Shown here one piece after another: positions 1 to 64,000 of a stretch of 64,000 nucleotides of DNA (positions are counted from its first letter, which is position 1; each line of letters begins with the position of its first letter). Position numbers and translations under genes: made by a program. The notes below the pieces were generated by a model. The model worked only from the letters and a program-made list of their open reading frames with translations. It was not told where the DNA came from and did not search any database. Source of the DNA: a virus (lineage: Duplodnaviria; Caudoviricetes); IMG/VR virus record IMGVR_UViG_3300033062_002302; one strand, 5' to 3'.

Positions 1-177
1 GCTAAATGTATGATGGAGAATGCTATGACATTTAAATTAAAAAATGTTTATATTCCTTTGCCTGGATGTGGAGCGAAGACGGGGCAATTATCTTGGGAAA
101 ATGAAGTTAAGCCAGCAATAAAAGATATTTTGGATGATCGTTTTACAATTGTTGCTTTAGATTTTAATAATCCATGA
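1..177 (+). CDS. partial (5'-truncated) macro-domain/ADP-ribose-processing-like protein
   Basis: Frame 1 open from base 1: ...VYIPLPGCGAKTGQLSWENEVKPAIKDILDDRF; PGCGxGxLxW is typical of the C-terminus of phage macro domains. Confidence 0.55.
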   Translation, partial: AKCMMENAMTFKLKNVYIPLPGCGAKTGQLSWENEVKPAIKDILDDRFTIVALDFNNP

Positions 178-344
178 TTATATTAGAGTGTTTGGAATGT
201 GGTGGCGAGCTTGATATTTCCGATAAAGGAATAAATAGAGACGTTAAATGTCGTAATTGTGGATTTACATCTAATCTTTCTCATATCAATAATAAACGAA
301 AACAAAACGCATCTTCTCCCGAAATTTTTATTAAAAGAAAATAA
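174..344 (+). CDS. small zinc-ribbon protein (56 aa, not in ORF track)
   Basis: MIILECLECGGELDISDKGINRDVKCRNCGF...; two CxxC pairs; ATGA and TAATG overlaps with neighbours. Confidence 0.65.
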   Translation: MIILECLECGGELDISDKGINRDVKCRNCGFTSNLSHINNKRKQNASSPEIFIKRK

Positions 345-673
345 TGAAAAGCATTTCATTTGTTGATCAATTTGGATCTAAAAGATATTATCTAAATGAT
401 AAGCTCCATCGAGAAGATGGTCCTGCTTTTATATCGTACGATGGAAATAAACATTGGTATCAATATGGAGATCTTCATAGACTAGATGGACCAGCTGTTG
501 AGTGTGTTAATGGATCCAAACATTGGTATCAAAATAATTATCTTCATAGATTAGCTGGACCAGCCTGCGAATATTCTAATGGAGAAAAATATTGGTTTTT
601 TCATGGTAAGCATGTACTATGTCACTCTCAAGAAGAATTTGAAGAGAAAATTAAGTTAGCAATGTTTTGGTGA
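344..673 (+). CDS. HRxDGPA-repeat family protein, copy 1 (3 repeats, KLAMFW tail)
   Basis: LHREDGPA/LHRLDGPA/LHRLAGPA repeats; ends SQEEFEEKIKLAMFW. Confidence 0.85.
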   Translation: MKSISFVDQFGSKRYYLNDKLHREDGPAFISYDGNKHWYQYGDLHRLDGPAVECVNGSKHWYQNNYLHRLAGPACEYSNGEKYWFFHGKHVLCHSQEEFEEKIKLAMFW

Positions 674-678
674 TTGAT

Positions 679-942
679 ATGAAAAACGGACTGATTATAA
701 ATAAATACGGAACTAAATGTTATTATTTAAATGATAAATATCATAGAGAAGATGGTCCCGCAGTTGAACATCTGAATGGAGATAAACGATGGTATCAAAA
801 TGATAATCTTCATAGATTAGACGGACCTGCCATTGAATGGTCAGGGAATAGCTTGAAAAGTTGGTATTTTCATGGCAAACATATTAAATGTCGTTCTCAA
901 GAAGAGTTTGAAGAACAAATTAAGTTAGCAATGTTTTGGTAA
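679..942 (+). CDS. HRxDGPA-repeat family protein, copy 2 (2 repeats)
   Basis: MKNGLII start 5 nt after the previous stop; KLAMFW tail. Confidence 0.85.
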   Translation: MKNGLIINKYGTKCYYLNDKYHREDGPAVEHLNGDKRWYQNDNLHRLDGPAIEWSGNSLKSWYFHGKHIKCRSQEEFEEQIKLAMFW

Positions 943-953
943 ATAATTTTAAA

Positions 954-1766
954 ATGAAATATTTAACTCTCGGAACTCTTTGGAAAAATGAAGACAGTTA
1001 TGCTCTCGATTTTTTAAAATACCACCGTCATGTCGGAGTAGAGCATTTTGTTATTTTTGACCGCCAGAATGATTCTTTGAAAGAATTACTCAAACATGAA
1101 TCTGATGTCGAAATTATTCATTATCCAGAGAGCCCAGAACATACTCACCAACAAGCTTGGGGAGACCTGATTAAGCATAATCAGGGCAAAACAAAATGGC
1201 TTTCTCTTCTTGATGCCGATCAATGCCTCGTTCCGGTTCAAACCAATGATGTCAAAGACACCTTAAAGGACTTTGAAGATTTTGCGAGTCTTCAATGTAA
1301 TTGGAAATCCTTTGGTTCTTCAGGGCAAGATAAACGAGAACCCGGTTCCGTCTATGAACGATTCATAACGACATGTTATGATGATAATGAGTATAATTTT
1401 CATACCCAATTCATTTGTCAACCTGATAGAACTCTTCCCGTCAAAACGCTAGAGCCTCATTATCCATTGCTTCCTGACCATGAAATTTCTGTTAATACCA
1501 ATAAAGAAGCTATTGATTCAAATAAAATAATTTCTTTAAATCCTAATACTCCTTTATCTTTTAATACCCCTCCTTTGCATGATAAGCTTTGGATTGCTCA
1601 TTATACCAATAAATCAAGGGAAGAGTGGTTGATTAAAAATTCAAAAGGAAGAGCAGATATTTTCGGAGCCCATATTCCAATGGAACAATTTGATCAGTAT
1701 GAAGCGGTTTGCAATCAACAAATAGAAAAAAGAGTCTTTGACCTTTGGAAAGAAGCTAATAAATGA
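954..1766 (+). CDS. GT-A fold glycosyltransferase (GT92/GT2-like)
   Basis: LKYHRHVGVEHFVIFD, WLSLLDADQ (DxD), NWKSFGSSG, IAHY motifs. Confidence 0.75.
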   Translation: MKYLTLGTLWKNEDSYALDFLKYHRHVGVEHFVIFDRQNDSLKELLKHESDVEIIHYPESPEHTHQQAWGDLIKHNQGKTKWLSLLDADQCLVPVQTNDVKDTLKDFEDFASLQCNWKSFGSSGQDKREPGSVYERFITTCYDDNEYNFHTQFICQPDRTLPVKTLEPHYPLLPDHEISVNTNKEAIDSNKIISLNPNTPLSFNTPPLHDKLWIAHYTNKSREEWLIKNSKGRADIFGAHIPMEQFDQYEAVCNQQIEKRVFDLWKEANK

Positions 1767-2272
1767 TCTGGATTGCACACCGAGGGCTGTATTTAGGACC
1801 AAATTCAGGACAAGAGAATAAACCGAGTCAAGTTCAAATGGCTCTCAATGCAGGATTTGATGTCGAACTAGATGTTTGGTTTCAAAATAATAAATTTTTC
1901 TTGGGACATGATAAACCTCAATATGAGGTTCCTAAAGAATTTTTCTTTAATTATAAAATGTGGCTTCATGCTAAAGACATTCCAACGTTCTTGGAACTCA
2001 AAAGTCATCCAGTTGCCGAAGTTTTCTTTCACCAAGAAGATCAAGTTGCTATAACTTCCGGTAAATATCTTTGGACTTATCCGAATAAAAACAACATCTT
2101 AACTAAAGATTCTATTGCGGTTATGCCTGAGCGTGTTGGCAAGTGGAAAGATATAGAGTCTTGTGCGGGGATTTGCTCTGATTTTATTTCTAATTACAAA
2201 AATGATGTTTTGTTTAGATTGCCAGAATTTCAAGACGAAATCATTCCAACTCCAATTGTTCAAATCACTTGA
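1763..2272 (+). CDS. glycerophosphodiester phosphodiesterase-like protein
   Basis: IAHRG...EN...DVELDVW...LGHD motifs of the PLC-like/GDPD fold. Confidence 0.7.
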   Translation: MIWIAHRGLYLGPNSGQENKPSQVQMALNAGFDVELDVWFQNNKFFLGHDKPQYEVPKEFFFNYKMWLHAKDIPTFLELKSHPVAEVFFHQEDQVAITSGKYLWTYPNKNNILTKDSIAVMPERVGKWKDIESCAGICSDFISNYKNDVLFRLPEFQDEIIPTPIVQIT

Positions 2273-3006
2273 AAGCAGCTATCTGTCTTAGCGGTGCCGT
2301 TTCTAAAATAAACGACCAACGATTTTTAACTCAAAACTCTCTTTATTCTCCAGGAGAATATGTTAATTTAAACGTTTGTTTCAATTCAATCATTAAACAC
2401 ATCATTGAGCCGAATAAAAATTATTCATTTGAGTTTTTTATTCATGGTTGGAATCAAGATTTAGAACTATCCTTAAACGAAATATATAAGCCACAATCAT
2501 CTTTATTTGAAAATAATTCAAATTACAACCAAGAGATTTCATCTAAAATTCAAGATCCTAATGATTTCGCCAATGTCAGTAAAGCATTGTCTCTTTCTAA
2601 GAGTATAGAATTATTACAAAATTCAAATTTATCTTTTGATAAAATTATACTTTATCGACCAGATTTAATTCTTTTTAAAGATATTAATTTGAATAATTAT
2701 TCAAATAATATTTATGTCAATCAATTCCAAAATGGAAATGGAGATTTTCATTTCATTACTAATGATTCTAATATTCATTTATTTAAAGATATTTATCATT
2801 CAACATCTTATAATCCTTGTAAGACTCATTTCTGGATTCAGAACTATTTTAATTTAAAAAATATCAATTTAATTGAGGATGATATAGTTGCTGGAATAGA
2901 TCAAGAAGTTATTCGTAAAGTTTACACGAAGACCAACCAGAATATTAATATTCGGACATTATTGAAGTATGGAATGACTGAAGAAGAAGCACAAAAATAT
3001 GAATAA
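2269..3006 (+). CDS. glycan-biosynthesis-associated hypothetical protein
   Basis: KAAICLSG start, FFIHGW, YRPDL; within the glyco-operon. Confidence 0.5.
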   Translation: MKAAICLSGAVSKINDQRFLTQNSLYSPGEYVNLNVCFNSIIKHIIEPNKNYSFEFFIHGWNQDLELSLNEIYKPQSSLFENNSNYNQEISSKIQDPNDFANVSKALSLSKSIELLQNSNLSFDKIILYRPDLILFKDINLNNYSNNIYVNQFQNGNGDFHFITNDSNIHLFKDIYHSTSYNPCKTHFWIQNYFNLKNINLIEDDIVAGIDQEVIRKVYTKTNQNINIRTLLKYGMTEEEAQKYE

Positions 3007-3697
3007 ATATACGGATATGCAACGAAATTTTTATAATTCAACTTCTCATATTATGGCGGTAGAAAATCACCGAGGTCATGATTCAAATCCAGATTATAAA
3101 AATATTCTTTTAAAAGAAGTTTCTAATCTAGGTAATGGTAAGGCTTTAGATTTTGGGTGTGGAATTGGAAGAAACATTGATAATCTTTTAAAATTAAGTT
3201 CTTTTGATGTTGTTGATGGTTGCGATATTAGCCAGGAAAATATTGAAAGAAGCTATGAGTTTTTAAAATCAAATCATAGCACTTCAAGATTTAATCTTTT
3301 TACAACTGATGGAACATCCCTATCTCCTATTCTAGACAATCAATATGATTTTGTTATGTCAACCATTGTCTTACAGCATATTGCGGTTCATCAGATTAGA
3401 TTTTCTCTCTTACAAGATATTTATCGAGTTATGAAAGAAGGCGGTCTTTTTAGCTTTCAAATGGCTCAATATCGCTCTCCGCATATCAAATGCGCTAAAT
3501 ATTTCGATAATGCTTGGGATGCCTCTGGAACAAATGGATCCTTTGATGTAACCATTGATAATCCTGATGACTTAGTTTCCGATCTCTCTAAAATTGGATT
3601 TAACAATATTTCTTATCAAATTGCCCCAGAATGGGATGCTAACAACCAATGTTATAATAACAATGATAATTGGATTTATGTTAAGGCTTATAAATGA
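2999..3697 (+). CDS. class I SAM-dependent methyltransferase
   Basis: ALDFGCGIGR motif I, GCDIS, STIVLQHI, MKEGG. Confidence 0.85.
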   Translation: MNKYTDMQRNFYNSTSHIMAVENHRGHDSNPDYKNILLKEVSNLGNGKALDFGCGIGRNIDNLLKLSSFDVVDGCDISQENIERSYEFLKSNHSTSRFNLFTTDGTSLSPILDNQYDFVMSTIVLQHIAVHQIRFSLLQDIYRVMKEGGLFSFQMAQYRSPHIKCAKYFDNAWDASGTNGSFDVTIDNPDDLVSDLSKIGFNNISYQIAPEWDANNQCYNNNDNWIYVKAYK

Positions 3698-4386
3698 TTA
3701 CAGTTTATACTGTTGCTTTTAATGAGGAATTACAGTTACAATTCTTTATAGATTTCTATAGATCTCGATTTAAGGATTGCCATATTGTCATTTATGACAA
3801 CATGAGCACAGATGATACGGTTAAAATTGGAAAAGAAAATAATTGCGAGATTATATCCTATGATACAAATAATCAAATTAATGATAAAAAATATTTGGAA
3901 ATTAAAAATAACTGTTGGAAATCTAGCCAAACAGATTGGGTTTTAGTTGCAGACGTTGATGAATTATTAGATATCACGCCAACTTACTTGTTAAACGAAT
4001 ATGCTTCAATTATATCTTCAGAAGGATATAATATGATTAATATGGATAATTGTCCTTTATCTGAAATTAAATGGGGAGCAAGGCATTATAATTCAGACAA
4101 GTCTTATTTATTTAATAAGCGAGAAATTAAAGAAATAAATTACGAAGCAGGATGTCATAAAGCTAATCCTACTGGAAATGTTAGCTATTCTGAAAGAACT
4201 TATAGAGCTTATCATTATAATTTTATTAATTTAGAATTATCGATTGAAAAATATAAAACTTATGCCAAAAGACTTTCTCCGGAAAATATTAAAAATGGTT
4301 GGGGAATTCATTATCTTATGACGCCAGAACAAATTAAGGCTGAATATCTTGAAATTCAAAGAAATGCCATTAGGTTGTTTTTATGA
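3694..4386 (+). CDS. family 2 glycosyltransferase (paralog of 7652-8353)
   Basis: AFNEE, YDNMSTD, WVLVADVDE. Confidence 0.8.
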   Translation: MITVYTVAFNEELQLQFFIDFYRSRFKDCHIVIYDNMSTDDTVKIGKENNCEIISYDTNNQINDKKYLEIKNNCWKSSQTDWVLVADVDELLDITPTYLLNEYASIISSEGYNMINMDNCPLSEIKWGARHYNSDKSYLFNKREIKEINYEAGCHKANPTGNVSYSERTYRAYHYNFINLELSIEKYKTYAKRLSPENIKNGWGIHYLMTPEQIKAEYLEIQRNAIRLFL

Positions 4387-5006
4387 ATATTGGAATTTCT
4401 TTTGTTGGAGTCTCTTTTGGAGAAGGTAGAAATTACAAACATTGTTTTTCTAATTTAGAGTCTTATTTAATAAATCCTTTTAAACAACATCATAACGTTA
4501 ATACGTTCATTACTTCTTATAATAGCGAATTTAATGATGATATAATTTCATTGTTTAACCCAACAAAGCATCAATTTAATGATTTTGGTAACTCTCATCA
4601 AGTTTTAACTTACATTAAGTCTTTGGAGCAATTAAGAGGGCAAGATTTAGATTTTGTTATTTCGACTAGATTTGACATTCATTATCATAAAGATCTTTCT
4701 TTAATTGGTTTAGATTTTAATAAGTTTAATGCTTTATTCAAAGAGAATGGTTGGTGGGATTCAATGCATTTTACGACGGATAATTTCTTTGCTTTCCCAT
4801 ATTCTATGTTAGAAGTTTTTATTGATGTTTTAAAAGACCTTTATCAAAATCCTTCTCGTGGTTCTCTAATGGATTTGCACCAGGCATTTTATAGAATTCA
4901 GGTAAAGGTAGGAATAGAAAACACTCATATCATCTCAAATATAGATGAATTAAGCAATACAAATTCTTTTTACTCTCTCTGCAATGAAAAATGGGGAATT
5001 CGATGA
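4383..5006 (+). CDS. glycan-biosynthesis-associated hypothetical protein
   Basis: ISTRFD and TDNFF motifs; resembles 2269-3006; operon context. Confidence 0.5.
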   Translation: MNIGISFVGVSFGEGRNYKHCFSNLESYLINPFKQHHNVNTFITSYNSEFNDDIISLFNPTKHQFNDFGNSHQVLTYIKSLEQLRGQDLDFVISTRFDIHYHKDLSLIGLDFNKFNALFKENGWWDSMHFTTDNFFAFPYSMLEVFIDVLKDLYQNPSRGSLMDLHQAFYRIQVKVGIENTHIISNIDELSNTNSFYSLCNEKWGIR

Positions 5007-5578
5007 ATCGAACTCAGTTATTACAATATTTAATGAAAAGATTTAATTATCAATCCTATCTTGAAATAGGATGCGCCAATGATTGGAATTTTAATCAAAT
5101 TTCAGCTTCTAAAAAAGTTGGAGTTGATCCAGGGCAGGGCGGAACGCTCAGAATGACGAGCGACGATTTCTTCGCTCAAAATACCGAGAAGTTCGATCTT
5201 ATTTTTATTGATGGTCTACATATTGCCGCGCAAGTAGATAAAGATATCGTCAATGCTGTTAAATGTTTGACAGATAATGGAACTATCGTGATGCATGACT
5301 GTAATCCTGCGGTTGAGGAAGCTCAACGAGAATATGTTGTTATTTCAGATTGGAACGGAAATTGCTGGCAAAGTTTTGTTAAAATTAGGCATTTAGATTA
5401 CATTGATGCTGCAACTGGAAATTTTGACCATGGTTGTGGAGTCTTGAGAATTAGAAAAAATTCAGATAAAATCGAAGAAGTTAGTCACGATCTATTAAAT
5501 TGGCATGATTTGGTCCGAAATCGTCAATCATGGATGAGATTGATGTCTCCAGATGATTTAAAAAAATGGATTGGATAA
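5003..5578 (+). CDS. class I SAM methyltransferase (Methyltransf_24-like)
   Basis: YLEIG, GVDP, FDLIFIDGLH, IVMHD. Confidence 0.85.
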   Translation: MNRTQLLQYLMKRFNYQSYLEIGCANDWNFNQISASKKVGVDPGQGGTLRMTSDDFFAQNTEKFDLIFIDGLHIAAQVDKDIVNAVKCLTDNGTIVMHDCNPAVEEAQREYVVISDWNGNCWQSFVKIRHLDYIDAATGNFDHGCGVLRIRKNSDKIEEVSHDLLNWHDLVRNRQSWMRLMSPDDLKKWIG

Positions 5579-6253
5579 ATGATAAACTTTGATATTGCCG
5601 TCGTTGTCCCAGTTCTAAATAGACCTAAAAATGTTAAACCTTTCATTGAATCATTTTTAGCAACAACTCCATTAGATAAAGCAGAAGTAATTTTTGTTAC
5701 GAGTTCATCTTGTCAAGATGAAATTGATGAGATTAAGAAGTTTTCAGGTCCAATTCGAATTGAAATTGCATCAGATGACATTTTATCTTGGGCTAAACGA
5801 ATTAATTATGGAATATCCAAAACGACTCAATCTTGGATTCTTTGTGCGGCAGATGATGTCGTTTTCCATCAAAACTGGTTTGAATTAGCTCAGGATGCCT
5901 CTCAAGGCTTTTCTGGGATTCTAGGGACCAATGACCTAGGTCACCCAGCAACGATTGGAGGATGGCATTCTACGCATCCTATCGTCGCCAGGGATTATGT
6001 TATGTCTCAAGGGACAATGGATGAGCCCGGAAAATTATGCCATGAAGGCTATAATCATAATTATGTCGATGTTGAAATGATTCATACCGCTATGAAGCGC
6101 GGATGCTGGAAACACCTCAAAGATTGTATTATTGAGCATAATCATCCTGCTTGGAATAAAAATTCGTGGGACGATGTTTATCAAAAAGGGCAAGAAAAAG
6201 TTAGTCAAGACGGCGCGCTCTGGCAAAAGCGAAAAGCTCAATTTTCTCTTTAA
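5579..6253 (+). CDS. family 2 glycosyltransferase
   Basis: VVVPVLNR, CAADD, YVDVE, IEHNHP. Confidence 0.75.
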   Translation: MINFDIAVVVPVLNRPKNVKPFIESFLATTPLDKAEVIFVTSSSCQDEIDEIKKFSGPIRIEIASDDILSWAKRINYGISKTTQSWILCAADDVVFHQNWFELAQDASQGFSGILGTNDLGHPATIGGWHSTHPIVARDYVMSQGTMDEPGKLCHEGYNHNYVDVEMIHTAMKRGCWKHLKDCIIEHNHPAWNKNSWDDVYQKGQEKVSQDGALWQKRKAQFSL

Positions 6254-6284
6254 ACTCTGATAATTTACTCATATATTAAGTAAT

Positions 6285-7655
6285 ATGAGTCTTATTAAAT
6301 TAATTGTTTCAGATTTGGATGGAGTCCTCTTAAATTGCAAAGAAATTCATTATGAAGCTCTTAATCTCGCTCTTGGTCCAGAATTTGCCATCTCTAGAGA
6401 AGATCACATTAAAATTTATGATGGATTAAGCACTAAAAACAAATTAGCTCTTTTATCTAAAATTAAAAATTTACCCCTTGAATCTCATTCATCAATTAAT
6501 GAATTGAAACAAAAATACACAATTGAATTACTAAAAGATTTTAGCGATATAAATTATAATATTAAAAATATCATTTTAAATATTAAATCAAAAGGAATTT
6601 TATTTTATGTTGCTTCAAATGCGATTCGGGCAACAATCGATGCTGTTCTTGCCAAATTAGAAATTACTGATTTAGTTGATAAAATTTATTCTAATGAAGA
6701 TGTTAAACATTCTAAGCCTCATTCTGAAATTTATTTAAAATGCATGGTAGAAGCTGGGGTCAATCCAGATGAAACCTTAATTATTGAAGATTCAAAGCAT
6801 GGGCGCGAAGCGGCAGTTAAGTCGGGAGCGCACGTCTGCGGAGTTGATCAGAGTTTTGATTTTAGCCAAGAAAGAATAGATTCTTGTTTAGAAGTTAAAG
6901 AATCTAAGGTTAAATGGGATGGGACAACAGATTTAACTGTTTTAATCCCAATGAGTGGGAATGGCTCAAGATTTAAAGAACAAAATTTTGCGCTTCCAAA
7001 GCCTTTAATTGATGTTAAAGGTCAGCCCATGATTCAAAGAGTTATAAATAATTTAAATGTTAAGGCTAAATTTATTTTCATTGTTCAAAAAGAACATTAT
7101 GAAAAATATAATCTGAAAAATTATTTAGAATTAATGAGTCCTGGATGTCAGATTGTTGTGACTGAGGGCTTGACACAAGGGGCAGCGTGTTCTACTTTAC
7201 TAGCCAAAGAGTTTATCGACAACGACCGTCATTTATTAATTGCGAATTCCGACCAATTTATTGATAATTTTGATAGTTGCGACTTTCTTTATAATGCTAT
7301 ATCTAAAGACGCCGATGGAAGTATTTTGACTTTTGAAGTTCAAAATGACCCAAAGTGGAGCTATGTTAAGGTTCAAGATGGATTTGTTACAGAAGTGGCT
7401 GAAAAGAAGCCGATTAGCGATGAAGCGACAATTGGAGTATATTATTTCCGACATGGCTCTGATTATGTTAAATACGCCGAAGAAATGATTTCTGCCAATG
7501 ATAGAACGAATAATGAATTTTATGTCGTTCCATCTTTCAATTACGCCATTCAAGACAATAAAAAGATAATTACTTATAAAATTGATTCTAAAGATTTTCA
7601 TGGGTTAGGAACTCCAGAAGATTTAAAGATATTTCTAGATAAAAATATTGCATGA
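6285..7655 (+). CDS. HAD phosphatase fused to sugar-phosphate nucleotidyltransferase-like domain
   Basis: N-terminal DLDGVL, KPHSE, IIEDS; C-terminal IPMSGNGSRF..PKPLIDV, ANSDQ, AEKKPIS, GLGTPEDL. Confidence 0.85.
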   Translation: MSLIKLIVSDLDGVLLNCKEIHYEALNLALGPEFAISREDHIKIYDGLSTKNKLALLSKIKNLPLESHSSINELKQKYTIELLKDFSDINYNIKNIILNIKSKGILFYVASNAIRATIDAVLAKLEITDLVDKIYSNEDVKHSKPHSEIYLKCMVEAGVNPDETLIIEDSKHGREAAVKSGAHVCGVDQSFDFSQERIDSCLEVKESKVKWDGTTDLTVLIPMSGNGSRFKEQNFALPKPLIDVKGQPMIQRVINNLNVKAKFIFIVQKEHYEKYNLKNYLELMSPGCQIVVTEGLTQGAACSTLLAKEFIDNDRHLLIANSDQFIDNFDSCDFLYNAISKDADGSILTFEVQNDPKWSYVKVQDGFVTEVAEKKPISDEATIGVYYFRHGSDYVKYAEEMISANDRTNNEFYVVPSFNYAIQDNKKIITYKIDSKDFHGLGTPEDLKIFLDKNIA

Positions 7656-8353
7656 TTACAGTTTATACAATCGCTTTTAATGAAGAAGTTTTTATTCAGT
7701 TTATGATCGATCATTATCGATCAAGGTTTAAAGATTGTAATATTGTCGTTTATGATAACGAAAGTACGGATAAAACAAGAGAAATTGCTTTAAATAATAA
7801 TTGTCAAGTTATCTCTTATTCTACCGGAGATAAGATTAGCGATTCTAAATATCTTCAAATTAAAAATAATTGTTGGAAGCAAGCTGAGACTGATTGGGTT
7901 TTAGTTTGTGATATGGATGAGCTTTTAGATCTTAATGAGAAAGATCTTGTTAAAGAAGAATCGTTAAAAACAAGTATCATTAGGTCAGAAGCTTATAATA
8001 TGGTTAATATGAATGATGATTATGATTTAGCCAATATTAAACATGGATCGAGATGCTCTCCATATGATAAATATTATTGTTTTAATAAAACAATGATAAG
8101 TGAAATTCGATATGAGCCAGGATGCCATAATGCCAAGCCTATTGGAAACATTAAGCTGAGCCAGGATTGCTACAAATTGTACCATTATAAATGTATTAAT
8201 CCGGATTTTCAAGTTGCTCGATATAAGCTATATGAATCACGATTGAGTGAAGAAAATAAGAAAAACCGTTGGGGCGAGCATTATTTAAATGCCGAAGAAC
8301 AAATCCGAAATGGATTTCCCTTATGGAGAAATGCTGCGGTTAAAATCATATGA
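7652..8353 (+). CDS. family 2 glycosyltransferase (paralog of 3694-4386)
   Basis: MITVYTIAFNEE, YDNESTD, VCDMDE; 5' DNA nearly identical to 3694. Confidence 0.8.
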   Translation: MITVYTIAFNEEVFIQFMIDHYRSRFKDCNIVVYDNESTDKTREIALNNNCQVISYSTGDKISDSKYLQIKNNCWKQAETDWVLVCDMDELLDLNEKDLVKEESLKTSIIRSEAYNMVNMNDDYDLANIKHGSRCSPYDKYYCFNKTMISEIRYEPGCHNAKPIGNIKLSQDCYKLYHYKCINPDFQVARYKLYESRLSEENKKNRWGEHYLNAEEQIRNGFPLWRNAAVKII

Positions 8354-9012
8354 ATATTTCAGCTTGCTTAACATCTTGTAATAGATTTAATCTCTTAGAA
8401 AGAACCTTAGATTCTTTTTTTAAATTAAATACTTATCCAATTCAAAAATTTTATATTATTGAAGATTCGACCAAATTAGAAATGAAAGAAAAAATTATTT
8501 CTAAATATGGAGATAAAGTCGAGTTAATTTTTAATGATATTAATTTGGGTCCTTATAAATCAATAGATAAGGTTTATAATTTAATTGATACAGAATATAT
8601 CTTTCATTGTGAAGATGATTGGTCTTTTGATTCTAATCCTAATTTCATTAAAGAATCAATTTCTATTTTGGAAGAAAGAAAAGATATTCATCAAATTTGG
8701 TTTCGAAAAGACGCCGATTCTTCTTGGATTGAATCCAATGAGCAGAATGTAAATGGAGTTTCTTTTAAGATGCTAAAAGTTCCTCATTGCGGAGATTGGA
8801 ATGGATTTTCTTTAAATCCTCATGTTAAGAGATTATCAGATTATAAATTAATGTTTCCAAATGGCTATCAAGAATTTATCTTAAAAGATAAATCTATTGT
8901 ATTTACAGAGCATAATTGTATGAGAAATGCTGATAAATTTAATTATAGGGCGGCATTATTAAATAATAGGTGCTGCCAACATATTGGACATGGACAATCA
9001 ACATATGCTTGA
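8350..9012 (+). CDS. family 2-like glycosyltransferase
   Basis: TSCNR, IIEDS, YIFHCEDDW, HIG. Confidence 0.75.
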   Translation: MNISACLTSCNRFNLLERTLDSFFKLNTYPIQKFYIIEDSTKLEMKEKIISKYGDKVELIFNDINLGPYKSIDKVYNLIDTEYIFHCEDDWSFDSNPNFIKESISILEERKDIHQIWFRKDADSSWIESNEQNVNGVSFKMLKVPHCGDWNGFSLNPHVKRLSDYKLMFPNGYQEFILKDKSIVFTEHNCMRNADKFNYRAALLNNRCCQHIGHGQSTYA

Positions 9013-10066
9013 TTTAAACGAATTATTAAACCGAGAGCCTTCTAAAATCAATTTAGAAGAAGTCGGAAGCTTACTTAAAGGCAAGTCTATTTTAATTACG
9101 GGAGCTTCTGGCTCGATTGGAAGCGTTTTAACTAAAGAAGTCGCCAGATTTGGACCTAGTTGTATTACATTATTCGATCATAATGAAAATAATCAATTCT
9201 TTCTAGAAAAAGAATTAAAAGAAAATTATCCTAATATTAAAATTTTAGCTCGAATTGGCTCGATTGCCGATAAAGAAAGAGCTTCTGTTATCTTTAATGA
9301 AGCTAATCCTAGTGTTGTTTTTCATTGTGCGGCTTTAAAACACGTTCCTTTGTGTGAAGCGAATGTAAGCGAAGCTATTCATAATAATATTTTTGGGACT
9401 CATGTCATAGCAGAATTGGCAGCCGAGATGAAAGCAGAAGTATTTTGCCAAATTTCTACGGATAAGGCGGTTGAGCCTAAAAGCTGCATGGGAGCGACAA
9501 AAAGAGTTGCGGAATGTTTTATTCAATTAATGTCTCAAAAGTTTAAAGATACTAAATTTGTAATTGTTAGATTTGGAAATGTCCTGGGAAGCGCCGGTTC
9601 TGTTATTCCAATTTTTCAAAAACAGATAGAGGATGGAAAGCCTTTAACGGTAACTCATCCTGACATGACTCGATTTTTCATGACTATTTCTGAAGCTGTT
9701 CAATTATTACTTCAATCTTCTATTATTGCAAAATCTGGGGAAATATTTATTTTGGATATGGGCGAACCGATCAAGATAACGGATTTGGCTAAAAAACTAA
9801 TATCGATTATGTCTCCAGATAAGGACATTCCTATTATATTTAGTGGAGTTAGACCTGGCGAGAAGATTCACGAAGAATTATCTTTTAAAACAGAAGAACT
9901 TATTAAAACGTCTCACTCTAAAATATTAAAGACCAAGACTGGTTTGCCTAATGAGCAAATGTTTAATCAAATTTTGGAATTAGAGAGAATGTCAGCAAAT
10001 ACCGATCATAAAGTCTTAAAAAAGACATTAAATGATTTAATTCCTGAGGCGACTCTAGCAATATGA
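9005..10066 (+). CDS. CapD/PglF-type UDP-GlcNAc 4,6-dehydratase (catalytic domain only)
   Basis: TGASGSIG, AALKHVP, STDKAV, MGATK, RFGNVLGSAGSV, RPGEKIHEEL. Confidence 0.9.
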   Translation: MLDLNELLNREPSKINLEEVGSLLKGKSILITGASGSIGSVLTKEVARFGPSCITLFDHNENNQFFLEKELKENYPNIKILARIGSIADKERASVIFNEANPSVVFHCAALKHVPLCEANVSEAIHNNIFGTHVIAELAAEMKAEVFCQISTDKAVEPKSCMGATKRVAECFIQLMSQKFKDTKFVIVRFGNVLGSAGSVIPIFQKQIEDGKPLTVTHPDMTRFFMTISEAVQLLLQSSIIAKSGEIFILDMGEPIKITDLAKKLISIMSPDKDIPIIFSGVRPGEKIHEELSFKTEELIKTSHSKILKTKTGLPNEQMFNQILELERMSANTDHKVLKKTLNDLIPEATLAI

Positions 10067-10998
10067 AAAGAGCTTTAGTAACAGGCGGTGCTGGATTCGT
10101 TGGAAGTAATTTATCTAATAAATTATTGTCACTCGGTTGGACAGTAGATATTGTCGATGATCTTTCATCTGGAAAGATGGATTTTGTTAACGATCATGGA
10201 AATCTTATATTTTACCGTATGGACTTTGTCAGTTCAACTATCATTAATAATATTAAAAATAATGAATACGATATTGTTTTTCATTTAGCGGCATTACCGA
10301 AAGTTTCTTATTCTGTTGAGAATCCAATTTTGACGCATGACGTCAACTTGACAAAAACTCTAACTTTACTAGATGCTTGTCGAGATAATGTTGAAAGATT
10401 TGTAAACGTCTCATCTTCTGCGGTCTATGGAGCTAATCGAATGCCTACGGCGGAATATGATTCCATGAATCCTAATTCTCCTTATGCAATTCACAAAATG
10501 ACAAATGAATCGTATGCAAAACTATATTCTAAATTATATGGATTAGAAACAGTTTCAATTCGTCCATTTAATATTTTTGGACCAAATCAACTAGGAGATA
10601 GCGCTTATTCATGTGCCATTTCATCTTGGCTTCATGCCATTAAACGAGGACTTCCCCTTCGTTCAGATGGAGACGGAACCCAATCGCGAGATTTAATCTA
10701 TGTTGATGATATTGTTAATATTTTGATTAAAGCCGCTGAACATGCTACCCCATTCGGCGGGGTAGCTTTAAATGCTGGAACGGGAAAAAGTTATAGTAAT
10801 AACGATATTTTAAATTGGTTTAAATCAAGATATTATCATTTAAATGTTGTTAATGCTCCGCGTAGAAGTGGAGATGTTGATAAAACATTGGCTAATATGA
10901 TTTACACTAAAAATGTTTTAGAATTAAATGATTTCACTCCTTTTTATGATGCTTTAGAAAAAACTCATGATTGGGCAATGAATAGTCCATATTTTTAA
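10063..10998 (+). CDS. NAD-dependent NDP-sugar epimerase/dehydratase
   Basis: TGGAGFVG, SSSAVYG, YAIHK (YxxxK), RDLIYV. Confidence 0.9.
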   Translation: MKRALVTGGAGFVGSNLSNKLLSLGWTVDIVDDLSSGKMDFVNDHGNLIFYRMDFVSSTIINNIKNNEYDIVFHLAALPKVSYSVENPILTHDVNLTKTLTLLDACRDNVERFVNVSSSAVYGANRMPTAEYDSMNPNSPYAIHKMTNESYAKLYSKLYGLETVSIRPFNIFGPNQLGDSAYSCAISSWLHAIKRGLPLRSDGDGTQSRDLIYVDDIVNILIKAAEHATPFGGVALNAGTGKSYSNNDILNWFKSRYYHLNVVNAPRRSGDVDKTLANMIYTKNVLELNDFTPFYDALEKTHDWAMNSPYF

Positions 10999-11006
10999 GG
11001 AAAAAA

Positions 11007-11522
11007 ATGTCATCAAAATTAAGATCTAAGCTATTAGAAAAAATAGCTCAAGCGACTCCTGTTGAAACCGGACCAGCGACTGTCCCCGGAAGTCCATCAA
11101 AATGTGATGTCGTTTCTTATTTTGGAAGCGTTATTAAAGGGTGGCAAAATCAAAACGTTTCTTTTATTCAAGAAATTATAGATGATTTAAATGAATCTAT
11201 TTATGTTTTAAGCCAAGGGCAAATAGATTTTAATAAATTAAGAGTTCAAAGTTTTAATGTTGATGCTGGCAAATATCCAGATCGTATATTAAAAAATATC
11301 GTCAAATTCTCTCAGCAGGTATATAGTCTTTTACTAACGGATCAAGGGAAAGATTTTGCTGCGCCTTTAACGCCCGAAACAAGAGAATTAAAAATCAATC
11401 AATTAACTTCAAATTTGGGAACGGTAGGGATTCCAGATGGAAGCATTAATCAGTTTTTATTTTCAAAAATTGGCGGGAATTTGAAGACGAAGCTGATGAC
11501 CAATCTTAAAAACATTAAATGA
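11007..11522 (+). CDS. hypothetical protein with N-terminal KIAQ motif (candidate virion protein)
   Basis: Good RBS AAGGA; MSSKLRSKLLEKIAQ. Confidence 0.6.
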   Translation: MSSKLRSKLLEKIAQATPVETGPATVPGSPSKCDVVSYFGSVIKGWQNQNVSFIQEIIDDLNESIYVLSQGQIDFNKLRVQSFNVDAGKYPDRILKNIVKFSQQVYSLLLTDQGKDFAAPLTPETRELKINQLTSNLGTVGIPDGSINQFLFSKIGGNLKTKLMTNLKNIK

Positions 11523-12316
11523 CATTAAAATTAAAAGACCGCGTTTCTATTTATGAAAATGCGGCAAAACATAAATTATTACCTAAGTTACCCGTTATCA
11601 TTAGTGTTAACGGTCGTTCTTTTTCTAAAGTGACGTCTCTCTTAGAGAAGCCATTTTCTAGTGATTTGGCTCAATGTATGTATTCGACTCTGGCTAAATT
11701 GGTTCAAGAGATAGATGGATGTATTTTTGGATATTCATTTAATGATGAAATTGTTCTCATTTTAAGAAATGATCAAAGTTTGGAGACGACGCCTTGGTTT
11801 GACAATGATGTTCAAAAGATAACATCTGCTGTTTCTTCAATTGCAACTCATCATTTTAATAATATTGCGACTGCAAATGATCTTAATTTAATGTCTGATC
11901 CCTTATTTGTCGCCAATGTTTTTGCGGTGCCCAACATTACAGAAGCGATTAATGTAATGATTTATAAGCAACAAAAAGCGATGCAGGAAGCGATTCAGCA
12001 AGCCTGTTTTTATGAATTATTAAATGTTAATAACAAAGAAGATATCAAAGAAATGCTTTTAGGGACGAGTTATGATGATAAAGTCAATATTTTATTAGAG
12101 CAATTTAATATAGATTATAATTCATATCCTCAGGCATTTCGGCGGGGTGTTGCTTGTTATCGAGTTCCAAGCGTTACTTCTTTTGATGGGGAAGAGAAGA
12201 TTAAAGGAAAATGGAAACTTAATTTAGAAATTCCGATTTTTACTAAGGACCATAAATTTTTGAATAATATTTTTTCTTCTGGCAAAGATATTTTTAGAGA
12301 AAATAATTTAAAGTGA
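11519..12316 (+). CDS. tRNA-His guanylyltransferase (Thg1)-like protein
   Basis: LKDR..YE, SVNGRSFS (cf. RxDGxxF), YSFNDEI (cf. QSDE), WFD..VQK, FRRG. Confidence 0.8.
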   Translation: MTLKLKDRVSIYENAAKHKLLPKLPVIISVNGRSFSKVTSLLEKPFSSDLAQCMYSTLAKLVQEIDGCIFGYSFNDEIVLILRNDQSLETTPWFDNDVQKITSAVSSIATHHFNNIATANDLNLMSDPLFVANVFAVPNITEAINVMIYKQQKAMQEAIQQACFYELLNVNNKEDIKEMLLGTSYDDKVNILLEQFNIDYNSYPQAFRRGVACYRVPSVTSFDGEEKIKGKWKLNLEIPIFTKDHKFLNNIFSSGKDIFRENNLK

Positions 12317-12585
12317 AAAATGGTCTTATTATTAATCCTTGGAAATTTAAAGAATATTGGTTAAACGATCAGTTGCACAGAGATGATGGTCCTGCTTTAG
12401 ACGATTCAGGAGTACAGATGTGGTTTCAATATGGAAAACTCCATCGTTTAGATGGACCCGCAGTCTTTTATCCTTCTAAAGATAAATCATTCGAAAAAGA
12501 TGAATGCTGGTTTCATGGCAAACATATAGATTGCTCTTCTCAAAAAGAATTTGAAGAGGCTATTAAGTTAGCTATGTTTTGGTGA
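12313..12585 (+). CDS. HRxDGPA-repeat family protein, copy 3
   Basis: 2 repeats; KLAMFW tail. Confidence 0.85.
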   Translation: MKNGLIINPWKFKEYWLNDQLHRDDGPALDDSGVQMWFQYGKLHRLDGPAVFYPSKDKSFEKDECWFHGKHIDCSSQKEFEEAIKLAMFW

Positions 12586-12590
12586 TTATC

Positions 12591-12851
12591 ATGAAAAATG
12601 GTCTAGAAATAAATGAGTGGGGGACCAAAAGATATTATTTAAATGATAAATTGCATCGAGAAGAGGGTCCCGCTATTGAATATCCTTGTGGAGATAAAGA
12701 ATGGTTTCAGAACGGTCTCTATCACAGATTAGATGGACCTGCTATTGAATGGTATAATGGAAGTGGATGGTGGTATTTTCATGGTAAACGTATAGAATGT
12801 TCTTCTCAAAAAGAATTTGAAAACAAAATTGCAGAGCTAATATTCTCATGA
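12591..12851 (+). CDS. HRxDGPA-repeat family protein, copy 4 (KIAELIFS tail)
   Basis: 2 repeats; alternative tail. Confidence 0.85.
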   Translation: MKNGLEINEWGTKRYYLNDKLHREEGPAIEYPCGDKEWFQNGLYHRLDGPAIEWYNGSGWWYFHGKRIECSSQKEFENKIAELIFS

Positions 12852-13108
12852 AAAATAGTCTAATTATAGATAGAGAGGGTACCAAAAATTATTATCTAAA
12901 TGGTTTGTTTCATCGATTAGATGGTCCGGCTATTGAATCTGTTCATGGATATAAATCTTGGTTTCAACATGGTAATCTTCACAGATTAGATGGACCTGCT
13001 GTTGAAGCTGGTAACAGTTATAAATCTTGGTATTTTCATGGTAAATATATACCATGCCATTCTCAAGAAGAATTTGAAGAGAAAATTGCAGAGTTAATAT
13101 TTTCATGA
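12848..13108 (+). CDS. HRxDGPA-repeat family protein, copy 5 (KIAELIFS tail)
   Basis: 2 repeats; alternative tail. Confidence 0.85.
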   Translation: MKNSLIIDREGTKNYYLNGLFHRLDGPAIESVHGYKSWFQHGNLHRLDGPAVEAGNSYKSWYFHGKYIPCHSQEEFEEKIAELIFS

Positions 13109-13254
13109 ATAAAAAATGCTCTTTAGAACCAAATAAAAATAGATATAATACTCAAAAAGATGCCGACCTAATCGCATTAATAAATAATAAAAATTTGCGC
13201 TCATATTACTGCTTAACCTGTAAAGGTTGGCATTTAACATCCAATATAGATTAA
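13105..13254 (+). CDS. small zinc-binding phage protein (49 aa, not in ORF track)
   Basis: MNKKC...RSYYCLTCKGWHLTS; ATGA overlap with the upstream stop. Confidence 0.65.
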   Translation: MNKKCSLEPNKNRYNTQKDADLIALINNKNLRSYYCLTCKGWHLTSNID

Positions 13255-13258
13255 TTTA

Positions 13259-13525
13259 ATGAAAAATAACGTAGAGCTTTTCACAGACACAAACGGATCT
13301 AATAGATATTATCTAAATGGTATTCTACATCGAGAAGATGGTCCCGCCGTTGAATTATATAATAGAGATAAATATTGGTATTTTAACGGAAAATTACATC
13401 GAGAAAGTGGTCCCGCTATTCAATTAAATAATGGAGATAAATGGTGGTATTTTCATGGTAAATATATAGATTGCTTCTCTCAAATAGAATTTGAAGAACA
13501 AATTAAGTTAGCTATGTTTTGGTGA
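13259..13525 (+). CDS. HRxDGPA-repeat family protein, copy 6
   Basis: 2 repeats; KLAMFW tail. Confidence 0.85.
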   Translation: MKNNVELFTDTNGSNRYYLNGILHREDGPAVELYNRDKYWYFNGKLHRESGPAIQLNNGDKWWYFHGKYIDCFSQIEFEEQIKLAMFW

Positions 13526-13530
13526 TTATT

Positions 13531-13866
13531 ATGAAAAATGGCTTAATTGTAGATCAATATGGCGATAAAAGATATTATTTAAATGATCTACTTCATCGAG
13601 AAGACGGTCCTGCCGTTGAATTAGCTCTTGGATATAAACATTGGTATCAACATGGTAAGCGTCATCGTTCAAATGGTCCAACCATTGAATCTCCTGATGG
13701 AACTAAATGGTGGCATCAACATGGTTATCTTCATAGATTAGATGGTCCAGCTATTGAATATGGTGATGGACATAAAGATTGGTATTTGCATGACAATTAT
13801 ATAAACTGCTCTTCTCAAGAAGAGTTCTTAGCTATGACAAATCCTAAATTAGCAATGTTTTGGTAA
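13531..13866 (+). CDS. HRxDGPA-repeat family protein, copy 7 (LAMTNPKLAMFW tail)
   Basis: 3 repeats; extended tail. Confidence 0.85.
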   Translation: MKNGLIVDQYGDKRYYLNDLLHREDGPAVELALGYKHWYQHGKRHRSNGPTIESPDGTKWWHQHGYLHRLDGPAIEYGDGHKDWYLHDNYINCSSQEEFLAMTNPKLAMFW

Positions 13867-13890
13867 TAAAATTCCATTTAGATAAACATT

Positions 13891-14368
13891 ATGAATTTTA
13901 ATAAATTATTTGCTACTTGTAAAGTTTTTGAAAAATTGGCTCAAAATCCCGAACCTTTATCTAAAGGACTTTTTAGTAAATTTTTTGTATAAAAGCATTC
14001 AAAAATACGCTAGTTTATTTCCTACCCCTCAAGCAGCTAAAAACATAGCCAAATCTATTGCCGAGTATCAGAAAGCACCGGCATTATCATCTGATAAAGA
14101 CTTTAGAGAAATTGAAAAATTAGAAACTTCTATTGAAGAATGTCGAAGACGTCTTCTAGAACAAGAAATTAATCCCGCCTCTGCCTTATCATCTAAAGGC
14201 ATGCAAAATGTTAATCCTAATATTATTGATATTTTACTTGCAAATTTGCATGTCATCAAGACTAATTCAGATCTTAAAGGATACCAGCATTATTATTTGA
14301 TTGTGCCGGGTAATTTGGATCCGAGAGAAACGATTGAGCTGGATATAGATAATATCGCCGGATATTAA
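13891..14368 (+). pseudogene. frameshifted gene with N-terminal KLAQ motif
   Basis: ATG 13891 reads MNFNKLFATCKVFEKLAQNPEPLS then stops; the body continues in the +1 frame (track ORF 13910-14368). Confidence 0.5.
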
Positions 14369-14674
14369 ATGCTATACCTATTATGTTCTGTTAAAGTAAA
14401 AAATAGAAAAAACAAACAAGAAATTGTTTCAAAAGCAAATCGGGGCTTTTTCTCAAGTGAGCAAGAGGCTCTTCTTGAGGTTTTAGTTTGCCCCGATTGT
14501 TTTGCAGATTCTGGCTATTTTAATTATTTTGTTATTGAAGAAAGGCAAATTGATGCTTTAGATGATTTTGATTTTAAATCTAATTGGTATCAAATTTATT
14601 ATACGCCGTTTCAAAATCCAATAGTCAAAAAAATTGAAGCTTTTGGTCCTTTAATTGATTTTACGTCTTGCTAA
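14369..14674 (+). CDS. hypothetical protein
   Basis: ORF directly abutting the upstream stop. Confidence 0.55.
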   Translation: MLYLLCSVKVKNRKNKQEIVSKANRGFFSSEQEALLEVLVCPDCFADSGYFNYFVIEERQIDALDDFDFKSNWYQIYYTPFQNPIVKKIEAFGPLIDFTSC

Positions 14675-15371
14675 AAATCTTTTTAATAAAAGAAATTATA
14701 CTTGAAAAAAGACCTTGGTTAGTAGGAGCAACCACCTCAGGAGGAAGAGTTAAATCTTGTTGCGGCAGTGTCGGCGCCTCTTCTTCCTTAATAAGAGTTA
14801 TTTCTGGTAACGTAATTTCAGAATTAAATTCCTTTATAATATTTTCAAAATTAGGATTTTTCATATAGTCATTAAAAAGGCTTGTAATAACTTTTCTATA
14901 TGATTCTTCTGACGCGGTATAATATCCCTGTTGTTTGAGTAATTTAGCAAATAAAGCTGGATCGCCAGCATCAATCGCTTTCCAAACATTTTTATATCTT
15001 TTATTTCTTAAAAAATTAATGTGATGAATGATTCCGTCAGATAAGGTTTCAAAAGAACGAAACCAAGTTTGAGGATGAGGAGGATTAAAATCTTCCCTTT
15101 TTCCATTTATAATTTCCCAAGTCTTAGCCAACATAGTATATTCAATATCCTCAGTATCTCCTGGAGATGGAATATATTTGATATTGCCAATATTATTATT
15201 AAACATATTTTTGGTATGTCCTGTTTCTAGGGTATTCTGAGCCCAAATAATAGCAATTTGTCTTTTCTCTGGTAACTGATCGAATATTTCAATCCAAGCT
15301 TTGATAAAAGCTCTGGTCATTTCTAATTGAGAATAATTCGTTTGACGGACTGGCACACATTTTGCAGGCAT
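14661..15371 (-). CDS. GH73/glucosaminidase-like peptidoglycan hydrolase (probable endolysin)
   Basis: LETG, NNIGNIK, TWE, FRSF, GYYTA (YxT) motifs; AAGGA RBS. Confidence 0.7.
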   Translation of the reverse strand: MPAKCVPVRQTNYSQLEMTRAFIKAWIEIFDQLPEKRQIAIIWAQNTLETGHTKNMFNNNIGNIKYIPSPGDTEDIEYTMLAKTWEIINGKREDFNPPHPQTWFRSFETLSDGIIHHINFLRNKRYKNVWKAIDAGDPALFAKLLKQQGYYTASEESYRKVITSLFNDYMKNPNFENIIKEFNSEITLPEITLIKEEEAPTLPQQDLTLPPEVVAPTNQGLFSSIISFIKKIFSKT

Positions 15372-15391
15372 AATTTACTTCCTTTAAAGGC

Positions 15392-15419
15392 TTGACATTG
15401 ATTAATAAATAATTAGGCT
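15392..15419 (+). promoter_or_regulatory. sigma70-like promoter
   Basis: TTGACA-N16-TAGGCT in the divergent gap, ending 6 nt before ATG 15426. Confidence 0.45.
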
Positions 15420-15425
15420 ATCTTG

Positions 15426-15911
15426 ATGAAGTATCCGCTTTTTAATCTTGCTCCAAATATCCCTGTTCCAGGCTCTCCGGGCTCTTTTGGTTTTCAGCGG
15501 TCTCATTATTTTCATGACGGAAATGATCTTTATTGCCAAGAAGGGCAAGAAGTCATCGCTATAGAAGATGGTGTTGTTGTTGATATTAGCATTTTTACCG
15601 GAGAAGATGCCGATCCACCAAGTCCTTGGTGGAATTCTACAAAAGCGGTTTTGGTTGAAGGAAAAAGTGGTGTTATAGGATATTGCGAAATTAACCCTAT
15701 GTTTTACCTAGTTTTAGGCTTTAAAGTTAAAGAAGGAGATATGATTGGTAGAGTTGTTCCTGTCTTAAAAGAAGATAAAGGAAATGGAACGTCTATGCTT
15801 CATTTAAACCTATATACGCCTGGAACAACCAAGCATGTTACTTGGGCGCTCGATCAAGAAAAGCCCGAAAATTTGCTGGATAGCACACAATTATTAAGGT
15901 CTATAAAATGA
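15426..15911 (+). CDS. M23 family metallopeptidase
   Basis: HDGND (HxxxD), VIAIEDGVV, MLHL. Confidence 0.75.
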   Translation: MKYPLFNLAPNIPVPGSPGSFGFQRSHYFHDGNDLYCQEGQEVIAIEDGVVVDISIFTGEDADPPSPWWNSTKAVLVEGKSGVIGYCEINPMFYLVLGFKVKEGDMIGRVVPVLKEDKGNGTSMLHLNLYTPGTTKHVTWALDQEKPENLLDSTQLLRSIK

Positions 15912-16234
15912 ATAAACAAGAAATATTAAACGCTTTAGTTAAAAATGTTAAAAGCAAACATCCTTGGAAAATCTCTCAAGAAAAATATGAGGCTTTATTT
16001 CAAGAATTACCACTTGAATTTTTAGAAGAACGATTAGTTTATGATAATCTTTTAGTTAAACAAGCTTCTTTTAAGAAATGTCATTTAATTTTGTCAGATG
16101 TTAAAATCGAAGTTCAATTAACATTAGATGAATTAATTGCTTGGGAATTGAGCTTAGATAAATGGGAAGAGGCTCGGGCACATAATATTGTTTCAAATGA
16201 TATTAAAAAAATATTAAAAGAACAAAATGTCTAA
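15908..16234 (+). CDS. hypothetical protein
   Basis: ORF coupled to neighbours. Confidence 0.55.
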   Translation: MNKQEILNALVKNVKSKHPWKISQEKYEALFQELPLEFLEERLVYDNLLVKQASFKKCHLILSDVKIEVQLTLDELIAWELSLDKWEEARAHNIVSNDIKKILKEQNV

Positions 16235-16730
16235 TATAGATATTAAAGATATCTATTATATAGATAATAATTGTAAAATTTGTCGTAAATCAATGATTGC
16301 TTGGGGATGTCAGCATTCGCAAAAGCCAGAGAAAATTTCTTTTTTAAAAGAAAAATTAATTATACTAAATAATGTATTTTTAGATTTAAAATATAATAAA
16401 TTAAATGTTGATATTGAAAACATTTTAGGTTTGTACGTTCATAAAACATGCAAAACATGTCGCTATAACATATATTACAAGATCAATACAGATCTAAGCA
16501 ATACTAGCTCTATTATTTTAGATGAATATAATAGATATTTGGAATTTGATTTGCCTAAATTAATGTCTTGCAGTATTTTTGACAACAAACTTATTATTTA
16601 TAAATATGATATAAAATCAAACAAAAATAAGCAGATTCTATCTATGGAAGATTGCCCGATTTTATACTCTCCTGAAATGTCTTTTGCTGATATAAAAAGA
16701 TATATTAAAGGGGCGTTAATATTCTCGTAA
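16227..16730 (+). CDS. hypothetical Cys-containing protein ending in the same LIFS tail as the repeat family
   Basis: CxxC pairs; C-terminus IKRYIKGALIFS. Confidence 0.6.
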   Translation: MSNIDIKDIYYIDNNCKICRKSMIAWGCQHSQKPEKISFLKEKLIILNNVFLDLKYNKLNVDIENILGLYVHKTCKTCRYNIYYKINTDLSNTSSIILDEYNRYLEFDLPKLMSCSIFDNKLIIYKYDIKSNKNKQILSMEDCPILYSPEMSFADIKRYIKGALIFS

Positions 16731-16779
16731 CCAAAGGACAAATAATATGAAGAAAACCTAGAACGACATCATTCAAGAC

Positions 16780-17328
16780 ATGAAAAATTGTTTTCAGTCT
16801 AAAAATCAATCAATTTATGAACGTGGCGAAGCCGTTCAAAAACAGACCCTATACATTATAAATTTATTAAATAATAATTTAATTGATTCGAATTATCGAA
16901 TACCTGATTATTTTTATCATAATAGAGAATTAATTCTAGCTAATTTAATTCCAATTGATGATATCAAAGATTATACTCTTTTTCATGATTGTGGAAAGCC
17001 GTATTGTCAAAGAATAGATGAACGAGGTGTTCATTTTGATAATCATGCCGAAGTGTCTAAAGACGTCTGGATGAGTATTTCTGATAATGAACAAGTAGCC
17101 AAACTCATTTCAATGGATATGATTATCCATAAAATGAAGGCATGCGATATTGATTCTTTTATTCAACATAAAGAATGTGTTACGTTGCTTTTAGTTGGTT
17201 TAGCTGAGATTCATGCCAATGCTGAAATGTTCGGCGGGATTGAATCCGAATCATTTAAAATTAAATATTCTCAAATAAATCGTCGCGGAAAAGCCATTCT
17301 CCAGAAATTGGAGAAAATTAATGATTAA
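16780..17328 (+). CDS. HD-domain phosphohydrolase
   Basis: LFHDCGKP, HFDNHAEVS; an upstream in-frame ATG at 16747 is separated by a TAG. Confidence 0.7.
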   Translation: MKNCFQSKNQSIYERGEAVQKQTLYIINLLNNNLIDSNYRIPDYFYHNRELILANLIPIDDIKDYTLFHDCGKPYCQRIDERGVHFDNHAEVSKDVWMSISDNEQVAKLISMDMIIHKMKACDIDSFIQHKECVTLLLVGLAEIHANAEMFGGIESESFKIKYSQINRRGKAILQKLEKIND

Positions 17329-17650
17329 AAATGGAGATAAGCTATATATTGTTGTTCGGCAGGATTTAAAACCAGGCTCTCAGCTTGCTCAAGCGTGCCA
17401 CGCTTCTTTTCTCTTTGCCTCAGAGTTTCCAGATGAGACCAAAGATTGGATGACAAATTCTAATCATATTGTAATTTTAGGGATTAAATCCGAAGATGAA
17501 TTAATAAAACTGATAGAATCTGCCGTTGATATTAAAACAGCTGTATTTAAAGAGCCTGATATGAACAATCAAATAACGGCAATTGCTTTAGAATGCAATT
17601 CTTTGAGCAAAGAATTATGTTCTAAATTAAAATTAGCATTAAATGGATAA
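17321..17650 (+). CDS. peptidyl-tRNA hydrolase type 2-like protein
   Basis: KLYIVVRQDL..G..LAQACHAS, IVIL, FKEPD..NQITAIA. Confidence 0.75.
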   Translation: MIKNGDKLYIVVRQDLKPGSQLAQACHASFLFASEFPDETKDWMTNSNHIVILGIKSEDELIKLIESAVDIKTAVFKEPDMNNQITAIALECNSLSKELCSKLKLALNG

Positions 17651-17945
17651 TAAAATTCAAAGAGATTTTATAGATGAGCTTCCGACCTTTCGGAGAGATA
17701 AAGATACTCTTATCGATAATGATAAGATTTATTTTACCTGCGATGTTTGTCAAAGAAAGGCGGAAGGCTCCCATCTTTGGGTCCAGGATCCGCACGCAAC
17801 GGCTGACAACGGGCGCCAGGCTGGTTATGATTGGTTGCGGTGCCCTGACGGCTGGCTCACGCTTTGGACCGAGAATGGACCCATTCACGCCTGTTCCAAG
17901 ATGTGTGCCATTAAACTCAATACTGACCTATTTTATGAGGACTAA
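17643..17945 (+). CDS. hypothetical zinc-binding protein
   Basis: CDVC...PDGW...HACSKMC. Confidence 0.6.
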   Translation: MDNKIQRDFIDELPTFRRDKDTLIDNDKIYFTCDVCQRKAEGSHLWVQDPHATADNGRQAGYDWLRCPDGWLTLWTENGPIHACSKMCAIKLNTDLFYED

Positions 17946-17948
17946 ATT

Positions 17949-18383
17949 ATGTATTGTTCTTGCGGAAATTCCAACGTTGCTAAAATAAATGGTAAATACA
18001 AAAGAAGAAAAGACCATCCATTATGCCTTCGATGCTTTAAAACCCAACAAAATAAAATGGCTAAAAATGACCCTCCTCTTTTTGCTTGGGAAGAGAGAAA
18101 TAATATCCTTTCTTTACTAAAGGAATTTCCTGAAATTCTTTTGTCTTCTAATCCTTATGTTACAGAGCATTCAAATCAAATTAATTGCAAAATAATTATT
18201 ACGGATTATAAAAGTCAAATAGAATTAGAGAATACAAATTATTCAATTCCAAGTCTTAATTATGATTGGAATGATAAAACGCTTAAGTATGTTAATCATT
18301 GGTTGGCTAAAGTCGTAGACGATGAGGTAGTCAAAGGCTCTCGTCAAATTTTAATTTGTGGATTTGGCAATTGGCTTTCATGA
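17949..18383 (+). CDS. hypothetical protein with N-terminal Cys cluster
   Basis: CSC...CLRC. Confidence 0.55.
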   Translation: MYCSCGNSNVAKINGKYKRRKDHPLCLRCFKTQQNKMAKNDPPLFAWEERNNILSLLKEFPEILLSSNPYVTEHSNQINCKIIITDYKSQIELENTNYSIPSLNYDWNDKTLKYVNHWLAKVVDDEVVKGSRQILICGFGNWLS

Positions 18384-18640
18384 GAAATGGCTTATTTAAA
18401 AGTAAATATGGACATAAATTTTATTATGTCAATGGTAAATTACATAGAGAAGATGGACCTGCTGCTGAATGGGCGGATGGACCTAAATTTTGGCTGATTC
18501 GCGATCGTCACCATAGATTAGATGGACCCGCTATTGAATATGCTGATGGAGCTAAATTATGGTATTTTCATGGTAAACGTATAGATTGTGATTCTCAAGA
18601 AGAATTTGAAGAACAAATTAAGCTAGTAATGTTTTGGTAA
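18380..18640 (+). CDS. HRxDGPA-repeat family protein, copy 8
   Basis: MRNGLF start (ATGA overlap); KLVMFW tail. Confidence 0.85.
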   Translation: MRNGLFKSKYGHKFYYVNGKLHREDGPAAEWADGPKFWLIRDRHHRLDGPAIEYADGAKLWYFHGKRIDCDSQEEFEEQIKLVMFW

Positions 18641-18645
18641 ATGAT

Positions 18646-18909
18646 ATGAAAAACGGTATCATCATAAATGAGTGGAACGAAAAACTTTATTTTGTAAATG
18701 ACCTATTGCATAGGGATGATGGTCCGGCATTTGAAAGTGGTTCTAGAAATAGTAAAGAATGGTACCAACATGGGCTGCTTCATAGATTAGACGGTCCCGC
18801 TATTGAATGGTATTTTGGAGATAAAGTTTGGTTCTTTCATGGTAAAAGTATAAATTGCAAGTCTCAAGAGGAATTCAAAGAGCAAATTAAATTAGCAATG
18901 TTTTGGTAA
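18646..18909 (+). CDS. HRxDGPA-repeat family protein, copy 9
   Basis: 2 repeats; KLAMFW tail. Confidence 0.85.
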   Translation: MKNGIIINEWNEKLYFVNDLLHRDDGPAFESGSRNSKEWYQHGLLHRLDGPAIEWYFGDKVWFFHGKSINCKSQEEFKEQIKLAMFW

Positions 18910-18914
18910 ATGAT

Positions 18915-19241
18915 ATGATAAATGGCTTATTTATAGATGAGTATGGTAATAAAAGATATTGGCTAAATGGCGAATTACACCGAGAAGGCGGACCCGCCAT
19001 TGAATACGCTAATGGAAATGAAGTTTGGTTTCAAAACGGAAAACGTCACAGAATAGGTGGTCCTGCCGTCACATATTTTGGAAATAAAGAGTGGCATCAA
19101 AATGGTTTCTACCATAGGTTAGATGGACCCGCCATTGAACATGGTCATGGATATAAGTGTTGGTATTTTCATGGCAAACAAATAATTTGTAAAACTCAAG
19201 AAGAATTTGAAGAGCAAATTAAGTTAGCAATGTTTTGGTAA
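18915..19241 (+). CDS. HRxDGPA-repeat family protein, copy 10
   Basis: 3 repeats; KLAMFW tail. Confidence 0.85.
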   Translation: MINGLFIDEYGNKRYWLNGELHREGGPAIEYANGNEVWFQNGKRHRIGGPAVTYFGNKEWHQNGFYHRLDGPAIEHGHGYKCWYFHGKQIICKTQEEFEEQIKLAMFW

Positions 19242-19246
19242 TTGAT

Positions 19247-19513
19247 ATGAAAAACGGTCTAGAACTAGATAATTTGGGAAATAAAAGATATTTTCTAAAT
19301 GATAAATTGCATCGAGAAGATGGTCCAGCCGCAGAATTTGTTTCCGGCACCAAATTTTGGTATCAAAATAATCAACGTCATAGATTAGATGGTCCTGCTA
19401 TTGAATGTTCGAATGGAGATAAATTTTGGTTTATTAATGATGAAAGAATATTTTGTGATTCTCAGGAAGAGTTCTTAGCTATGACTAATCCTAAATTAGG
19501 GATGTTTTGGTAA
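19247..19513 (+). CDS. HRxDGPA-repeat family protein, copy 11 (LAMTNPKLGMFW tail)
   Basis: 2 repeats; extended tail. Confidence 0.85.
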   Translation: MKNGLELDNLGNKRYFLNDKLHREDGPAAEFVSGTKFWYQNNQRHRLDGPAIECSNGDKFWFINDERIFCDSQEEFLAMTNPKLGMFW

Positions 19514-19518
19514 TTAAT

Positions 19519-19797
19519 ATGAAAAAGCATTTGTTATTATTTTTATTGGCTGTTGGATGCAACAATTCTCCTCCTAAAATAGAGGAACGTGAAATTCCAA
19601 TTTTATTCTACAAACACGAAGCGTCTAATTTATGCTTTGCTTTTGTTTCAGTTAAAGATTCTAGATTAATTTCATTGGCAGAAGATATAGAAAATCGTAG
19701 ACTCATAAATATTCCTTGCACTCCTGAAGTAGAAAAATTAATAGATAATCCTAAGGCTCGATGTCATTATTTTAATCATATGCGTGAATGTCAATGA
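19519..19797 (+). CDS. putative lipoprotein
   Basis: MKKHLLLFLLAVGC signal peptide with lipobox. Confidence 0.65.
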   Translation: MKKHLLLFLLAVGCNNSPPKIEEREIPILFYKHEASNLCFAFVSVKDSRLISLAEDIENRRLINIPCTPEVEKLIDNPKARCHYFNHMRECQ

Positions 19798-20210
19798 TTA
19801 ATAAAATTAAAGAAGCCGTTGTTGCCCTTATCATCCAAGATGGTCTAATCCTTAGCATTTCACGTCGAAATGACAAGACTAAATTTGGTCTCATTGGCGG
19901 CAAGGTCGATCCAGGCGAAACTTTAATTGAAGCTTTAATTCGAGAAACTAAAGAAGAATCATCCGTTCTCATTAAAGATCACGTTTTCTTGTATGAAAGA
20001 ATTGAGCCTGGAGGTCCGGATGGGATTGACTTTTTTAGTCGATGCTACTATATTTCAGATTGGTCAGGCGTTCCCGCTTCTCTTGAAGAAGGCGAAGTCA
20101 CTTGGTTAACCGAAGAAGAATTAACCTCAACTAAAGCCGCATTCCCAGAATTTAATAAAAGAGCCTTGGAGGTTTTTAAATTAAAATTTCCAAAAATATT
20201 GCTTAAATAG
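19788..20210 (+). CDS. NUDIX hydrolase
   Basis: GGKVDPGETLIEALIRETKEES Nudix box. Confidence 0.9.
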   Translation: MSMINKIKEAVVALIIQDGLILSISRRNDKTKFGLIGGKVDPGETLIEALIRETKEESSVLIKDHVFLYERIEPGGPDGIDFFSRCYYISDWSGVPASLEEGEVTWLTEEELTSTKAAFPEFNKRALEVFKLKFPKILLK

Positions 20211-20267
20211 CAGTAAAAGCAATCTATTATAATTTAATTACATTTTTGCGCCAAATAGAAGTCTTGC

Positions 20268-20528
20268 ATGAGAAATGGGTTAATCATCAATAAATCTGGA
20301 AATAAATGTTATTATCTAAATAATAAGCTTCATCGAGAAGACGGTCCAGCCGTTGAATATTCTAATGGAGACAAAATATGGCTTCAGAACGGTCTCTATC
20401 ATAGATTAGACGGTCCTGCCGTTGAATACGCTGACGGAGACGTTTCTTGGTATTTTCATGATAAATATATACACTGTATCTCTCAAGAAGAATTTGAAGA
20501 ACAAATTAAGTTGGCGATGTTTTGGTGA
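20268..20528 (+). CDS. HRxDGPA-repeat family protein, copy 12
   Basis: 2 repeats; KLAMFW tail. Confidence 0.85.
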   Translation: MRNGLIINKSGNKCYYLNNKLHREDGPAVEYSNGDKIWLQNGLYHRLDGPAVEYADGDVSWYFHDKYIHCISQEEFEEQIKLAMFW

Positions 20529-20533
20529 CTATT

Positions 20534-20869
20534 ATGAGAGTTAAAAATGGATTAATTCTAGACCATCTTGGAAATAAAAGATATTATTTGAATGATGAAT
20601 TTCATAGAGAAGACGGTCCTGCCATTATTTTTACTAATGGAGAAAAACATTGGTATCAACATCATTTACTTCATCGAGAAGATGGTCCCGCCATTGAATA
20701 TGCGAGCGGAGCCAAATTTTGGTATCAACATGGTAATTTTCATAGAATAGATGGACCTGCCATTGAACGTGTTAATGGAGATAAATTTTGGTATTTTCAT
20801 GGCAAACAAATAGATTGTAAATCTCAAGAAGAATTTGAAGACAAAATTAAATTAGCGATGTTTTGGTAG
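20534..20869 (+). CDS. HRxDGPA-repeat family protein, copy 13
   Basis: 3 repeats; KLAMFW tail; TAG stop. Confidence 0.85.
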   Translation: MRVKNGLILDHLGNKRYYLNDEFHREDGPAIIFTNGEKHWYQHHLLHREDGPAIEYASGAKFWYQHGNFHRIDGPAIERVNGDKFWYFHGKQIDCKSQEEFEDKIKLAMFW

Positions 20870-20875
20870 CATGAT

Positions 20876-21205
20876 ATGAAAAATGGTCTAATTATAGATG
20901 AGTATGGTACTAAAAAATATTATTTAAATAATCGATTGCATAGAAAAGATGGTCCTGCTATTGAATATACTAATGGAGATAAAGAATGGTATCAATATGG
21001 AAAACGTCATAGACTAAATCTTCCAGCAGCAGACGTTGTCATGTTTGGTAAAGTTTGGGCTAAAAGAGGCAAAATTCATCGTCTTGATGGTCCAGCTGTT
21101 GAATATTCTAATGGTCATAGAGAATGGTATTTTCATGGTAAACGTATAGAATGTAAATCTCAAGAAGAATTTCAAGAGCTTATTAAGCTAATTTATTTTT
21201 GGTGA
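20876..21205 (+). CDS. HRxDGPA-repeat family protein, copy 14 (KLIYFW tail)
   Basis: 3 repeats, the middle one degenerate. Confidence 0.85.
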   Translation: MKNGLIIDEYGTKKYYLNNRLHRKDGPAIEYTNGDKEWYQYGKRHRLNLPAADVVMFGKVWAKRGKIHRLDGPAVEYSNGHREWYFHGKRIECKSQEEFQELIKLIYFW

Positions 21206-21235
21206 TTCTGAATATATAAAGTTATATACCAGTTT

Positions 21236-21958
21236 ATGGTATCTAATAAGTCTGGAGTCATTCTCGCTGGTGGGCATGGAACACGTTTACTTCCTTTAAC
21301 TAAAGCTCTTAATAAATCACTTCTTAATTTAAATGGGAAAGCCGTAATTGATTATCCTTTAAATACCCTAAAGCAAATGGGTATTGAAAATGTAACAATT
21401 GTTCTTGGTGGAGAACATTTCGAACAAGTCGTAAACTATTTAGAAGATGGCGAGCGATATGGAATGAATCTAACGTATAAATATCAGGGGGCTCCGTCTG
21501 GGATTTCTCACGCGCTTAATCTTTGTAAAAACACTATTACGACCGAACAATTTGTTTGTTGCCTAGGTGATAACCTGTTCGAAAATCCCGTAAATTTTAC
21601 TCAATCTTCAGGTGCCCAAATCGCTCTCCATAAGCACCCAGAATTAACTCGTTTTGGAGTTGCCTCGATTAAAGATGATAAAATCTTCAAAATAGAAGAA
21701 AAGCCAAAAACTTTAGATCCTAATTTTGATAATTATGCTGTAACAGGCTGTTACCTTTTCGATCAGAAATTCTTTGAATATTTTAAAGAATCTAAAAAAT
21801 CTCAGAGAGGTGAATTCGAAATTTCTGATATTATTTCGAGATATCTTGCTGATGGAACCTTAAGTCATACTTATGTCTCTGGGGAATGGCTTGATTCTGG
21901 GACTCATGAATCTATGGCTTACGCTAATAATTTTTATTATCAAAAATCTCAAAAATGA
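21236..21958 (+). CDS. rmlA: glucose-1-phosphate thymidylyltransferase-like
   Basis: GVILAGGHGTRLLPLT, LGDN, EEKP, RGEFEI, WLDSGT. Confidence 0.85.
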   Translation: MVSNKSGVILAGGHGTRLLPLTKALNKSLLNLNGKAVIDYPLNTLKQMGIENVTIVLGGEHFEQVVNYLEDGERYGMNLTYKYQGAPSGISHALNLCKNTITTEQFVCCLGDNLFENPVNFTQSSGAQIALHKHPELTRFGVASIKDDKIFKIEEKPKTLDPNFDNYAVTGCYLFDQKFFEYFKESKKSQRGEFEISDIISRYLADGTLSHTYVSGEWLDSGTHESMAYANNFYYQKSQK

Positions 21959-22854
21959 ATATATTAACTCTCGGTAATGGCTTTGTCGCCTCTCATCTTC
22001 CTTATCCAATTGTTAAAGAACGAATTCCTCTTCTTGAAGAAGAAGAAATAGAAAAGCTCTTTTTAAAATACACTCCTGATGTCATTGTTAATACCATTGG
22101 CTATTGTGGAGTCCCTAATATAGATTCATGCGAAAATGAAAAAGTTAAAACTTTTATTGCCAATACAACAATTCCAACTCTCTTAGCCTCTGTAACAGAA
22201 AAGCTCGGAATTAAGATGATTCATATTGGTTCAGGTTGTATTTTTAGCGGACCTTCACCTTCCTTTATTGATCAACAAAATGAGAGAAATCGTTATTTTG
22301 ATAATTCTGAATATGTTGATTTGTTAGAGCATTATGATTCGGGATGGTTAGAAGAGGATGACGCTAATCCTAAATCTTATTATTCTAAAACTAAATGGGC
22401 AACAGACCTTGCCATTGGCAGTCTTCCTCATGTCACGACCCTTCGAATTAGGATGCCTATTTCTTCTAAAAATACTCCAAGAAACTTTATCAACAAAGTT
22501 CGAAATTATTCAAAGGTTATTGATATTCCAAATTCTATGACTTTAATGGATGATTTAGTTCGAGCCGTTGACTTCTTCGCTCATAAGAATTTGCCTGGGA
22601 TTTATCATGTTGTTAATCCTGAGCCTATTACGGCGGCACAAGTCATGCGAGAATATCAAAAATATCATCCTGAGCATCAGTTTGAAGTTATAGATGAGTC
22701 TGAATTAGATAACTTGACAGTAGCCAAACGCTCTAATTGCCTTTTAAACGGCGATAAGTTGTCGAGAGCACGCTTTACCATGACGCCCTCTAAAGAGGCA
22801 TTAGAAACGTGTATGAAGCAATACGTACAGAATATGGAGATTGATGGCAAATAG
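21955..22854 (+). CDS. NDP-4-keto-6-deoxysugar reductase/epimerase (RmlD/UER-like SDR)
   Basis: LGNGFVA, PNIDSCE, GSGCIF, YSKTK (YxxxK), LRIRMP. Confidence 0.75.
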   Translation: MNILTLGNGFVASHLPYPIVKERIPLLEEEEIEKLFLKYTPDVIVNTIGYCGVPNIDSCENEKVKTFIANTTIPTLLASVTEKLGIKMIHIGSGCIFSGPSPSFIDQQNERNRYFDNSEYVDLLEHYDSGWLEEDDANPKSYYSKTKWATDLAIGSLPHVTTLRIRMPISSKNTPRNFINKVRNYSKVIDIPNSMTLMDDLVRAVDFFAHKNLPGIYHVVNPEPITAAQVMREYQKYHPEHQFEVIDESELDNLTVAKRSNCLLNGDKLSRARFTMTPSKEALETCMKQYVQNMEIDGK

Positions 22855-23041
22855 TAATTTAAAGGTTGACCTTTACCCACGTAAGGATTCACATAAAAAC
22901 ACTTATTATGTTGGCAAATTAAAATTTGATGGAAATATTAGATTTGAAAACGGAATTACTTTTCTCGTTTTCATTTCAGATGATGGAAATGAACAACTCC
23001 AAATTACTCAAATGGATCAAGATGAAAAGGGGTCCGTATGA
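22844..23041 (+). CDS. hypothetical protein
   Basis: GGAG RBS; coupled ORF. Confidence 0.55.
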   Translation: MANSNLKVDLYPRKDSHKNTYYVGKLKFDGNIRFENGITFLVFISDDGNEQLQITQMDQDEKGSV

Positions 23042-23313
23042 CCAAAAGCTTTTCCGAACTCTGGGAAGAGTCAGAGCAATTGCAAAAAGATTCCATCGTC
23101 AATTCTACACCAACATCCATCATCGATGAACTTTGCGCTAAATTAAGCATTTACAAAGTTCTTGACTCTAATATGAAATTAGATGAGCAAGAAAAGAAAA
23201 AACTAAAATTTCACACATTTGGTAAAATCTTAGTTTCTTTAACTCAATTATCTTTGATTGATGATATTAATACTTTTACAGCCTTAAAACGAGAAGTTGA
23301 ATCAGAGCCTTAA
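23038..23313 (+). CDS. hypothetical protein, weakly MazG-like helical
   Basis: FGKILVSLTQLS..DINTFTALK resembles a MazG C-terminal helix. Confidence 0.4.
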   Translation: MTKSFSELWEESEQLQKDSIVNSTPTSIIDELCAKLSIYKVLDSNMKLDEQEKKKLKFHTFGKILVSLTQLSLIDDINTFTALKREVESEP

Positions 23314-23660
23314 ACAAAATTAGGTGGAAATAGCGGTTTGGCTTCACCAAAACAAGAGGCTAACTTATACTTAGTTCCAGCTAATGCTGATTCTAAATCA
23401 GATTTAACAATCTCTTGAAGATTAGATAAGTCTTGATTTGGATTTTTATTTAGCAATTTTTCAAAAGTTAAATCTATATTATAAGAGGCATCGATATTTT
23501 GCCCATTTATTTCTAGATATAAGGCTCCCTTAAGATAAGGGGTTTTCTCATTCAATTTCTGATATAAATCTGGCGGCAATTGGCTTATCGCTTGAGCTAA
23601 TTTATTTATTATAAATTGCTGCTTCTTGACAAGACTAACAAGCCGAGCTATTTTGTTCAT
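23310..23660 (-). CDS. hypothetical protein (paralog of 23657-24013; KLAQ motif)
   Basis: Shared VKKQQ, LKGAL.LE..GQ, LAGT.Y, PNFV. Confidence 0.65.
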   Translation of the reverse strand: MNKIARLVSLVKKQQFIINKLAQAISQLPPDLYQKLNEKTPYLKGALYLEINGQNIDASYNIDLTFEKLLNKNPNQDLSNLQEIVKSDLESALAGTKYKLASCFGEAKPLFPPNFV

Positions 23661-24013
23661 ACGAAATTGGGCTGCCATTGTGGATTAAATTCGCCAATGC
23701 AACCGACAACCTGATATTCGGTTCCGGCAAGAGCCGCTTCAACCGCCTGCTTAACTTTGGTCGCTCCAATTCTAACCATATCCGCATTATATCGAACGCT
23801 AACCGTTTGACCCTTGACCTCTAAATTAAGGGCTCCTTTTAAAGTCGGAGCGCCAACAGCTAATGCTGAGGCTAAGTCAGCGGGAAGATTTGAAACTGGA
23901 CCACCAGCCGCATCGTTAGAATCAACCAAATCCAAAGACTCTGCCATCTTTTGAATAAGTTTTTGCTGTTTCTTAACGATGCTGGCTAGTTTATTTACTA
24001 ATTCTTTACTCAT
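23657..24013 (-). CDS. hypothetical protein (tandem paralog)
   Basis: GAGG RBS; similarity to 23310-23660. Confidence 0.65.
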   Translation of the reverse strand: MSKELVNKLASIVKKQQKLIQKMAESLDLVDSNDAAGGPVSNLPADLASALAVGAPTLKGALNLEVKGQTVSVRYNADMVRIGATKVKQAVEAALAGTEYQVVGCIGEFNPQWQPNFV

Positions 24014-24055
24014 GATGAACCTCTTGTTATTTCTCTATTTAATAGTCTCGTAAAA

Positions 24056-24496
24056 TTATTTTAATGCCTGATTAAGCAAATAGCTTGATTCTTCCTGCTT
24101 ATTTGCTAAATTCATGATTAAATCGTCTAACCCCAATGTCATCTTATTCTCAGATTCCAAATAATCATAAAACTGTTTTGATAATTTGATAAAGTCAGCG
24201 ACTATCGCCAATGACATTTTAATTGGATTTCCTTCATATTTCGCATAGTTAGCACCGATTTTTCCAATTAATTCAAATTGCTTGACGTAATCAAAAGCGC
24301 TTTCTCCAAACAACCCAATCATCTTCTCGGCAGCTATATCGGCATCTTCTGACGCTTGTTTGTATAATCTTTCAAAAAGCAAATGATCGCCATAAAAAGT
24401 TAAACCTTTTGTGGTCCAATGACCATGCTGATGAATTAAGTATAAACTTCGCAATGATGCAATATAAAGATTTGTTAATTCAAATAATTTTTCCAT
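24056..24496 (-). CDS. dps: Dps/ferritin-like protein
   Basis: HWTTKG..FYGDHLLFERLY..D..AEK ferroxidase signature. Confidence 0.75.
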   Translation of the reverse strand: MEKLFELTNLYIASLRSLYLIHQHGHWTTKGLTFYGDHLLFERLYKQASEDADIAAEKMIGLFGESAFDYVKQFELIGKIGANYAKYEGNPIKMSLAIVADFIKLSKQFYDYLESENKMTLGLDDLIMNLANKQEESSYLLNQALK

Positions 24497-24798
24497 ACTG
24501 ATTCCAATATATCAATGCCTAAATATTATCCTCGTCTATTAAATTTTAATGAGATAAATTAGACATTTTTCATAACCTAAAACCAAATATATTATTGTTC
24601 TTAACCATTTGAAATTAATGACTAATTATGATATTTTATTTTAAATCTCAGTATTTGAATCCGGATGGCAGTCTAGTCCTCCTAAATCAATTTTAAACAA
24701 TCCCATTTATCGTTCGGCGGTCAGTTATCGTGAAGGGCTTCAAAATTTGTTAGAAATTGATTTAGACTACCTTGTTTGTGGTCCGAAGTTCAGATCAT

Positions 24799-24926
24799 CC
24801 CTTCAGAGACCGGCGCAAACCAGATTTGGTTCAAAATGGGTCAAAAACGGTCCATTTTCGGTCGAGGTAGATCTCGACAAATGTATGAAGGGGATATATA
24901 AAAGGGGATGTAGATCTCTGTCTCCT
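24799..24926. other. GC-enriched multi-hairpin element in the divergent intergenic region
   Basis: Three adjacent hairpins enclosed by CCCTTCA/TGAAGGG, plus a fourth hairpin. Confidence 0.4.
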
Positions 24927-24946
24927 CCCAGGACCTTAGGTATTAG

Positions 24947-25282
24947 ATGAAACACCATAAAAGAATAAAAGTATTCTACTATAAGAACTTGTCACACAGT
25001 GATATGGTCAAGATAATTAATAAGAGATATCCTATTAAGCTAAAAGAACTAGAAGGCGTAATAGATAGCGTTCATATTAGATATCCTTTTCTATCCAAAA
25101 CAGAAATATCTATTATAGTCAAAACATTCTTTGAAATGATTAGAGAGAACCTGATATTAGGATCTATTATTAATTTTAACAAGTATTTTTTTGACATGAA
25201 GTTTTTCTTTAGTCAATGGAATAAAAGAACAAGATTAACAGTAAAAGTAACACCTCCTCCATTTATAAGAGAATTAGAATGA
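24947..25282 (+). CDS. HU/IHF-like DNA-binding protein (divergent)
   Basis: YPFLSKTEISIIVKTFFEMIRENLILG helix pattern. Confidence 0.5.
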   Translation: MKHHKRIKVFYYKNLSHSDMVKIINKRYPIKLKELEGVIDSVHIRYPFLSKTEISIIVKTFFEMIRENLILGSIINFNKYFFDMKFFFSQWNKRTRLTVKVTPPPFIRELE

Positions 25283-25539
25283 ATGAACAAGAAGATTTAA
25301 CATTATTCAGCTCAGACAGATTGGCTGAAATAATTGTTGCATATAGATATTTTGGTCTAAATAAAGAATTATCCATTTTAGCAATGGAAGAATTATCCAG
25401 AAGAAGAGTAAATGGAGATCCATATGATTTTGAATCATTTATTGATAAAAGTCTGAAGGATCTTCCTGTAATAGATTTGAAAGTTGAAAGTATAGATAAA
25501 ATACTTAAATCATTAAAGAAGGTTAAGAATGGGTTCTAA
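25279..25539 (+). CDS. hypothetical protein
   Basis: coupled ORF. Confidence 0.6.
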   Translation: MNEQEDLTLFSSDRLAEIIVAYRYFGLNKELSILAMEELSRRRVNGDPYDFESFIDKSLKDLPVIDLKVESIDKILKSLKKVKNGF

Positions 25540-26032
25540 ATTAACAGACGAAATTATCATTCACATTTTATCTAATTTAGGAGTCTTAGAAGCAAGCCGG
25601 ACTTCGATTAGAACCTCGGATTTTTTATTGAGAGAAATGATAGAGTTAGAGGAAGATAATCAAGATAAAAATCTTAAATTATGGGGCGCCGAAACGCAGG
25701 TTGATAATTCCAAATTAAAGCTAATATTGACCGAAATCAATCATGAAAACGAAAAAGAATATATTTTATTGTCTAAATTAGATGATTGTCCTAGTTATGG
25801 ATGTTATTTACTTAAAGATTCTGATAATTTAAAAGATGGAACAATCTTATTTTCATTAAAGAATTGTGAATGGTTAGCAACTAATATCTATTTACAAGCA
25901 ACCTTTTTATCTGGAATGGAACAGTTAAAAGAAAGTTTATTATCCTGGAATAGGTTATCAGAACCTAAAAAATTAATATTAGAGATGAGATCTTTAATAG
26001 ATTACCTCTTTATGGTTAAAGATGAAGGGTAA
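25529..26032 (+). CDS. hypothetical protein
   Basis: coupled ORF. Confidence 0.6.
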   Translation: MGSKLTDEIIIHILSNLGVLEASRTSIRTSDFLLREMIELEEDNQDKNLKLWGAETQVDNSKLKLILTEINHENEKEYILLSKLDDCPSYGCYLLKDSDNLKDGTILFSLKNCEWLATNIYLQATFLSGMEQLKESLLSWNRLSEPKKLILEMRSLIDYLFMVKDEG

Positions 26033-26459
26033 GAAATTAGATAATAATTTCATTGCTAATTTTATTATAAATTGTTCAAAATCTAATATTATTAGCAAAG
26101 AAGATATTTTAAATAAGGCTCGTGAAGAAATTGAATTAATTGATTTTCAATTAAAGAAAATTTTAGAGATTAAAAAGCGAAGATCGAAGCTAGTTGATGT
26201 CGTCGAATCTTTTAAAATAAAAAAAGACAAAACGCAGGATAAATTATATTTAGGATTTTTTGGGATCTCCAACTTAAATTTGGCAAAAATGATCTGCGAT
26301 TCGCTTCCCTTTTTGATTGGAGAATCTTTTGGAGAGGATCTGACTTCTAAAATTGGAAAAGAATTATGCGATCAAAAAATCTTAAAATTGCAAGAAATTA
26401 ACTTGGTCCGCGACGAAAATTTTGAGTATTTTATGGAATTTCTTGAGGAACACAAATGA
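26022..26459 (+). CDS. hypothetical protein
   Basis: coupled ORF. Confidence 0.6.
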   Translation: MKGKKLDNNFIANFIINCSKSNIISKEDILNKAREEIELIDFQLKKILEIKKRRSKLVDVVESFKIKKDKTQDKLYLGFFGISNLNLAKMICDSLPFLIGESFGEDLTSKIGKELCDQKILKLQEINLVRDENFEYFMEFLEEHK

Positions 26460-26800
26460 ATAAAAAAGGCAAAAGTATTGACCGTCAAAAGTTTATTCGA
26501 GCTATTAGCAAAAGATTAAAACATCAAGTTGCATGGAATCATGTCTTAGGGGTTTCCAATATCTTATTAGATCAATTTATGGATAAGTTAATTGAGGAAA
26601 GATCTTTTAAAATTGGCAATTTTGGTTCTTTTTTTATCAGGAAGATGAAAGATAGAAGGCATAAAGATATTTTTCACAATAAAATTGTTATTTCAAAGGG
26701 AAAAAATATGATGAGGTTTACCCTGGAGAAAAAAGTTCGCGATTTATTAATCAATCACCTGGACCTTGCGGAAACCTTCCCGCCGACCGATAATGAATAA
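26456..26800 (+). CDS. HU/IHF family DNA-binding protein
   Basis: FKIGNFGSF..R..K.R..K..F HU arm motif. Confidence 0.7.
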   Translation: MNKKGKSIDRQKFIRAISKRLKHQVAWNHVLGVSNILLDQFMDKLIEERSFKIGNFGSFFIRKMKDRRHKDIFHNKIVISKGKNMMRFTLEKKVRDLLINHLDLAETFPPTDNE

Positions 26801-27170
26801 GAGTCGCCCGAGCGTCTACGTCTGCTGTTCAATTTTAAACAATGCTTTGGTCTCCAAAGCGGTCGAGGCACGCTCCCAAGATGAAGCGATTTCAGAATTT
26901 GAGCAAAGCGCCGGAATCAAGGTCCTAGCTTGCCATGGACCCTATGATAAAAAGAAAAGTCTCAAAAAGACAGAAGTTAAAACCAATGTTGTTTTCTCCA
27001 AGGAAAAAATAAATGCTATTTATGACAATTGGTATGTTAAGGCAATATTTACAATTGAACCTGTAAATTGCGCTTATCTTTTATTTGATAAAAGAGTTGA
27101 TGGAAAAAATGCCCCTAAACCGCAAGGAACAATCATTGTAAATCGAGATTATTTGAAGGAAATAACATGA
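26793..27170 (+). CDS. hypothetical protein
   Basis: ATG 26793 overlapping the upstream gene end. Confidence 0.6.
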   Translation: MNKSRPSVYVCCSILNNALVSKAVEARSQDEAISEFEQSAGIKVLACHGPYDKKKSLKKTEVKTNVVFSKEKINAIYDNWYVKAIFTIEPVNCAYLLFDKRVDGKNAPKPQGTIIVNRDYLKEIT

Positions 27171-27508
27171 ATAAAGAACTTTTGAACAAAATTAAAAAAT
27201 CATTATTAGACGAAAAAGAAATGATTCTGAACAAGAATCGTTCTACCGAAGTAGATATTGATGGTGACGAAACCGATGAAATTCAAGGTAAAATCATTGC
27301 GATTGTTAATCAGCAGCTGACTAACCGAGATAATCTTAAATTAATTAAAATTGAAAATGCGCTAAAGCGTATATTAGATAATACTTATGGAATCTGCGAA
27401 GAGTGCGAAGATCCGATTGCAGAGAAAAGATTAGAGTTTAATCCTCATTTTACAATCTGTATCGGATGTGCAGAACAAGCGGAATTGTTGAAAACGAGGA
27501 AGCTTTGA
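27167..27508 (+). CDS. dksA: DksA/TraR C4 zinc-finger protein
   Basis: GDETD coiled-coil tip, IENALKRI..TYGICEEC..I..KRL..P...CIGC. Confidence 0.85.
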   Translation: MNKELLNKIKKSLLDEKEMILNKNRSTEVDIDGDETDEIQGKIIAIVNQQLTNRDNLKLIKIENALKRILDNTYGICEECEDPIAEKRLEFNPHFTICIGCAEQAELLKTRKL

Positions 27509-28086
27509 ACTCTACAATTTTGGAAGAAACTCCAAATGGAGATATGCCGGTTGATGTTTTTGATCGATTAGCTTCAGATCGAATTCTATTTCTATCCGAT
27601 CAAATTACGGACCAATCCATTACCAATATCGTAGCAACTTTAATGGTAAAAGATATGGAAGATGAGATGAGTCCTATCACTATCTTTATTAATTCTGAAG
27701 GTGGCGATATCCGTTCGACTTTTATGCTTTATGACGCGATGCAGCTGATAGCATCTCCAATTAGAACCGTTTGTGTTGGAATGGCGATGAATGAGGCTGT
27801 TTTGATTCTTGCTGCTGGCACTCCAGGGTTTCGTTTTGCAACTCCTCATGCCATTATCTCTCCATCTCAATTAGCCCATTCTTCTGCGACATATGGTGCT
27901 TTACCAGATGTCTCTGCTTTAATGGATCGTTTCAATAAAGACTATAAAGTAACCATGCAGACATTGGCAAAATGTACTTCTAAGTCTTATAAAGAAGTTT
28001 GCGCTTTCTTTGAGAGAAAGAAATTTTTCTCAGCCAAACAAGCGAAGAGTTATGGTATCATTGATGGAATAATTAAAATTAAATGA
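27505..28086 (+). CDS. ClpP-family subunit lacking the catalytic Ser (ClpR-like)
   Basis: DVFDRLASDRILFL, INSEGG, YDAMQ; GMAMNEA in place of GxAASM. Confidence 0.8.
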   Translation: MNSTILEETPNGDMPVDVFDRLASDRILFLSDQITDQSITNIVATLMVKDMEDEMSPITIFINSEGGDIRSTFMLYDAMQLIASPIRTVCVGMAMNEAVLILAAGTPGFRFATPHAIISPSQLAHSSATYGALPDVSALMDRFNKDYKVTMQTLAKCTSKSYKEVCAFFERKKFFSAKQAKSYGIIDGIIKIK

Positions 28087-28667
28087 AAAAAGCATCACAC
28101 GATCATGAATTTGAAATGGTTTTAGACCATTACAATGAATCATATTTGAAATTATCTAAAAGTAGAATCATTTTTATCAATCAACCTATTGATTATGATA
28201 TTTCTTCTACTTTATCCGCTTTGCTTTTTTACTATGATCATCAGAGCCAAACAGAAGACATTATAATGTATATCAATTCTGTCGGAGGCAATTCGGCAGC
28301 ATTATCAAACATTTATGATGTCATGCAAATGATTCAATCTCCTATTAAAACGATATGTCTGGCGAAATGTTATTCTGCTGCGGCGGTAATGTTGGCGGCA
28401 GGAGCTAAGGGTAAGCGATATTGTTTTAAGAATTCTGAGGTTATGATTCACGGATTACAGTGTTCATTTCCGACGATTGATAATACTAGCAAGATAGATA
28501 GCGAAGGATATCTTCAATTTTTGAATGATCATAACAATCAAATTATGAAGATTCTAGCTAGACATACCGGAAAATCTTTTGCCGAAATTAGAGAAGACTG
28601 CAAGAAAGATGTCTTTTTGTCGCCAAAAGAGGCGATTGCTTATGGCTTAGCGGATCACATAATATGA
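28083..28667 (+). CDS. clpP: ClpP protease proteolytic subunit
   Basis: INSVGG, CYSAAA (Ser), MIHG (His), KDVFLS (Asp), YGLAD. Confidence 0.9.
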   Translation: MKKASHDHEFEMVLDHYNESYLKLSKSRIIFINQPIDYDISSTLSALLFYYDHQSQTEDIIMYINSVGGNSAALSNIYDVMQMIQSPIKTICLAKCYSAAAVMLAAGAKGKRYCFKNSEVMIHGLQCSFPTIDNTSKIDSEGYLQFLNDHNNQIMKILARHTGKSFAEIREDCKKDVFLSPKEAIAYGLADHII

Positions 28668-28679
28668 TCCCATAAAGAT

Positions 28680-28994
28680 ATGGAAAAGGTTGGAAAATCA
28701 ATGGACCCAGTCCAACAGGCATTACGGGACCATAAGAAGAGTTGGAATTTAGCAGCAAAAGAGTTTATTAAGCGCGTCATTGCGTTTAAACGAACTTTAA
28801 ATGGAAGAGGGGATACGAATTACTCTCTTCCAGCTGGAACGATTAAAGACCCGCTCCCAACCGAATTTAATGGATTTATGAGTCAATTAGCTCAAGATTT
28901 TGAACGCTTAGTAGCAGAAGCTGCTAAAATTGAACAAGAGCAAGCTTCTTACTCTCAGACGAGACGAAAATCTCAAAAAGAGACAACTCCATGA
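28680..28994 (+). CDS. hypothetical protein
   Basis: ORF. Confidence 0.6.
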   Translation: MEKVGKSMDPVQQALRDHKKSWNLAAKEFIKRVIAFKRTLNGRGDTNYSLPAGTIKDPLPTEFNGFMSQLAQDFERLVAEAAKIEQEQASYSQTRRKSQKETTP

Positions 28995-29338
28995 TTCGTG
29001 GAAAAATCTTTATTGGAAAGCAATCTGGAGAGATTTTGATTGCGGCAACGCGACAAGATCAAGAAATGGGTTTAATGGACCGAGAACCGCCATTACCGGT
29101 TATGGCTTTTGTTTATGAACGTCCTCAAATTAATAAGTTTTGGATGAAAAATACGAAAGCGCCATTAGATATTGTTTTCGCTTTAAACGGAAAAATTACC
29201 CTTATTTGTAAGGGAGAGCCTTATTCATTAAGAATGATTGGCGATGATAATTTATCAGATTTAGTAGTAGAGTTTCCTTTTGGAACGTGTCAAGAGCACG
29301 AAATTAACGTTGGTGACCCTGTAAGTATTATTCAATAA
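28991..29338 (+). CDS. DUF192 family protein
   Basis: GLMDR, MAFVY, FWMKNT..PLDIVF, VVE. Confidence 0.85.
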   Translation: MIRGKIFIGKQSGEILIAATRQDQEMGLMDREPPLPVMAFVYERPQINKFWMKNTKAPLDIVFALNGKITLICKGEPYSLRMIGDDNLSDLVVEFPFGTCQEHEINVGDPVSIIQ

Positions 29339-30324
29339 TGTTAGAACAAATTTTATCATTAAACAATATTTTAAAATCTCTCAAAATTAAAGCCTCCTGT
29401 GTCAAGTATAGCAAGTATAAAAATGCTTGCTTTTATGATTTGGAACTTCGTCCTGGCGCCAGAGTCAAGGACATTGAGAAATATGCGGTAGAGTTGGGAC
29501 TTCTCCTTAAAAAAGGAGGTAAGCTTCGAATCGTCGTAGATTCATCCAATGGAGTTATTAAGCTAGAATTTATTGAGAAATGTCAAGACAAGACTCATTT
29601 ATTTGAATTGGGAAATCAATTCAAGCGACCTCAAGGCGGATTAATGTGTCTCTTAGGAGAGACATTTGATGGTCAGCCTATTTGGATGGATTTATTAAAA
29701 ACGCCTCATTTATTGATTGGCGGAACTAGCGGATCTGGTAAAAGCGTGTTATTGCACAATATTATTGCAAATGTTTTGATGTATCCATATGTTAAACTAT
29801 ATTTAATGGATCCAAAAAATATTGAATTTTATAAATATTCTCGGATGAATAAAATTAAATTATCAAATGAATTTGATGATTGCTTAAAGAATATCCAAGA
29901 GTTATGTTCGGAGATGGATCGTCGCTACTTGGCAATAAAGGAAAATAATTCGATTAAATTTCCAATTATCGTCTTGGTCATCGATGAGTATTCCGATTTA
30001 ATTATGCAGGATGTTGACGGAGAATTTTATAAAAGTTTAACTCGGCTTTCTCAGAAGAGTCGGGCGGCAGGAATTCATATCGTTCTTTCAACCCAGCGTC
30101 CTTCAGTTGACGTGGTTAACGGAACAATAAAAGCTAATTTTCCAGCTCGGATTTCATGTCGAGTCACGTCTCATGTTGATTCCAAAATCATTTTGGATAC
30201 CGTTGGTGCTGAAAATTTAATGGGAAATGGTGACGCGCTAATTAATACGGAAATTTTAAATATGAAAAGATTTCAAGTTGCGTATGTTACGCCTGATAAA
30301 ATTTGTAAGTATTTAAATGGATAA
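29338..30324 (+). CDS. ftsK: FtsK/SpoIIIE motor-domain ATPase (no membrane domain)
   Basis: PHLLIGGTSGSGKS, DPK, IDEYSDL, RAAGIH, TQRPS, GAENLMGNGD. Confidence 0.85.
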   Translation: MLEQILSLNNILKSLKIKASCVKYSKYKNACFYDLELRPGARVKDIEKYAVELGLLLKKGGKLRIVVDSSNGVIKLEFIEKCQDKTHLFELGNQFKRPQGGLMCLLGETFDGQPIWMDLLKTPHLLIGGTSGSGKSVLLHNIIANVLMYPYVKLYLMDPKNIEFYKYSRMNKIKLSNEFDDCLKNIQELCSEMDRRYLAIKENNSIKFPIIVLVIDEYSDLIMQDVDGEFYKSLTRLSQKSRAAGIHIVLSTQRPSVDVVNGTIKANFPARISCRVTSHVDSKIILDTVGAENLMGNGDALINTEILNMKRFQVAYVTPDKICKYLNG

Positions 30325-30955
30325 TCATAAACTAAAAGAAATTATGATAAACGGAATGAATGAAGCGCCCTTTAAAAGTAAGGGAGCGACAGGCGTTCAC
30401 AAAGTTTGTGTTTATGAGGCTTTTCTTAATTTACTGGAAGAGTCTCCAGATGTCATTCATGATTATTTAGTTTTTGGAAAACGTGATGTAAATTTACAGG
30501 CAAAATTATTTCAAAAATATATTTCTTTTCTTGAAGCTAAAATACCATTTAAATATATAGTTAGAAAAAAGCTATTATTAATAGATTCTTTATTGTCTGA
30601 AAACTTATGTTTATTTGATGGAATCAGCGTTTTTGAAGGTGTTGTTTCAGATAAAAAAGAGATTAAGAATGGAACCAAAGAATTTTATGTTGGTGGCAGA
30701 GCTGGATTTCATGCCAAGCCATTTTATATGGGTAAAATATTAAAAATTATTAACATGGAGACGCAGGAAAATATTCTCTCAGATATAGAGAGTCATAGTT
30801 TTTTGAGGATTCATATGAAAACGACTCTTCCTGGAACGAGGGTTAAAGTTTCTCATTTAAGAGTTCCTCCTCATTATCAAATGGGTGGAATGTCTTATAT
30901 TAATCGAATTCGCCAAGATTTAATTTTAAAAATAAAATGTATGACCAAAAGTTAA
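30317..30955 (+). CDS. hypothetical protein
   Basis: coupled ORF. Confidence 0.6.
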   Translation: MDNHKLKEIMINGMNEAPFKSKGATGVHKVCVYEAFLNLLEESPDVIHDYLVFGKRDVNLQAKLFQKYISFLEAKIPFKYIVRKKLLLIDSLLSENLCLFDGISVFEGVVSDKKEIKNGTKEFYVGGRAGFHAKPFYMGKILKIINMETQENILSDIESHSFLRIHMKTTLPGTRVKVSHLRVPPHYQMGGMSYINRIRQDLILKIKCMTKS

Positions 30956-31311
30956 AAGAATTAAGATATCGCTGTAAAAAGTGTGGTTCACTATTGGCTA
31001 GTGGCGATTATATTAAATTTAAATTAGGTCCAAGAAGATTCTTGGATTATAGGAAATTTGAATCTTGTTATAATTTAAGTCTTTTTCATAAAGATTTTTG
31101 GATGTCTCCAACAGCTAAAGAGCCGCATAATAAATTTACTAAATCAAGGGGGCAAAGAATTTCGTTTTCATATTTTTCTTTATCTAATCATAAAACATTG
31201 GATAAATATTTGCCATCGAAATCATGTCACTATTTGCACTGTAAATGTTATAAATCTTCATTAGATTTAAATGAAGATCTTTTCACCTCTAAAAGGTTTG
31301 AGAATAAATGA
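30937..31311 (+). CDS. hypothetical Cys-containing protein
   Basis: CKKCG...CKC; resembles the next ORF. Confidence 0.5.
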   Translation: MYDQKLKELRYRCKKCGSLLASGDYIKFKLGPRRFLDYRKFESCYNLSLFHKDFWMSPTAKEPHNKFTKSRGQRISFSYFSLSNHKTLDKYLPSKSCHYLHCKCYKSSLDLNEDLFTSKRFENK

Positions 31312-31718
31312 ACATCACTGCATCTCAGCCATTTGGGCTTAAAAATATTTGTCGTCATTGTGGAACTTCAGCGTATTATACTCAATTTTTCTTTGAAAGA
31401 AAGAAAAGTTTAGATTTAATTAAAATTATTAACAAATCAAATTTGAGTAATTTGTCTAGAATGAAGCCTTCATCAATAAAAGGTCTTTGTGAATTTAAAA
31501 TGTCTAATTTTAGACAGACGATTGATTCAAATTTTTGCTCAATTTCGTCTCATAAGACGGCTTGGACGCCTAGCTCTATTGGAGAAATTTTTTATTGTAA
31601 ATGTTTAAGATATTCTTGGGTATCATATTATCATAAAAATATAGTGCAATCAGCTAAAAAAGCTGGAATCAAGTATCAAGTTAATGTCAAATATAAACAA
31701 AGCTATGTTGATTGGTAA
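31308..31718 (+). CDS. hypothetical Cys-containing protein
   Basis: CRHCG...CKC. Confidence 0.5.
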   Translation: MNITASQPFGLKNICRHCGTSAYYTQFFFERKKSLDLIKIINKSNLSNLSRMKPSSIKGLCEFKMSNFRQTIDSNFCSISSHKTAWTPSSIGEIFYCKCLRYSWVSYYHKNIVQSAKKAGIKYQVNVKYKQSYVDW

Positions 31719-32103
31719 GGATTTTTCTTGTCTCAAGTTCTAACTTAACAAAATCATCTGCTAAATTTTCATAAAAACTCAGCTGACGTCTAGTTAGTTG
31801 ATAGCAGGAATAATAAGACAATCTTCCAATAGATTGGTAGTATTCTGTGCTAGCAAAAGAAAGATGTTCAGGGACAAAGCTTCTAGCAAAAAAGAGCCAA
31901 TCCGCAATATTTTGAAAAGTATAAAAATCTGAATTTTGCTTGGCGTTAGCGTAAACAAGCGTAATGCTATCTTTTGAAAAATCAAAATGGCTCGTTTTAT
32001 ATTTTGCGAATACACTCGTGATATAGGCTTTAGTGTCCTCGCGGCAATTCAAATCTTCAAAAACTTCTTGAAAGAAAGAGTTTAAATTTGAAAATGTTTC
32101 CAC
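31687..32103 (-). CDS. hypothetical protein
   Basis: 138-aa ORF filling the gap. Confidence 0.6.
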   Translation of the reverse strand: METFSNLNSFFQEVFEDLNCREDTKAYITSVFAKYKTSHFDFSKDSITLVYANAKQNSDFYTFQNIADWLFFARSFVPEHLSFASTEYYQSIGRLSYYSCYQLTRRQLSFYENLADDFVKLELETRKILTNQHSFVYI

Positions 32104-32140
32104 AAATTAATATTTAATTATTAGAACAAGAAAGAATTTA

Positions 32141-33922
32141 ATGTCTTCAACTCTTATTATTGTAGAATCTCCGGCAAAAGCCAAGAAAATTCAATCCTTT
32201 ATGGGACCTGGCTATACAGTATTAGCTAGCGTTGGGCATATTACAGACCTTGCAAAAGGAGGTCAATTCAACCTCGGAGTTGACCTTAATAATGATTTTA
32301 AGCCTCGTTATGTCCTGATGGAGGATAAAGTCGCTGTTTTAAATCAATTGGTTAATGCCGTTGAAGTTTGTGATGATGTCATGCTTATGGCTGACGATGA
32401 TCGCGAAGGAACGGCGATTTCCTGGCACCTTCAAGAAAGATTGAAGGATTATGGCAAGCCAATGAAGCGAGTGACAGTTAAAGAAATAACAAAAAAAGCT
32501 GTCGTCGCTGCCCTCAAAAATCCCAGGGAAATTGACATGGATCTTTTTCACTCTCAGGAAGCCAGGCGAATTTTGGACCGAGTTGTCGGCTTCATGGCGT
32601 CTCCATTTCTCATGAATCATTTTGGACCCAAGCTTTCTGCTGGAAGAGTTCAGTCTGTTGTTACTAAAATTATTATAGATCGTGAAAGAGAAATTGAATC
32701 ATTTGTCCCAGAAGAATATTGGGTATTAAAATCCAATTTATCAAAAGATAATAGTTTGGGATTTTGGGCTAAATATGATTTGAAAATAACGGATAAAACT
32801 TTGGCAGAAAAAGTCAAAGATCAATTATTAGATCCTAGCTCGATCTACATTGTACTAAATGTAGATTCTTCAGAAGAAAAGAAGAAGCCTTCACCACCAC
32901 TGGTTACATCAGAGCTTCAAAGAATTATGTCCAAACGATTTGGCTTTGGTGCTGATCGAACGATGAAAGCGGCTCAGTCATTATATGAAAACGGATATGT
33001 TACTTATATTCGAACCGATTCTGTTCGAATCGAAGACGACGCATTAAAAGATGTTCGAGCTTTTATTTCAAGCGAAGGATATAAGTTACCAAAATCAGCC
33101 ACTCTTCATAAAAATAAAGACGCAGCCCAAGACGCGCACGAGTGCATACGTCCAACTGATTTAGAGATGAGACCGGGTAAGACTCATGCTTTGGCTGATC
33201 CTGACGAAATGAAGGTCTATGAAATTATTTGGCAATACTTTATCGCGAGCCAAATGGAACCAGCCGTTTATGATACATTGAAAGTTTCAATTGGCTTAAA
33301 AAATGATAAGTCATGTGTCTTAAAAGCCTCTGGTAAAGCTTTAAAATCTAAAGGGTTTTTAGAGATTTTAGGGCTATCAGATGATAGCAAAATTGATATT
33401 CCAGCTCTAGCTAAAGGCGATGAGCTAGCTCTTTTTGGAAAGAGTCCGGTAACATGCGAGCAAAAGTTTACTCAGCCACCTGCTCGGTATTCAGAAGACA
33501 CTTTAATTAAGACATTAGTAACGAAGAGCATTGGAAGACCGGCAACTTTCGCTGATATTCTTTCTAAGATTTGCAATCGCGCTTATGTAGAAAAACATGG
33601 CAATGTTTACCATGCGACTGAACTAGGGAAGACAATTACGGATTCTTTATCAGACTTTTTTACATTCATGAATTATGATTATACTTCTGAGATGGAAAAA
33701 AAGTTAGACTTAATTGAACAAGGCAAGATTAACTCTGTAGAAATGTTAAGGGAGTTTTATACTCAATTTAAAAAAGAGTTGGATAAAGCGTATTTGAGCA
33801 AGGGCTCGGTTGCATGCGAGAAATGTGAGAGTCCGATGGTTCTTCGGAATGGAAAAACAAATGACCCGTTTTTAGGTTGTTCAAATTTTCCAAATTGTAG
33901 GAACACGAGAAAAGTGGATTAA
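32141..33922 (+). CDS. topA: type IA DNA topoisomerase
   Basis: IVESPAKAK, DDDREG, SAGRVQS, TYIRTD (catalytic Tyr), AHECIRPT, C-terminal zinc ribbon. Confidence 0.95.
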   Translation: MSSTLIIVESPAKAKKIQSFMGPGYTVLASVGHITDLAKGGQFNLGVDLNNDFKPRYVLMEDKVAVLNQLVNAVEVCDDVMLMADDDREGTAISWHLQERLKDYGKPMKRVTVKEITKKAVVAALKNPREIDMDLFHSQEARRILDRVVGFMASPFLMNHFGPKLSAGRVQSVVTKIIIDREREIESFVPEEYWVLKSNLSKDNSLGFWAKYDLKITDKTLAEKVKDQLLDPSSIYIVLNVDSSEEKKKPSPPLVTSELQRIMSKRFGFGADRTMKAAQSLYENGYVTYIRTDSVRIEDDALKDVRAFISSEGYKLPKSATLHKNKDAAQDAHECIRPTDLEMRPGKTHALADPDEMKVYEIIWQYFIASQMEPAVYDTLKVSIGLKNDKSCVLKASGKALKSKGFLEILGLSDDSKIDIPALAKGDELALFGKSPVTCEQKFTQPPARYSEDTLIKTLVTKSIGRPATFADILSKICNRAYVEKHGNVYHATELGKTITDSLSDFFTFMNYDYTSEMEKKLDLIEQGKINSVEMLREFYTQFKKELDKAYLSKGSVACEKCESPMVLRNGKTNDPFLGCSNFPNCRNTRKVD

Positions 33923-33980
33923 CTTTTAAATGGCGGGGACCGGTTGGGTGGTTACAATAGACTGACGGAGAAAAATCTAA

Positions 33981-35321
33981 ATGGCTCTTAAAATGGGATT
34001 GCGAAATCTTCAAGAATTATCCTCTCGGGATATTGAAGAATCAGAAAATTTAACTCTTGCTAAATTGAAAGAGCTAGATGTTTCTGATGTGATAGCTGGC
34101 GAAGTTAGATCAATAATTGAGTCCTACTCAAGACCAAAAGAAAGTTTTTTGGACTTAATGACTTGGGTAGAAAAGAATTTTTCTTATTATTTGAATGATT
34201 CAAAGGTTGAAAAATTTGTTCACAATAAAATTGTCATTGACGGTCAATTTCTTTCTTTCTGCCAATCAAATGGCGTAAAAGTCGAGGCATTGCTTCGAGA
34301 TAGCAATGTTTCGTGGCGTGGAATCCATGATTTTGAAAAGTTCTTCGCTCAAGGTATTTTCCGTATTACTCAAGGTAAAACCCAATTTTTGCATTGCGCC
34401 TTATTTCATAAGGGCATTCAAAATGAAGATGAAATTGGATTATTTAATATAATTCCAACCAAGCATTTAGAAGCTTATCTTAAGCTCAGGAACTCTTTTG
34501 AAGATTGGGTTTCAGAGCGAGACCGAGGCAACCTCTTAATCAAAGTTATTGACGGAGAAGATCAGCCTTATACTCGCGATCATGATTGGAATGATTTATT
34601 CCTTCCATCGGATCTTAAAAAAGATATTAAGGATATGATTGAAAATTTCCTTGATAATAAGGATTTTTATCTTCAAAATAAACTTTCTTGGAAGCGCGGC
34701 GCCTTACTATATGGTCCAGCGGGAACAGGTAAGTCTTCGTTAATTAGAACTATTATCGCTAATTATAATTTTAAACCAATTACGATTGATGCAACAGCAG
34801 GCGAAGGTTCAATGAAAGAAGCCTTTAGGTATGCTGAGGAACAAAGCCCTTCTCTTTTGTATTTTGAAGATTTAGACTCTCTTCTCCAAAAGATGGATAT
34901 TTCGACCTTTCTTAATTTAATGGACGGAATTTCTTCAAAGAATGGTTTGTTCGTTATTGCAACGGCAAATGATATTTCTAATTTTAAAGCTAATATTATG
35001 GATCGACCTTCTCGATTTGATAGGAAGTTTAAGATTCCTCTTCCAAATGAAAAGATGAGCGCATTATATTTGAAAAAATGGTTTGGTAAAAATATTACGC
35101 CTCAAAAGACAACGGAATTAGCAAAGCATGCAGTTAAGTATGAGTTTTCTTATGCTTATTTAAAAGAATTGTATATCGCTTCGATGTTCGAAGCATTGTC
35201 AAAAAATAGAAAAGTGCCTACGGCAGCCGATATATCTAAATCACTAGACCGGCTAATGCAGGATAAAAATATTAGCAAGTTTGGTAGAAAATTGAATACT
35301 GACAAGTATTTCAAAGAATAA
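33981..35321 (+). CDS. AAA+ ATPase (classic AAA clade)
   Basis: GPAGTGKS, YFEDLD, ATAN, DRPSRFDR. Confidence 0.85.
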   Translation: MALKMGLRNLQELSSRDIEESENLTLAKLKELDVSDVIAGEVRSIIESYSRPKESFLDLMTWVEKNFSYYLNDSKVEKFVHNKIVIDGQFLSFCQSNGVKVEALLRDSNVSWRGIHDFEKFFAQGIFRITQGKTQFLHCALFHKGIQNEDEIGLFNIIPTKHLEAYLKLRNSFEDWVSERDRGNLLIKVIDGEDQPYTRDHDWNDLFLPSDLKKDIKDMIENFLDNKDFYLQNKLSWKRGALLYGPAGTGKSSLIRTIIANYNFKPITIDATAGEGSMKEAFRYAEEQSPSLLYFEDLDSLLQKMDISTFLNLMDGISSKNGLFVIATANDISNFKANIMDRPSRFDRKFKIPLPNEKMSALYLKKWFGKNITPQKTTELAKHAVKYEFSYAYLKELYIASMFEALSKNRKVPTAADISKSLDRLMQDKNISKFGRKLNTDKYFKE

Positions 35322-35346
35322 TGTGTAACGAGGTTAGTTGATATAA

Positions 35347-35694
35347 ATGAAAACAAAAAGACCGTACAGAAAAACCCCAGCCCGAATTATGAAGGGAGGT
35401 GATATATTAAATAATTCAGAGTTTGACCACGTAGAACCCGTTCAAGCTCAATACCTTGAAGTCAAAGTACATTTTGGTAATTTTGACAAGGCAATGTCTG
35501 CCTTTCGCAACATGGTACAAAAAGAACGCATTCTTTCTTCTTATAAAGAAAAGCAAGTCTTCGAGAAGCCTTCTGATAAAAAACGCCGCAAGCGCAATGA
35601 AATGAAAAGAAAGCTTTTAGAGTTAGAGATGAAAGATAAGTACGAAGAGCGTTCCGATTCAAAGAATACTAGAAACAAGCAAACGAGAGAATAA
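35347..35694 (+). CDS. rpsU: ribosomal protein bS21 homolog
   Basis: EVKV..NFDKAMSAF..V...IL..YKEKQVFEKPSDKKRRK. Confidence 0.8.
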   Translation: MKTKRPYRKTPARIMKGGDILNNSEFDHVEPVQAQYLEVKVHFGNFDKAMSAFRNMVQKERILSSYKEKQVFEKPSDKKRRKRNEMKRKLLELEMKDKYEERSDSKNTRNKQTRE

Positions 35695-35696
35695 GT

Positions 35697-36257
35697 ATGT
35701 CAAATCCTTTCTTTAAAAATCCTAAACGTAAAACTACTGTAGAGTATACACCATATACTCCACAATATGTCAACCGAGGTGTTGAGCCTGAGAAAATCAG
35801 CATGGGATCGGGAGGAGTTATTCCTCAGGATATGTCTCAAGGAAGGAATAGACAGCCTAATTTTTCGCCAAGTCCTCCGTTTGTGGAGGCTCCAATGGAG
35901 AATAGGATGTATAATCCTATTCCCAGCAGCTTTACTGAATCTATTGATGATTCATGGGAATCAAATAATGAAGTCTATGATCTTGACGGAGATTCATTTC
36001 AAGATGTACCGGAGCCTTCACAAACGGAACCGGACGTTCATTTTAATACCGAAGATGATTTTGAAGAGCCAGATGGCGATTATGTCGTTTTATTAAACGA
36101 CCGTTTAATTTCTAAAGGAACTCTCGAATTTATCGAACAAGAAGTCAAGGATTTAGTATTCGGGCAGCATAAATTAATTCCAGATGCCGTACCTGCGGAA
36201 GACCTTACCGTTTTAAAGAAGATGAAGATTAAGGTCGGCGTCTTCCTGGTTGATTAA
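35697..36257 (+). CDS. hypothetical acidic/Pro-rich protein
   Basis: ORF. Confidence 0.6.
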   Translation: MSNPFFKNPKRKTTVEYTPYTPQYVNRGVEPEKISMGSGGVIPQDMSQGRNRQPNFSPSPPFVEAPMENRMYNPIPSSFTESIDDSWESNNEVYDLDGDSFQDVPEPSQTEPDVHFNTEDDFEEPDGDYVVLLNDRLISKGTLEFIEQEVKDLVFGQHKLIPDAVPAEDLTVLKKMKIKVGVFLVD

Positions 36258-36267
36258 GGAAGATGTT

Positions 36268-37026
36268 ATGGAACCACGTAAAGCCTCTGAGATTCTTCTA
36301 GAGATAGAATCCAAAATAGATTTATTGATAAAAGCAATTGCTGCTCAAAATCAGAGCACAATTACGATTAATAATAAGCTTAATAAAGTCATTAAAACAT
36401 TATCTAATGTAGATTTTTCAGCAATTTCTGATTCAGAAAATGATATTCCAGAATTTGTGCCGCCTAGTAACTCTGCGGTTCCTAATCCAGAGTTTAGTTT
36501 TGATCCGATTCCAATCGAAACGGAATCAATTGGGTTCCCTAGGACGTCTCGTCCAGAGACGTACGCCTCTCAAAAGCAAATAAATCAGGTCAATCGAAAA
36601 ATAAAAAAAGTTGAAGAAATTCAAGTTCCAACCCCTGCCGCTCCCTTGCCTAAAACAAAGCGTCCAGTCCAAGGTTCGAACGATGAGGAATGGCGAACGG
36701 TTTCGAGCCCAGCGCTTCCAACAAGACAGAGTGAAGAAAATGCTAATATTGGAAAAGTTTCTGTTTCTCAAAGAGTTGTAGACAGAAATTCTAAAGCGAT
36801 ATTTTTAGCCAATGTTGAAATCTTAGAAAAGAAATCTGAAAAATTAGAAGCGAAAACAAGAACGACTTCGGATGGAAAATGGCAAGCCGTTCTTCCTCCT
36901 GGAACTTATAATGTCGTCATTAAAAAGACCGAGTCTATGAGCAAGCAAAAAGTCGAATTAACGCAAGAAATTGTTATTGATGGAAGAAATCCATCTGTGG
37001 CTTTGCCAATGGTCATCGCTAAATGA
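36268..37026 (+). CDS. hypothetical protein, C-terminal carboxypeptidase-regulatory-like beta domain
   Basis: ANVEI...TRTTSDGKW..LPPGTYNV. Confidence 0.55.
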   Translation: MEPRKASEILLEIESKIDLLIKAIAAQNQSTITINNKLNKVIKTLSNVDFSAISDSENDIPEFVPPSNSAVPNPEFSFDPIPIETESIGFPRTSRPETYASQKQINQVNRKIKKVEEIQVPTPAAPLPKTKRPVQGSNDEEWRTVSSPALPTRQSEENANIGKVSVSQRVVDRNSKAIFLANVEILEKKSEKLEAKTRTTSDGKWQAVLPPGTYNVVIKKTESMSKQKVELTQEIVIDGRNPSVALPMVIAK

Positions 37027-37838
37027 ATAACAAATTTCAAATTTTGTTGCTCGATCCCGCTTGGAGTTTTCAAGATAAGCTTGAAAATAATGATACCCCT
37101 CGGGGAGCCGAGTCTAATTATAAAACGATGACCCTTGATGACATCAAGGCATTAAAAGTTAATGAGTTGGCAGATCCTGACGGATGCGTCTTGGCTCTAT
37201 GGGTTCCATCTTCTCTTTTACAAGATGGTTTAGATGTCATGAAAAAATTTAATTTCGAAATGAAACAGACCTATATTTGGGTGAAGACCAAAAAGAGTCC
37301 ATTAGAAGAAGTTTCCGATTTATTTAATAGTAGTATTAAATCTGTTACGCTAGACAATCTTAAAAGCTTTAAAAGCTCCTTTGGTAATCTTATAAAAGAT
37401 GTGAATCTTTCAAGCGTTCTCGCTTTTTTCATGGGTCGTTTGTTTAGACAAACGCATGAAATTTGTTTAATAGGCATCAACAATACTAAAATTTATAAAA
37501 AGCTAATGAACAAGTCTCAACGCTCTGTTTCATTTGGAGAAAATAAAAAGCATTCAGAGAAGCCAGAGCATCTGCATAATTCTCTTGATTTGATGTTTCC
37601 ATCAACTTCAGAATATAAAATTAATAAACTTGAACTTTTTGCCCGTCGCCAAAAGAACGGATGGCTATGTTGTGGGAATGAAGCTCCTATGACATTCGGA
37701 GAAGACCTCAGGGATAATATTGATAAAATCATAAATTGCCCTAATGAACAATTTTTAGAGTTAATGAAATTAACTTCAGAAGCAGATAATGCTAGTAATA
37801 AAGAGCTAAGAGAAAAATGGAAAGAGATACAAGTTTAG
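37023..37838 (+). CDS. MT-A70 family adenine methyltransferase
   Basis: LDPAW (cf. DPPW), YKTMT, LALW, WVKT, HSEKP, LELFARR, GNE. Confidence 0.85.
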   Translation: MNNKFQILLLDPAWSFQDKLENNDTPRGAESNYKTMTLDDIKALKVNELADPDGCVLALWVPSSLLQDGLDVMKKFNFEMKQTYIWVKTKKSPLEEVSDLFNSSIKSVTLDNLKSFKSSFGNLIKDVNLSSVLAFFMGRLFRQTHEICLIGINNTKIYKKLMNKSQRSVSFGENKKHSEKPEHLHNSLDLMFPSTSEYKINKLELFARRQKNGWLCCGNEAPMTFGEDLRDNIDKIINCPNEQFLELMKLTSEADNASNKELREKWKEIQV

Positions 37839-38359
37839 ATTTTCTGCTAAAGAAAACTCTTTTATTAGATTCTTCTTATCAGATTGAATCCTTTATTTCT
37901 TTTAGAAAAGCGATCAATCTTCTTTTTAGAGATGATACGGTTGAAATAATTTCAAGTTGGGAAGAGGATATTTCCTTGGTTTCAGGAAAAATTAGGCATC
38001 CTTCTATTTTAAGATTAAAAAATCATATTAGAAAAACAATTAGTGTTAATGCAGAATTTTCTCGGAAAACATTGGTTTATCGAGATAAGAGCACATGCCA
38101 ATATTGTAATAAAGTTTTAGTAGGAGGAGAAGTTACTATCGACCATATTATTCCCAAATATCATGGCGGAAAGACTAGCTACACCAACTGCGTAGTTTCT
38201 TGTAAAATTTGTAATAATAGAAAATCCAATAAAACATTAGAACAGGCTAAATTGAAACTCTTGAGAGAGCCAATTCAGCCTGCTTATATTCCTAATCATA
38301 AATTATCTAGACCCCAAGAATTTTGGAATTTAGATTGGGATAATTTTATTTCAAAATAA
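37817..38359 (+). CDS. HNH endonuclease (McrA-like)
   Basis: RD..CQYC, TIDHIIP..GG..N.V..C..CN..K. Confidence 0.9.
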   Translation: MERDTSLDFLLKKTLLLDSSYQIESFISFRKAINLLFRDDTVEIISSWEEDISLVSGKIRHPSILRLKNHIRKTISVNAEFSRKTLVYRDKSTCQYCNKVLVGGEVTIDHIIPKYHGGKTSYTNCVVSCKICNNRKSNKTLEQAKLKLLREPIQPAYIPNHKLSRPQEFWNLDWDNFISK

Positions 38360-38515
38360 CTCTATGATGATGTGGTCTTCTCCATCTTCGTCTTTTTCAT
38401 TTTTTTCTTCTTCGACGTTTTCAATATAGTCAGCTTCAATGTATAATGGTAGGAGTTCCGGCTCTTTATTGATTTTCTTCTTTTTTTCATGTATAAACGG
38501 AAAATAGGGAATCAT
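38351..38515 (-). CDS. small acidic hypothetical protein
   Basis: GGAGG RBS before MIPYFPF. Confidence 0.55.
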   Translation of the reverse strand: MIPYFPFIHEKKKKINKEPELLPLYIEADYIENVEEEKNEKDEDGEDHIIIELF

Positions 38516-38548
38516 ATAGTCCTCCTGAGGATATAATAGAATATTGTT

Positions 38549-38767
38549 ATGCTTTGCAGCGCTTGTCAAAAATTAGCATCTCTTAATACAAACAAAATTT
38601 GCATGAAATGTCAAAGCCTTATCACATTAAGTATATCAGTTTTATGTGAAAGTTGCTCTAAATCTGCGCAATCTTGCTCTGCTTGTCTTAAGAAAATCTC
38701 TATTCAATCTAACCAGCCTCAGGGCAAAAATCAAGGTCGAGGCTGTCAAAGCTGCGGAAATAAATGA
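38549..38767 (+). CDS. Cys-rich zinc-finger protein
   Basis: five CxxC pairs. Confidence 0.6.
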   Translation: MLCSACQKLASLNTNKICMKCQSLITLSISVLCESCSKSAQSCSACLKKISIQSNQPQGKNQGRGCQSCGNK

Positions 38768-39294
38768 TAATTATTAATGATCAAAAATTGCTCAGGACGC
38801 CGTGCCAAGATGTCTTACCCGAAGAGGTAGCGACCCTCAAAGCGAAGTTAGAATTCGAACTGGCTCAGGCAAACGCCCAAGGCAAGCAAGGGATCGGTCT
38901 CGCTGCCCCTCAGATTGGAATCTTTAAGAAGATGGCGATTATTCGTCTCAATGAGATTAAGATAGATCTTGTTAATTGCCAAATTGAAAAAGGATATGAT
39001 CCATTTCTTTTTACAGAAGAGGGATGCCTTTCATTTCCTGGAAAAATTGAAACTACCCGAAGATTTCAAGAAGTTTATGTCACTCATAATTTAATTGAAC
39101 CATCTTCATTTGTTGTAACCGGTTTAGCAGCGATTGCGGTTCAACACGAGTTAGATCATTTAAATGGAATTCTTTTAGAGGATAGAGCAATTAAAAATAC
39201 TAAAAAGATTGGTGTTAATGACCCGTGCCCCTGCGGTAAAATTAATTTAGAAACAAAAAAGCCGATAAAATTTAAAAATTGCTGTCGAGAATGA
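38764..39294 (+). CDS. def: peptide deformylase with C-terminal SEC-C motif
   Basis: GIGLAAPQIG, EGCLS, QHELDH; KIGVNDPCPCG...KFKNCC. Confidence 0.9.
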   Translation: MIIINDQKLLRTPCQDVLPEEVATLKAKLEFELAQANAQGKQGIGLAAPQIGIFKKMAIIRLNEIKIDLVNCQIEKGYDPFLFTEEGCLSFPGKIETTRRFQEVYVTHNLIEPSSFVVTGLAAIAVQHELDHLNGILLEDRAIKNTKKIGVNDPCPCGKINLETKKPIKFKNCCRE

Positions 39295-39315
39295 TGGTTA
39301 TAGTATCCATTATCA

Positions 39316-39654
39316 ATGGACTATATTACAGACGAGAAAGAGCTAAAAAATGCCGAAGGAATTACGGCTATTTATTTTTATGCTCAATGGATGCCATTTC
39401 ATAAAAAAATGAAAATTATGATTGAAAAGGTCCAAAAGATTTATGATGTTAAATTTTATGCGGTTGATACGGATTCTTTTCCAGGATTAGCTAAAAGATT
39501 TAATGTAACTTCAATTCCAGAAGTTGTTATTACAACAACTGGAGGAGAAGAAATTAATAGAATTAAAGGTATTGTTATGACGACAGCCTTTAAAAGTACA
39601 TTTTTCAAAATATTTCACCCTAAAAAGGAAAACAATGTCAAATTAAGAAAATGA
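39316..39654 (+). CDS. thioredoxin-fold protein lacking CxxC
   Basis: FYAQWMPFH, VDTD..LAKRFNVTSIP. Confidence 0.7.
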   Translation: MDYITDEKELKNAEGITAIYFYAQWMPFHKKMKIMIEKVQKIYDVKFYAVDTDSFPGLAKRFNVTSIPEVVITTTGGEEINRIKGIVMTTAFKSTFFKIFHPKKENNVKLRK

Positions 39655-39889
39655 ATTAAGCGGCGAAGCTCTTAAAATTTGGAACGAAATTCGAAGTGTT
39701 GAATTAGATTTATTTAACCTTCCAAATCAGACGGTTGAAAAAAACGTACATCCTCTTCCAATAGATGATAGTGTATTGTATTTGACCATTCCTGTTCCAG
39801 CAGCTTATCCCGCTTTAGACACCGCTTTAAATTCTAAGTTTGATATTGAGATGGTCGGAAAATGGTATGTTGTTAAGCGAAAGGTATAA
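39635..39889 (+). pseudogene. 85-codon reading frame with in-frame TAA at codon 4
   Basis: AAGGA RBS, ATG TCA AAT TAA, then 80 open codons filling the gap to 39892. Confidence 0.5.
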
Positions 39890-39891
39890 TT

Positions 39892-40410
39892 ATGTCAAAC
39901 GATGATTCCGGTCCTAAAGGTCCTAATAAAGGGCTAAAAATTCCTGCTGGAAAATCTTTTCTCGATAATAAGCCGAAGAAGCCTTCAAAAGAAGAATTTG
40001 AGCGAGAATCAGCGTTAGCCAATGAGAAGTTAAATTCTCATGGAATAAAAGCTGTAGACTTATCTAAATCATATCTAAAGCTTTTAGATGATAAAACTCT
40101 TGTCGCCAATAAATCTCCATTAGTTCTTGATATTGAAAAAGAAACCATGGCTAATTTAGGTCAATTAGCCATTGACATGAATACAGATGAAAACGAGATT
40201 GAAGGCATCGGGTCTGTTGGATTATGTACTCTTTTGTTACGTTGTCTTTTTTTACAGAGAGATAAAATTAATAGTTTAGATTATAAAATATCTACTTTAG
40301 ATCAGAAAGTATCAGAACTTACCTCTGAATTAGAGAATAAGATAAATACTCTTGATCGAGGCGTAGAAAATAAAATCAATGAAATTGAAAGCAATCTTAG
40401 AATAAAATGA
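39892..40410 (+). CDS. hypothetical coiled-coil protein
   Basis: ORF with heptad-like C-terminus. Confidence 0.6.
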   Translation: MSNDDSGPKGPNKGLKIPAGKSFLDNKPKKPSKEEFERESALANEKLNSHGIKAVDLSKSYLKLLDDKTLVANKSPLVLDIEKETMANLGQLAIDMNTDENEIEGIGSVGLCTLLLRCLFLQRDKINSLDYKISTLDQKVSELTSELENKINTLDRGVENKINEIESNLRIK

Positions 40411-40586
40411 TCTCTAATGATGATATTCTTCTTTTAATTATAGAAGAAAAAGAAAAATATAGGAATTACACTCATTCATGCAGCCAATACAAAATCCAAC
40501 CGGATCCGATAGCGGTCCTCAAGCATCAAACAACTTTGGATTTACTGAATCAGCTCCTAGGACAAAAGAATACTACCAAGATCTGA
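40407..40586 (+). CDS. small ORF (59 aa) overlapping the primase Zn-finger gene
   Basis: ATGA overlap with the upstream stop; MISNDDILLLIIEEKEK... Confidence 0.45.
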   Translation: MISNDDILLLIIEEKEKYRNYTHSCSQYKIQPDPIAVLKHQTTLDLLNQLLGQKNTTKI

Positions 40587-41095
40587 TTGCTCGCGCCAAT
40601 CAAATATGCCTTAAAACTATTTTTAAATCTTACGGTGTTTTTCTAGATGAGTACAACAAAAAGTGCTGCTGTCCTTTTCCGTTCCATACGGATAAATCTC
40701 CGTCTTTTAATTATTATCCCGATACTAATACTTTTGTTTGCTATGGATGCAATACTCGTGGTAAAGCGGTTAATTTTGTGGTCGCTATGGAAAAAATAAA
40801 AGTTTCTCAAGCCGCCCATAAAATCATAGAGTATTTTTCTGATGAAAATACGGAATATGATTTTAAAAATCAAAAAAATATTAATTATCAGCAAAGACTT
40901 TTAACTTTAGCCTCTTTCTCAAATGAGGTTAGAAATTTTATACAGGCTAACCTCAACGATAATAAAGCCATGAATTTTATTGATAAAATTTGTGCCTCGT
41001 TTGATAAATTGAACACAAAATACATTCCTGACAATGAAGCTTTAGAAGCTTTGGTTCAAAAGCATAAAATTAAAATTGATAACTATACTGGATAA
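40478..41095 (+). CDS. CHC2 zinc-finger protein (stand-alone primase Zn-binding domain)
   Basis: CPFPFHTDKSPSF..Y..TNTFVCYGC..G..VNFV. Confidence 0.85.
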   Translation: MQPIQNPTGSDSGPQASNNFGFTESAPRTKEYYQDLIARANQICLKTIFKSYGVFLDEYNKKCCCPFPFHTDKSPSFNYYPDTNTFVCYGCNTRGKAVNFVVAMEKIKVSQAAHKIIEYFSDENTEYDFKNQKNINYQQRLLTLASFSNEVRNFIQANLNDNKAMNFIDKICASFDKLNTKYIPDNEALEALVQKHKIKIDNYTG

Positions 41096-41098
41096 TTT

Positions 41099-42289
41099 AT
41101 GACAGTTATTTTAGGCGATCCTCATGTTGGAGGAGGAACATCTATCGGAAAAACCGGAATTGGGACTGCTCTCAATTCTAGAATTATCGATCAGCTCGCT
41201 TTATTGAATTGGACGTTAGACCAAGCGGTCGAACATAACTCCAAAGATATTATCATTACTGGAGATATTTTTGAAGAGCCGAAGCCTCATCCAAGTTTAA
41301 TTTGTGCTTTTATCGAGTGGGTTCAAGAATGCAAAATTCGCTGTGTTAACGTTCATGCCGTAATGGGCAATCACGATTTTCTCAGGACCGGAAATTTTTA
41401 TAATTCTCCTTTAGACATTCTTTCTCAATCTGAGATTGATAATTTTTTCTTTTATAAAGACATTAATACAATTATTATTGATTCTTGCGCATTTACAATG
41501 ATGCCTTTTAGAGATAGAAAATCTTTCAAATCTGAAAAGAATAGTGAAGCTTTAGACATGCTTAAAACTTCTCTTCAGTATGAAGTTGCTTCTATTCCTA
41601 AAACATATACAAAAGTTTTAATTGGTCATTTCGCAATTGAAGGTTCTCTCCCAGTTGGAGATGAAATTGATGACATTATGAATGAGCTTTTTTGTCCATT
41701 AGATATGTTTTCAGATTATGATTATGTTTGGATGGGACATATCCACAAACCTCAGGTAATGCAAAAATCGCCTAGAATTGCCCATATTGGAAGTATGGAT
41801 ATTTCAAATTTTGGGGAAAATGATCAAGACAAATATATTATTGTCTTTGATTCTAGCTCATCTTCATTTCAAGAAGTTAAATTACCGACCAGACAGTTAA
41901 ATAAACTAAATATTAATATTCCTAAAGATATTAAAGATACAACACAATTTGTTATTGATGAAATAGAAAAAGGGTCTCTATCTAAAGATTCAATTGTTAG
42001 ATTAGAAATTTCTCTTCAATCATCAGATTTGGGTCCTGTTGATCGTTCTAGAATTGAAAAATTCATTTATGACAAAGGTATTTTTAATATTTCTAGCTTT
42101 TCAGAATCCAAAAAGTTTGACATTCTTAAAAAATCAGACTCATTAAATGAGATAAATACTAATTTAGATCCTGGGGAAGCAATTAAGGCTTGGGCAGAAC
42201 ATAAATATGGACAAGATGAAAGAAAATCTAAATTTTTAGAAATATCTTTAGATCTATTGTCTCAACTGAAAAATGAGTCTAAAGATTGA
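41099..42289 (+). CDS. sbcD: SbcD/Mre11/gp47 nuclease
   Basis: GDPH, TGDIF, GNHD, GHF, MGHIH. Confidence 0.85.
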   Translation: MTVILGDPHVGGGTSIGKTGIGTALNSRIIDQLALLNWTLDQAVEHNSKDIIITGDIFEEPKPHPSLICAFIEWVQECKIRCVNVHAVMGNHDFLRTGNFYNSPLDILSQSEIDNFFFYKDINTIIIDSCAFTMMPFRDRKSFKSEKNSEALDMLKTSLQYEVASIPKTYTKVLIGHFAIEGSLPVGDEIDDIMNELFCPLDMFSDYDYVWMGHIHKPQVMQKSPRIAHIGSMDISNFGENDQDKYIIVFDSSSSSFQEVKLPTRQLNKLNINIPKDIKDTTQFVIDEIEKGSLSKDSIVRLEISLQSSDLGPVDRSRIEKFIYDKGIFNISSFSESKKFDILKKSDSLNEINTNLDPGEAIKAWAEHKYGQDERKSKFLEISLDLLSQLKNESKD

Positions 42290-44499
42290 AACCACTATAT
42301 ATTTATATAGAAAATTTTCTATGTTATGCTATTACTGAATTAGACTTGTCTAATATCAGTTCTGCTCTTATCATTGGAAAAAACAATGATAATGATAACA
42401 TTTCTAATGGAGTCGGCAAGTCCACTCTTTTTAGAGCCATTGAATATGTTTTATTTAATGAAGCCAGGGGTCTAAATCTCGAAGAGATTATACGAGACGA
42501 CATGAATTCTTGCAAAATTATTTTTGATTTTGCTTTGAACGGTCAAATTTGGAGAATTTCTAGAAGTCGAACTCGAAAAGGAGTTTCAGATCTTTCACTC
42601 TATCAAAGAATAGAAGGTCCCGATCAAACCAATCCGCACACTCTAAAGCCGTCAGATTTAACCCATAAGCTCTTTTGGGAAGACCTCTCGTCCCGAAGGA
42701 CGGGAGACACCGAAAACGACCTTGGCAAGCTGATTAAAACGAACTACAAGGCATTCGCCAATGCATTCCTCTTCGCCCAAAATGACTTCAACTCCGGCTT
42801 AGCCAATATTACGCCAAGCAAGAGGCGAACATTTTTTAGAGAATCTCTTCCGATAGGAATTTATGGAAAGCTTGAAAAATTAGCCAAAGAGAAGTCAAGC
42901 CATCTTCAAAAAGAATTAGACAAAAAAAGAGCCGTCAGGGATAATTTTCCTGATTTTGATTCAGAGAATTTAAATATAGCCAATAATATAGTTGAATATC
43001 AAAATTTATTAACTATTAAAACAAATGAATCTAATTCATTAAACAATGAACTGTTAGGTTCTAAAAAAATAGAATCTGAAATTAAGACGGAATATACGGT
43101 TCTTCAAACTAAGCTATCAACAATATTGAGTAACAAAAGAGCCGCTGAAGAAAGAGTTCAAAGACTAAATAAGTCCTTAAATGATTCTTCTCTTAAGAAA
43201 AAATCTATTTTAGAGCAGGCTAAAAATTTAGTTTCAGAAATTAAATCATTAAAAGATCAAGAGATTATACTTCAAAATAAGTTAAATTCTTTTGAATCTG
43301 AAGAAAATTTAAAATCTAAAATTGAATTAAATAGAAATCAATTATCAAATTTCAATTCCAATATCTCAATCTTAAAGTCTAAGATTGAAGAATTGGAAGT
43401 TCCAATGCCAAATGACGCTATTTGCCGTCACTGTCGTCAGGAACTAACAGAAGAACACAAACGCGCGTGTCTTTCTGATATTCAAAAAGAAATTAAAGAT
43501 TGTAAGAAAAAAATCGAAGATCTTCAGAATCTAATAAAACAATCAAATTTATTTCAAAAAGAAAGCTTAGATTCTCTAAAAGAATTGGAAAATTCTAAAA
43601 AAGAATTAGAATCTTGCTCATTAAAGATTCAATCTAAACAAAAAGAATCTAAAGATAAAAAAGTTTTATTTGAAGATTATTCTAGAATCTTAGACAAAGA
43701 AAAAGAAGAACTCGCTCTTGCCAATCAAGAGTTAGATCTTTTATTGAAGTCATTTGAATCTTCTAATGAAGACCAAGTTAAGACATTAAAGTCTAAGCTA
43801 GATAATCAATCTTTATTAGTTAAAAATAAAGAATATTCCCTGGCGCAATGCATTAAAGAGATAAATGACTTAAATACTCAAATATCAGTCGCTAACAACA
43901 ATTTATCTAGAAATGACCTCTTAAAAAAACAAAAGAAGGAGCTGGAGGCTTTAATTCTAGGATTAGAAGAGGAATACTCTATTTATCCTGACGTCATTGA
44001 ATCTTTTAGTTCTACAGGCATTCCAAATTCAATTATCAAAAGTCTTTTAGACGAGCTTCAGGCAGAAGCGAATAATATTTTAAATCAGATTAAACCTAGT
44101 CTTCAATTAGGGTTTAGTCTGACCAAGACCAAATCTGACAAGACGGAAGACGAAGATTTAGAAATTAATTATTATTACAATAATAAAATTCGTTCTTTTG
44201 GCGCCATTTCTGGCGCGATGCAACTATCCGTTATGTTTGCTTTAAAAATAGGATATGCCTTTCTTCTCTATAAGAAATTAGGAACAGATATTAAATTTAT
44301 TATGCTGGATGAAGTTGATATGCCGTTAGATAAGGCATCGATTGATGCTTTGGCGGATATTTTAAAGTTTTTTCAAAAAGAGTTCAGCGTCTTCATTATT
44401 AGTCATAATGATAGATCAAAAGAAAAATTAGAAAAAATTGGCAATGTTATAGTCGTCGAACAAGATCATAACATGACATCCCGAGCGAGGCTAGAATGA
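42286..44499 (+). CDS. sbcC: SbcC/Rad50/gp46 ATPase
   Basis: NGVGKS, coiled coil with CRHC hook, ISGA, MLDEVD, ISH. Confidence 0.9.
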   Translation: MKPLYIYIENFLCYAITELDLSNISSALIIGKNNDNDNISNGVGKSTLFRAIEYVLFNEARGLNLEEIIRDDMNSCKIIFDFALNGQIWRISRSRTRKGVSDLSLYQRIEGPDQTNPHTLKPSDLTHKLFWEDLSSRRTGDTENDLGKLIKTNYKAFANAFLFAQNDFNSGLANITPSKRRTFFRESLPIGIYGKLEKLAKEKSSHLQKELDKKRAVRDNFPDFDSENLNIANNIVEYQNLLTIKTNESNSLNNELLGSKKIESEIKTEYTVLQTKLSTILSNKRAAEERVQRLNKSLNDSSLKKKSILEQAKNLVSEIKSLKDQEIILQNKLNSFESEENLKSKIELNRNQLSNFNSNISILKSKIEELEVPMPNDAICRHCRQELTEEHKRACLSDIQKEIKDCKKKIEDLQNLIKQSNLFQKESLDSLKELENSKKELESCSLKIQSKQKESKDKKVLFEDYSRILDKEKEELALANQELDLLLKSFESSNEDQVKTLKSKLDNQSLLVKNKEYSLAQCIKEINDLNTQISVANNNLSRNDLLKKQKKELEALILGLEEEYSIYPDVIESFSSTGIPNSIIKSLLDELQAEANNILNQIKPSLQLGFSLTKTKSDKTEDEDLEINYYYNNKIRSFGAISGAMQLSVMFALKIGYAFLLYKKLGTDIKFIMLDEVDMPLDKASIDALADILKFFQKEFSVFIISHNDRSKEKLEKIGNVIVVEQDHNMTSRARLE

Positions 44500-45533
44500 T
44501 TGTAGTTTTTGGTGGCAGAAAAGGAAGCGGTAAAACTTTGTTTTCTTCAGAATTGGAGAAAGATGGTTTTATTAAAATTTCTTTTGCAGATTATCTGAGG
44601 GAAACTCTTTCAAAGCTTTACAAAATAGATATTTCTAAATTTAAAGACCCAAATGAAAAAGGAAAAATTTTAGAAAAACCTTTAGATTGGAATAAAGATG
44701 TCGCTAAAAAATTGTTCAAACTGGTTAAAATCTCAAATTACCGATTCAAAATTGAAGATCAACGATTTTCGACACTGCGTCAGACAATGCAATATATTGG
44801 AACTAATGTATTGCGTCGGTATAATAACAATTTCCATGTTGAAAAAACGATAAAAAGAATCAAAAAGAATGTTAATTATGTCTGTGATGATGTTCGATTT
44901 CCAAATGAGCTAAATGCTCTTAGGAAATTGAAAGCTTTAGATATTTTTATTTTAAGACCAAATCATTTTGATATCTCTAATCATAAGTCTGAAACATCAT
45001 TAAAATGGAACGATTTTAGCTATAAAATTTTTAATAATAAAAACATCGTTTCTTTAAAAAAAGATTTTAATAAAATGATGAAAGATTATTATGATTATAT
45101 AAAGAACGGTCCTCCGGCGTTCGGACCCTCTTTTCCCGACAATTATCATTCTGACCTTTTTGAGGATGATTTTAAGTTTTTGATTTTCGATGACGATACT
45201 AGCTATGCTAGCGCTTTGTTTTTAGCAAATTCTAAAATAATTTTTAATAAAAATGGATTTTTTGAAAAGTTAATATTTTCAACGAAATCAGCTGCCAACT
45301 ATGTTTATTTTAAAAAATTATTTTCTTCGGATGTAGTCGAATACAAAAAAGGAAATCTATTTATAATAGAAATTAGTTCTCCATTCACTGTTGAAAATCT
45401 TAAATTATGGAATGTTTATCCAAACAAGTTAAAATACCCAGAATTAATTGATGACATTAAAAATAATGAATCTATAAAACGGTCTTGGTTTAAAGGGGTG
45501 GCAGACTCTGATATGAAATTTAATTTTAGTTAA
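44496..45533 (+). CDS. deoxynucleoside monophosphate kinase with C-terminal extension
   Basis: GRKGSGKT, SFADYLR, R..MQYIGT, DDVRFPNE, HKSE. Confidence 0.8.
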   Translation: MIVVFGGRKGSGKTLFSSELEKDGFIKISFADYLRETLSKLYKIDISKFKDPNEKGKILEKPLDWNKDVAKKLFKLVKISNYRFKIEDQRFSTLRQTMQYIGTNVLRRYNNNFHVEKTIKRIKKNVNYVCDDVRFPNELNALRKLKALDIFILRPNHFDISNHKSETSLKWNDFSYKIFNNKNIVSLKKDFNKMMKDYYDYIKNGPPAFGPSFPDNYHSDLFEDDFKFLIFDDDTSYASALFLANSKIIFNKNGFFEKLIFSTKSAANYVYFKKLFSSDVVEYKKGNLFIIEISSPFTVENLKLWNVYPNKLKYPELIDDIKNNESIKRSWFKGVADSDMKFNFS

Positions 45534-45558
45534 ATTATGGATTATATTGCATTTTGGC

Positions 45559-45876
45559 ATGGATCTAAATGCCATAAAGAAAGATTATGTTCAAAAATAC
45601 CGCTTAATTGGTGAGCAAAAATTTTATCGCAATCTTTTATCGTTTGCTATCAAAAGGCTTGTTTTTATCCAAAATGATGGGTATTCTGGACTTCTATCTC
45701 CAGAATTAGATTTCCTTAGATTATCAGAAAACTTTCTTTTTCTTTATAGAAGAGAATCTGAGGATATTTATTTAGATCTTTCCCGAGTTTTCCGTAAGGC
45801 AGCTCATAAAATTTATAGAATTCTTCTAAAAAAGAACTTAACTAGTAAAAACATTAAATTTCTAAATGCGGCATAA
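45559..45876 (+). CDS. hypothetical protein
   Basis: ORF. Confidence 0.55.
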   Translation: MDLNAIKKDYVQKYRLIGEQKFYRNLLSFAIKRLVFIQNDGYSGLLSPELDFLRLSENFLFLYRRESEDIYLDLSRVFRKAAHKIYRILLKKNLTSKNIKFLNAA

Positions 45877-46878
45877 ATGACAGTAATTAGCGTTACCATT
45901 ACAGAATCAGAAGAGCAAATCGTTTCGGGATTTCCCAAATCCGTTACCGTTTCAACTAACATAATGTCTAACATCTATTATACATTAGATGGTACGGACC
46001 CGGATACGTACTCCGATATGTATGACGGTTTAATTTCTATTCCAGTAGATAAGCCAACATTAATTTTAAAGATTTTTGCTTCTAATGGGACGGATATGTC
46101 TCCAATTATTGAAACAATTTATCGAACGACATCTTTGACGGATTCAAATGTTCGGGCTCCTCATTCTGGGACTGATGCTACAGTTCAAGCTTCAATTAAG
46201 AATGACCCTCGTCCATTTGGAAGTCAGCCTATTCAACCAGAAGGCAATTTTACGCCATCTTCAGACGTAGGAAATACAACATATAATCCTTTATTGCCTA
46301 GCACATCCAATGGCTTTGATGCTGATGGAAATCCAAATGCTTTTACTAATTCACCATTTCTAGGAATTGCATCTAAAGATTTGCCTGTATTATTGACCGA
46401 AACGAATTGGTTAGGGGAAACAGGTCCAGGAATTGGAAATTTACCAAAATCAAAAGTTCAGAACCCAGTTCCACCCAAACAACAAACAAATATTGCGGAT
46501 AAATTATACGATCCAAGAGCATTAGTTATTTTTCAAGATTACTCAGATCCTCAAAATGTTCCTGAGCATGCAGACATTAATAGAATGTATTTTACTCTTG
46601 AAAATCCAAATGTGACACGAGATGGTAATCAATTTTATAATAGTGGATTAGATTCTCCAGGACCAACCGGAAGTTTTCTGAGACAACATTTTAATCCAAA
46701 AGATAATACTATTACTTATTATTATCGTGATTCTAGCGTAAATCGTTGGATTATTTCGAAAACAGGATATACTCCAGCTCCTGGAATGTATGATTATTCT
46801 AATGTCTTTTCTAGTCGGAAGGGCAAGCCAGGTTGGGTCTTTAGCTGGCGAACTTACGGTCAGCGTTTTCTGTATTAA
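45877..46878 (+). CDS. Fn3-associated/chitobiase C-terminal-like domain protein (possible virion protein)
   Basis: IYYTLDGTDP; Pro/Thr/Ser-rich. Confidence 0.6.
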   Translation: MTVISVTITESEEQIVSGFPKSVTVSTNIMSNIYYTLDGTDPDTYSDMYDGLISIPVDKPTLILKIFASNGTDMSPIIETIYRTTSLTDSNVRAPHSGTDATVQASIKNDPRPFGSQPIQPEGNFTPSSDVGNTTYNPLLPSTSNGFDADGNPNAFTNSPFLGIASKDLPVLLTETNWLGETGPGIGNLPKSKVQNPVPPKQQTNIADKLYDPRALVIFQDYSDPQNVPEHADINRMYFTLENPNVTRDGNQFYNSGLDSPGPTGSFLRQHFNPKDNTITYYYRDSSVNRWIISKTGYTPAPGMYDYSNVFSSRKGKPGWVFSWRTYGQRFLY

Positions 46879-46912
46879 AAATAATTAGTTGCTTCGGTAT
46901 AGCCAAGGGCAC

Positions 46913-47725
46913 ATGTCAAACAATCCTGAAAAGCTCGTGACCCTCCGTTTGAGCGTTTCTAAAGCTAAAACATTCTCAGAATGTAAGAAAAAGTTTGAGT
47001 TCTCATATGTTCTAAAACTACCAAAGAAAGAGATGTTTTACCATACTTTTGGTAAATTCATGCATAAAGTTTTAGAAGATTTTCATAAAATTTATTTAGA
47101 AAATTTACCTGGATATCAAGACCCATATCATATTACTATCGCTTCTTGCTTTAAAGCAGCTCGTGAAGAGTATAAAAAAGATATGACTCCCGAAATGCTT
47201 AAAGAAGCTTATGACTTGACAAACAAGTATTTGAAGATTGTATCAAAAGATAAAAAAGATGGTTTGGTCGCAAATGTAATTGCGGTTGAACGCAATTTCG
47301 AATTAAATATCGATGATAAAGTTGTTTTAAATGGAATGATCGACCGAGTTCAGCTAGATTCAGATCAGGTTATTCATGTTGCCGATTATAAAACATCTAA
47401 AAATAAAAAATATTTAGTTAATGACTTTTTTCAATTATTGACTTATGCTTATATAATTATTTCAGAAAATCCTGATATTGACAAGGTAAGAGCGTCTTAT
47501 ATCATGTTGAGACATGATTTTGAGTATATTACAAAAGAATTCAAAAGAGATGAGATTTTGGCAATGAAAGATAAGTTTTTAAATTATGCCGAAATGATTA
47601 AAGAAGAAAAAGATTATCCGGCGACAATAACGGCGCTTTGTCCATATTGTGATTTTAATCAGAGTTGTGGTCCATATCTAGAAAAACAAGCAAAATCCAT
47701 GAAATATGGAGAGGTTGAATGGTAA
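46913..47725 (+). CDS. PD-(D/E)XK RecB/Cas4-like nuclease
   Basis: LSVS..F..C, G..MH..LE, VE, GMIDRV, DYKT, QL..Y, CPYCDF..C. Confidence 0.85.
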   Translation: MSNNPEKLVTLRLSVSKAKTFSECKKKFEFSYVLKLPKKEMFYHTFGKFMHKVLEDFHKIYLENLPGYQDPYHITIASCFKAAREEYKKDMTPEMLKEAYDLTNKYLKIVSKDKKDGLVANVIAVERNFELNIDDKVVLNGMIDRVQLDSDQVIHVADYKTSKNKKYLVNDFFQLLTYAYIIISENPDIDKVRASYIMLRHDFEYITKEFKRDEILAMKDKFLNYAEMIKEEKDYPATITALCPYCDFNQSCGPYLEKQAKSMKYGEVEW

Positions 47726-47950
47726 ATGAATATTGACGACAAAGAAAAATTGAGAATCGAATTACAAGGACAATTCGATATTGCTTTTCAAAAAATATGT
47801 GAAACGATAGATCTTTCTGTAGAAGAAAGAGAAAATTGTCATTCCCATCCAACCGAAATTGTTCGGGGACAAGTTCGAGTTATGATTGATGTTGACTCGA
47901 ATGTTGGAATATATAAAATGTTTTGCGAACCATCATCAATTAAATTATAA
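47726..47950 (+). CDS. hypothetical protein
   Basis: ORF. Confidence 0.5.
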   Translation: MNIDDKEKLRIELQGQFDIAFQKICETIDLSVEERENCHSHPTEIVRGQVRVMIDVDSNVGIYKMFCEPSSIKL

Positions 47951-47971
47951 TATTTAAGGAAAATAAAGAGA

Positions 47972-49216
47972 ATGCAAATTCAAGTAGAAGAAACGGGCGA
48001 TTGTCAATTAAACATTCACTATGAAGCAGACCAAGAACAAATCCTTTCCAAACAAAAGGAAGTTGTCTCTCTGTTTAAGAAAGCTCCGGTTAAAGGCTTT
48101 CGAAAAGGGAAAGCGCCTTTAAATGTCATTAAAAACCATTACAAGGCTCAAATTGAAGACTCTTTGAAACGAGCCTTGACCGAAGAGGCGTATCATAATA
48201 CTCTCTTTGAAAAGAATATTAAGGCTTATGGAACCCCAGAGTTTAAAACTGTTTTCCTTCAAAAGGATAAATTCACTTGTGAATTTTCTATGCGAAAGAA
48301 GCCAGATTTTGAATTAGCCCCATTTAAGGACATGGAAGTTGTTCGTCCAGCAGCAGATAAGACGGCAGATGTTTTATATGAAGAAATCATGCAGGATCTT
48401 CGAGTTCGCTTTGCTGACTCTGTTCCATTCGATGAAAACGATTCATGTCAAATGAATGACAATGTCATTTTAAATTATCAGGTTTTTAATGGAGAAGAGC
48501 ATTTAACGGCTTTTGATGCTGAGGGAGAAGTCGCAACGGTTGGAAAGTCTAGAATGCCAGGTTTTGATGACGCTCTCTTAGGAATGAAATCTGGAGAAAC
48601 TAGAGAGTTTTTATTGACTGTTCCAGAAGATGGGACAATGCCAGAAATCGCAGGAAAAACTCTTAAATTCGTCGTGACCCTTGTTTTGGGATCTAAAGTC
48701 AATCCAATGCCATTGAATGATGAGCTTGCGAAGAAATGCAATAAAGAAACGTTCGATGAACTCAAATCATATATTATGAGTGTTGCTGGAGCTAAAATTG
48801 CAGAAATTGCAAAAAATAAACTCTTAAACCAACTCATTAATAGATTGGTTGCAGACAATAACATTCAAGTTCCAGACTGGTTGCAGTTGTCAGAAGCTCA
48901 GCATTTAGCCGCTCAATCCAATCTAGACTGGAATGCGATTGAAGAATCGTTGAAAACTAGCTTTCTTGAGTCGGCAACGAATAATGTTAAGTTGTCTTTA
49001 ATTCTAGATCGAGTTCGAGAAGAAGAGCCTGAGGCACAATTATCAGACCAGGAAGTAGTGGACATGATTCGTGGAACGATGGCAAAAGGTCAGGTTGATG
49101 TCACGGAAAAATTAAATCAAATGAATCAGAGTGGGTATCTTCCTATTTTGGTTGCAAGAGTTAGAGATGAGAACACGTTAGATTTCATATTAAATCATTC
49201 AAAGGTTGTGGAGTAA
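47972..49216 (+). CDS. tig: trigger factor
   Basis: GFRKGKAP ribosome-binding signature, FKBP-like domain (PGFDDALLGMKSGE), C-terminal chaperone domain. Confidence 0.9.
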   Translation: MQIQVEETGDCQLNIHYEADQEQILSKQKEVVSLFKKAPVKGFRKGKAPLNVIKNHYKAQIEDSLKRALTEEAYHNTLFEKNIKAYGTPEFKTVFLQKDKFTCEFSMRKKPDFELAPFKDMEVVRPAADKTADVLYEEIMQDLRVRFADSVPFDENDSCQMNDNVILNYQVFNGEEHLTAFDAEGEVATVGKSRMPGFDDALLGMKSGETREFLLTVPEDGTMPEIAGKTLKFVVTLVLGSKVNPMPLNDELAKKCNKETFDELKSYIMSVAGAKIAEIAKNKLLNQLINRLVADNNIQVPDWLQLSEAQHLAAQSNLDWNAIEESLKTSFLESATNNVKLSLILDRVREEEPEAQLSDQEVVDMIRGTMAKGQVDVTEKLNQMNQSGYLPILVARVRDENTLDFILNHSKVVE

Positions 49217-49219
49217 GAA

Positions 49220-49567
49220 ATGCCTAAAAAGAAAATTGTAAATGAAGACGGTCAAGATTCAGGTAGCGGCAAAGTTGGGTTCCCTGAAAAATGGTTAAAG
49301 AAAATCAACCATTGGGTTGAAACTGCCGATAGCATGTCAGATGAAGAGTTAAAGAAAGCTATTGTAGATTCTGAAGGCAATATCTACACGATAGATAATG
49401 AAAAAGACGAAGATGTCAAATTGAATGGCGCCAAGGAATTAGTCAAAGATATGTCTGAGCCTTATCGAGATGCAAAGGCAGTTCAGACGGCAAAGATAAA
49501 GTATGCTCTTTATCTTTTAGAGAGCCGAGGGCTTGATTTGAATAATACTGAATCGGAAAAGGACTAA
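49220..49567 (+). CDS. hypothetical protein
   Basis: GGAG RBS; ORF. Confidence 0.6.
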   Translation: MPKKKIVNEDGQDSGSGKVGFPEKWLKKINHWVETADSMSDEELKKAIVDSEGNIYTIDNEKDEDVKLNGAKELVKDMSEPYRDAKAVQTAKIKYALYLLESRGLDLNNTESEKD

Positions 49568-49881
49568 TGGTCGAGAGATATAAAACCAAAGGATGTTGCG
49601 GTACCACGTCTTTAAGTGTTAAAATAGACCAAACTTTATCTAAGGATTTTCTACCATTATTGAGAGAAGCCGGATTTACAGAAGCTCAACACTTCACCAA
49701 AGCCGGACTCTTATATGTCGAAAATGAATATATGGTCATTTCAGGGTCCTTTGGTCAAACTCTCTTACAAATTAAATGTAAAAAGGCTTGCGACGATTCT
49801 CTTAATGATTTCGAGAAGTTACTGACGACGTGGAGCAAAAATGCCGGAGATCAAGAGGAAAAAAAGAAAAGCGAATCCTAA
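49567..49881 (+). CDS. hypothetical protein
   Basis: TAATG coupling. Confidence 0.6.
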   Translation: MVERYKTKGCCGTTSLSVKIDQTLSKDFLPLLREAGFTEAQHFTKAGLLYVENEYMVISGSFGQTLLQIKCKKACDDSLNDFEKLLTTWSKNAGDQEEKKKSES

Positions 49882-50545
49882 ATCTCCGAAAACGCTTAAA
49901 GCTAATAAAGTTAATAGGTTAGCTTTTGAATTTACTGTTATTACTACATCATTTCACGAGGCTGGGCATGCGCTTTCAGCCTTGTTGAATTTTGGGTATG
50001 TTCATTGTGTCTCTCTTCAAATCTCTAAAAATAAGAAAACGCCAGAATACCTAGGGGAAGCTCGTTATGATGGCGCTGCAAACCTAGGTACTGTTTCCGA
50101 TCCTGATTTGATAAATTGGCTTGTTTTATCAGATATTACTATTTATCAATCTGGGCTTGCTTCTGAAAAAATCTTCTATAAAGAAATCTGCGGAACATCC
50201 AAAGTCCCTTATATTATCAAAGAGGGGTCCCAAATAGATTTTAGCTATGTCTCTGAAATCGTTAAGAAATATGATTTGGCGCCCCCAGGAAAGAAAAGAT
50301 ATTTATTTAAAAATAAAATGTTCCGAGCGACCCAACACCTTCTTCAAGAAAATTGGGGCGACGTTATAATCATCGCACACGCCCTCTTTCAGAGTCGCAA
50401 ACTGACTCATTTAGATTTAAAATCATTATTATTACGCAAATCAATCAATAAAAAGTTCTGGAAAGAACAGTTTAAAAACATTGAATTATTGAATAATAAT
50501 ACTGAATTGACTGATTCTCAAATAAAAAAAATAATTAAACTATAA
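49841..50545 (+). CDS. stand-alone M41 (FtsH-type) metallopeptidase-like protein
   Basis: SFHEAGHA, SGLASE, GS..D, W..V..IAHAL. Confidence 0.65.
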   Translation: MPEIKRKKRKANPKSPKTLKANKVNRLAFEFTVITTSFHEAGHALSALLNFGYVHCVSLQISKNKKTPEYLGEARYDGAANLGTVSDPDLINWLVLSDITIYQSGLASEKIFYKEICGTSKVPYIIKEGSQIDFSYVSEIVKKYDLAPPGKKRYLFKNKMFRATQHLLQENWGDVIIIAHALFQSRKLTHLDLKSLLLRKSINKKFWKEQFKNIELLNNNTELTDSQIKKIIKL

Positions 50546-50637
50546 TATCCGCTAAATATTTTATACGAAATCATTACAGGTTAATGATTATAAACATTTG
50601 TTTTTGATATAAAAATTTATGATATCCAAAGGACCTC

Positions 50638-53600
50638 ATGACAGATTTCGTTAATCTTCATAATCATACTTATTATTCTATTCTTAATTCTCTTATTGCT
50701 CCAAAAGATCTTTTCGAACGAGCGAAAGAGTTAGGACAAACAGCCGTCGCTGTCACTGACCATGGCTCATTAGGCGCTGCCTGGGACTCTCTGAAGGCTT
50801 CTAAAGCAACCGGGGTCAAGCTCATCATGGGATGCGAAATGTACTTCCTAGATGATGCCAAGAAGACTGATGAGCGGTTTAGGCATATCATTCTTCTGGC
50901 TAAGAATGCTGTCGGTTATAAAAATCTCCTGACTCTGAATAAGAGAGGGTTCGATCATAGCGTTATCTTTGCGAAGAGGGTTTATCCAATTATTGATTGG
51001 AAACTGTTAGAAGAACATGCTGAGGGATTAATTTGTCTTACATCTTGTAGCAATGGGATCCTAGCTCAGCTTTTGATGCATAAGAAATATGATGAGGCAG
51101 AAAATCAATTAAAGAAGTTGATGGCAATTTTTGGAGACGATCTTGGCTTAGAGGTTCAAGCGAATACCTTGAAGCGAGGCTCAAATATTCACAATGATAC
51201 GATTGAACAGGTTTTCGTTAACGCCCAGATAATTAAGCTTGCTAAGAAGTTTAATGTGCGTTGTGTTGCGACGGCTAACTCTCATTATTTGAAGAAAGAG
51301 GACGCTCCGGTTCATGACGTTTTGTTGGCGATTGGGTCTCACCAGACCGTTTATTCTAATTTTAGGTTAAAGTATGATTGTCCAGAATTTTATTTGAAGT
51401 CTGGGGATGAGGTCAAGTCCTTTTTTGAGCGTAATTATGGAGATTTTGCTGAACAGCTATGTTCAAATAGCATTTATTTTGCGGATAAATGTGAGCAGCC
51501 AGATTGGATAGATCCAAAGTTCTCTAATCCTTCTGGCAAAGAGTTGCCAACGTTTCCGGTTCAAGATGAGCCGGACTATCAAGAATTTTTATCTTGGCGC
51601 AATGAGCAGACAGATGAGATTAAGTCTTTAGATGAAGACAAGGCATTTTTGAGATATAAATGTGAAATAGCATTTGAAAAATCAAAGATAAGTCCAGAAA
51701 AAATACAAGAGTATAGAGATAGACTAGAAGAAGAGCTTGATACTATTTATTATACTGGCATCTCAAGCTATATGTTAATTACAGCTGATTTTCTTAGTTG
51801 GGCGCGCAATAATGATATTTCAGTTGGTTTTGGTCGTGGCAGCATTGGAGGATGTTATGTTGGATATCTATTAAATATTCACCAAGCCGATCCAATTCAA
51901 TATGATTTAGTTTTTGCACGATTTTTCAATAAATTAAAAAATGATTATAGTGATATTGACAATGATATCTCTAAAGCAAATAGAGGTAAATTAATACAAT
52001 ATATTATTAAAAAATATGGGGAAGAAAATGTTTCCCAAGTCTCTAACGTCATTAATATGACTCCAAAAGTTTATGTCAAGGACGTCGCAAGAGCTTGTGA
52101 ATTTGGTGGCTCTAAGGAGCAGGCGGTTGTAATTGGAAATGCCATTGCAGACTGTATCTCAGCTGATATTAAACATATGGATGACGCATTTGAAAAAATT
52201 CCATTAATTGCAGAATATGCAAATGTTTACCCTCAATTATTAAAGTATAAAGAAATAGCTGATAAACCTAGAAATGTTGGCTGTCACGCCGCCGCCGTAA
52301 TCATAGGTCAAAGACCGCTGCACTCTATTGTCCCAATGAGAAGAGACAAAGATGGTGATTATATCACAGAATATGATAAAGTTTTAATTGAAGAAAATGG
52401 TTTGGTCAAAATAGATATTTTGGGACTAAATACTCTAGATATTATTGATAATGCTCTTTCTCTAATTAAAGAAGCCGGAAAGCCGTTGCCTAAAATTGAT
52501 TGCGATAAATACGATCAAAAAACTTATGATTTAATTTCATCTGGAAATACTTTTGGCATTTTCCAATTTGGAACATCTGCCGGAACAATAGATTTATGTA
52601 AGAAAATTCAACCAAAAAGCATTGAAGATCTTGCAGTTATTACCACTTTAGCTCGTCCCGCTTCTAAAGAAATTAGAGATGCATTTATCAAGACTAAGAA
52701 TGGTAAAATGCCAATAAATCTTTTACATCCTAAATTAGAAAGAGCTTTTAGCAAAACCTTTGGATTTCCTTTATACGATGAAAGTCTTCTTATTTTAGCG
52801 AAAGATGTCGCTGGTTGGGATCTTGCAGAAGCAGACAAGCTTAGAAAATTAACTAAAGAAAAAGGAAAAAATCCAGCCAAAGTAAAGAAATGGCGTCAAG
52901 AATTTATTGATGGCTCCATCTTAAATGGTTTAAAACAAGAAGATGCCATTAAAATATGGACAGATATTATCGAGCCTTTCGGGAAATATTCTTTCAATAA
53001 AAGCCATGCAGTTCTATATTCCATGGTTTCATATCAGACAGCATATCTCAAAGCTCATTATCCAGTAGAATTTTTATTGGCTAATTTAATGGCTGAAATC
53101 AAGAGTAATGCTCCTGATGCCAAAAACAACATTGATAAAATTAAAAAAGAAATTCGTCAGCAAAAAGTCAAAATCATTAAGCCTGACATTAACAAGTCTG
53201 CTCTTCGTTATAATCTAGAAGAAACAGACAAACTTGTAACAGGTCTCGACGCTCTAAAATTTGTTAGTGATGATGCCATTAATGACATTATCTCTAAGCG
53301 ACCTTTCCGTAATTTCCAAGATTTTATGGCGCGTGTTGATTCTCGAAAGGTTCGAGCCAATACGATTCAGGCTTTAACCGCTAGCGGATGTTTAGATTCT
53401 TTTAACATCTCTAGAAAGAACATTTTTCTTTATTGCTCAGATTATCGTAAAAAATTAAAAGTTTGGCTTAAAAAGCACGACTCAGAGACTCAAGAGTTTA
53501 ATTATCCTTGGAAAGACGATTCTGAGTGGAGCATGCCAGAACTCTTTGCTTTAGAGAAGAAGTATGTTGGCGAAGCTTTTATTTGCGGAAAATCAAAAGC

Positions 53601-54147
53601 TTATGGGGATTTCTTCAAGGTTCCGCATGTGACTCTAGATAAAATTAAGAAAGAAGACGATAAAAACCAGATAAAAGAACTCAGGGTTGAAGTTAAAGAC
53701 ATGTTTGAGTTCAAGATAAAGAAAGCGGATAGTCGTTATTATGGTCAATCTATGATAAAGGCTGTTGTTGAAGATATCAATGGAAAACAGTCCAGTATGA
53801 CCATTTTTCCTCGTGGCTGGACTGAAATTCAAGAAAGAATAAAAAGTGTCACCAAAGGAAAGTTTAAGTTTGAAATTGGTTGCGCCCTTTATTTCTCAGG
53901 AACCGTTAATGTTTATGAAGATGATGTAGGTATTATTCTAGAGCAATTATATGATTTTAAGCCTCCTCCACAGCCTCCTTTAGATTTGAAGGCAAAGAAG
54001 GTGACAATGAAGTCTGTTCGAAAAAAGAAAGGCGAAATTGAGGAAGAAGAGACCGAGGACGAGATTTTTGAAGAAATTGAAGATGAGATGATAAATGAAG
54101 GTCTCTTTGATATAGAGGAAGAAGACGATTATAATGGAGATGATTAA
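50638..54147 (+). CDS. dnaE: DNA polymerase III alpha subunit
   Basis: PHP LHNHT/TDHG, GRGS, SDIDND, KIDILGL, FNKSHA. Confidence 0.95.
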   Translation: MTDFVNLHNHTYYSILNSLIAPKDLFERAKELGQTAVAVTDHGSLGAAWDSLKASKATGVKLIMGCEMYFLDDAKKTDERFRHIILLAKNAVGYKNLLTLNKRGFDHSVIFAKRVYPIIDWKLLEEHAEGLICLTSCSNGILAQLLMHKKYDEAENQLKKLMAIFGDDLGLEVQANTLKRGSNIHNDTIEQVFVNAQIIKLAKKFNVRCVATANSHYLKKEDAPVHDVLLAIGSHQTVYSNFRLKYDCPEFYLKSGDEVKSFFERNYGDFAEQLCSNSIYFADKCEQPDWIDPKFSNPSGKELPTFPVQDEPDYQEFLSWRNEQTDEIKSLDEDKAFLRYKCEIAFEKSKISPEKIQEYRDRLEEELDTIYYTGISSYMLITADFLSWARNNDISVGFGRGSIGGCYVGYLLNIHQADPIQYDLVFARFFNKLKNDYSDIDNDISKANRGKLIQYIIKKYGEENVSQVSNVINMTPKVYVKDVARACEFGGSKEQAVVIGNAIADCISADIKHMDDAFEKIPLIAEYANVYPQLLKYKEIADKPRNVGCHAAAVIIGQRPLHSIVPMRRDKDGDYITEYDKVLIEENGLVKIDILGLNTLDIIDNALSLIKEAGKPLPKIDCDKYDQKTYDLISSGNTFGIFQFGTSAGTIDLCKKIQPKSIEDLAVITTLARPASKEIRDAFIKTKNGKMPINLLHPKLERAFSKTFGFPLYDESLLILAKDVAGWDLAEADKLRKLTKEKGKNPAKVKKWRQEFIDGSILNGLKQEDAIKIWTDIIEPFGKYSFNKSHAVLYSMVSYQTAYLKAHYPVEFLLANLMAEIKSNAPDAKNNIDKIKKEIRQQKVKIIKPDINKSALRYNLEETDKLVTGLDALKFVSDDAINDIISKRPFRNFQDFMARVDSRKVRANTIQALTASGCLDSFNISRKNIFLYCSDYRKKLKVWLKKHDSETQEFNYPWKDDSEWSMPELFALEKKYVGEAFICGKSKAYGDFFKVPHVTLDKIKKEDDKNQIKELRVEVKDMFEFKIKKADSRYYGQSMIKAVVEDINGKQSSMTIFPRGWTEIQERIKSVTKGKFKFEIGCALYFSGTVNVYEDDVGIILEQLYDFKPPPQPPLDLKAKKVTMKSVRKKKGEIEEEETEDEIFEEIEDEMINEGLFDIEEEDDYNGDD

Positions 54148-54150
54148 AAA

Positions 54151-55065
54151 ATGTTTAAACTAAAATTATTAGGATTCAATATAGCTAAGTACTTATATTT
54201 ATTTGGATTAAAGGTGCTGGTTGGTCTTTTAAGTGGACCTGGAGCTTATTTGGCTCAAATGCAAGAAAATTTGCATAATAAAAGATTGGCTCTAAAAAAA
54301 GAGCTATTGACTAATGATGTTTTAAAAATTATCAACTCTACTCGTTCAAGCAAAGAAAATATTCAAAATCAAGTAGAAAAAATTAATGCAGCATTAAAAG
54401 AAATTGTTGAACTTCCTAAAACCTTAATGGAAGAAGATGCTGAGGATAAAAAACATCAAGCATTTCTGGCTGATTATCATAGAAGAGGCAAATTAAAAAC
54501 TGAAAAACTTCAAAGTGGAGAAAGGTTTGGAATTTTAAGAAAATTGACTTCTAAAGAAAATTCTTTTTTTGCAGAGAAAGAATATTCTAAATATAAAGAA
54601 TTTATATCTTCTTCTAATTTTTCAGAGTCTGTAATTGAATATCTTAAAGATTTAGATGCTGAATGCGCTAACTCTTCGGATAAACTTAGCTATATTTTAC
54701 GTCATATAAAGCGAGATATGGCTTTAGATGAAAATTCTGATGTTAAAGACGAATTAATGGCGATTTATAATCATATAAATAATTCAATATATTCAGTTTT
54801 AGTTCCAACATCAATTCATATTGATGATGTAAAGTATGTTGGTAAAGTCACTAATGTTACTAAAAAGCAGGCTTTAGACGCAATTAGATTTTTAAAAAAA
54901 TCATCGCCAAAAGACGAAGATGAGGTTGCCCTTATAGAACAATTAGAAGCTTTAGAAAAATTAGCTAATTTTTCTGATGAAACCGTTAATACGCCTTCAG
55001 CTATACAAGATTCTATTAAAGAAAATGAAGCTCTTTTAGATGCTTTAAGAGATAAGGAAGAATAA
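54151..55065 (+). CDS. hypothetical protein
   Basis: ORF. Confidence 0.6.
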   Translation: MFKLKLLGFNIAKYLYLFGLKVLVGLLSGPGAYLAQMQENLHNKRLALKKELLTNDVLKIINSTRSSKENIQNQVEKINAALKEIVELPKTLMEEDAEDKKHQAFLADYHRRGKLKTEKLQSGERFGILRKLTSKENSFFAEKEYSKYKEFISSSNFSESVIEYLKDLDAECANSSDKLSYILRHIKRDMALDENSDVKDELMAIYNHINNSIYSVLVPTSIHIDDVKYVGKVTNVTKKQALDAIRFLKKSSPKDEDEVALIEQLEALEKLANFSDETVNTPSAIQDSIKENEALLDALRDKEE

Positions 55066-55883
55066 TGCAGTGTAAATCATGTTCCAATGATGTTTCTTTA
55101 AAGTTTCAATATGCTTTGAGCGCTAATAGCTGTCCATTTTGCGGTGAAGATATTATGGATAAAGAGCTTGTAGGGATTTTGTCCAGCCTTCGAAGCACAC
55201 TTGTATCTATAGAAAAATATCCGAATGAAATTTTTGATTGGCTATCTTCTAATCTAGATCTTGTTAAGAAAGAAGATACTGTTTCTTTTATAAAATATAA
55301 AGATCTTGAAAATGAGTTGGTTGAAGCTAAATCATTAATAGAAGATCTTAAAAATAGAGTTCCTCAAAAGCCTCAGGCAGTAAGACCTCAAAAAGCAGGA
55401 TCAACTAAATCAATTGATGAAATTGAAACTGATGCTGAAGGAAATCCTTTGGAAGGCGAATTGCTTCAAGATCCGGAAACGACAAGTACCTTTTTTAAAA
55501 ATGCTTTAATTAAAAATCCAAATAATACCAACGATAAGTTTAGAAAAATGGTTAAAGACATCAAATCAGGCGTGAATCCAGCCGCGAACTCGCCAATTGT
55601 AACTGAAGAAATGCTGCAATCTGGCGATATAGATAGTGGCGAATTTGTTCAATTGTTTGATGACGAATCTTTGAATATAAATTCTGCCTTAGAATCGGAA
55701 GATGATTTTGATGACGAAATTCCGGCTGTTGTTCAACAGATGGCGTCCCGAGCAAATGGAAATAATACGAACGGTGGGTATAACCAGAAAGACGTGGAGC
55801 TTCTTAAAAAGCTGACAGGTGGAGCTACTGCTCGTCAAAAAGCCATGCGCAAAACCGGCTCCGTAGGATTAATTAAGCGCTAA
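55065..55883 (+). CDS. hypothetical protein with N-terminal zinc ribbon
   Basis: CKSC...CPFCG. Confidence 0.6.
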   Translation: MQCKSCSNDVSLKFQYALSANSCPFCGEDIMDKELVGILSSLRSTLVSIEKYPNEIFDWLSSNLDLVKKEDTVSFIKYKDLENELVEAKSLIEDLKNRVPQKPQAVRPQKAGSTKSIDEIETDAEGNPLEGELLQDPETTSTFFKNALIKNPNNTNDKFRKMVKDIKSGVNPAANSPIVTEEMLQSGDIDSGEFVQLFDDESLNINSALESEDDFDDEIPAVVQQMASRANGNNTNGGYNQKDVELLKKLTGGATARQKAMRKTGSVGLIKR

Positions 55884-56230
55884 TGCCTATCAAAATTATT
55901 GACAATAAGAAGGTTGATATAACAGAGGATGAATGGACGATGTATCGTCAAATTGTCGCTAGCTATACCAATCCGCCTTATCAAAAAGGTGAAGACTATT
56001 TTATAGATTTATTTGAAACGAATGATGCCGGAGTAATTATTTATTTAAAACCTCCCTCTCAGAGGCAAGTTTCAATAGAAATATTTTTATTCATGGTCTC
56101 AATTATGAATCATCAGCATTTGCGTGCAATGTATACTCAGATTGATAATCTATCCAAGCAGATTAATATCAAGATAGAACAAGAAGTTAATAGAAAATTA
56201 GAAGAAATCAAGAATAACAAAGAGATTTAA
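55883..56230 (+). CDS. hypothetical protein
   Basis: TAATG coupling. Confidence 0.6.
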   Translation: MPIKIIDNKKVDITEDEWTMYRQIVASYTNPPYQKGEDYFIDLFETNDAGVIIYLKPPSQRQVSIEIFLFMVSIMNHQHLRAMYTQIDNLSKQINIKIEQEVNRKLEEIKNNKEI

Positions 56231-56235
56231 ATTAC

Positions 56236-56658
56236 ATGATTAAATATTTAGACGTTGAAGAGCTCATAGAAAAATGCTTCTCTGAGACGGAAGCGGCATC
56301 ACTTAATAAGTATGACTCAGAAAAGGCGGATAGAACGGCTGCGTTGTTTTTAACTGCGCAGATGAAGCTTTCTTTTTTAATTGAAGACTCAGAAATGAGC
56401 GCAAAAAATAGTAAAAATGAAATCGCTCGTTTGGAAGGCGAAAAATACTTTGAGTATAAGGTCGATAATGCCGACAAAAAGATCACAGAAAATATGATTG
56501 TAAATTACGTCGCTAAGAACCCGGATATAGTAACCGCAAAGACTGAATGCGCTAAGCACGAAGCAAGATTGAAGAAGTGGAATTACCTTCTCAATACTCT
56601 AAAAGACGGTCATGTCTACTTTAGAAATTTAAGCAAAAACAAATCTTGGCAAGAATAA
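56236..56658 (+). CDS. UvsY-like recombination mediator
   Basis: Helical 140 aa with KITE..I..YV; immediately upstream of RecA. Confidence 0.5.
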   Translation: MIKYLDVEELIEKCFSETEAASLNKYDSEKADRTAALFLTAQMKLSFLIEDSEMSAKNSKNEIARLEGEKYFEYKVDNADKKITENMIVNYVAKNPDIVTAKTECAKHEARLKKWNYLLNTLKDGHVYFRNLSKNKSWQE

Positions 56659-56665
56659 GGAAATT

Positions 56666-57676
56666 ATGACGAAATTAGCAACTCAAGAAGAGTCTAAAAA
56701 AGCTATCATTGCAGGAATAGATATCGACAAATTAGTTAAGAAAGCTCAAGCATCTTATGCCAAAAAAGACCAGGGCTTAGCCTCAAAGCTTTCAACTGGC
56801 AAAACGATCATTCGTCCAGCCGATGATAAAGATTATGTTGTATGGACCAAGGGCGATCACTGGAAAGCTCTAACAGGTCTCAAGGGGCTGCCCTTTGGGC
56901 GCATTGTCCAAATATCTGGAAAGCCAGACTCAGGCAAATCAACTCATGCTGGCGCATTTATGGCATTTGCCCAAGCTCAAGGGTATTTGGTTATTCTTTG
57001 GGATTCAGAGCGAAAGTTTAGTCCAAATCGTTTTGACCATAAAATGGGTGGAAGCTCAGATCAATTGTTAGTTGTTGACACTAACAAGATTATCGATGGC
57101 GCAAAAGCAGTTGCGCAATTTGTTCATGCCGCCAAGGAAATGAATCCAGATGTTAAGATTTTAATTGTTTGGGATAGCGTCGGCGCTTCCTTAAATTCAA
57201 CCGAAGATAAGGAAGAGGAAGGGACTGAAGATTACTCTCAGCAACCTGGCGTTTCGGCTAAGGAAAATTCTTATGCAATTAAGAAGTTCAACAAGCTCTC
57301 AAACCGATATATGAACAAAGAAACCGGCGAGGAAACGATTGCAACTCTGGTCATTAACCAGACCTACGCTTCTATTGGCATGGGCGCCCCCACGCAGATT
57401 GAAAAGGGTGGTAATGAAATTTATTACCTTTCTAGCATTATAATTCAGCTTTCTCGAAAGCAAGATTTGACTCGTGTTAAGAATGGCGATAAATATAAGT
57501 ATGGAATCGTCTCTAGAGCTAAGGTCAAGAAAAATCACCTATTCGAAGGTGATGAGTGTATTTCAGAGTTAGATGTTGTTGTCTCGGCAGACGGCATTCA
57601 TTTAGCAAAAGATGTCAAGAAATTTGACGATATAAAGGGCTGGGAAAATCCAGTTTCATTGGAAGAAGATGAGTAA
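56666..57676 (+). CDS. recA: RecA/UvsX recombinase
   Basis: GLPFGRIVQISGKPDSGKST, DSE, WDSVGA, INQ, GG, KKNH. Confidence 0.9.
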   Translation: MTKLATQEESKKAIIAGIDIDKLVKKAQASYAKKDQGLASKLSTGKTIIRPADDKDYVVWTKGDHWKALTGLKGLPFGRIVQISGKPDSGKSTHAGAFMAFAQAQGYLVILWDSERKFSPNRFDHKMGGSSDQLLVVDTNKIIDGAKAVAQFVHAAKEMNPDVKILIVWDSVGASLNSTEDKEEEGTEDYSQQPGVSAKENSYAIKKFNKLSNRYMNKETGEETIATLVINQTYASIGMGAPTQIEKGGNEIYYLSSIIIQLSRKQDLTRVKNGDKYKYGIVSRAKVKKNHLFEGDECISELDVVVSADGIHLAKDVKKFDDIKGWENPVSLEEDE

Positions 57677-57989
57677 CAATAAAGACATAGTCATTACATC
57701 AACAGCTAATGTTCCTGTTGGTGGTCAGCTGGCAAACAAACCAGCTCACTTAGTTACTCTTGTTGGAGAAGGTAAGAAGCAAAATAGATATTTCGTATCA
57801 TTTGATACGCCGGTATCTCAGGAACATTTCATTAAAGTAAAAGGGTTCTTTTCAGAATTAAAAGAAGACGAAATCGTATCACAATATAAACTTCTAATAT
57901 CTCAAGTAACAAACGAAAATGTTGTAGAATTATGGTTGCCTTGGCACTCCATATCGAGCGTAAGAAGTTTAGTTTTTAAAGCAAAATAA
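57669..57989 (+). CDS. hypothetical protein
   Basis: coupled ORF. Confidence 0.6.
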   Translation: MSNNKDIVITSTANVPVGGQLANKPAHLVTLVGEGKKQNRYFVSFDTPVSQEHFIKVKGFFSELKEDEIVSQYKLLISQVTNENVVELWLPWHSISSVRSLVFKAK

Positions 57990-58010
57990 TCAATAGAAAG
58001 AGAGCATAAA

Positions 58011-58295
58011 ATGGTATCAAAGAGTACAACTAAAAGCAAAGAAATTCAAGACATTCTATTCACTTCCGTAACTAAGATGTTACGTAAAAAGTCAAAGTTC
58101 GTAGGAACGATGACAGATCTTAATTTGGTCGTGGCAAGGATGCAGGGAATTAACGGAACTTTAGTCTCAACGCCAAGCGCATTGAGAGTCGTACTTAATA
58201 AAGTAGTAAATCGTTTAAGGAATGCTGGAGTATCCGTGCGCTTTACTCGATCAACGGATAAAGCTAGAAGTAGATTAGTCAAATTTTCAGTATAA
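58011..58295 (+). CDS. basic hypothetical protein (possible DNA binding)
   Basis: Arg/Lys-rich, 94 aa. Confidence 0.55.
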   Translation: MVSKSTTKSKEIQDILFTSVTKMLRKKSKFVGTMTDLNLVVARMQGINGTLVSTPSALRVVLNKVVNRLRNAGVSVRFTRSTDKARSRLVKFSV

Positions 58296-58350
58296 TCTGA
58301 AGCGATGACAGAATAACAAAATTCTAGCTTAATAACAAAAGGAATATTAT

Positions 58351-59070
58351 ATGGCAACTACATTTGGCGAAGTTTCATGGAGCGATGATAGTGTTTATGG
58401 CGGCAACGACAAAAAGAGTCAAGGAAAAGACTCTTGGATGCGTTTAGAGGAAGGTAAGAACGTAGTTCGGTTACTAACTCAGCCTTATCAGTATTTAGTT
58501 CATAAGGGTATTAAGCGTGAAGGTGATAAAGGTTATGGACAGAAGGTTTTCTGTTCAGCAATACATGGACATTGTCCACTTTGCAGCATGGGGCTAAAAG
58601 CTTCAGCGCGCTGGTATTTGGGCGTTCTTGATCGTAAGTCAAATTCCTACAAGATTCTTGATATTTCATATCAGGTATTCTCTGGAATACGAAAGCTTGC
58701 TCAGGATACGGATGTTTGGGGAGATCCATCAAAGTATGATGTCAACATCGTTGTTGATAAAAATGGTGGAGCTTCTGGTTATTACACGGTTCAGCCAATT
58801 CCTCATAAGCCTTTGACGCCAGAGGCACAGCTTATTCGAGATAAGGTTGATTTAGATGAACTCAAACGGAAGGTCTCTCCTCCAACGCCAGGAGAGGCGC
58901 AGAAGCGTCTTGATAAGATTTTGGAAGGTGGAACCTTGGCTATGCCCCAAGCTCCTGCTGGGAAGGCTGGAGCCTCAGCAACTCCTAAGGTTCAATCTCC
59001 TCCTCCGGTTGAGATGAATTCGGATGATGATGCTTCGGATATGTTTCCGGATTATGAACAACAAGCTTAA
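58351..59070 (+). CDS. gp32-like single-stranded DNA-binding protein
   Basis: WMRL..G.N.VR, C..CPLC, WGDP..YD, acidic tail; strong RBS and downstream terminators. Confidence 0.7.
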   Translation: MATTFGEVSWSDDSVYGGNDKKSQGKDSWMRLEEGKNVVRLLTQPYQYLVHKGIKREGDKGYGQKVFCSAIHGHCPLCSMGLKASARWYLGVLDRKSNSYKILDISYQVFSGIRKLAQDTDVWGDPSKYDVNIVVDKNGGASGYYTVQPIPHKPLTPEAQLIRDKVDLDELKRKVSPPTPGEAQKRLDKILEGGTLAMPQAPAGKAGASATPKVQSPPPVEMNSDDDASDMFPDYEQQA

Positions 59071-59071
59071 C

Positions 59072-59094
59072 ATACGGCTCTAAGTCGTATTTTT
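59072..59094 (+). terminator. weak intrinsic terminator
   Basis: ATACGGC-TCTAA-GTCGTAT followed by TTTT. Confidence 0.45.
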
Positions 59095-59112
59095 AAACAC
59101 ATCTCTTCAATG

Positions 59113-59146
59113 AAAAAGGAGGCTGAGAAATCAGCTTCCTTTTTTT
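59113..59146. terminator. intrinsic, probably bidirectional terminator
   Basis: AAAAAGGAGGCTGA-GAAA-TCAGCTTCCTTTTTTT. Confidence 0.85.
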
Positions 59147-59188
59147 ATTATTAAGGTTTTATAGTGGTATATGGACTATGGAGTCTAT

Positions 59189-59824
59189 ATGATTAAAAAA
59201 ATTCTTGGAATTGACGTTTCAAGCACAACCACAGGTATTTGCGTTCTTCTTTTAAACGAAGAAACTAAAGAAATTAGTTTTGATTCGGTAACATATTTAA
59301 AACCAAGTCATGATGGAAATATTCTAGATCGATTAGAAGATACTAGAATAAAAATGAAAAAAATCATTGAAGACATTAATCCTGATTATATTGCAATTGA
59401 AGATATTATAACCTTCTTAAGGAAGAAGAGTTCAGCTAATACTATTATTACTTTAGCTGTTTTTAATCGAATGATTGGGATTTTAGCTTATCAGCAAATT
59501 GGTCGAGCACCAGAATTATATAATGTTTTATCAATTAGGCATGGTTTAAAACTAACTCCTAAATTTCCAGAAAAAGAAGAGATGCCGGAAATTGTTGCCT
59601 CTCATTTGGGAATAAAATTTCCTTGGGAATTTAATAAAAAAGGCAATCCAAAGGTCGAGTCTTATGATAAGGCGGATGCGATGGCGGTTGCGCTTTTTCA
59701 TGCCTTTTGCCTGGTTGGACGTTGTAAGGTTAAACTCCCGACAAAGAATTCTAAGAAGAAAAAGACAAAAGTCAAGCCGGTCGCTAAGAAAAAGACAATA
59801 AAAGCAAAGAATAAAAAGAAATGA
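59189..59824 (+). CDS. ruvC: RuvC-like Holliday junction resolvase
   Basis: ILGIDVS..TG, IAIED, DKADAMAVA. Confidence 0.8.
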   Translation: MIKKILGIDVSSTTTGICVLLLNEETKEISFDSVTYLKPSHDGNILDRLEDTRIKMKKIIEDINPDYIAIEDIITFLRKKSSANTIITLAVFNRMIGILAYQQIGRAPELYNVLSIRHGLKLTPKFPEKEEMPEIVASHLGIKFPWEFNKKGNPKVESYDKADAMAVALFHAFCLVGRCKVKLPTKNSKKKKTKVKPVAKKKTIKAKNKKK

Positions 59825-60837
59825 AAAAGAGTGAAGCTTATCAATTACTTGGATTATCTGAATCTGCCACCAAAGAAGAAGCTAAAAAAGCTTTTAAGAA
59901 ACTGGCGGCAAAGCATCATCCAGATGTAAATAAAGATCCTGCCTCTATTGATACCTTTAAGAAAATAAATTCAGCTTATCAAGCCATTGAGTCAAATAAG
60001 TTTGAAGACTCTCATCCTTTTAATCCCTTTTCTCATGCTCAGGGTCCATCCCAAGGCGGCTGGGACATTTCTGATTTTTTCAATGTCAATTTTGGAGGCG
60101 GTTTCAAGCAACAAATTATTATGGAGGATATTCATTTAGAAAGAACTATTTCTTTCAAAGAGTCTGTCCTTGGAACGCAATTAGACCTTTCTTATAAACG
60201 AAACATTCAGTGTCAAGATTGTCAAGGTGAAGGCGTAACCAAAACTAATAATTGCTCAAGGTGCAAAGGAAAAGGTCATATTTATGAAAATAATAAAAAT
60301 ATGTTCTTTGCCAAGCAATGTCCAGAGTGCAAAGCTAAATTTGATGAAAAAGATTGCATAGGTTGCAATGCAACTGGTTTTATGAATTCTCAAAGTTCTG
60401 TTACGGTTAGAATTCCGGCTGGGGTCGTTGATAAGAACGTTCTTCGTCTCAATGGGATGGGGAACTTTTATGGGAGCTTCGCTGGGTCATCTAGCGCATA
60501 TCTCAAAATTCGAGTTACCCCAGAGCCGGGTCTTTCCTTGGTTGATGGGGACGTAATGTCTGAAATTGAAATCTCTCTCTTAGAGGCGCTGGAGGGCTGC
60601 AAAAAGAAAATCAATACCATTGATGGGTTTAAAGAAGTAGAAGTCAAATCCTTGATTAAAAATCAGGAAGAAATAATTCTTCCAAATATGGGGGCGAATC
60701 GTTCTGGAAAACAACGTGTTATAGTTAAAGTATCATATCCAGATGATGTTGCTCAATTAATTAAAAATTTGAAAGATTCTTCTAATGCTCCAAATCCCTT
60801 GCCCGAAATGCACGAAATACCAGCCCCCATATCTTGA
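59821..60837 (+). CDS. dnaJ: DnaJ chaperone
   Basis: J domain HPD, CxxCxGxG repeats, C-terminal domain. Confidence 0.9.
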   Translation: MKKSEAYQLLGLSESATKEEAKKAFKKLAAKHHPDVNKDPASIDTFKKINSAYQAIESNKFEDSHPFNPFSHAQGPSQGGWDISDFFNVNFGGGFKQQIIMEDIHLERTISFKESVLGTQLDLSYKRNIQCQDCQGEGVTKTNNCSRCKGKGHIYENNKNMFFAKQCPECKAKFDEKDCIGCNATGFMNSQSSVTVRIPAGVVDKNVLRLNGMGNFYGSFAGSSSAYLKIRVTPEPGLSLVDGDVMSEIEISLLEALEGCKKKINTIDGFKEVEVKSLIKNQEEIILPNMGANRSGKQRVIVKVSYPDDVAQLIKNLKDSSNAPNPLPEMHEIPAPIS

Positions 60838-61111
60838 TCCAAAGACTGAAAAAGTTTATTGTTCCGCTTGCAATCAAGAAATTCCAGGAACTCACTTTAT
60901 TAAGGTTCAATTAAAAGCCCTTAAACAATACAAAGAGGTTAACAAGACTTCATTTTCGGTTAAATGCGATAAATGTTCAAATGAAGACCGACCTGCATTA
61001 ATCAATAATCAAATTTATTGCGTCTCTTGTAAAAAAGAGATTGGAAATTTAACCGAGGTTTTTAAAGAAATGCTTCGAGTTAATCTAGGCAAGGCAGATA
61101 AAGATGTTTAA
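60785..61111 (+). CDS. double zinc-ribbon protein
   Basis: four CxxC pairs. Confidence 0.6.
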   Translation: MLQIPCPKCTKYQPPYLDPKTEKVYCSACNQEIPGTHFIKVQLKALKQYKEVNKTSFSVKCDKCSNEDRPALINNQIYCVSCKKEIGNLTEVFKEMLRVNLGKADKDV

Positions 61112-61376
61112 GGTAGAAGCATCTATCTATCCTATAGATTCTGAAATTCAGCCTCCTGATCCTATAAAAGATATAGGTCATGTTTACATTAGAATCTCGC
61201 CTCCTATTGAAACATGGAGAATGATTATTAATTATGATCAATTTAATATTGAATTAAATAAGCTTCTAGCTTCATATTATTACGAAACTTTAACTAAAGC
61301 GACACTTCAATTGATTGAAGCTCAATTAACTAATTTTATTAAAAATAAAATAAATGATGGTTCAGTCATAATATGA
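61104..61376 (+). CDS. hypothetical protein
   Basis: coupled ORF. Confidence 0.5.
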   Translation: MFKVEASIYPIDSEIQPPDPIKDIGHVYIRISPPIETWRMIINYDQFNIELNKLLASYYYETLTKATLQLIEAQLTNFIKNKINDGSVII

Positions 61377-62146
61377 CACTTAAAAAAGTTATCGATTTAG
61401 GTCGATATTTATTACAAAATTGTCCGGAAGCCGAAGATGTTCAGGCTTATCTGGATACACGCGTTTCTAGAGAATGTCAAGAAAAGTTTGAATTTGGGTA
61501 TTTTCCGCCGCCTTTCAATTTAAAATTGATCACATCATCTATTGATGAAAAAGAGCTTGAAAAGCTTGGTCTTCTTTATATTCGAAACGTTCATGACTCT
61601 ATTTCTGCCAGAATAGAGTATGACCCGTATTTTACCCATCAACCATTGATTATGCCATACAAAGATGTTTATGGCAATGTTATTGCCATTGTTGGAAGGT
61701 CTCTTTTAGAAGATGATGAACGTAAAACATTAAAAATTGAAAAGTATAAAAATACTAAATTTAAAAAAAATCAACATTTATTTGGATTATTTGAAGCTAA
61801 AGAGTCTATTATTCAAAATGATTTAGTTTATGTTGTTGAAGGTCAATTCGACGTTATTAAAGCGTTTGAAAGAGGAATAACCAATATTGTAGCGCTTGGA
61901 AGCGCGAGCATGTCTGATTATCAAGTTTCTCTCATTTTAAGATATACTAAAAATATATTACTATTATTAGATAATGATACCGCTGGAGACAAGGGCAGAG
62001 CTTTGGCAAGAACTAAATACTCTGATATCGCAAATATCAACGATATTTATCTTCCAGAAGGTTATAAAGATATTGATGATTATTTGAAAGATAATGATGG
62101 CGACTCTTTAGTTTTCGCAACAAAAGATTCAAATATACGGTATTAA
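61373..62146 (+). CDS. dnaG: DnaG primase catalytic core/TOPRIM (no Zn finger)
   Basis: YL..R, FGY, GR, KYKN, VVEGQFD, LDNDTAG, KDIDDY. Confidence 0.85.
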   Translation: MTLKKVIDLGRYLLQNCPEAEDVQAYLDTRVSRECQEKFEFGYFPPPFNLKLITSSIDEKELEKLGLLYIRNVHDSISARIEYDPYFTHQPLIMPYKDVYGNVIAIVGRSLLEDDERKTLKIEKYKNTKFKKNQHLFGLFEAKESIIQNDLVYVVEGQFDVIKAFERGITNIVALGSASMSDYQVSLILRYTKNILLLLDNDTAGDKGRALARTKYSDIANINDIYLPEGYKDIDDYLKDNDGDSLVFATKDSNIRY

Positions 62147-62173
62147 TTTTATTTAATACCAGAATGGGTGTTA

Positions 62174-62611
62174 ATGGAAAGAAAAAATCGTTCAGAGGCA
62201 TATCAGTATCTAATCGCAGAAAAGCTTTATTCAAACGATATGATGGAGTCATTTAGCAATGATGAATCCATCTCTCATCGTTTAAATCCATTTGAATATA
62301 ATGAAGACTTGTTAGATTTGACAGACGAACTCAAGGTGGAGTTTTGGAGAATTGTCAATAGTCTTTTAACCGATCGCCAGAAAGAAGTTATTCGTCTTTA
62401 TTCAGATGGGTATACCCAAATGGAGATTGCTAAAAAATTAAATGTAAATCAAAGCTCCATTACTAAATCATTAAATGGTAATGTAGACTATAAGGATGGG
62501 CGCCGGGTTTACGGTGGCTCTATGAAAAAGATTAAAAAAATCATAGAGATGGATGATAAAATAAAAGACATTTTAGATAAGATGAGCGCCCTTAGAAACG
62601 AAAAATGGTGA
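62174..62611 (+). CDS. sigma70 region 4/LuxR-type HTH protein
   Basis: LTDRQKEVIRL..GYTQMEIAKKLNVNQSSI. Confidence 0.75.
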   Translation: MERKNRSEAYQYLIAEKLYSNDMMESFSNDESISHRLNPFEYNEDLLDLTDELKVEFWRIVNSLLTDRQKEVIRLYSDGYTQMEIAKKLNVNQSSITKSLNGNVDYKDGRRVYGGSMKKIKKIIEMDDKIKDILDKMSALRNEKW

Positions 62612-62743
62612 AAAATCAACATTTTGTTGGCAGAAATATGTTTTCAATTACTTCAAATAATTTAGTTGGTGATTTTCGCTCACCTTTATTACATAGTAAT
62701 AATCAACCATTTAATAGAACGTATTGTGTTTAATGGAGACGTA

Positions 62744-63217
62744 ATGTCAAAAAATTCACTAGATTTTGAAGGCTTAGAGGCGCGACTTTCTTCTAAGAAA
62801 ATATATAAGCTTGCGGATGTCAAGCATAAATTAGAGAGAGTCGCTTTTGATATTGTCAGATTCAAAGAGAATGATGATACGGCGGCACTTTGGCAGATTC
62901 AGAGCGCAGATGACGGGGAATACATCGTCACCCTCTATGATCCGAAGGAAGAAGAGACGGTCAAGACAGCCTCCCTCCCTTGGGAAGTTGTTCTGTCTAA
63001 AACGGCTAAGGAGCTAAATCTTTTCTATAAAGGAGACCCAATTGGCAAAGTCTCTCTTTCTCAGCTTGGTTTACCCGAGTCTGAGCTTTCTCATGTAGAA
63101 AGATATTTGCCAAAGAAATTGTCAGAAAATAAGAAATTGGTCAAGGCATTTTTAAATGATCTCGGCTCATCAGCTAAAAATGCGGTATTAACTAAATATC
63201 CTGAGTTGGGCGCCTAA
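62744..63217 (+). CDS. hypothetical protein with KTAS motif (candidate virion protein)
   Basis: GGAG RBS before ATG 62744. Confidence 0.6.
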   Translation: MSKNSLDFEGLEARLSSKKIYKLADVKHKLERVAFDIVRFKENDDTAALWQIQSADDGEYIVTLYDPKEEETVKTASLPWEVVLSKTAKELNLFYKGDPIGKVSLSQLGLPESELSHVERYLPKKLSENKKLVKAFLNDLGSSAKNAVLTKYPELGA

Positions 63218-63225
63218 AGGTAAAA

Positions 63226-64000
63226 ATGGATTTTAATAAAATGCAAAAAATAGTAAGTTCATTAGCCAAGTCAGTTGATGATAATGAGCGATTAGCTGTT
63301 CCGTTTCTTAATATGAAGCTCAAGAGCTTGGCTTCTGATTATCCTAACGATCAAACGATTGTTATGGTTTCTGATGTTATTTCTAAGCTCGCTAATCGTC
63401 AAATGTTTATTACCAGAGCTGAATTGAGGTCTATTTATGCTAAAATGCATTCTGGACGAACTAAATTTGCTGAATTAATGGAAGATGAGCTTGGTAAAAA
63501 AGACGAATTAAAGGCGCCCACGTATGCGCCTGCGCATGTAGAGCCGCTTAAAAATTTAGAAAATACCGATTCTGTTTTAACTAATGCATTGGCTAATGCC
63601 TTTGATAACAAGGTTCAATTAAAATCATATTCTAAAGAAGCCGCAGAGCAAGCTAAATTTATGGTTAGCCTTAATTTAGATTCCTGGAATATTAAAGCTT
63701 CAAAGTTAGAAGTTGAATCTGGAAATGAAAGTTTTATTGTTGTTAAAGCTGATTATGATACTCCAAAAGGTGTTACGAGCATATTAGTTCCAGTAGAAAT
63801 TACTAAAGGCAAGGCTTTGAGCCCTTCTGTTTTCATGGGAAATACGGGTCCTCAAGACTTAAATCATGCTAAAATTAAAGAGTACATCCTTTCTCAAGCC
63901 GGAAAAACGTTAAAAGTTAATGCTAAAGACATTGTTAAGACCTTAAGCAAGTTTGCTAATCCAGGAACTGAATTAACGAATGCGGAGTTAGCTGTTACCA
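63226..64000 (+). CDS. partial (3'-truncated) hypothetical protein
   Basis: AAGG RBS; MDFNKMQKIVSSLAKSVDD... open to the window end; absent from the ORF track. Confidence 0.7.
   Translation, partial: MDFNKMQKIVSSLAKSVDDNERLAVPFLNMKLKSLASDYPNDQTIVMVSDVISKLANRQMFITRAELRSIYAKMHSGRTKFAELMEDELGKKDELKAPTYAPAHVEPLKNLENTDSVLTNALANAFDNKVQLKSYSKEAAEQAKFMVSLNLDSWNIKASKLEVESGNESFIVVKADYDTPKGVTSILVPVEITKGKALSPSVFMGNTGPQDLNHAKIKEYILSQAGKTLKVNAKDIVKTLSKFANPGTELTNAELAVT

What the first reader, a model, noticed from the sequence alone, without database searches (positions are those of the whole stretch)
344..21205. 14-copy cassette repertoire of small variable-repeat proteins with a constant tail: candidate undescribed diversified binder system
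Seen: 14 paralogs of ~85-112 aa in four tandem clusters, inserted between unrelated accessory genes. Each has a near-fixed N-cap (MKNGL-like), 2 or 3 ~23-aa units (LHRxDGPAxExxxGxKxWxxxG) with invariant scaffold residues and highly variable x positions, and a conserved C-terminal helix, CxSQEEFEExIKLAMFW or a variant. Known: the unit resembles MORN-variant/YwqK-like beta-hairpin repeats, which form binding surfaces and occur in large viruses. Inference: variable surface plus constant docking tail is the layout of an adaptor repertoire (cf. poxvirus ANK/F-box proteins). The phage may run a gene accordion of binders against host or anti-phage defence proteins.
Basis: partly seen in the sequence, partly recalled or inferred. 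Interest (0 to 1): 0.85.

Follow-up and report, generated by a model that had tools for sequence, protein, structure and literature searches.

The report
Phage family of MORN-like binder proteins
One uncultured huge phage carries at least 50 old, individually maintained genes for tiny beta-hairpin-repeat proteins that have a fixed frame, a few freely varying surface positions and a constant C-terminal end. They look like a panel of binding modules with a shared address tag, but what they bind and what reads the tag is unknown.

Summary
The 14 genes exist. The same 239-kb contig holds 26, and an abutting 62.5-kb fragment of the same phage holds 24 more, so the phage has at least 50.

- **Fold.** An AlphaFold model (pLDDT 95.8) gives a hairpin sheet plus a C-terminal helix. 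Its best solved matches are MORN proteins. No Pfam MORN model matches; there are only sub-threshold DUF6745 hits.
- **Selection.** The frame and the tail are under purifying selection (dN/dS about 0.2). Unit positions 11, 12, 13, 15 and 17 evolve at about the silent rate and use a Tyr/Trp/His/Ser/Asp-rich alphabet. Positive selection is not shown.
- **Maintenance.** 49-50 of 50 frames are open; neutral drift would leave under 3% open.
- **Age.** There is no recent duplicate (lowest dS 0.63), so this is not a gene accordion.
- **Tail.** 49 of 50 copies end hydrophobic-Phe-X. Two unrelated small-protein families of this phage carry the same ending, and a control phage does not.
- **Other phages.** In 29 loci from other phages, paralogues share a tail within a locus (59% identity) but not between loci (11%), while the repeats are alike everywhere.

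The adaptor layout is supported. Partners, expression and any anti-defence role are untested. This scan has already reported similar arrays on other DNA.

The parts
344..673 (+). copy 1, 109 aa, 3 units, tail ...IKLAMFW
679..942 (+). copy 2, 87 aa, 2 units, tail ...IKLAMFW; starts 5 nt after the stop of copy 1
12313..12585 (+). copy 3, 90 aa, GTG start overlapping the end of a Thg1-like gene, 2 units, tail ...IKLAMFW
12591..12851 (+). copy 4, 86 aa, 2 units, tail ...IAELIFS (the ending used by the unrelated zinc-ribbon-like family)
12848..13108 (+). copy 5, 86 aa, 2 units, tail ...IAELIFS; ATGA overlap with copy 4
13259..13525 (+). copy 6, 88 aa, 2 units, tail ...IKLAMFW
13531..13866 (+). copy 7, 111 aa, 3 units, tail ...NPKLAMFW
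18380..18640 (+). copy 8, 86 aa, 2 units, tail ...IKLVMFW
18646..18909 (+). copy 9, 87 aa, 2 units, tail ...IKLAMFW
18915..19241 (+). copy 10, 108 aa, 3 units, tail ...IKLAMFW
19247..19513 (+). copy 11, 88 aa, 2 units, tail ...NPKLGMFW
20268..20528 (+). copy 12, 86 aa, 2 units, tail ...IKLAMFW
20534..20869 (+). copy 13, 111 aa, 3 units; the copy that was modelled (pLDDT 95.8; hairpins, helix 98-110)
20876..21205 (+). copy 14, 109 aa, 3 units (middle unit degenerate, HRLNLPA), tail ...IKLIYFW
16227..16730 (+). unrelated Cys-rich 167-aa protein that ends ...IKGALIFS, an example inside the finding's span of the same hydrophobic-Phe-X ending on another family

Best explanation
These are small soluble proteins made inside the infected cell. 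No signal peptide or membrane segment is evident in the sequences by eye, and none was computed.

Each copy is a short single-layer beta-sheet: an N-cap hairpin, 1-5 hairpin units of 23 residues of the MORN kind (sequence family: the HRxDGPA repeat that Pfam captures inside DUF6745), and a C-terminal capping module (WYFHGK-x-I-x-C-x-SQEEF...F-X).

The frame is held fixed. Positions 12, 15 and 17 of each unit, next to the hairpin tip and by hairpin geometry on one face, are free to differ and use a Tyr/Trp/His/Ser/Asp-rich alphabet. The copies would therefore form a standing panel of at least 50 binding modules with different specificities. Each copy is kept by selection.

The C-terminal helix caps the sheet. 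Its end, hydrophobic-Phe-X-COOH, is a signature that this phage also puts on two other expanded families of small proteins. I read that ending as a shared docking or handling signal, read by one still unknown phage or host component.

Shown: anatomy, predicted fold, selection pattern, age, spread, tail sharing.

Inferred: that the proteins bind other proteins, that the variable face is the binding face, and that the tail is read by a partner.
For: - **Fold.** pLDDT 95.8. Foldseek matches MORN1 (6t69, 6t4d, 6t68) and MORN4/Myo3a (6jle) at probability 1.0. MORN repeats are 23-residue hairpin units that act as protein-binding modules (PMC7725318; PMC12748787).
- **Selection, pooled.** dN/dS is 0.215 for the frame, 0.91 for positions 11/12/13/15/17 and 0.21 for the tail helix.
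- **Selection, by site.** H, R, G, P, A, Cys, Q, F, I and the penultimate F show 0 non-synonymous changes against 1-11 synonymous ones. Positions 12 and 17 are at 1.0-1.6 and position 15 at 0.86-1.16.
- **Residue use at variable positions is not neutral.** Tyr is 4.6x and Trp 6x the proteome level, and Lys, Ile, Leu, Gly and Gln are depleted (chi-square p = 3e-92).
- **Each copy is kept.** 49-50 of 50 frames are open, against 0.4-3% expected after neutral change of 0.2-0.45 per site.
- **Tail ending.** 49 of 50 copies end F-X although the tail after the Cys is 14, 17, 19 or 21 residues long. Copies at the ends of clusters keep it, so the next gene's start does not explain it.
- **Tail on other genes.** F at -2 occurs in 74 of 304 genes of the contig and 42 of 109 of the abutting fragment. 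The background is 4.6%, shadow ORFs show 8.6%, and a control huge phage has 16 of 267.
- **Across phages.** The last 10 residues are 58.6% identical within a locus and 11.1% between loci. The first repeat unit is 65% versus 60%. The control phage G005 has 26 genes with a different constant tail.
- **The sheet does not need this tail.** Some family members end right after the last hairpin.
Against: - No partner, target or expression data exist.
- Positive selection is not demonstrated. No site is significantly above 1, and the pooled variable class was chosen for being variable.
- In solved MORN proteins the ligand sits in the conserved aromatic groove, not on a variable face. A shared ligand for all copies is therefore possible.
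- The helix is confidently placed in the monomer model, and residues special to the last hairpin (F20, H21, K23, I, C) are co-conserved with it. Much of the 'tail' may simply be a structural cap.
- I could not read model coordinates. The one-face claim rests on hairpin geometry and the DSSP string only.
- The similarity of the tails of the three families is short and was not tested statistically.
Confidence: 0.5

Rival explanations
1. One common ligand and a structural tail. All copies bind the same thing through the conserved aromatic face, as canonical MORN proteins do. The helix is only a cap, and positions 12/15/17 are simply unconstrained. The many copies would serve dosage or timing.
For: - The conserved face (I9, aromatic 11, K16, W18) is the MORN-groove equivalent, and solved MORN complexes use the groove.
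- Variable sites evolve at about the silent rate with no significant excess.
- The helix is confidently packed in the monomer model.
- Related cap helices occur in other lineages.
Against: - Residue use at the variable sites is far from neutral.
- Fifty diverged copies with no recent duplicate are all kept open. Dosage is usually met by near-identical repeats.
- F at exactly -2 is kept through four tail lengths and appears on unrelated families.
- Tails are lineage-specific while the repeats are universal.
Confidence: 0.2
2. Sugar or cell-wall binders. The hairpin repeats bind carbohydrate or peptidoglycan, like choline-binding or glucan-binding repeats, and work with the neighbouring sugar-modifying and wall-degrading enzymes.
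For: - The clusters in the window sit among glycosyltransferase, methyltransferase, epimerase and nucleotidyl-transferase genes, and beside a glucosaminidase and an M23 peptidase.
- The Tyr/Trp/Asp/Ser-rich variable sites also suit sugar binding.
- MORN repeats are reported in phage endolysins (statement in PMC9238414).
- Foldseek lists glucan-binding repeats of dextransucrases at low rank.
Against: - No signal peptide is evident in the sequences.
- Elsewhere in the same phage the copies lie among arrays of other small genes, not sugar genes.
- No Pfam wall-binding repeat matches.
- The dextransucrase matches have probability of 0.05 or less.
Confidence: 0.1
3. Packaged cargo. The hydrophobic-Phe-X end is a loading signal that puts these and the other tailed small proteins into the capsid, for ejection into the next host. 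This is comparable to the C-terminal cargo-loading peptides of encapsulins (own knowledge).
For: - A common C-terminal ending is found on about a quarter of the genes, nearly all of them small proteins (68 of 172 proteins up to 200 aa, against 6 of 132 larger ones).
- The capsid of a phage of more than 300 kb has room.
Against: - No virion data for this phage.
- The PA5oct relative gp156 lacks the mass-spectrometry note that its neighbour carries in the record. This is weak evidence, and that protein has another tail.
- The genes lie in non-structural regions.
Confidence: 0.1
4. A literal gene accordion in a current arms race with host defence: copies are gained and lost quickly under strong diversifying selection.
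For: - The genes are tandemly arranged.
- Copy numbers differ greatly between phages: 22 to 160 matches per contig.
- The NPK-tail copies do not form one clade by their repeat bodies (AU p = 0.029), which hints at shuffling.
Against: - Lowest pairwise dS is 0.63 and the median is 0.96.
- The best paralogue is often far away rather than adjacent.
- Three independent samples carry identical sequence, with 0-1 differences in 5-20 kb.
- No reverse transcriptase for targeted diversification.
- No match to defence-system models.
Confidence: 0.07

Closest known systems
MORN repeat proteins (MORN1 6t68/6t69/6t4d; MORN4 with the Myo3a tail 6jle; junctophilins 7rxe)
   Same: Both have a 23-residue hairpin unit and an elongated single-layer sheet with a conserved aromatic face. 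Both are used as protein-binding modules, and C-terminal parts mediate contacts.
   Different: No Pfam MORN or MORN_2 match. The signature is H-R-x-D-G-P-A instead of Y-x-G-x-W. The proteins are much smaller (1-5 units), with a capping helix and a fixed C-terminal ending. Structural scores are middling (TM about 0.47, VIA Z 5-6.7).
Pfam DUF6745 (PF20530), uncharacterised
   Same: The same repeat. Sub-threshold hits of the copies, and clear hits of long relatives, map to profile positions about 49-108.
   Different: The copies do not reach the gathering score (best 22.9 against 27 bits), and only the repeat part of the 206-position model is matched. No paper mentions the family.
YwqK-type MORN_2 immunity proteins of LXG toxin systems
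   Same: Small hairpin-repeat proteins listed as the antitoxin partner of a toxin (ywqJ-ywqK pair, PMC8321402). One relative in the database carries PF07661 and that name.
   Different: No MORN_2 hit for the window's copies. There is no adjacent toxin gene, and the copies are present in tens rather than as single pairs.
Poxvirus ankyrin/F-box (PRANC) and giant-virus F-box/MORN multigene families
   Same: Many paralogues with a variable repeat domain and a constant C-terminal module. One BFVD match is annotated 'F-box and MORN repeat protein'.
   Different: The tail has no F-box or any other Pfam match. The host is a bacterium without cullin ligases. The copies are five to ten times smaller.
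C-terminal docking tails: sliding-clamp motifs (PIP box Q-x-x-L-x-x-F-F/Y; bacterial Q-L-x-L-F) and HbYX tails of proteasome activators (own knowledge)
   Same: A short hydrophobic motif fixed relative to the free C-terminus. Many of the ...IKLAMFW tails read Q-I-K-L-A-M-F-W, which fits the PIP pattern with W last. Hydrophobic-Phe-X mirrors Hb-Tyr-X.
   Different: The Q is not conserved (site value 0.7). No clamp gene was found in the 302 kb known. No ring protease was looked for. No binding was tested.

Membership tests
MORN / MORN_2 (PF02493, PF07661; YwqK-like) | Sequence match to the Pfam repeat model | tested here: not met
   No hit at E <= 1 for 8 copies. NCBIfam also gives no such name.
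MORN / MORN_2 (PF02493, PF07661; YwqK-like) | 23-residue beta-hairpin units forming an elongated single-layer sheet | tested here: met
   57 of 61 units are 23 residues long. The AlphaFold model has pLDDT 95.8. Foldseek probability is 1.0 to MORN1 and MORN4. This rests on a predicted model only.
DUF6745 (PF20530) | Score at or above the gathering threshold of 27 bits | tested here: inconclusive
   The best copy scores 22.9 bits. Relatives found with E down to 1e-277 carry PF20530, but only profile positions about 49-108 align.
Viral repeat-plus-F-box adaptor families (poxvirus ANK/PRANC) | C-terminal F-box-like domain | tested here: not met
   No Pfam family on the tail.
Viral repeat-plus-F-box adaptor families (poxvirus ANK/PRANC) | Many paralogues with a variable repeat part and a constant C-terminal module | tested here: met
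Diversity-generating retroelement target | Reverse transcriptase plus a near-identical template/variable repeat pair | tested here: not met
   No RVT_1 match in G000 or G002. Lowest dS between copies is 0.63. The genome is incomplete.
Gene accordion (recent tandem amplification) | Near-identical adjacent copies, and copy number that varies between close relatives | tested here: not met
   Closest pair is 74% identical with dS 0.63 or more. Three samples are identical. No relative at intermediate distance was available.
Sliding-clamp-binding tails | A conserved clamp motif at the C-terminus, and a clamp to bind | tested here: inconclusive
   L-x-x-F-X is conserved and the PIP-like Q is not. No DnaN or gp45 domain in the 302 kb known. 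The host clamp is unknown.

The most novel reading that the evidence does not exclude
The hydrophobic-Phe-X-COOH ending is an address tag read by a single hub of the phage or host, such as a protease, chaperone, clamp or the capsid. The 50 MORN-like proteins would then be substrate adaptors that bring 50 different targets to that hub. This would be a bacterial-virus counterpart of the poxvirus ankyrin/F-box families. Each phage lineage would have evolved its own tag-reader pair, since about 14 tail types are seen.
Probability: 0.2. Interest if true: 0.85.

Novelty: new variant of a known kind. Interest (0 to 1): 0.6.

Why it matters
The repeat family is very large: 35,845 clusters at 50% identity match the profile. 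The small forms sit in Atlas clusters that are 88-100% viral. In huge phages the family takes up tens of genes per genome. No paper found here describes it.

The rule found here gives a concrete handle for experiments. The repeats are universal, a few positions vary, and the C-terminal tail is constant within a phage but different between phages.

If the proteins are adaptors or inhibitors, they would be a major unexplored layer of how large phages take over cells. They would also be a natural small scaffold for engineered binders.

Tried and rejected
- **Tools not offered.** Complex prediction (a homodimer test of the tail) and the look-up of sequencing runs (expression) were not available for this window.
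- **No named family.** PHROGs gave only one weak hit. NCBIfam, PADLOC and a PDB sequence search gave nothing.
- **Cultured phages.** megablast against cultured phages found nothing.
- **Orthologue-based selection test.**
  - The only DNA-polymerase relatives are a 45-kb contig without family members and a distant one.
  - The supposed close relative G002 turned out to be the adjoining part of the same phage.
  - The other contigs are identical populations. No between-relative or within-population test was possible.
- **Tree of the repeat bodies.** It is an unresolved star. Monophyly of the NPK-tail group is rejected only marginally (p = 0.029), and that of the LIFS group is not rejected (p = 0.20).
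- **Promoter and terminator scan.** Uninformative in this AT-rich DNA: 75 promoter-like sites against 55 expected.
- **Other negative searches.** No Rfam family in the window. No reverse transcriptase. No DnaN or gp45 clamp domains.
- **Fusion partners of long relatives.** They are diverse and give no functional lead (InPase, a RepB primase helical domain, several DUFs).
- **DNA-level explanation of the tail.** Rejected. Synonymous codons and all three stop codons vary, dS is 0.73, and copies at the ends of clusters keep the tail.
- **Membrane-targeting helix.** Rejected by eye. This phage's tail is net acidic.


Full report
**What is there**

The window is the minus strand of positions 175,328-239,327 of a 239,327-bp IMG/VR phage contig that CheckV rates 56% complete. 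It has phage replication and recombination genes, some of them T4-like: SbcCD-like nuclease, a UvsX-like recombinase, a large DNA polymerase, a primase and RuvC.

Their real starts are the ATG (once GTG) of M-K/R-N-G-L. Within a cluster the next gene starts 5 nt after the stop, or overlaps it as ATGA.

**True size of the family**

- A motif scan of the whole contig finds 26 copies with 1 to 5 repeat units.
- IMG/VR fragment G002 (62,556 bp) overlaps window position 1 by 86 identical bases.
- A 283,431-bp ENA contig is 100% identical to both the window (20.3 kb) and G002 (20.3 kb).
- G002 is therefore the continuation of the same phage. It holds 24 more copies.
- The phage has at least 50 copies in the 302 kb known, about 5% of its coding capacity.

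**Anatomy**

The unit is 23 residues in 57 of 61 cases. H2, R3, P7 and (nearly) G6, A8 and W18 are invariant. Positions 11, 12, 13, 15 and 17 carry 2.5-3.5 bits of entropy.

A 50-sequence alignment gave an AlphaFold model of copy 13 with mean pLDDT 95.8. It shows an N-terminal hairpin, short paired strands in each unit, a final hairpin, and a helix at residues 98-110.

Structural matches:
- Foldseek against the PDB returns MORN1 of Toxoplasma, Plasmodium and Trypanosoma, MORN4/Myo3a, axonemal MORN proteins and junctophilins (probability 1.0, TM about 0.45-0.49).
- A second alignment gives Z 5-6.7 to the same set and to other single-layer sheets (CPAP G-box, OspA). This is a middling range.
- Against predicted viral structures, the best matches are uncharacterised proteins of uncultured tailed phages (TM 0.94), Agrobacterium phage Atu_ph07, Celeribacter phage P12053L and several giant viruses.

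At sequence level there is no MORN or MORN_2 hit. There are only sub-threshold hits to the repeat part of DUF6745.

From the DSSP string and ordinary hairpin geometry (N13-G14 as the turn), residues 12, 15, 17 and 10 point to one face, and 9, 11, 16 and 18 to the other. That puts the variable residues on one face near the hairpin tips, and the conserved I/aromatic/K/W ladder on the other. This is inference: I could not read the coordinates.

**Selection**

Pooled Nei-Gojobori estimates on 16 copies in a common register:

| Class | dN/dS | dS |
|---|---|---|
| Repeat frame | 0.215 | 0.88 |
| Five variable positions per unit | 0.91 | 1.05 |
| 15-residue tail helix | 0.21 | 0.73 |

The variable positions were chosen for being variable, which biases that value upward.

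A parsimony count on a tree of 24 copies gives per-site values:
- 0 for H, R, G, P, A, the Cys, Q, F, I and the penultimate F, despite 1-11 synonymous changes at each.
- 1.0-1.6 at positions 12 and 17 and 0.86-1.16 at position 15. None is significantly above 1; the best uncorrected p at these positions is 0.08.

Residue use at positions 11, 12, 15 and 17 in 114 units is far from neutral. Tyr is 18% (4.6 times the proteome), Trp 6.4% (6 times) and His 2.8 times. Lys, Ile, Leu, Gly, Gln and Met are depleted (chi-square p = 3e-92). These positions are therefore variable within a restricted, interface-like alphabet.

All or nearly all 50 frames are open. One G002 copy lacks the N-cap, with stops upstream. 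A simulation of neutral change at 0.2-0.45 substitutions per site leaves only 0.4-3% of copies open. Each copy is therefore maintained.

**Age**

The lowest pairwise dS is 0.63 and the median is 0.96. The closest pair is 74% identical in protein, and the best paralogue is often hundreds of kb away. The tree of the repeat bodies is a star with long tips. Three independent samples carry the same sequence. This is an old, stable repertoire, not a recent amplification.

**The tail**

After the last hairpin come residues special to that hairpin (F20, H21, K23), then x-I-x-C, then S-Q-E-E-F-...-F-X. There are three main variants...IKLAMFW (25 copies)...NPKLAMFW (11) and ...ELIFS/T (9). The tail after the Cys is 14, 17, 19 or 21 residues long, yet 49 of 50 copies end with Phe at -2.

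The conservation is at the protein level. Ala, Leu and Lys codons and all three stop codons vary, and copies at the ends of clusters keep the tail.

The ending is not private to this family:
- With a simple gene caller, 74 of 304 genes of the contig and 42 of 109 of G002 have Phe at -2.
- The comparisons are 4.6% Phe overall, 8.6% in shadow ORFs, and 16 of 267 genes in control phage G005.
- The other carriers are a large family of Cys-rich small proteins ending ...L-L-I-F-S (one lies in the finding's span, 16227-16730) and a small family ending ...L-x-x-F-L.

Earlier notes of this scan on the same genome had reported this shared tail. I re-derived it independently.

Part of the helix is probably a structural cap. 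It is confidently placed in the monomer model, and related helices follow the last hairpin in Atu_ph07 and in G005. Other family members end right after the last hairpin, so the sheet does not need it.

**The general rule**

- The profile matches 35,845 clusters at 50% identity.
- Long forms of up to about 1,900 residues exist.
- The small forms fall in Atlas clusters that are 88-100% viral.
- Other huge-phage contigs have 22-160 matches each.
- In G005, 26 genes with 1-7 units all end in a different constant module...P-S-E-D-Q-I-N-D-K-V-Q-Q-V-T-S-S-S-I-L-D.
- Across 29 non-redundant viral loci with at least 3 family ORFs (153 ORFs), the last 10 residues are 58.6% identical within a locus and 11.1% between loci. 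The first repeat unit is 65% versus 60%.
- About 14 tail types are visible.

'Universal repeats, a tail constant within a phage and different between phages' is thus a property of the family. It fits a module that works with a lineage-specific partner.

**What it most likely is**

The copies are most likely a standing panel of small intracellular binding modules on a MORN-like frame. Their C-terminal cap ends in a signature that this phage uses as a common docking or handling signal.

Candidate readers are not identified. No clamp gene was found. The phage does encode a trigger factor and a DnaJ, which are worth testing. There is no evidence for or against an anti-defence role.

**Rivals**

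- A common ligand in the conserved groove, with a purely structural tail.
- Carbohydrate or wall binding, suggested by the sugar and lysis genes around the window's clusters.
- Packaged cargo.
- A literal accordion.

Their evidence is set out under the rival explanations.

**Comparison with earlier work**

The literature search found nothing on DUF6745 and nothing on MORN-like multigene families in phages. There is only a remark that MORN-repeat proteins are 37-fold enriched in long reads of marine viruses (PMC9238414).

This scan has reported comparable HRxDGPA arrays on other DNA. The present case adds the copy count of 50, the selection figures, the link to the phage-wide Phe-X tail, and the measured within-versus-between-phage tail rule.

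Noticed in passing
window 1-86 and locus L086-L089 (G002): The IMG/VR record G002 (62.5 kb, labelled provirus, 14% complete) is the direct continuation of this contig beyond window position 1. A 283-kb ENA contig spans both. The two database records are therefore one phage of at least 302 kb.
   Followed up: yes
window 47972-49216 and 59821-60837: The phage encodes a full-length trigger factor (Trigger_N, FKBP_C, Trigger_C) and a DnaJ (J domain, zinc centre, C domain). These are unusual chaperone genes for a phage and possible handlers of the many small tailed proteins.
   Followed up: partly
window 16227-16730; G000:C1:93-13000 and 18454-20112: A second, unrelated family of small Cys-rich proteins (about 40 copies on the contig) ends in ...L-L-I-F-S. 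A third small family (G000:C1:36669-37485) ends in ...L-x-x-F-L/I. Phe sits at -2 in 24% of all genes of the contig.
   Followed up: partly
loci L095-L105 (G005, 203.8 kb, 96% complete): Another huge phage has 26 genes of the same repeat family with 1-7 units. All end in a different constant module of about 40 residues, ...GINDPSEDQINDKVQQVTSSSILD. That tail is found on no other gene of that phage.
   Followed up: partly
window 19519-19797: Directly after cluster 3 lies a 92-aa ORF with a lipoprotein-type start (M-K-K-H-L-L-L-F-L-L-A-V-G-C). It is a possible membrane or exclusion protein.
   Followed up: no
window 11519-12316, 17321-17650, 19788-20210: The clusters are interleaved with a Thg1-like tRNA-His guanylyltransferase, a PTH2 peptidyl-tRNA hydrolase and a NUDIX hydrolase. 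These are RNA and translation accessory genes (Pfam labels).
   Followed up: no
window 936-11000 and 21236-22854: Long runs of glycosyltransferase, methyltransferase, epimerase/dehydratase and sugar nucleotidyl-transferase genes flank the clusters. Earlier notes on this genome link such genes to a possible virion modification.
   Followed up: no
window 13105-13254: The 150-nt 'gap' between copies 5 and 6 holds a 49-aa ORF with a C...C-x-x-C pattern. It is called as a gene on the ENA contig.
   Followed up: no
window 24497-24946: A 450-nt stretch without an ORF, locally richer in G+C, between divergent genes. It has no tRNA and no Rfam match.
   Followed up: partly
G002:C1:37540-38500 (L087): Two copies of the family in the same phage carry a different C-terminal module (...E-I-D-G-x-K-Y-x-L...), which is the standard tail of the family in several other phages. 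One of the two has it after an internal copy of the usual helix.
   Followed up: no
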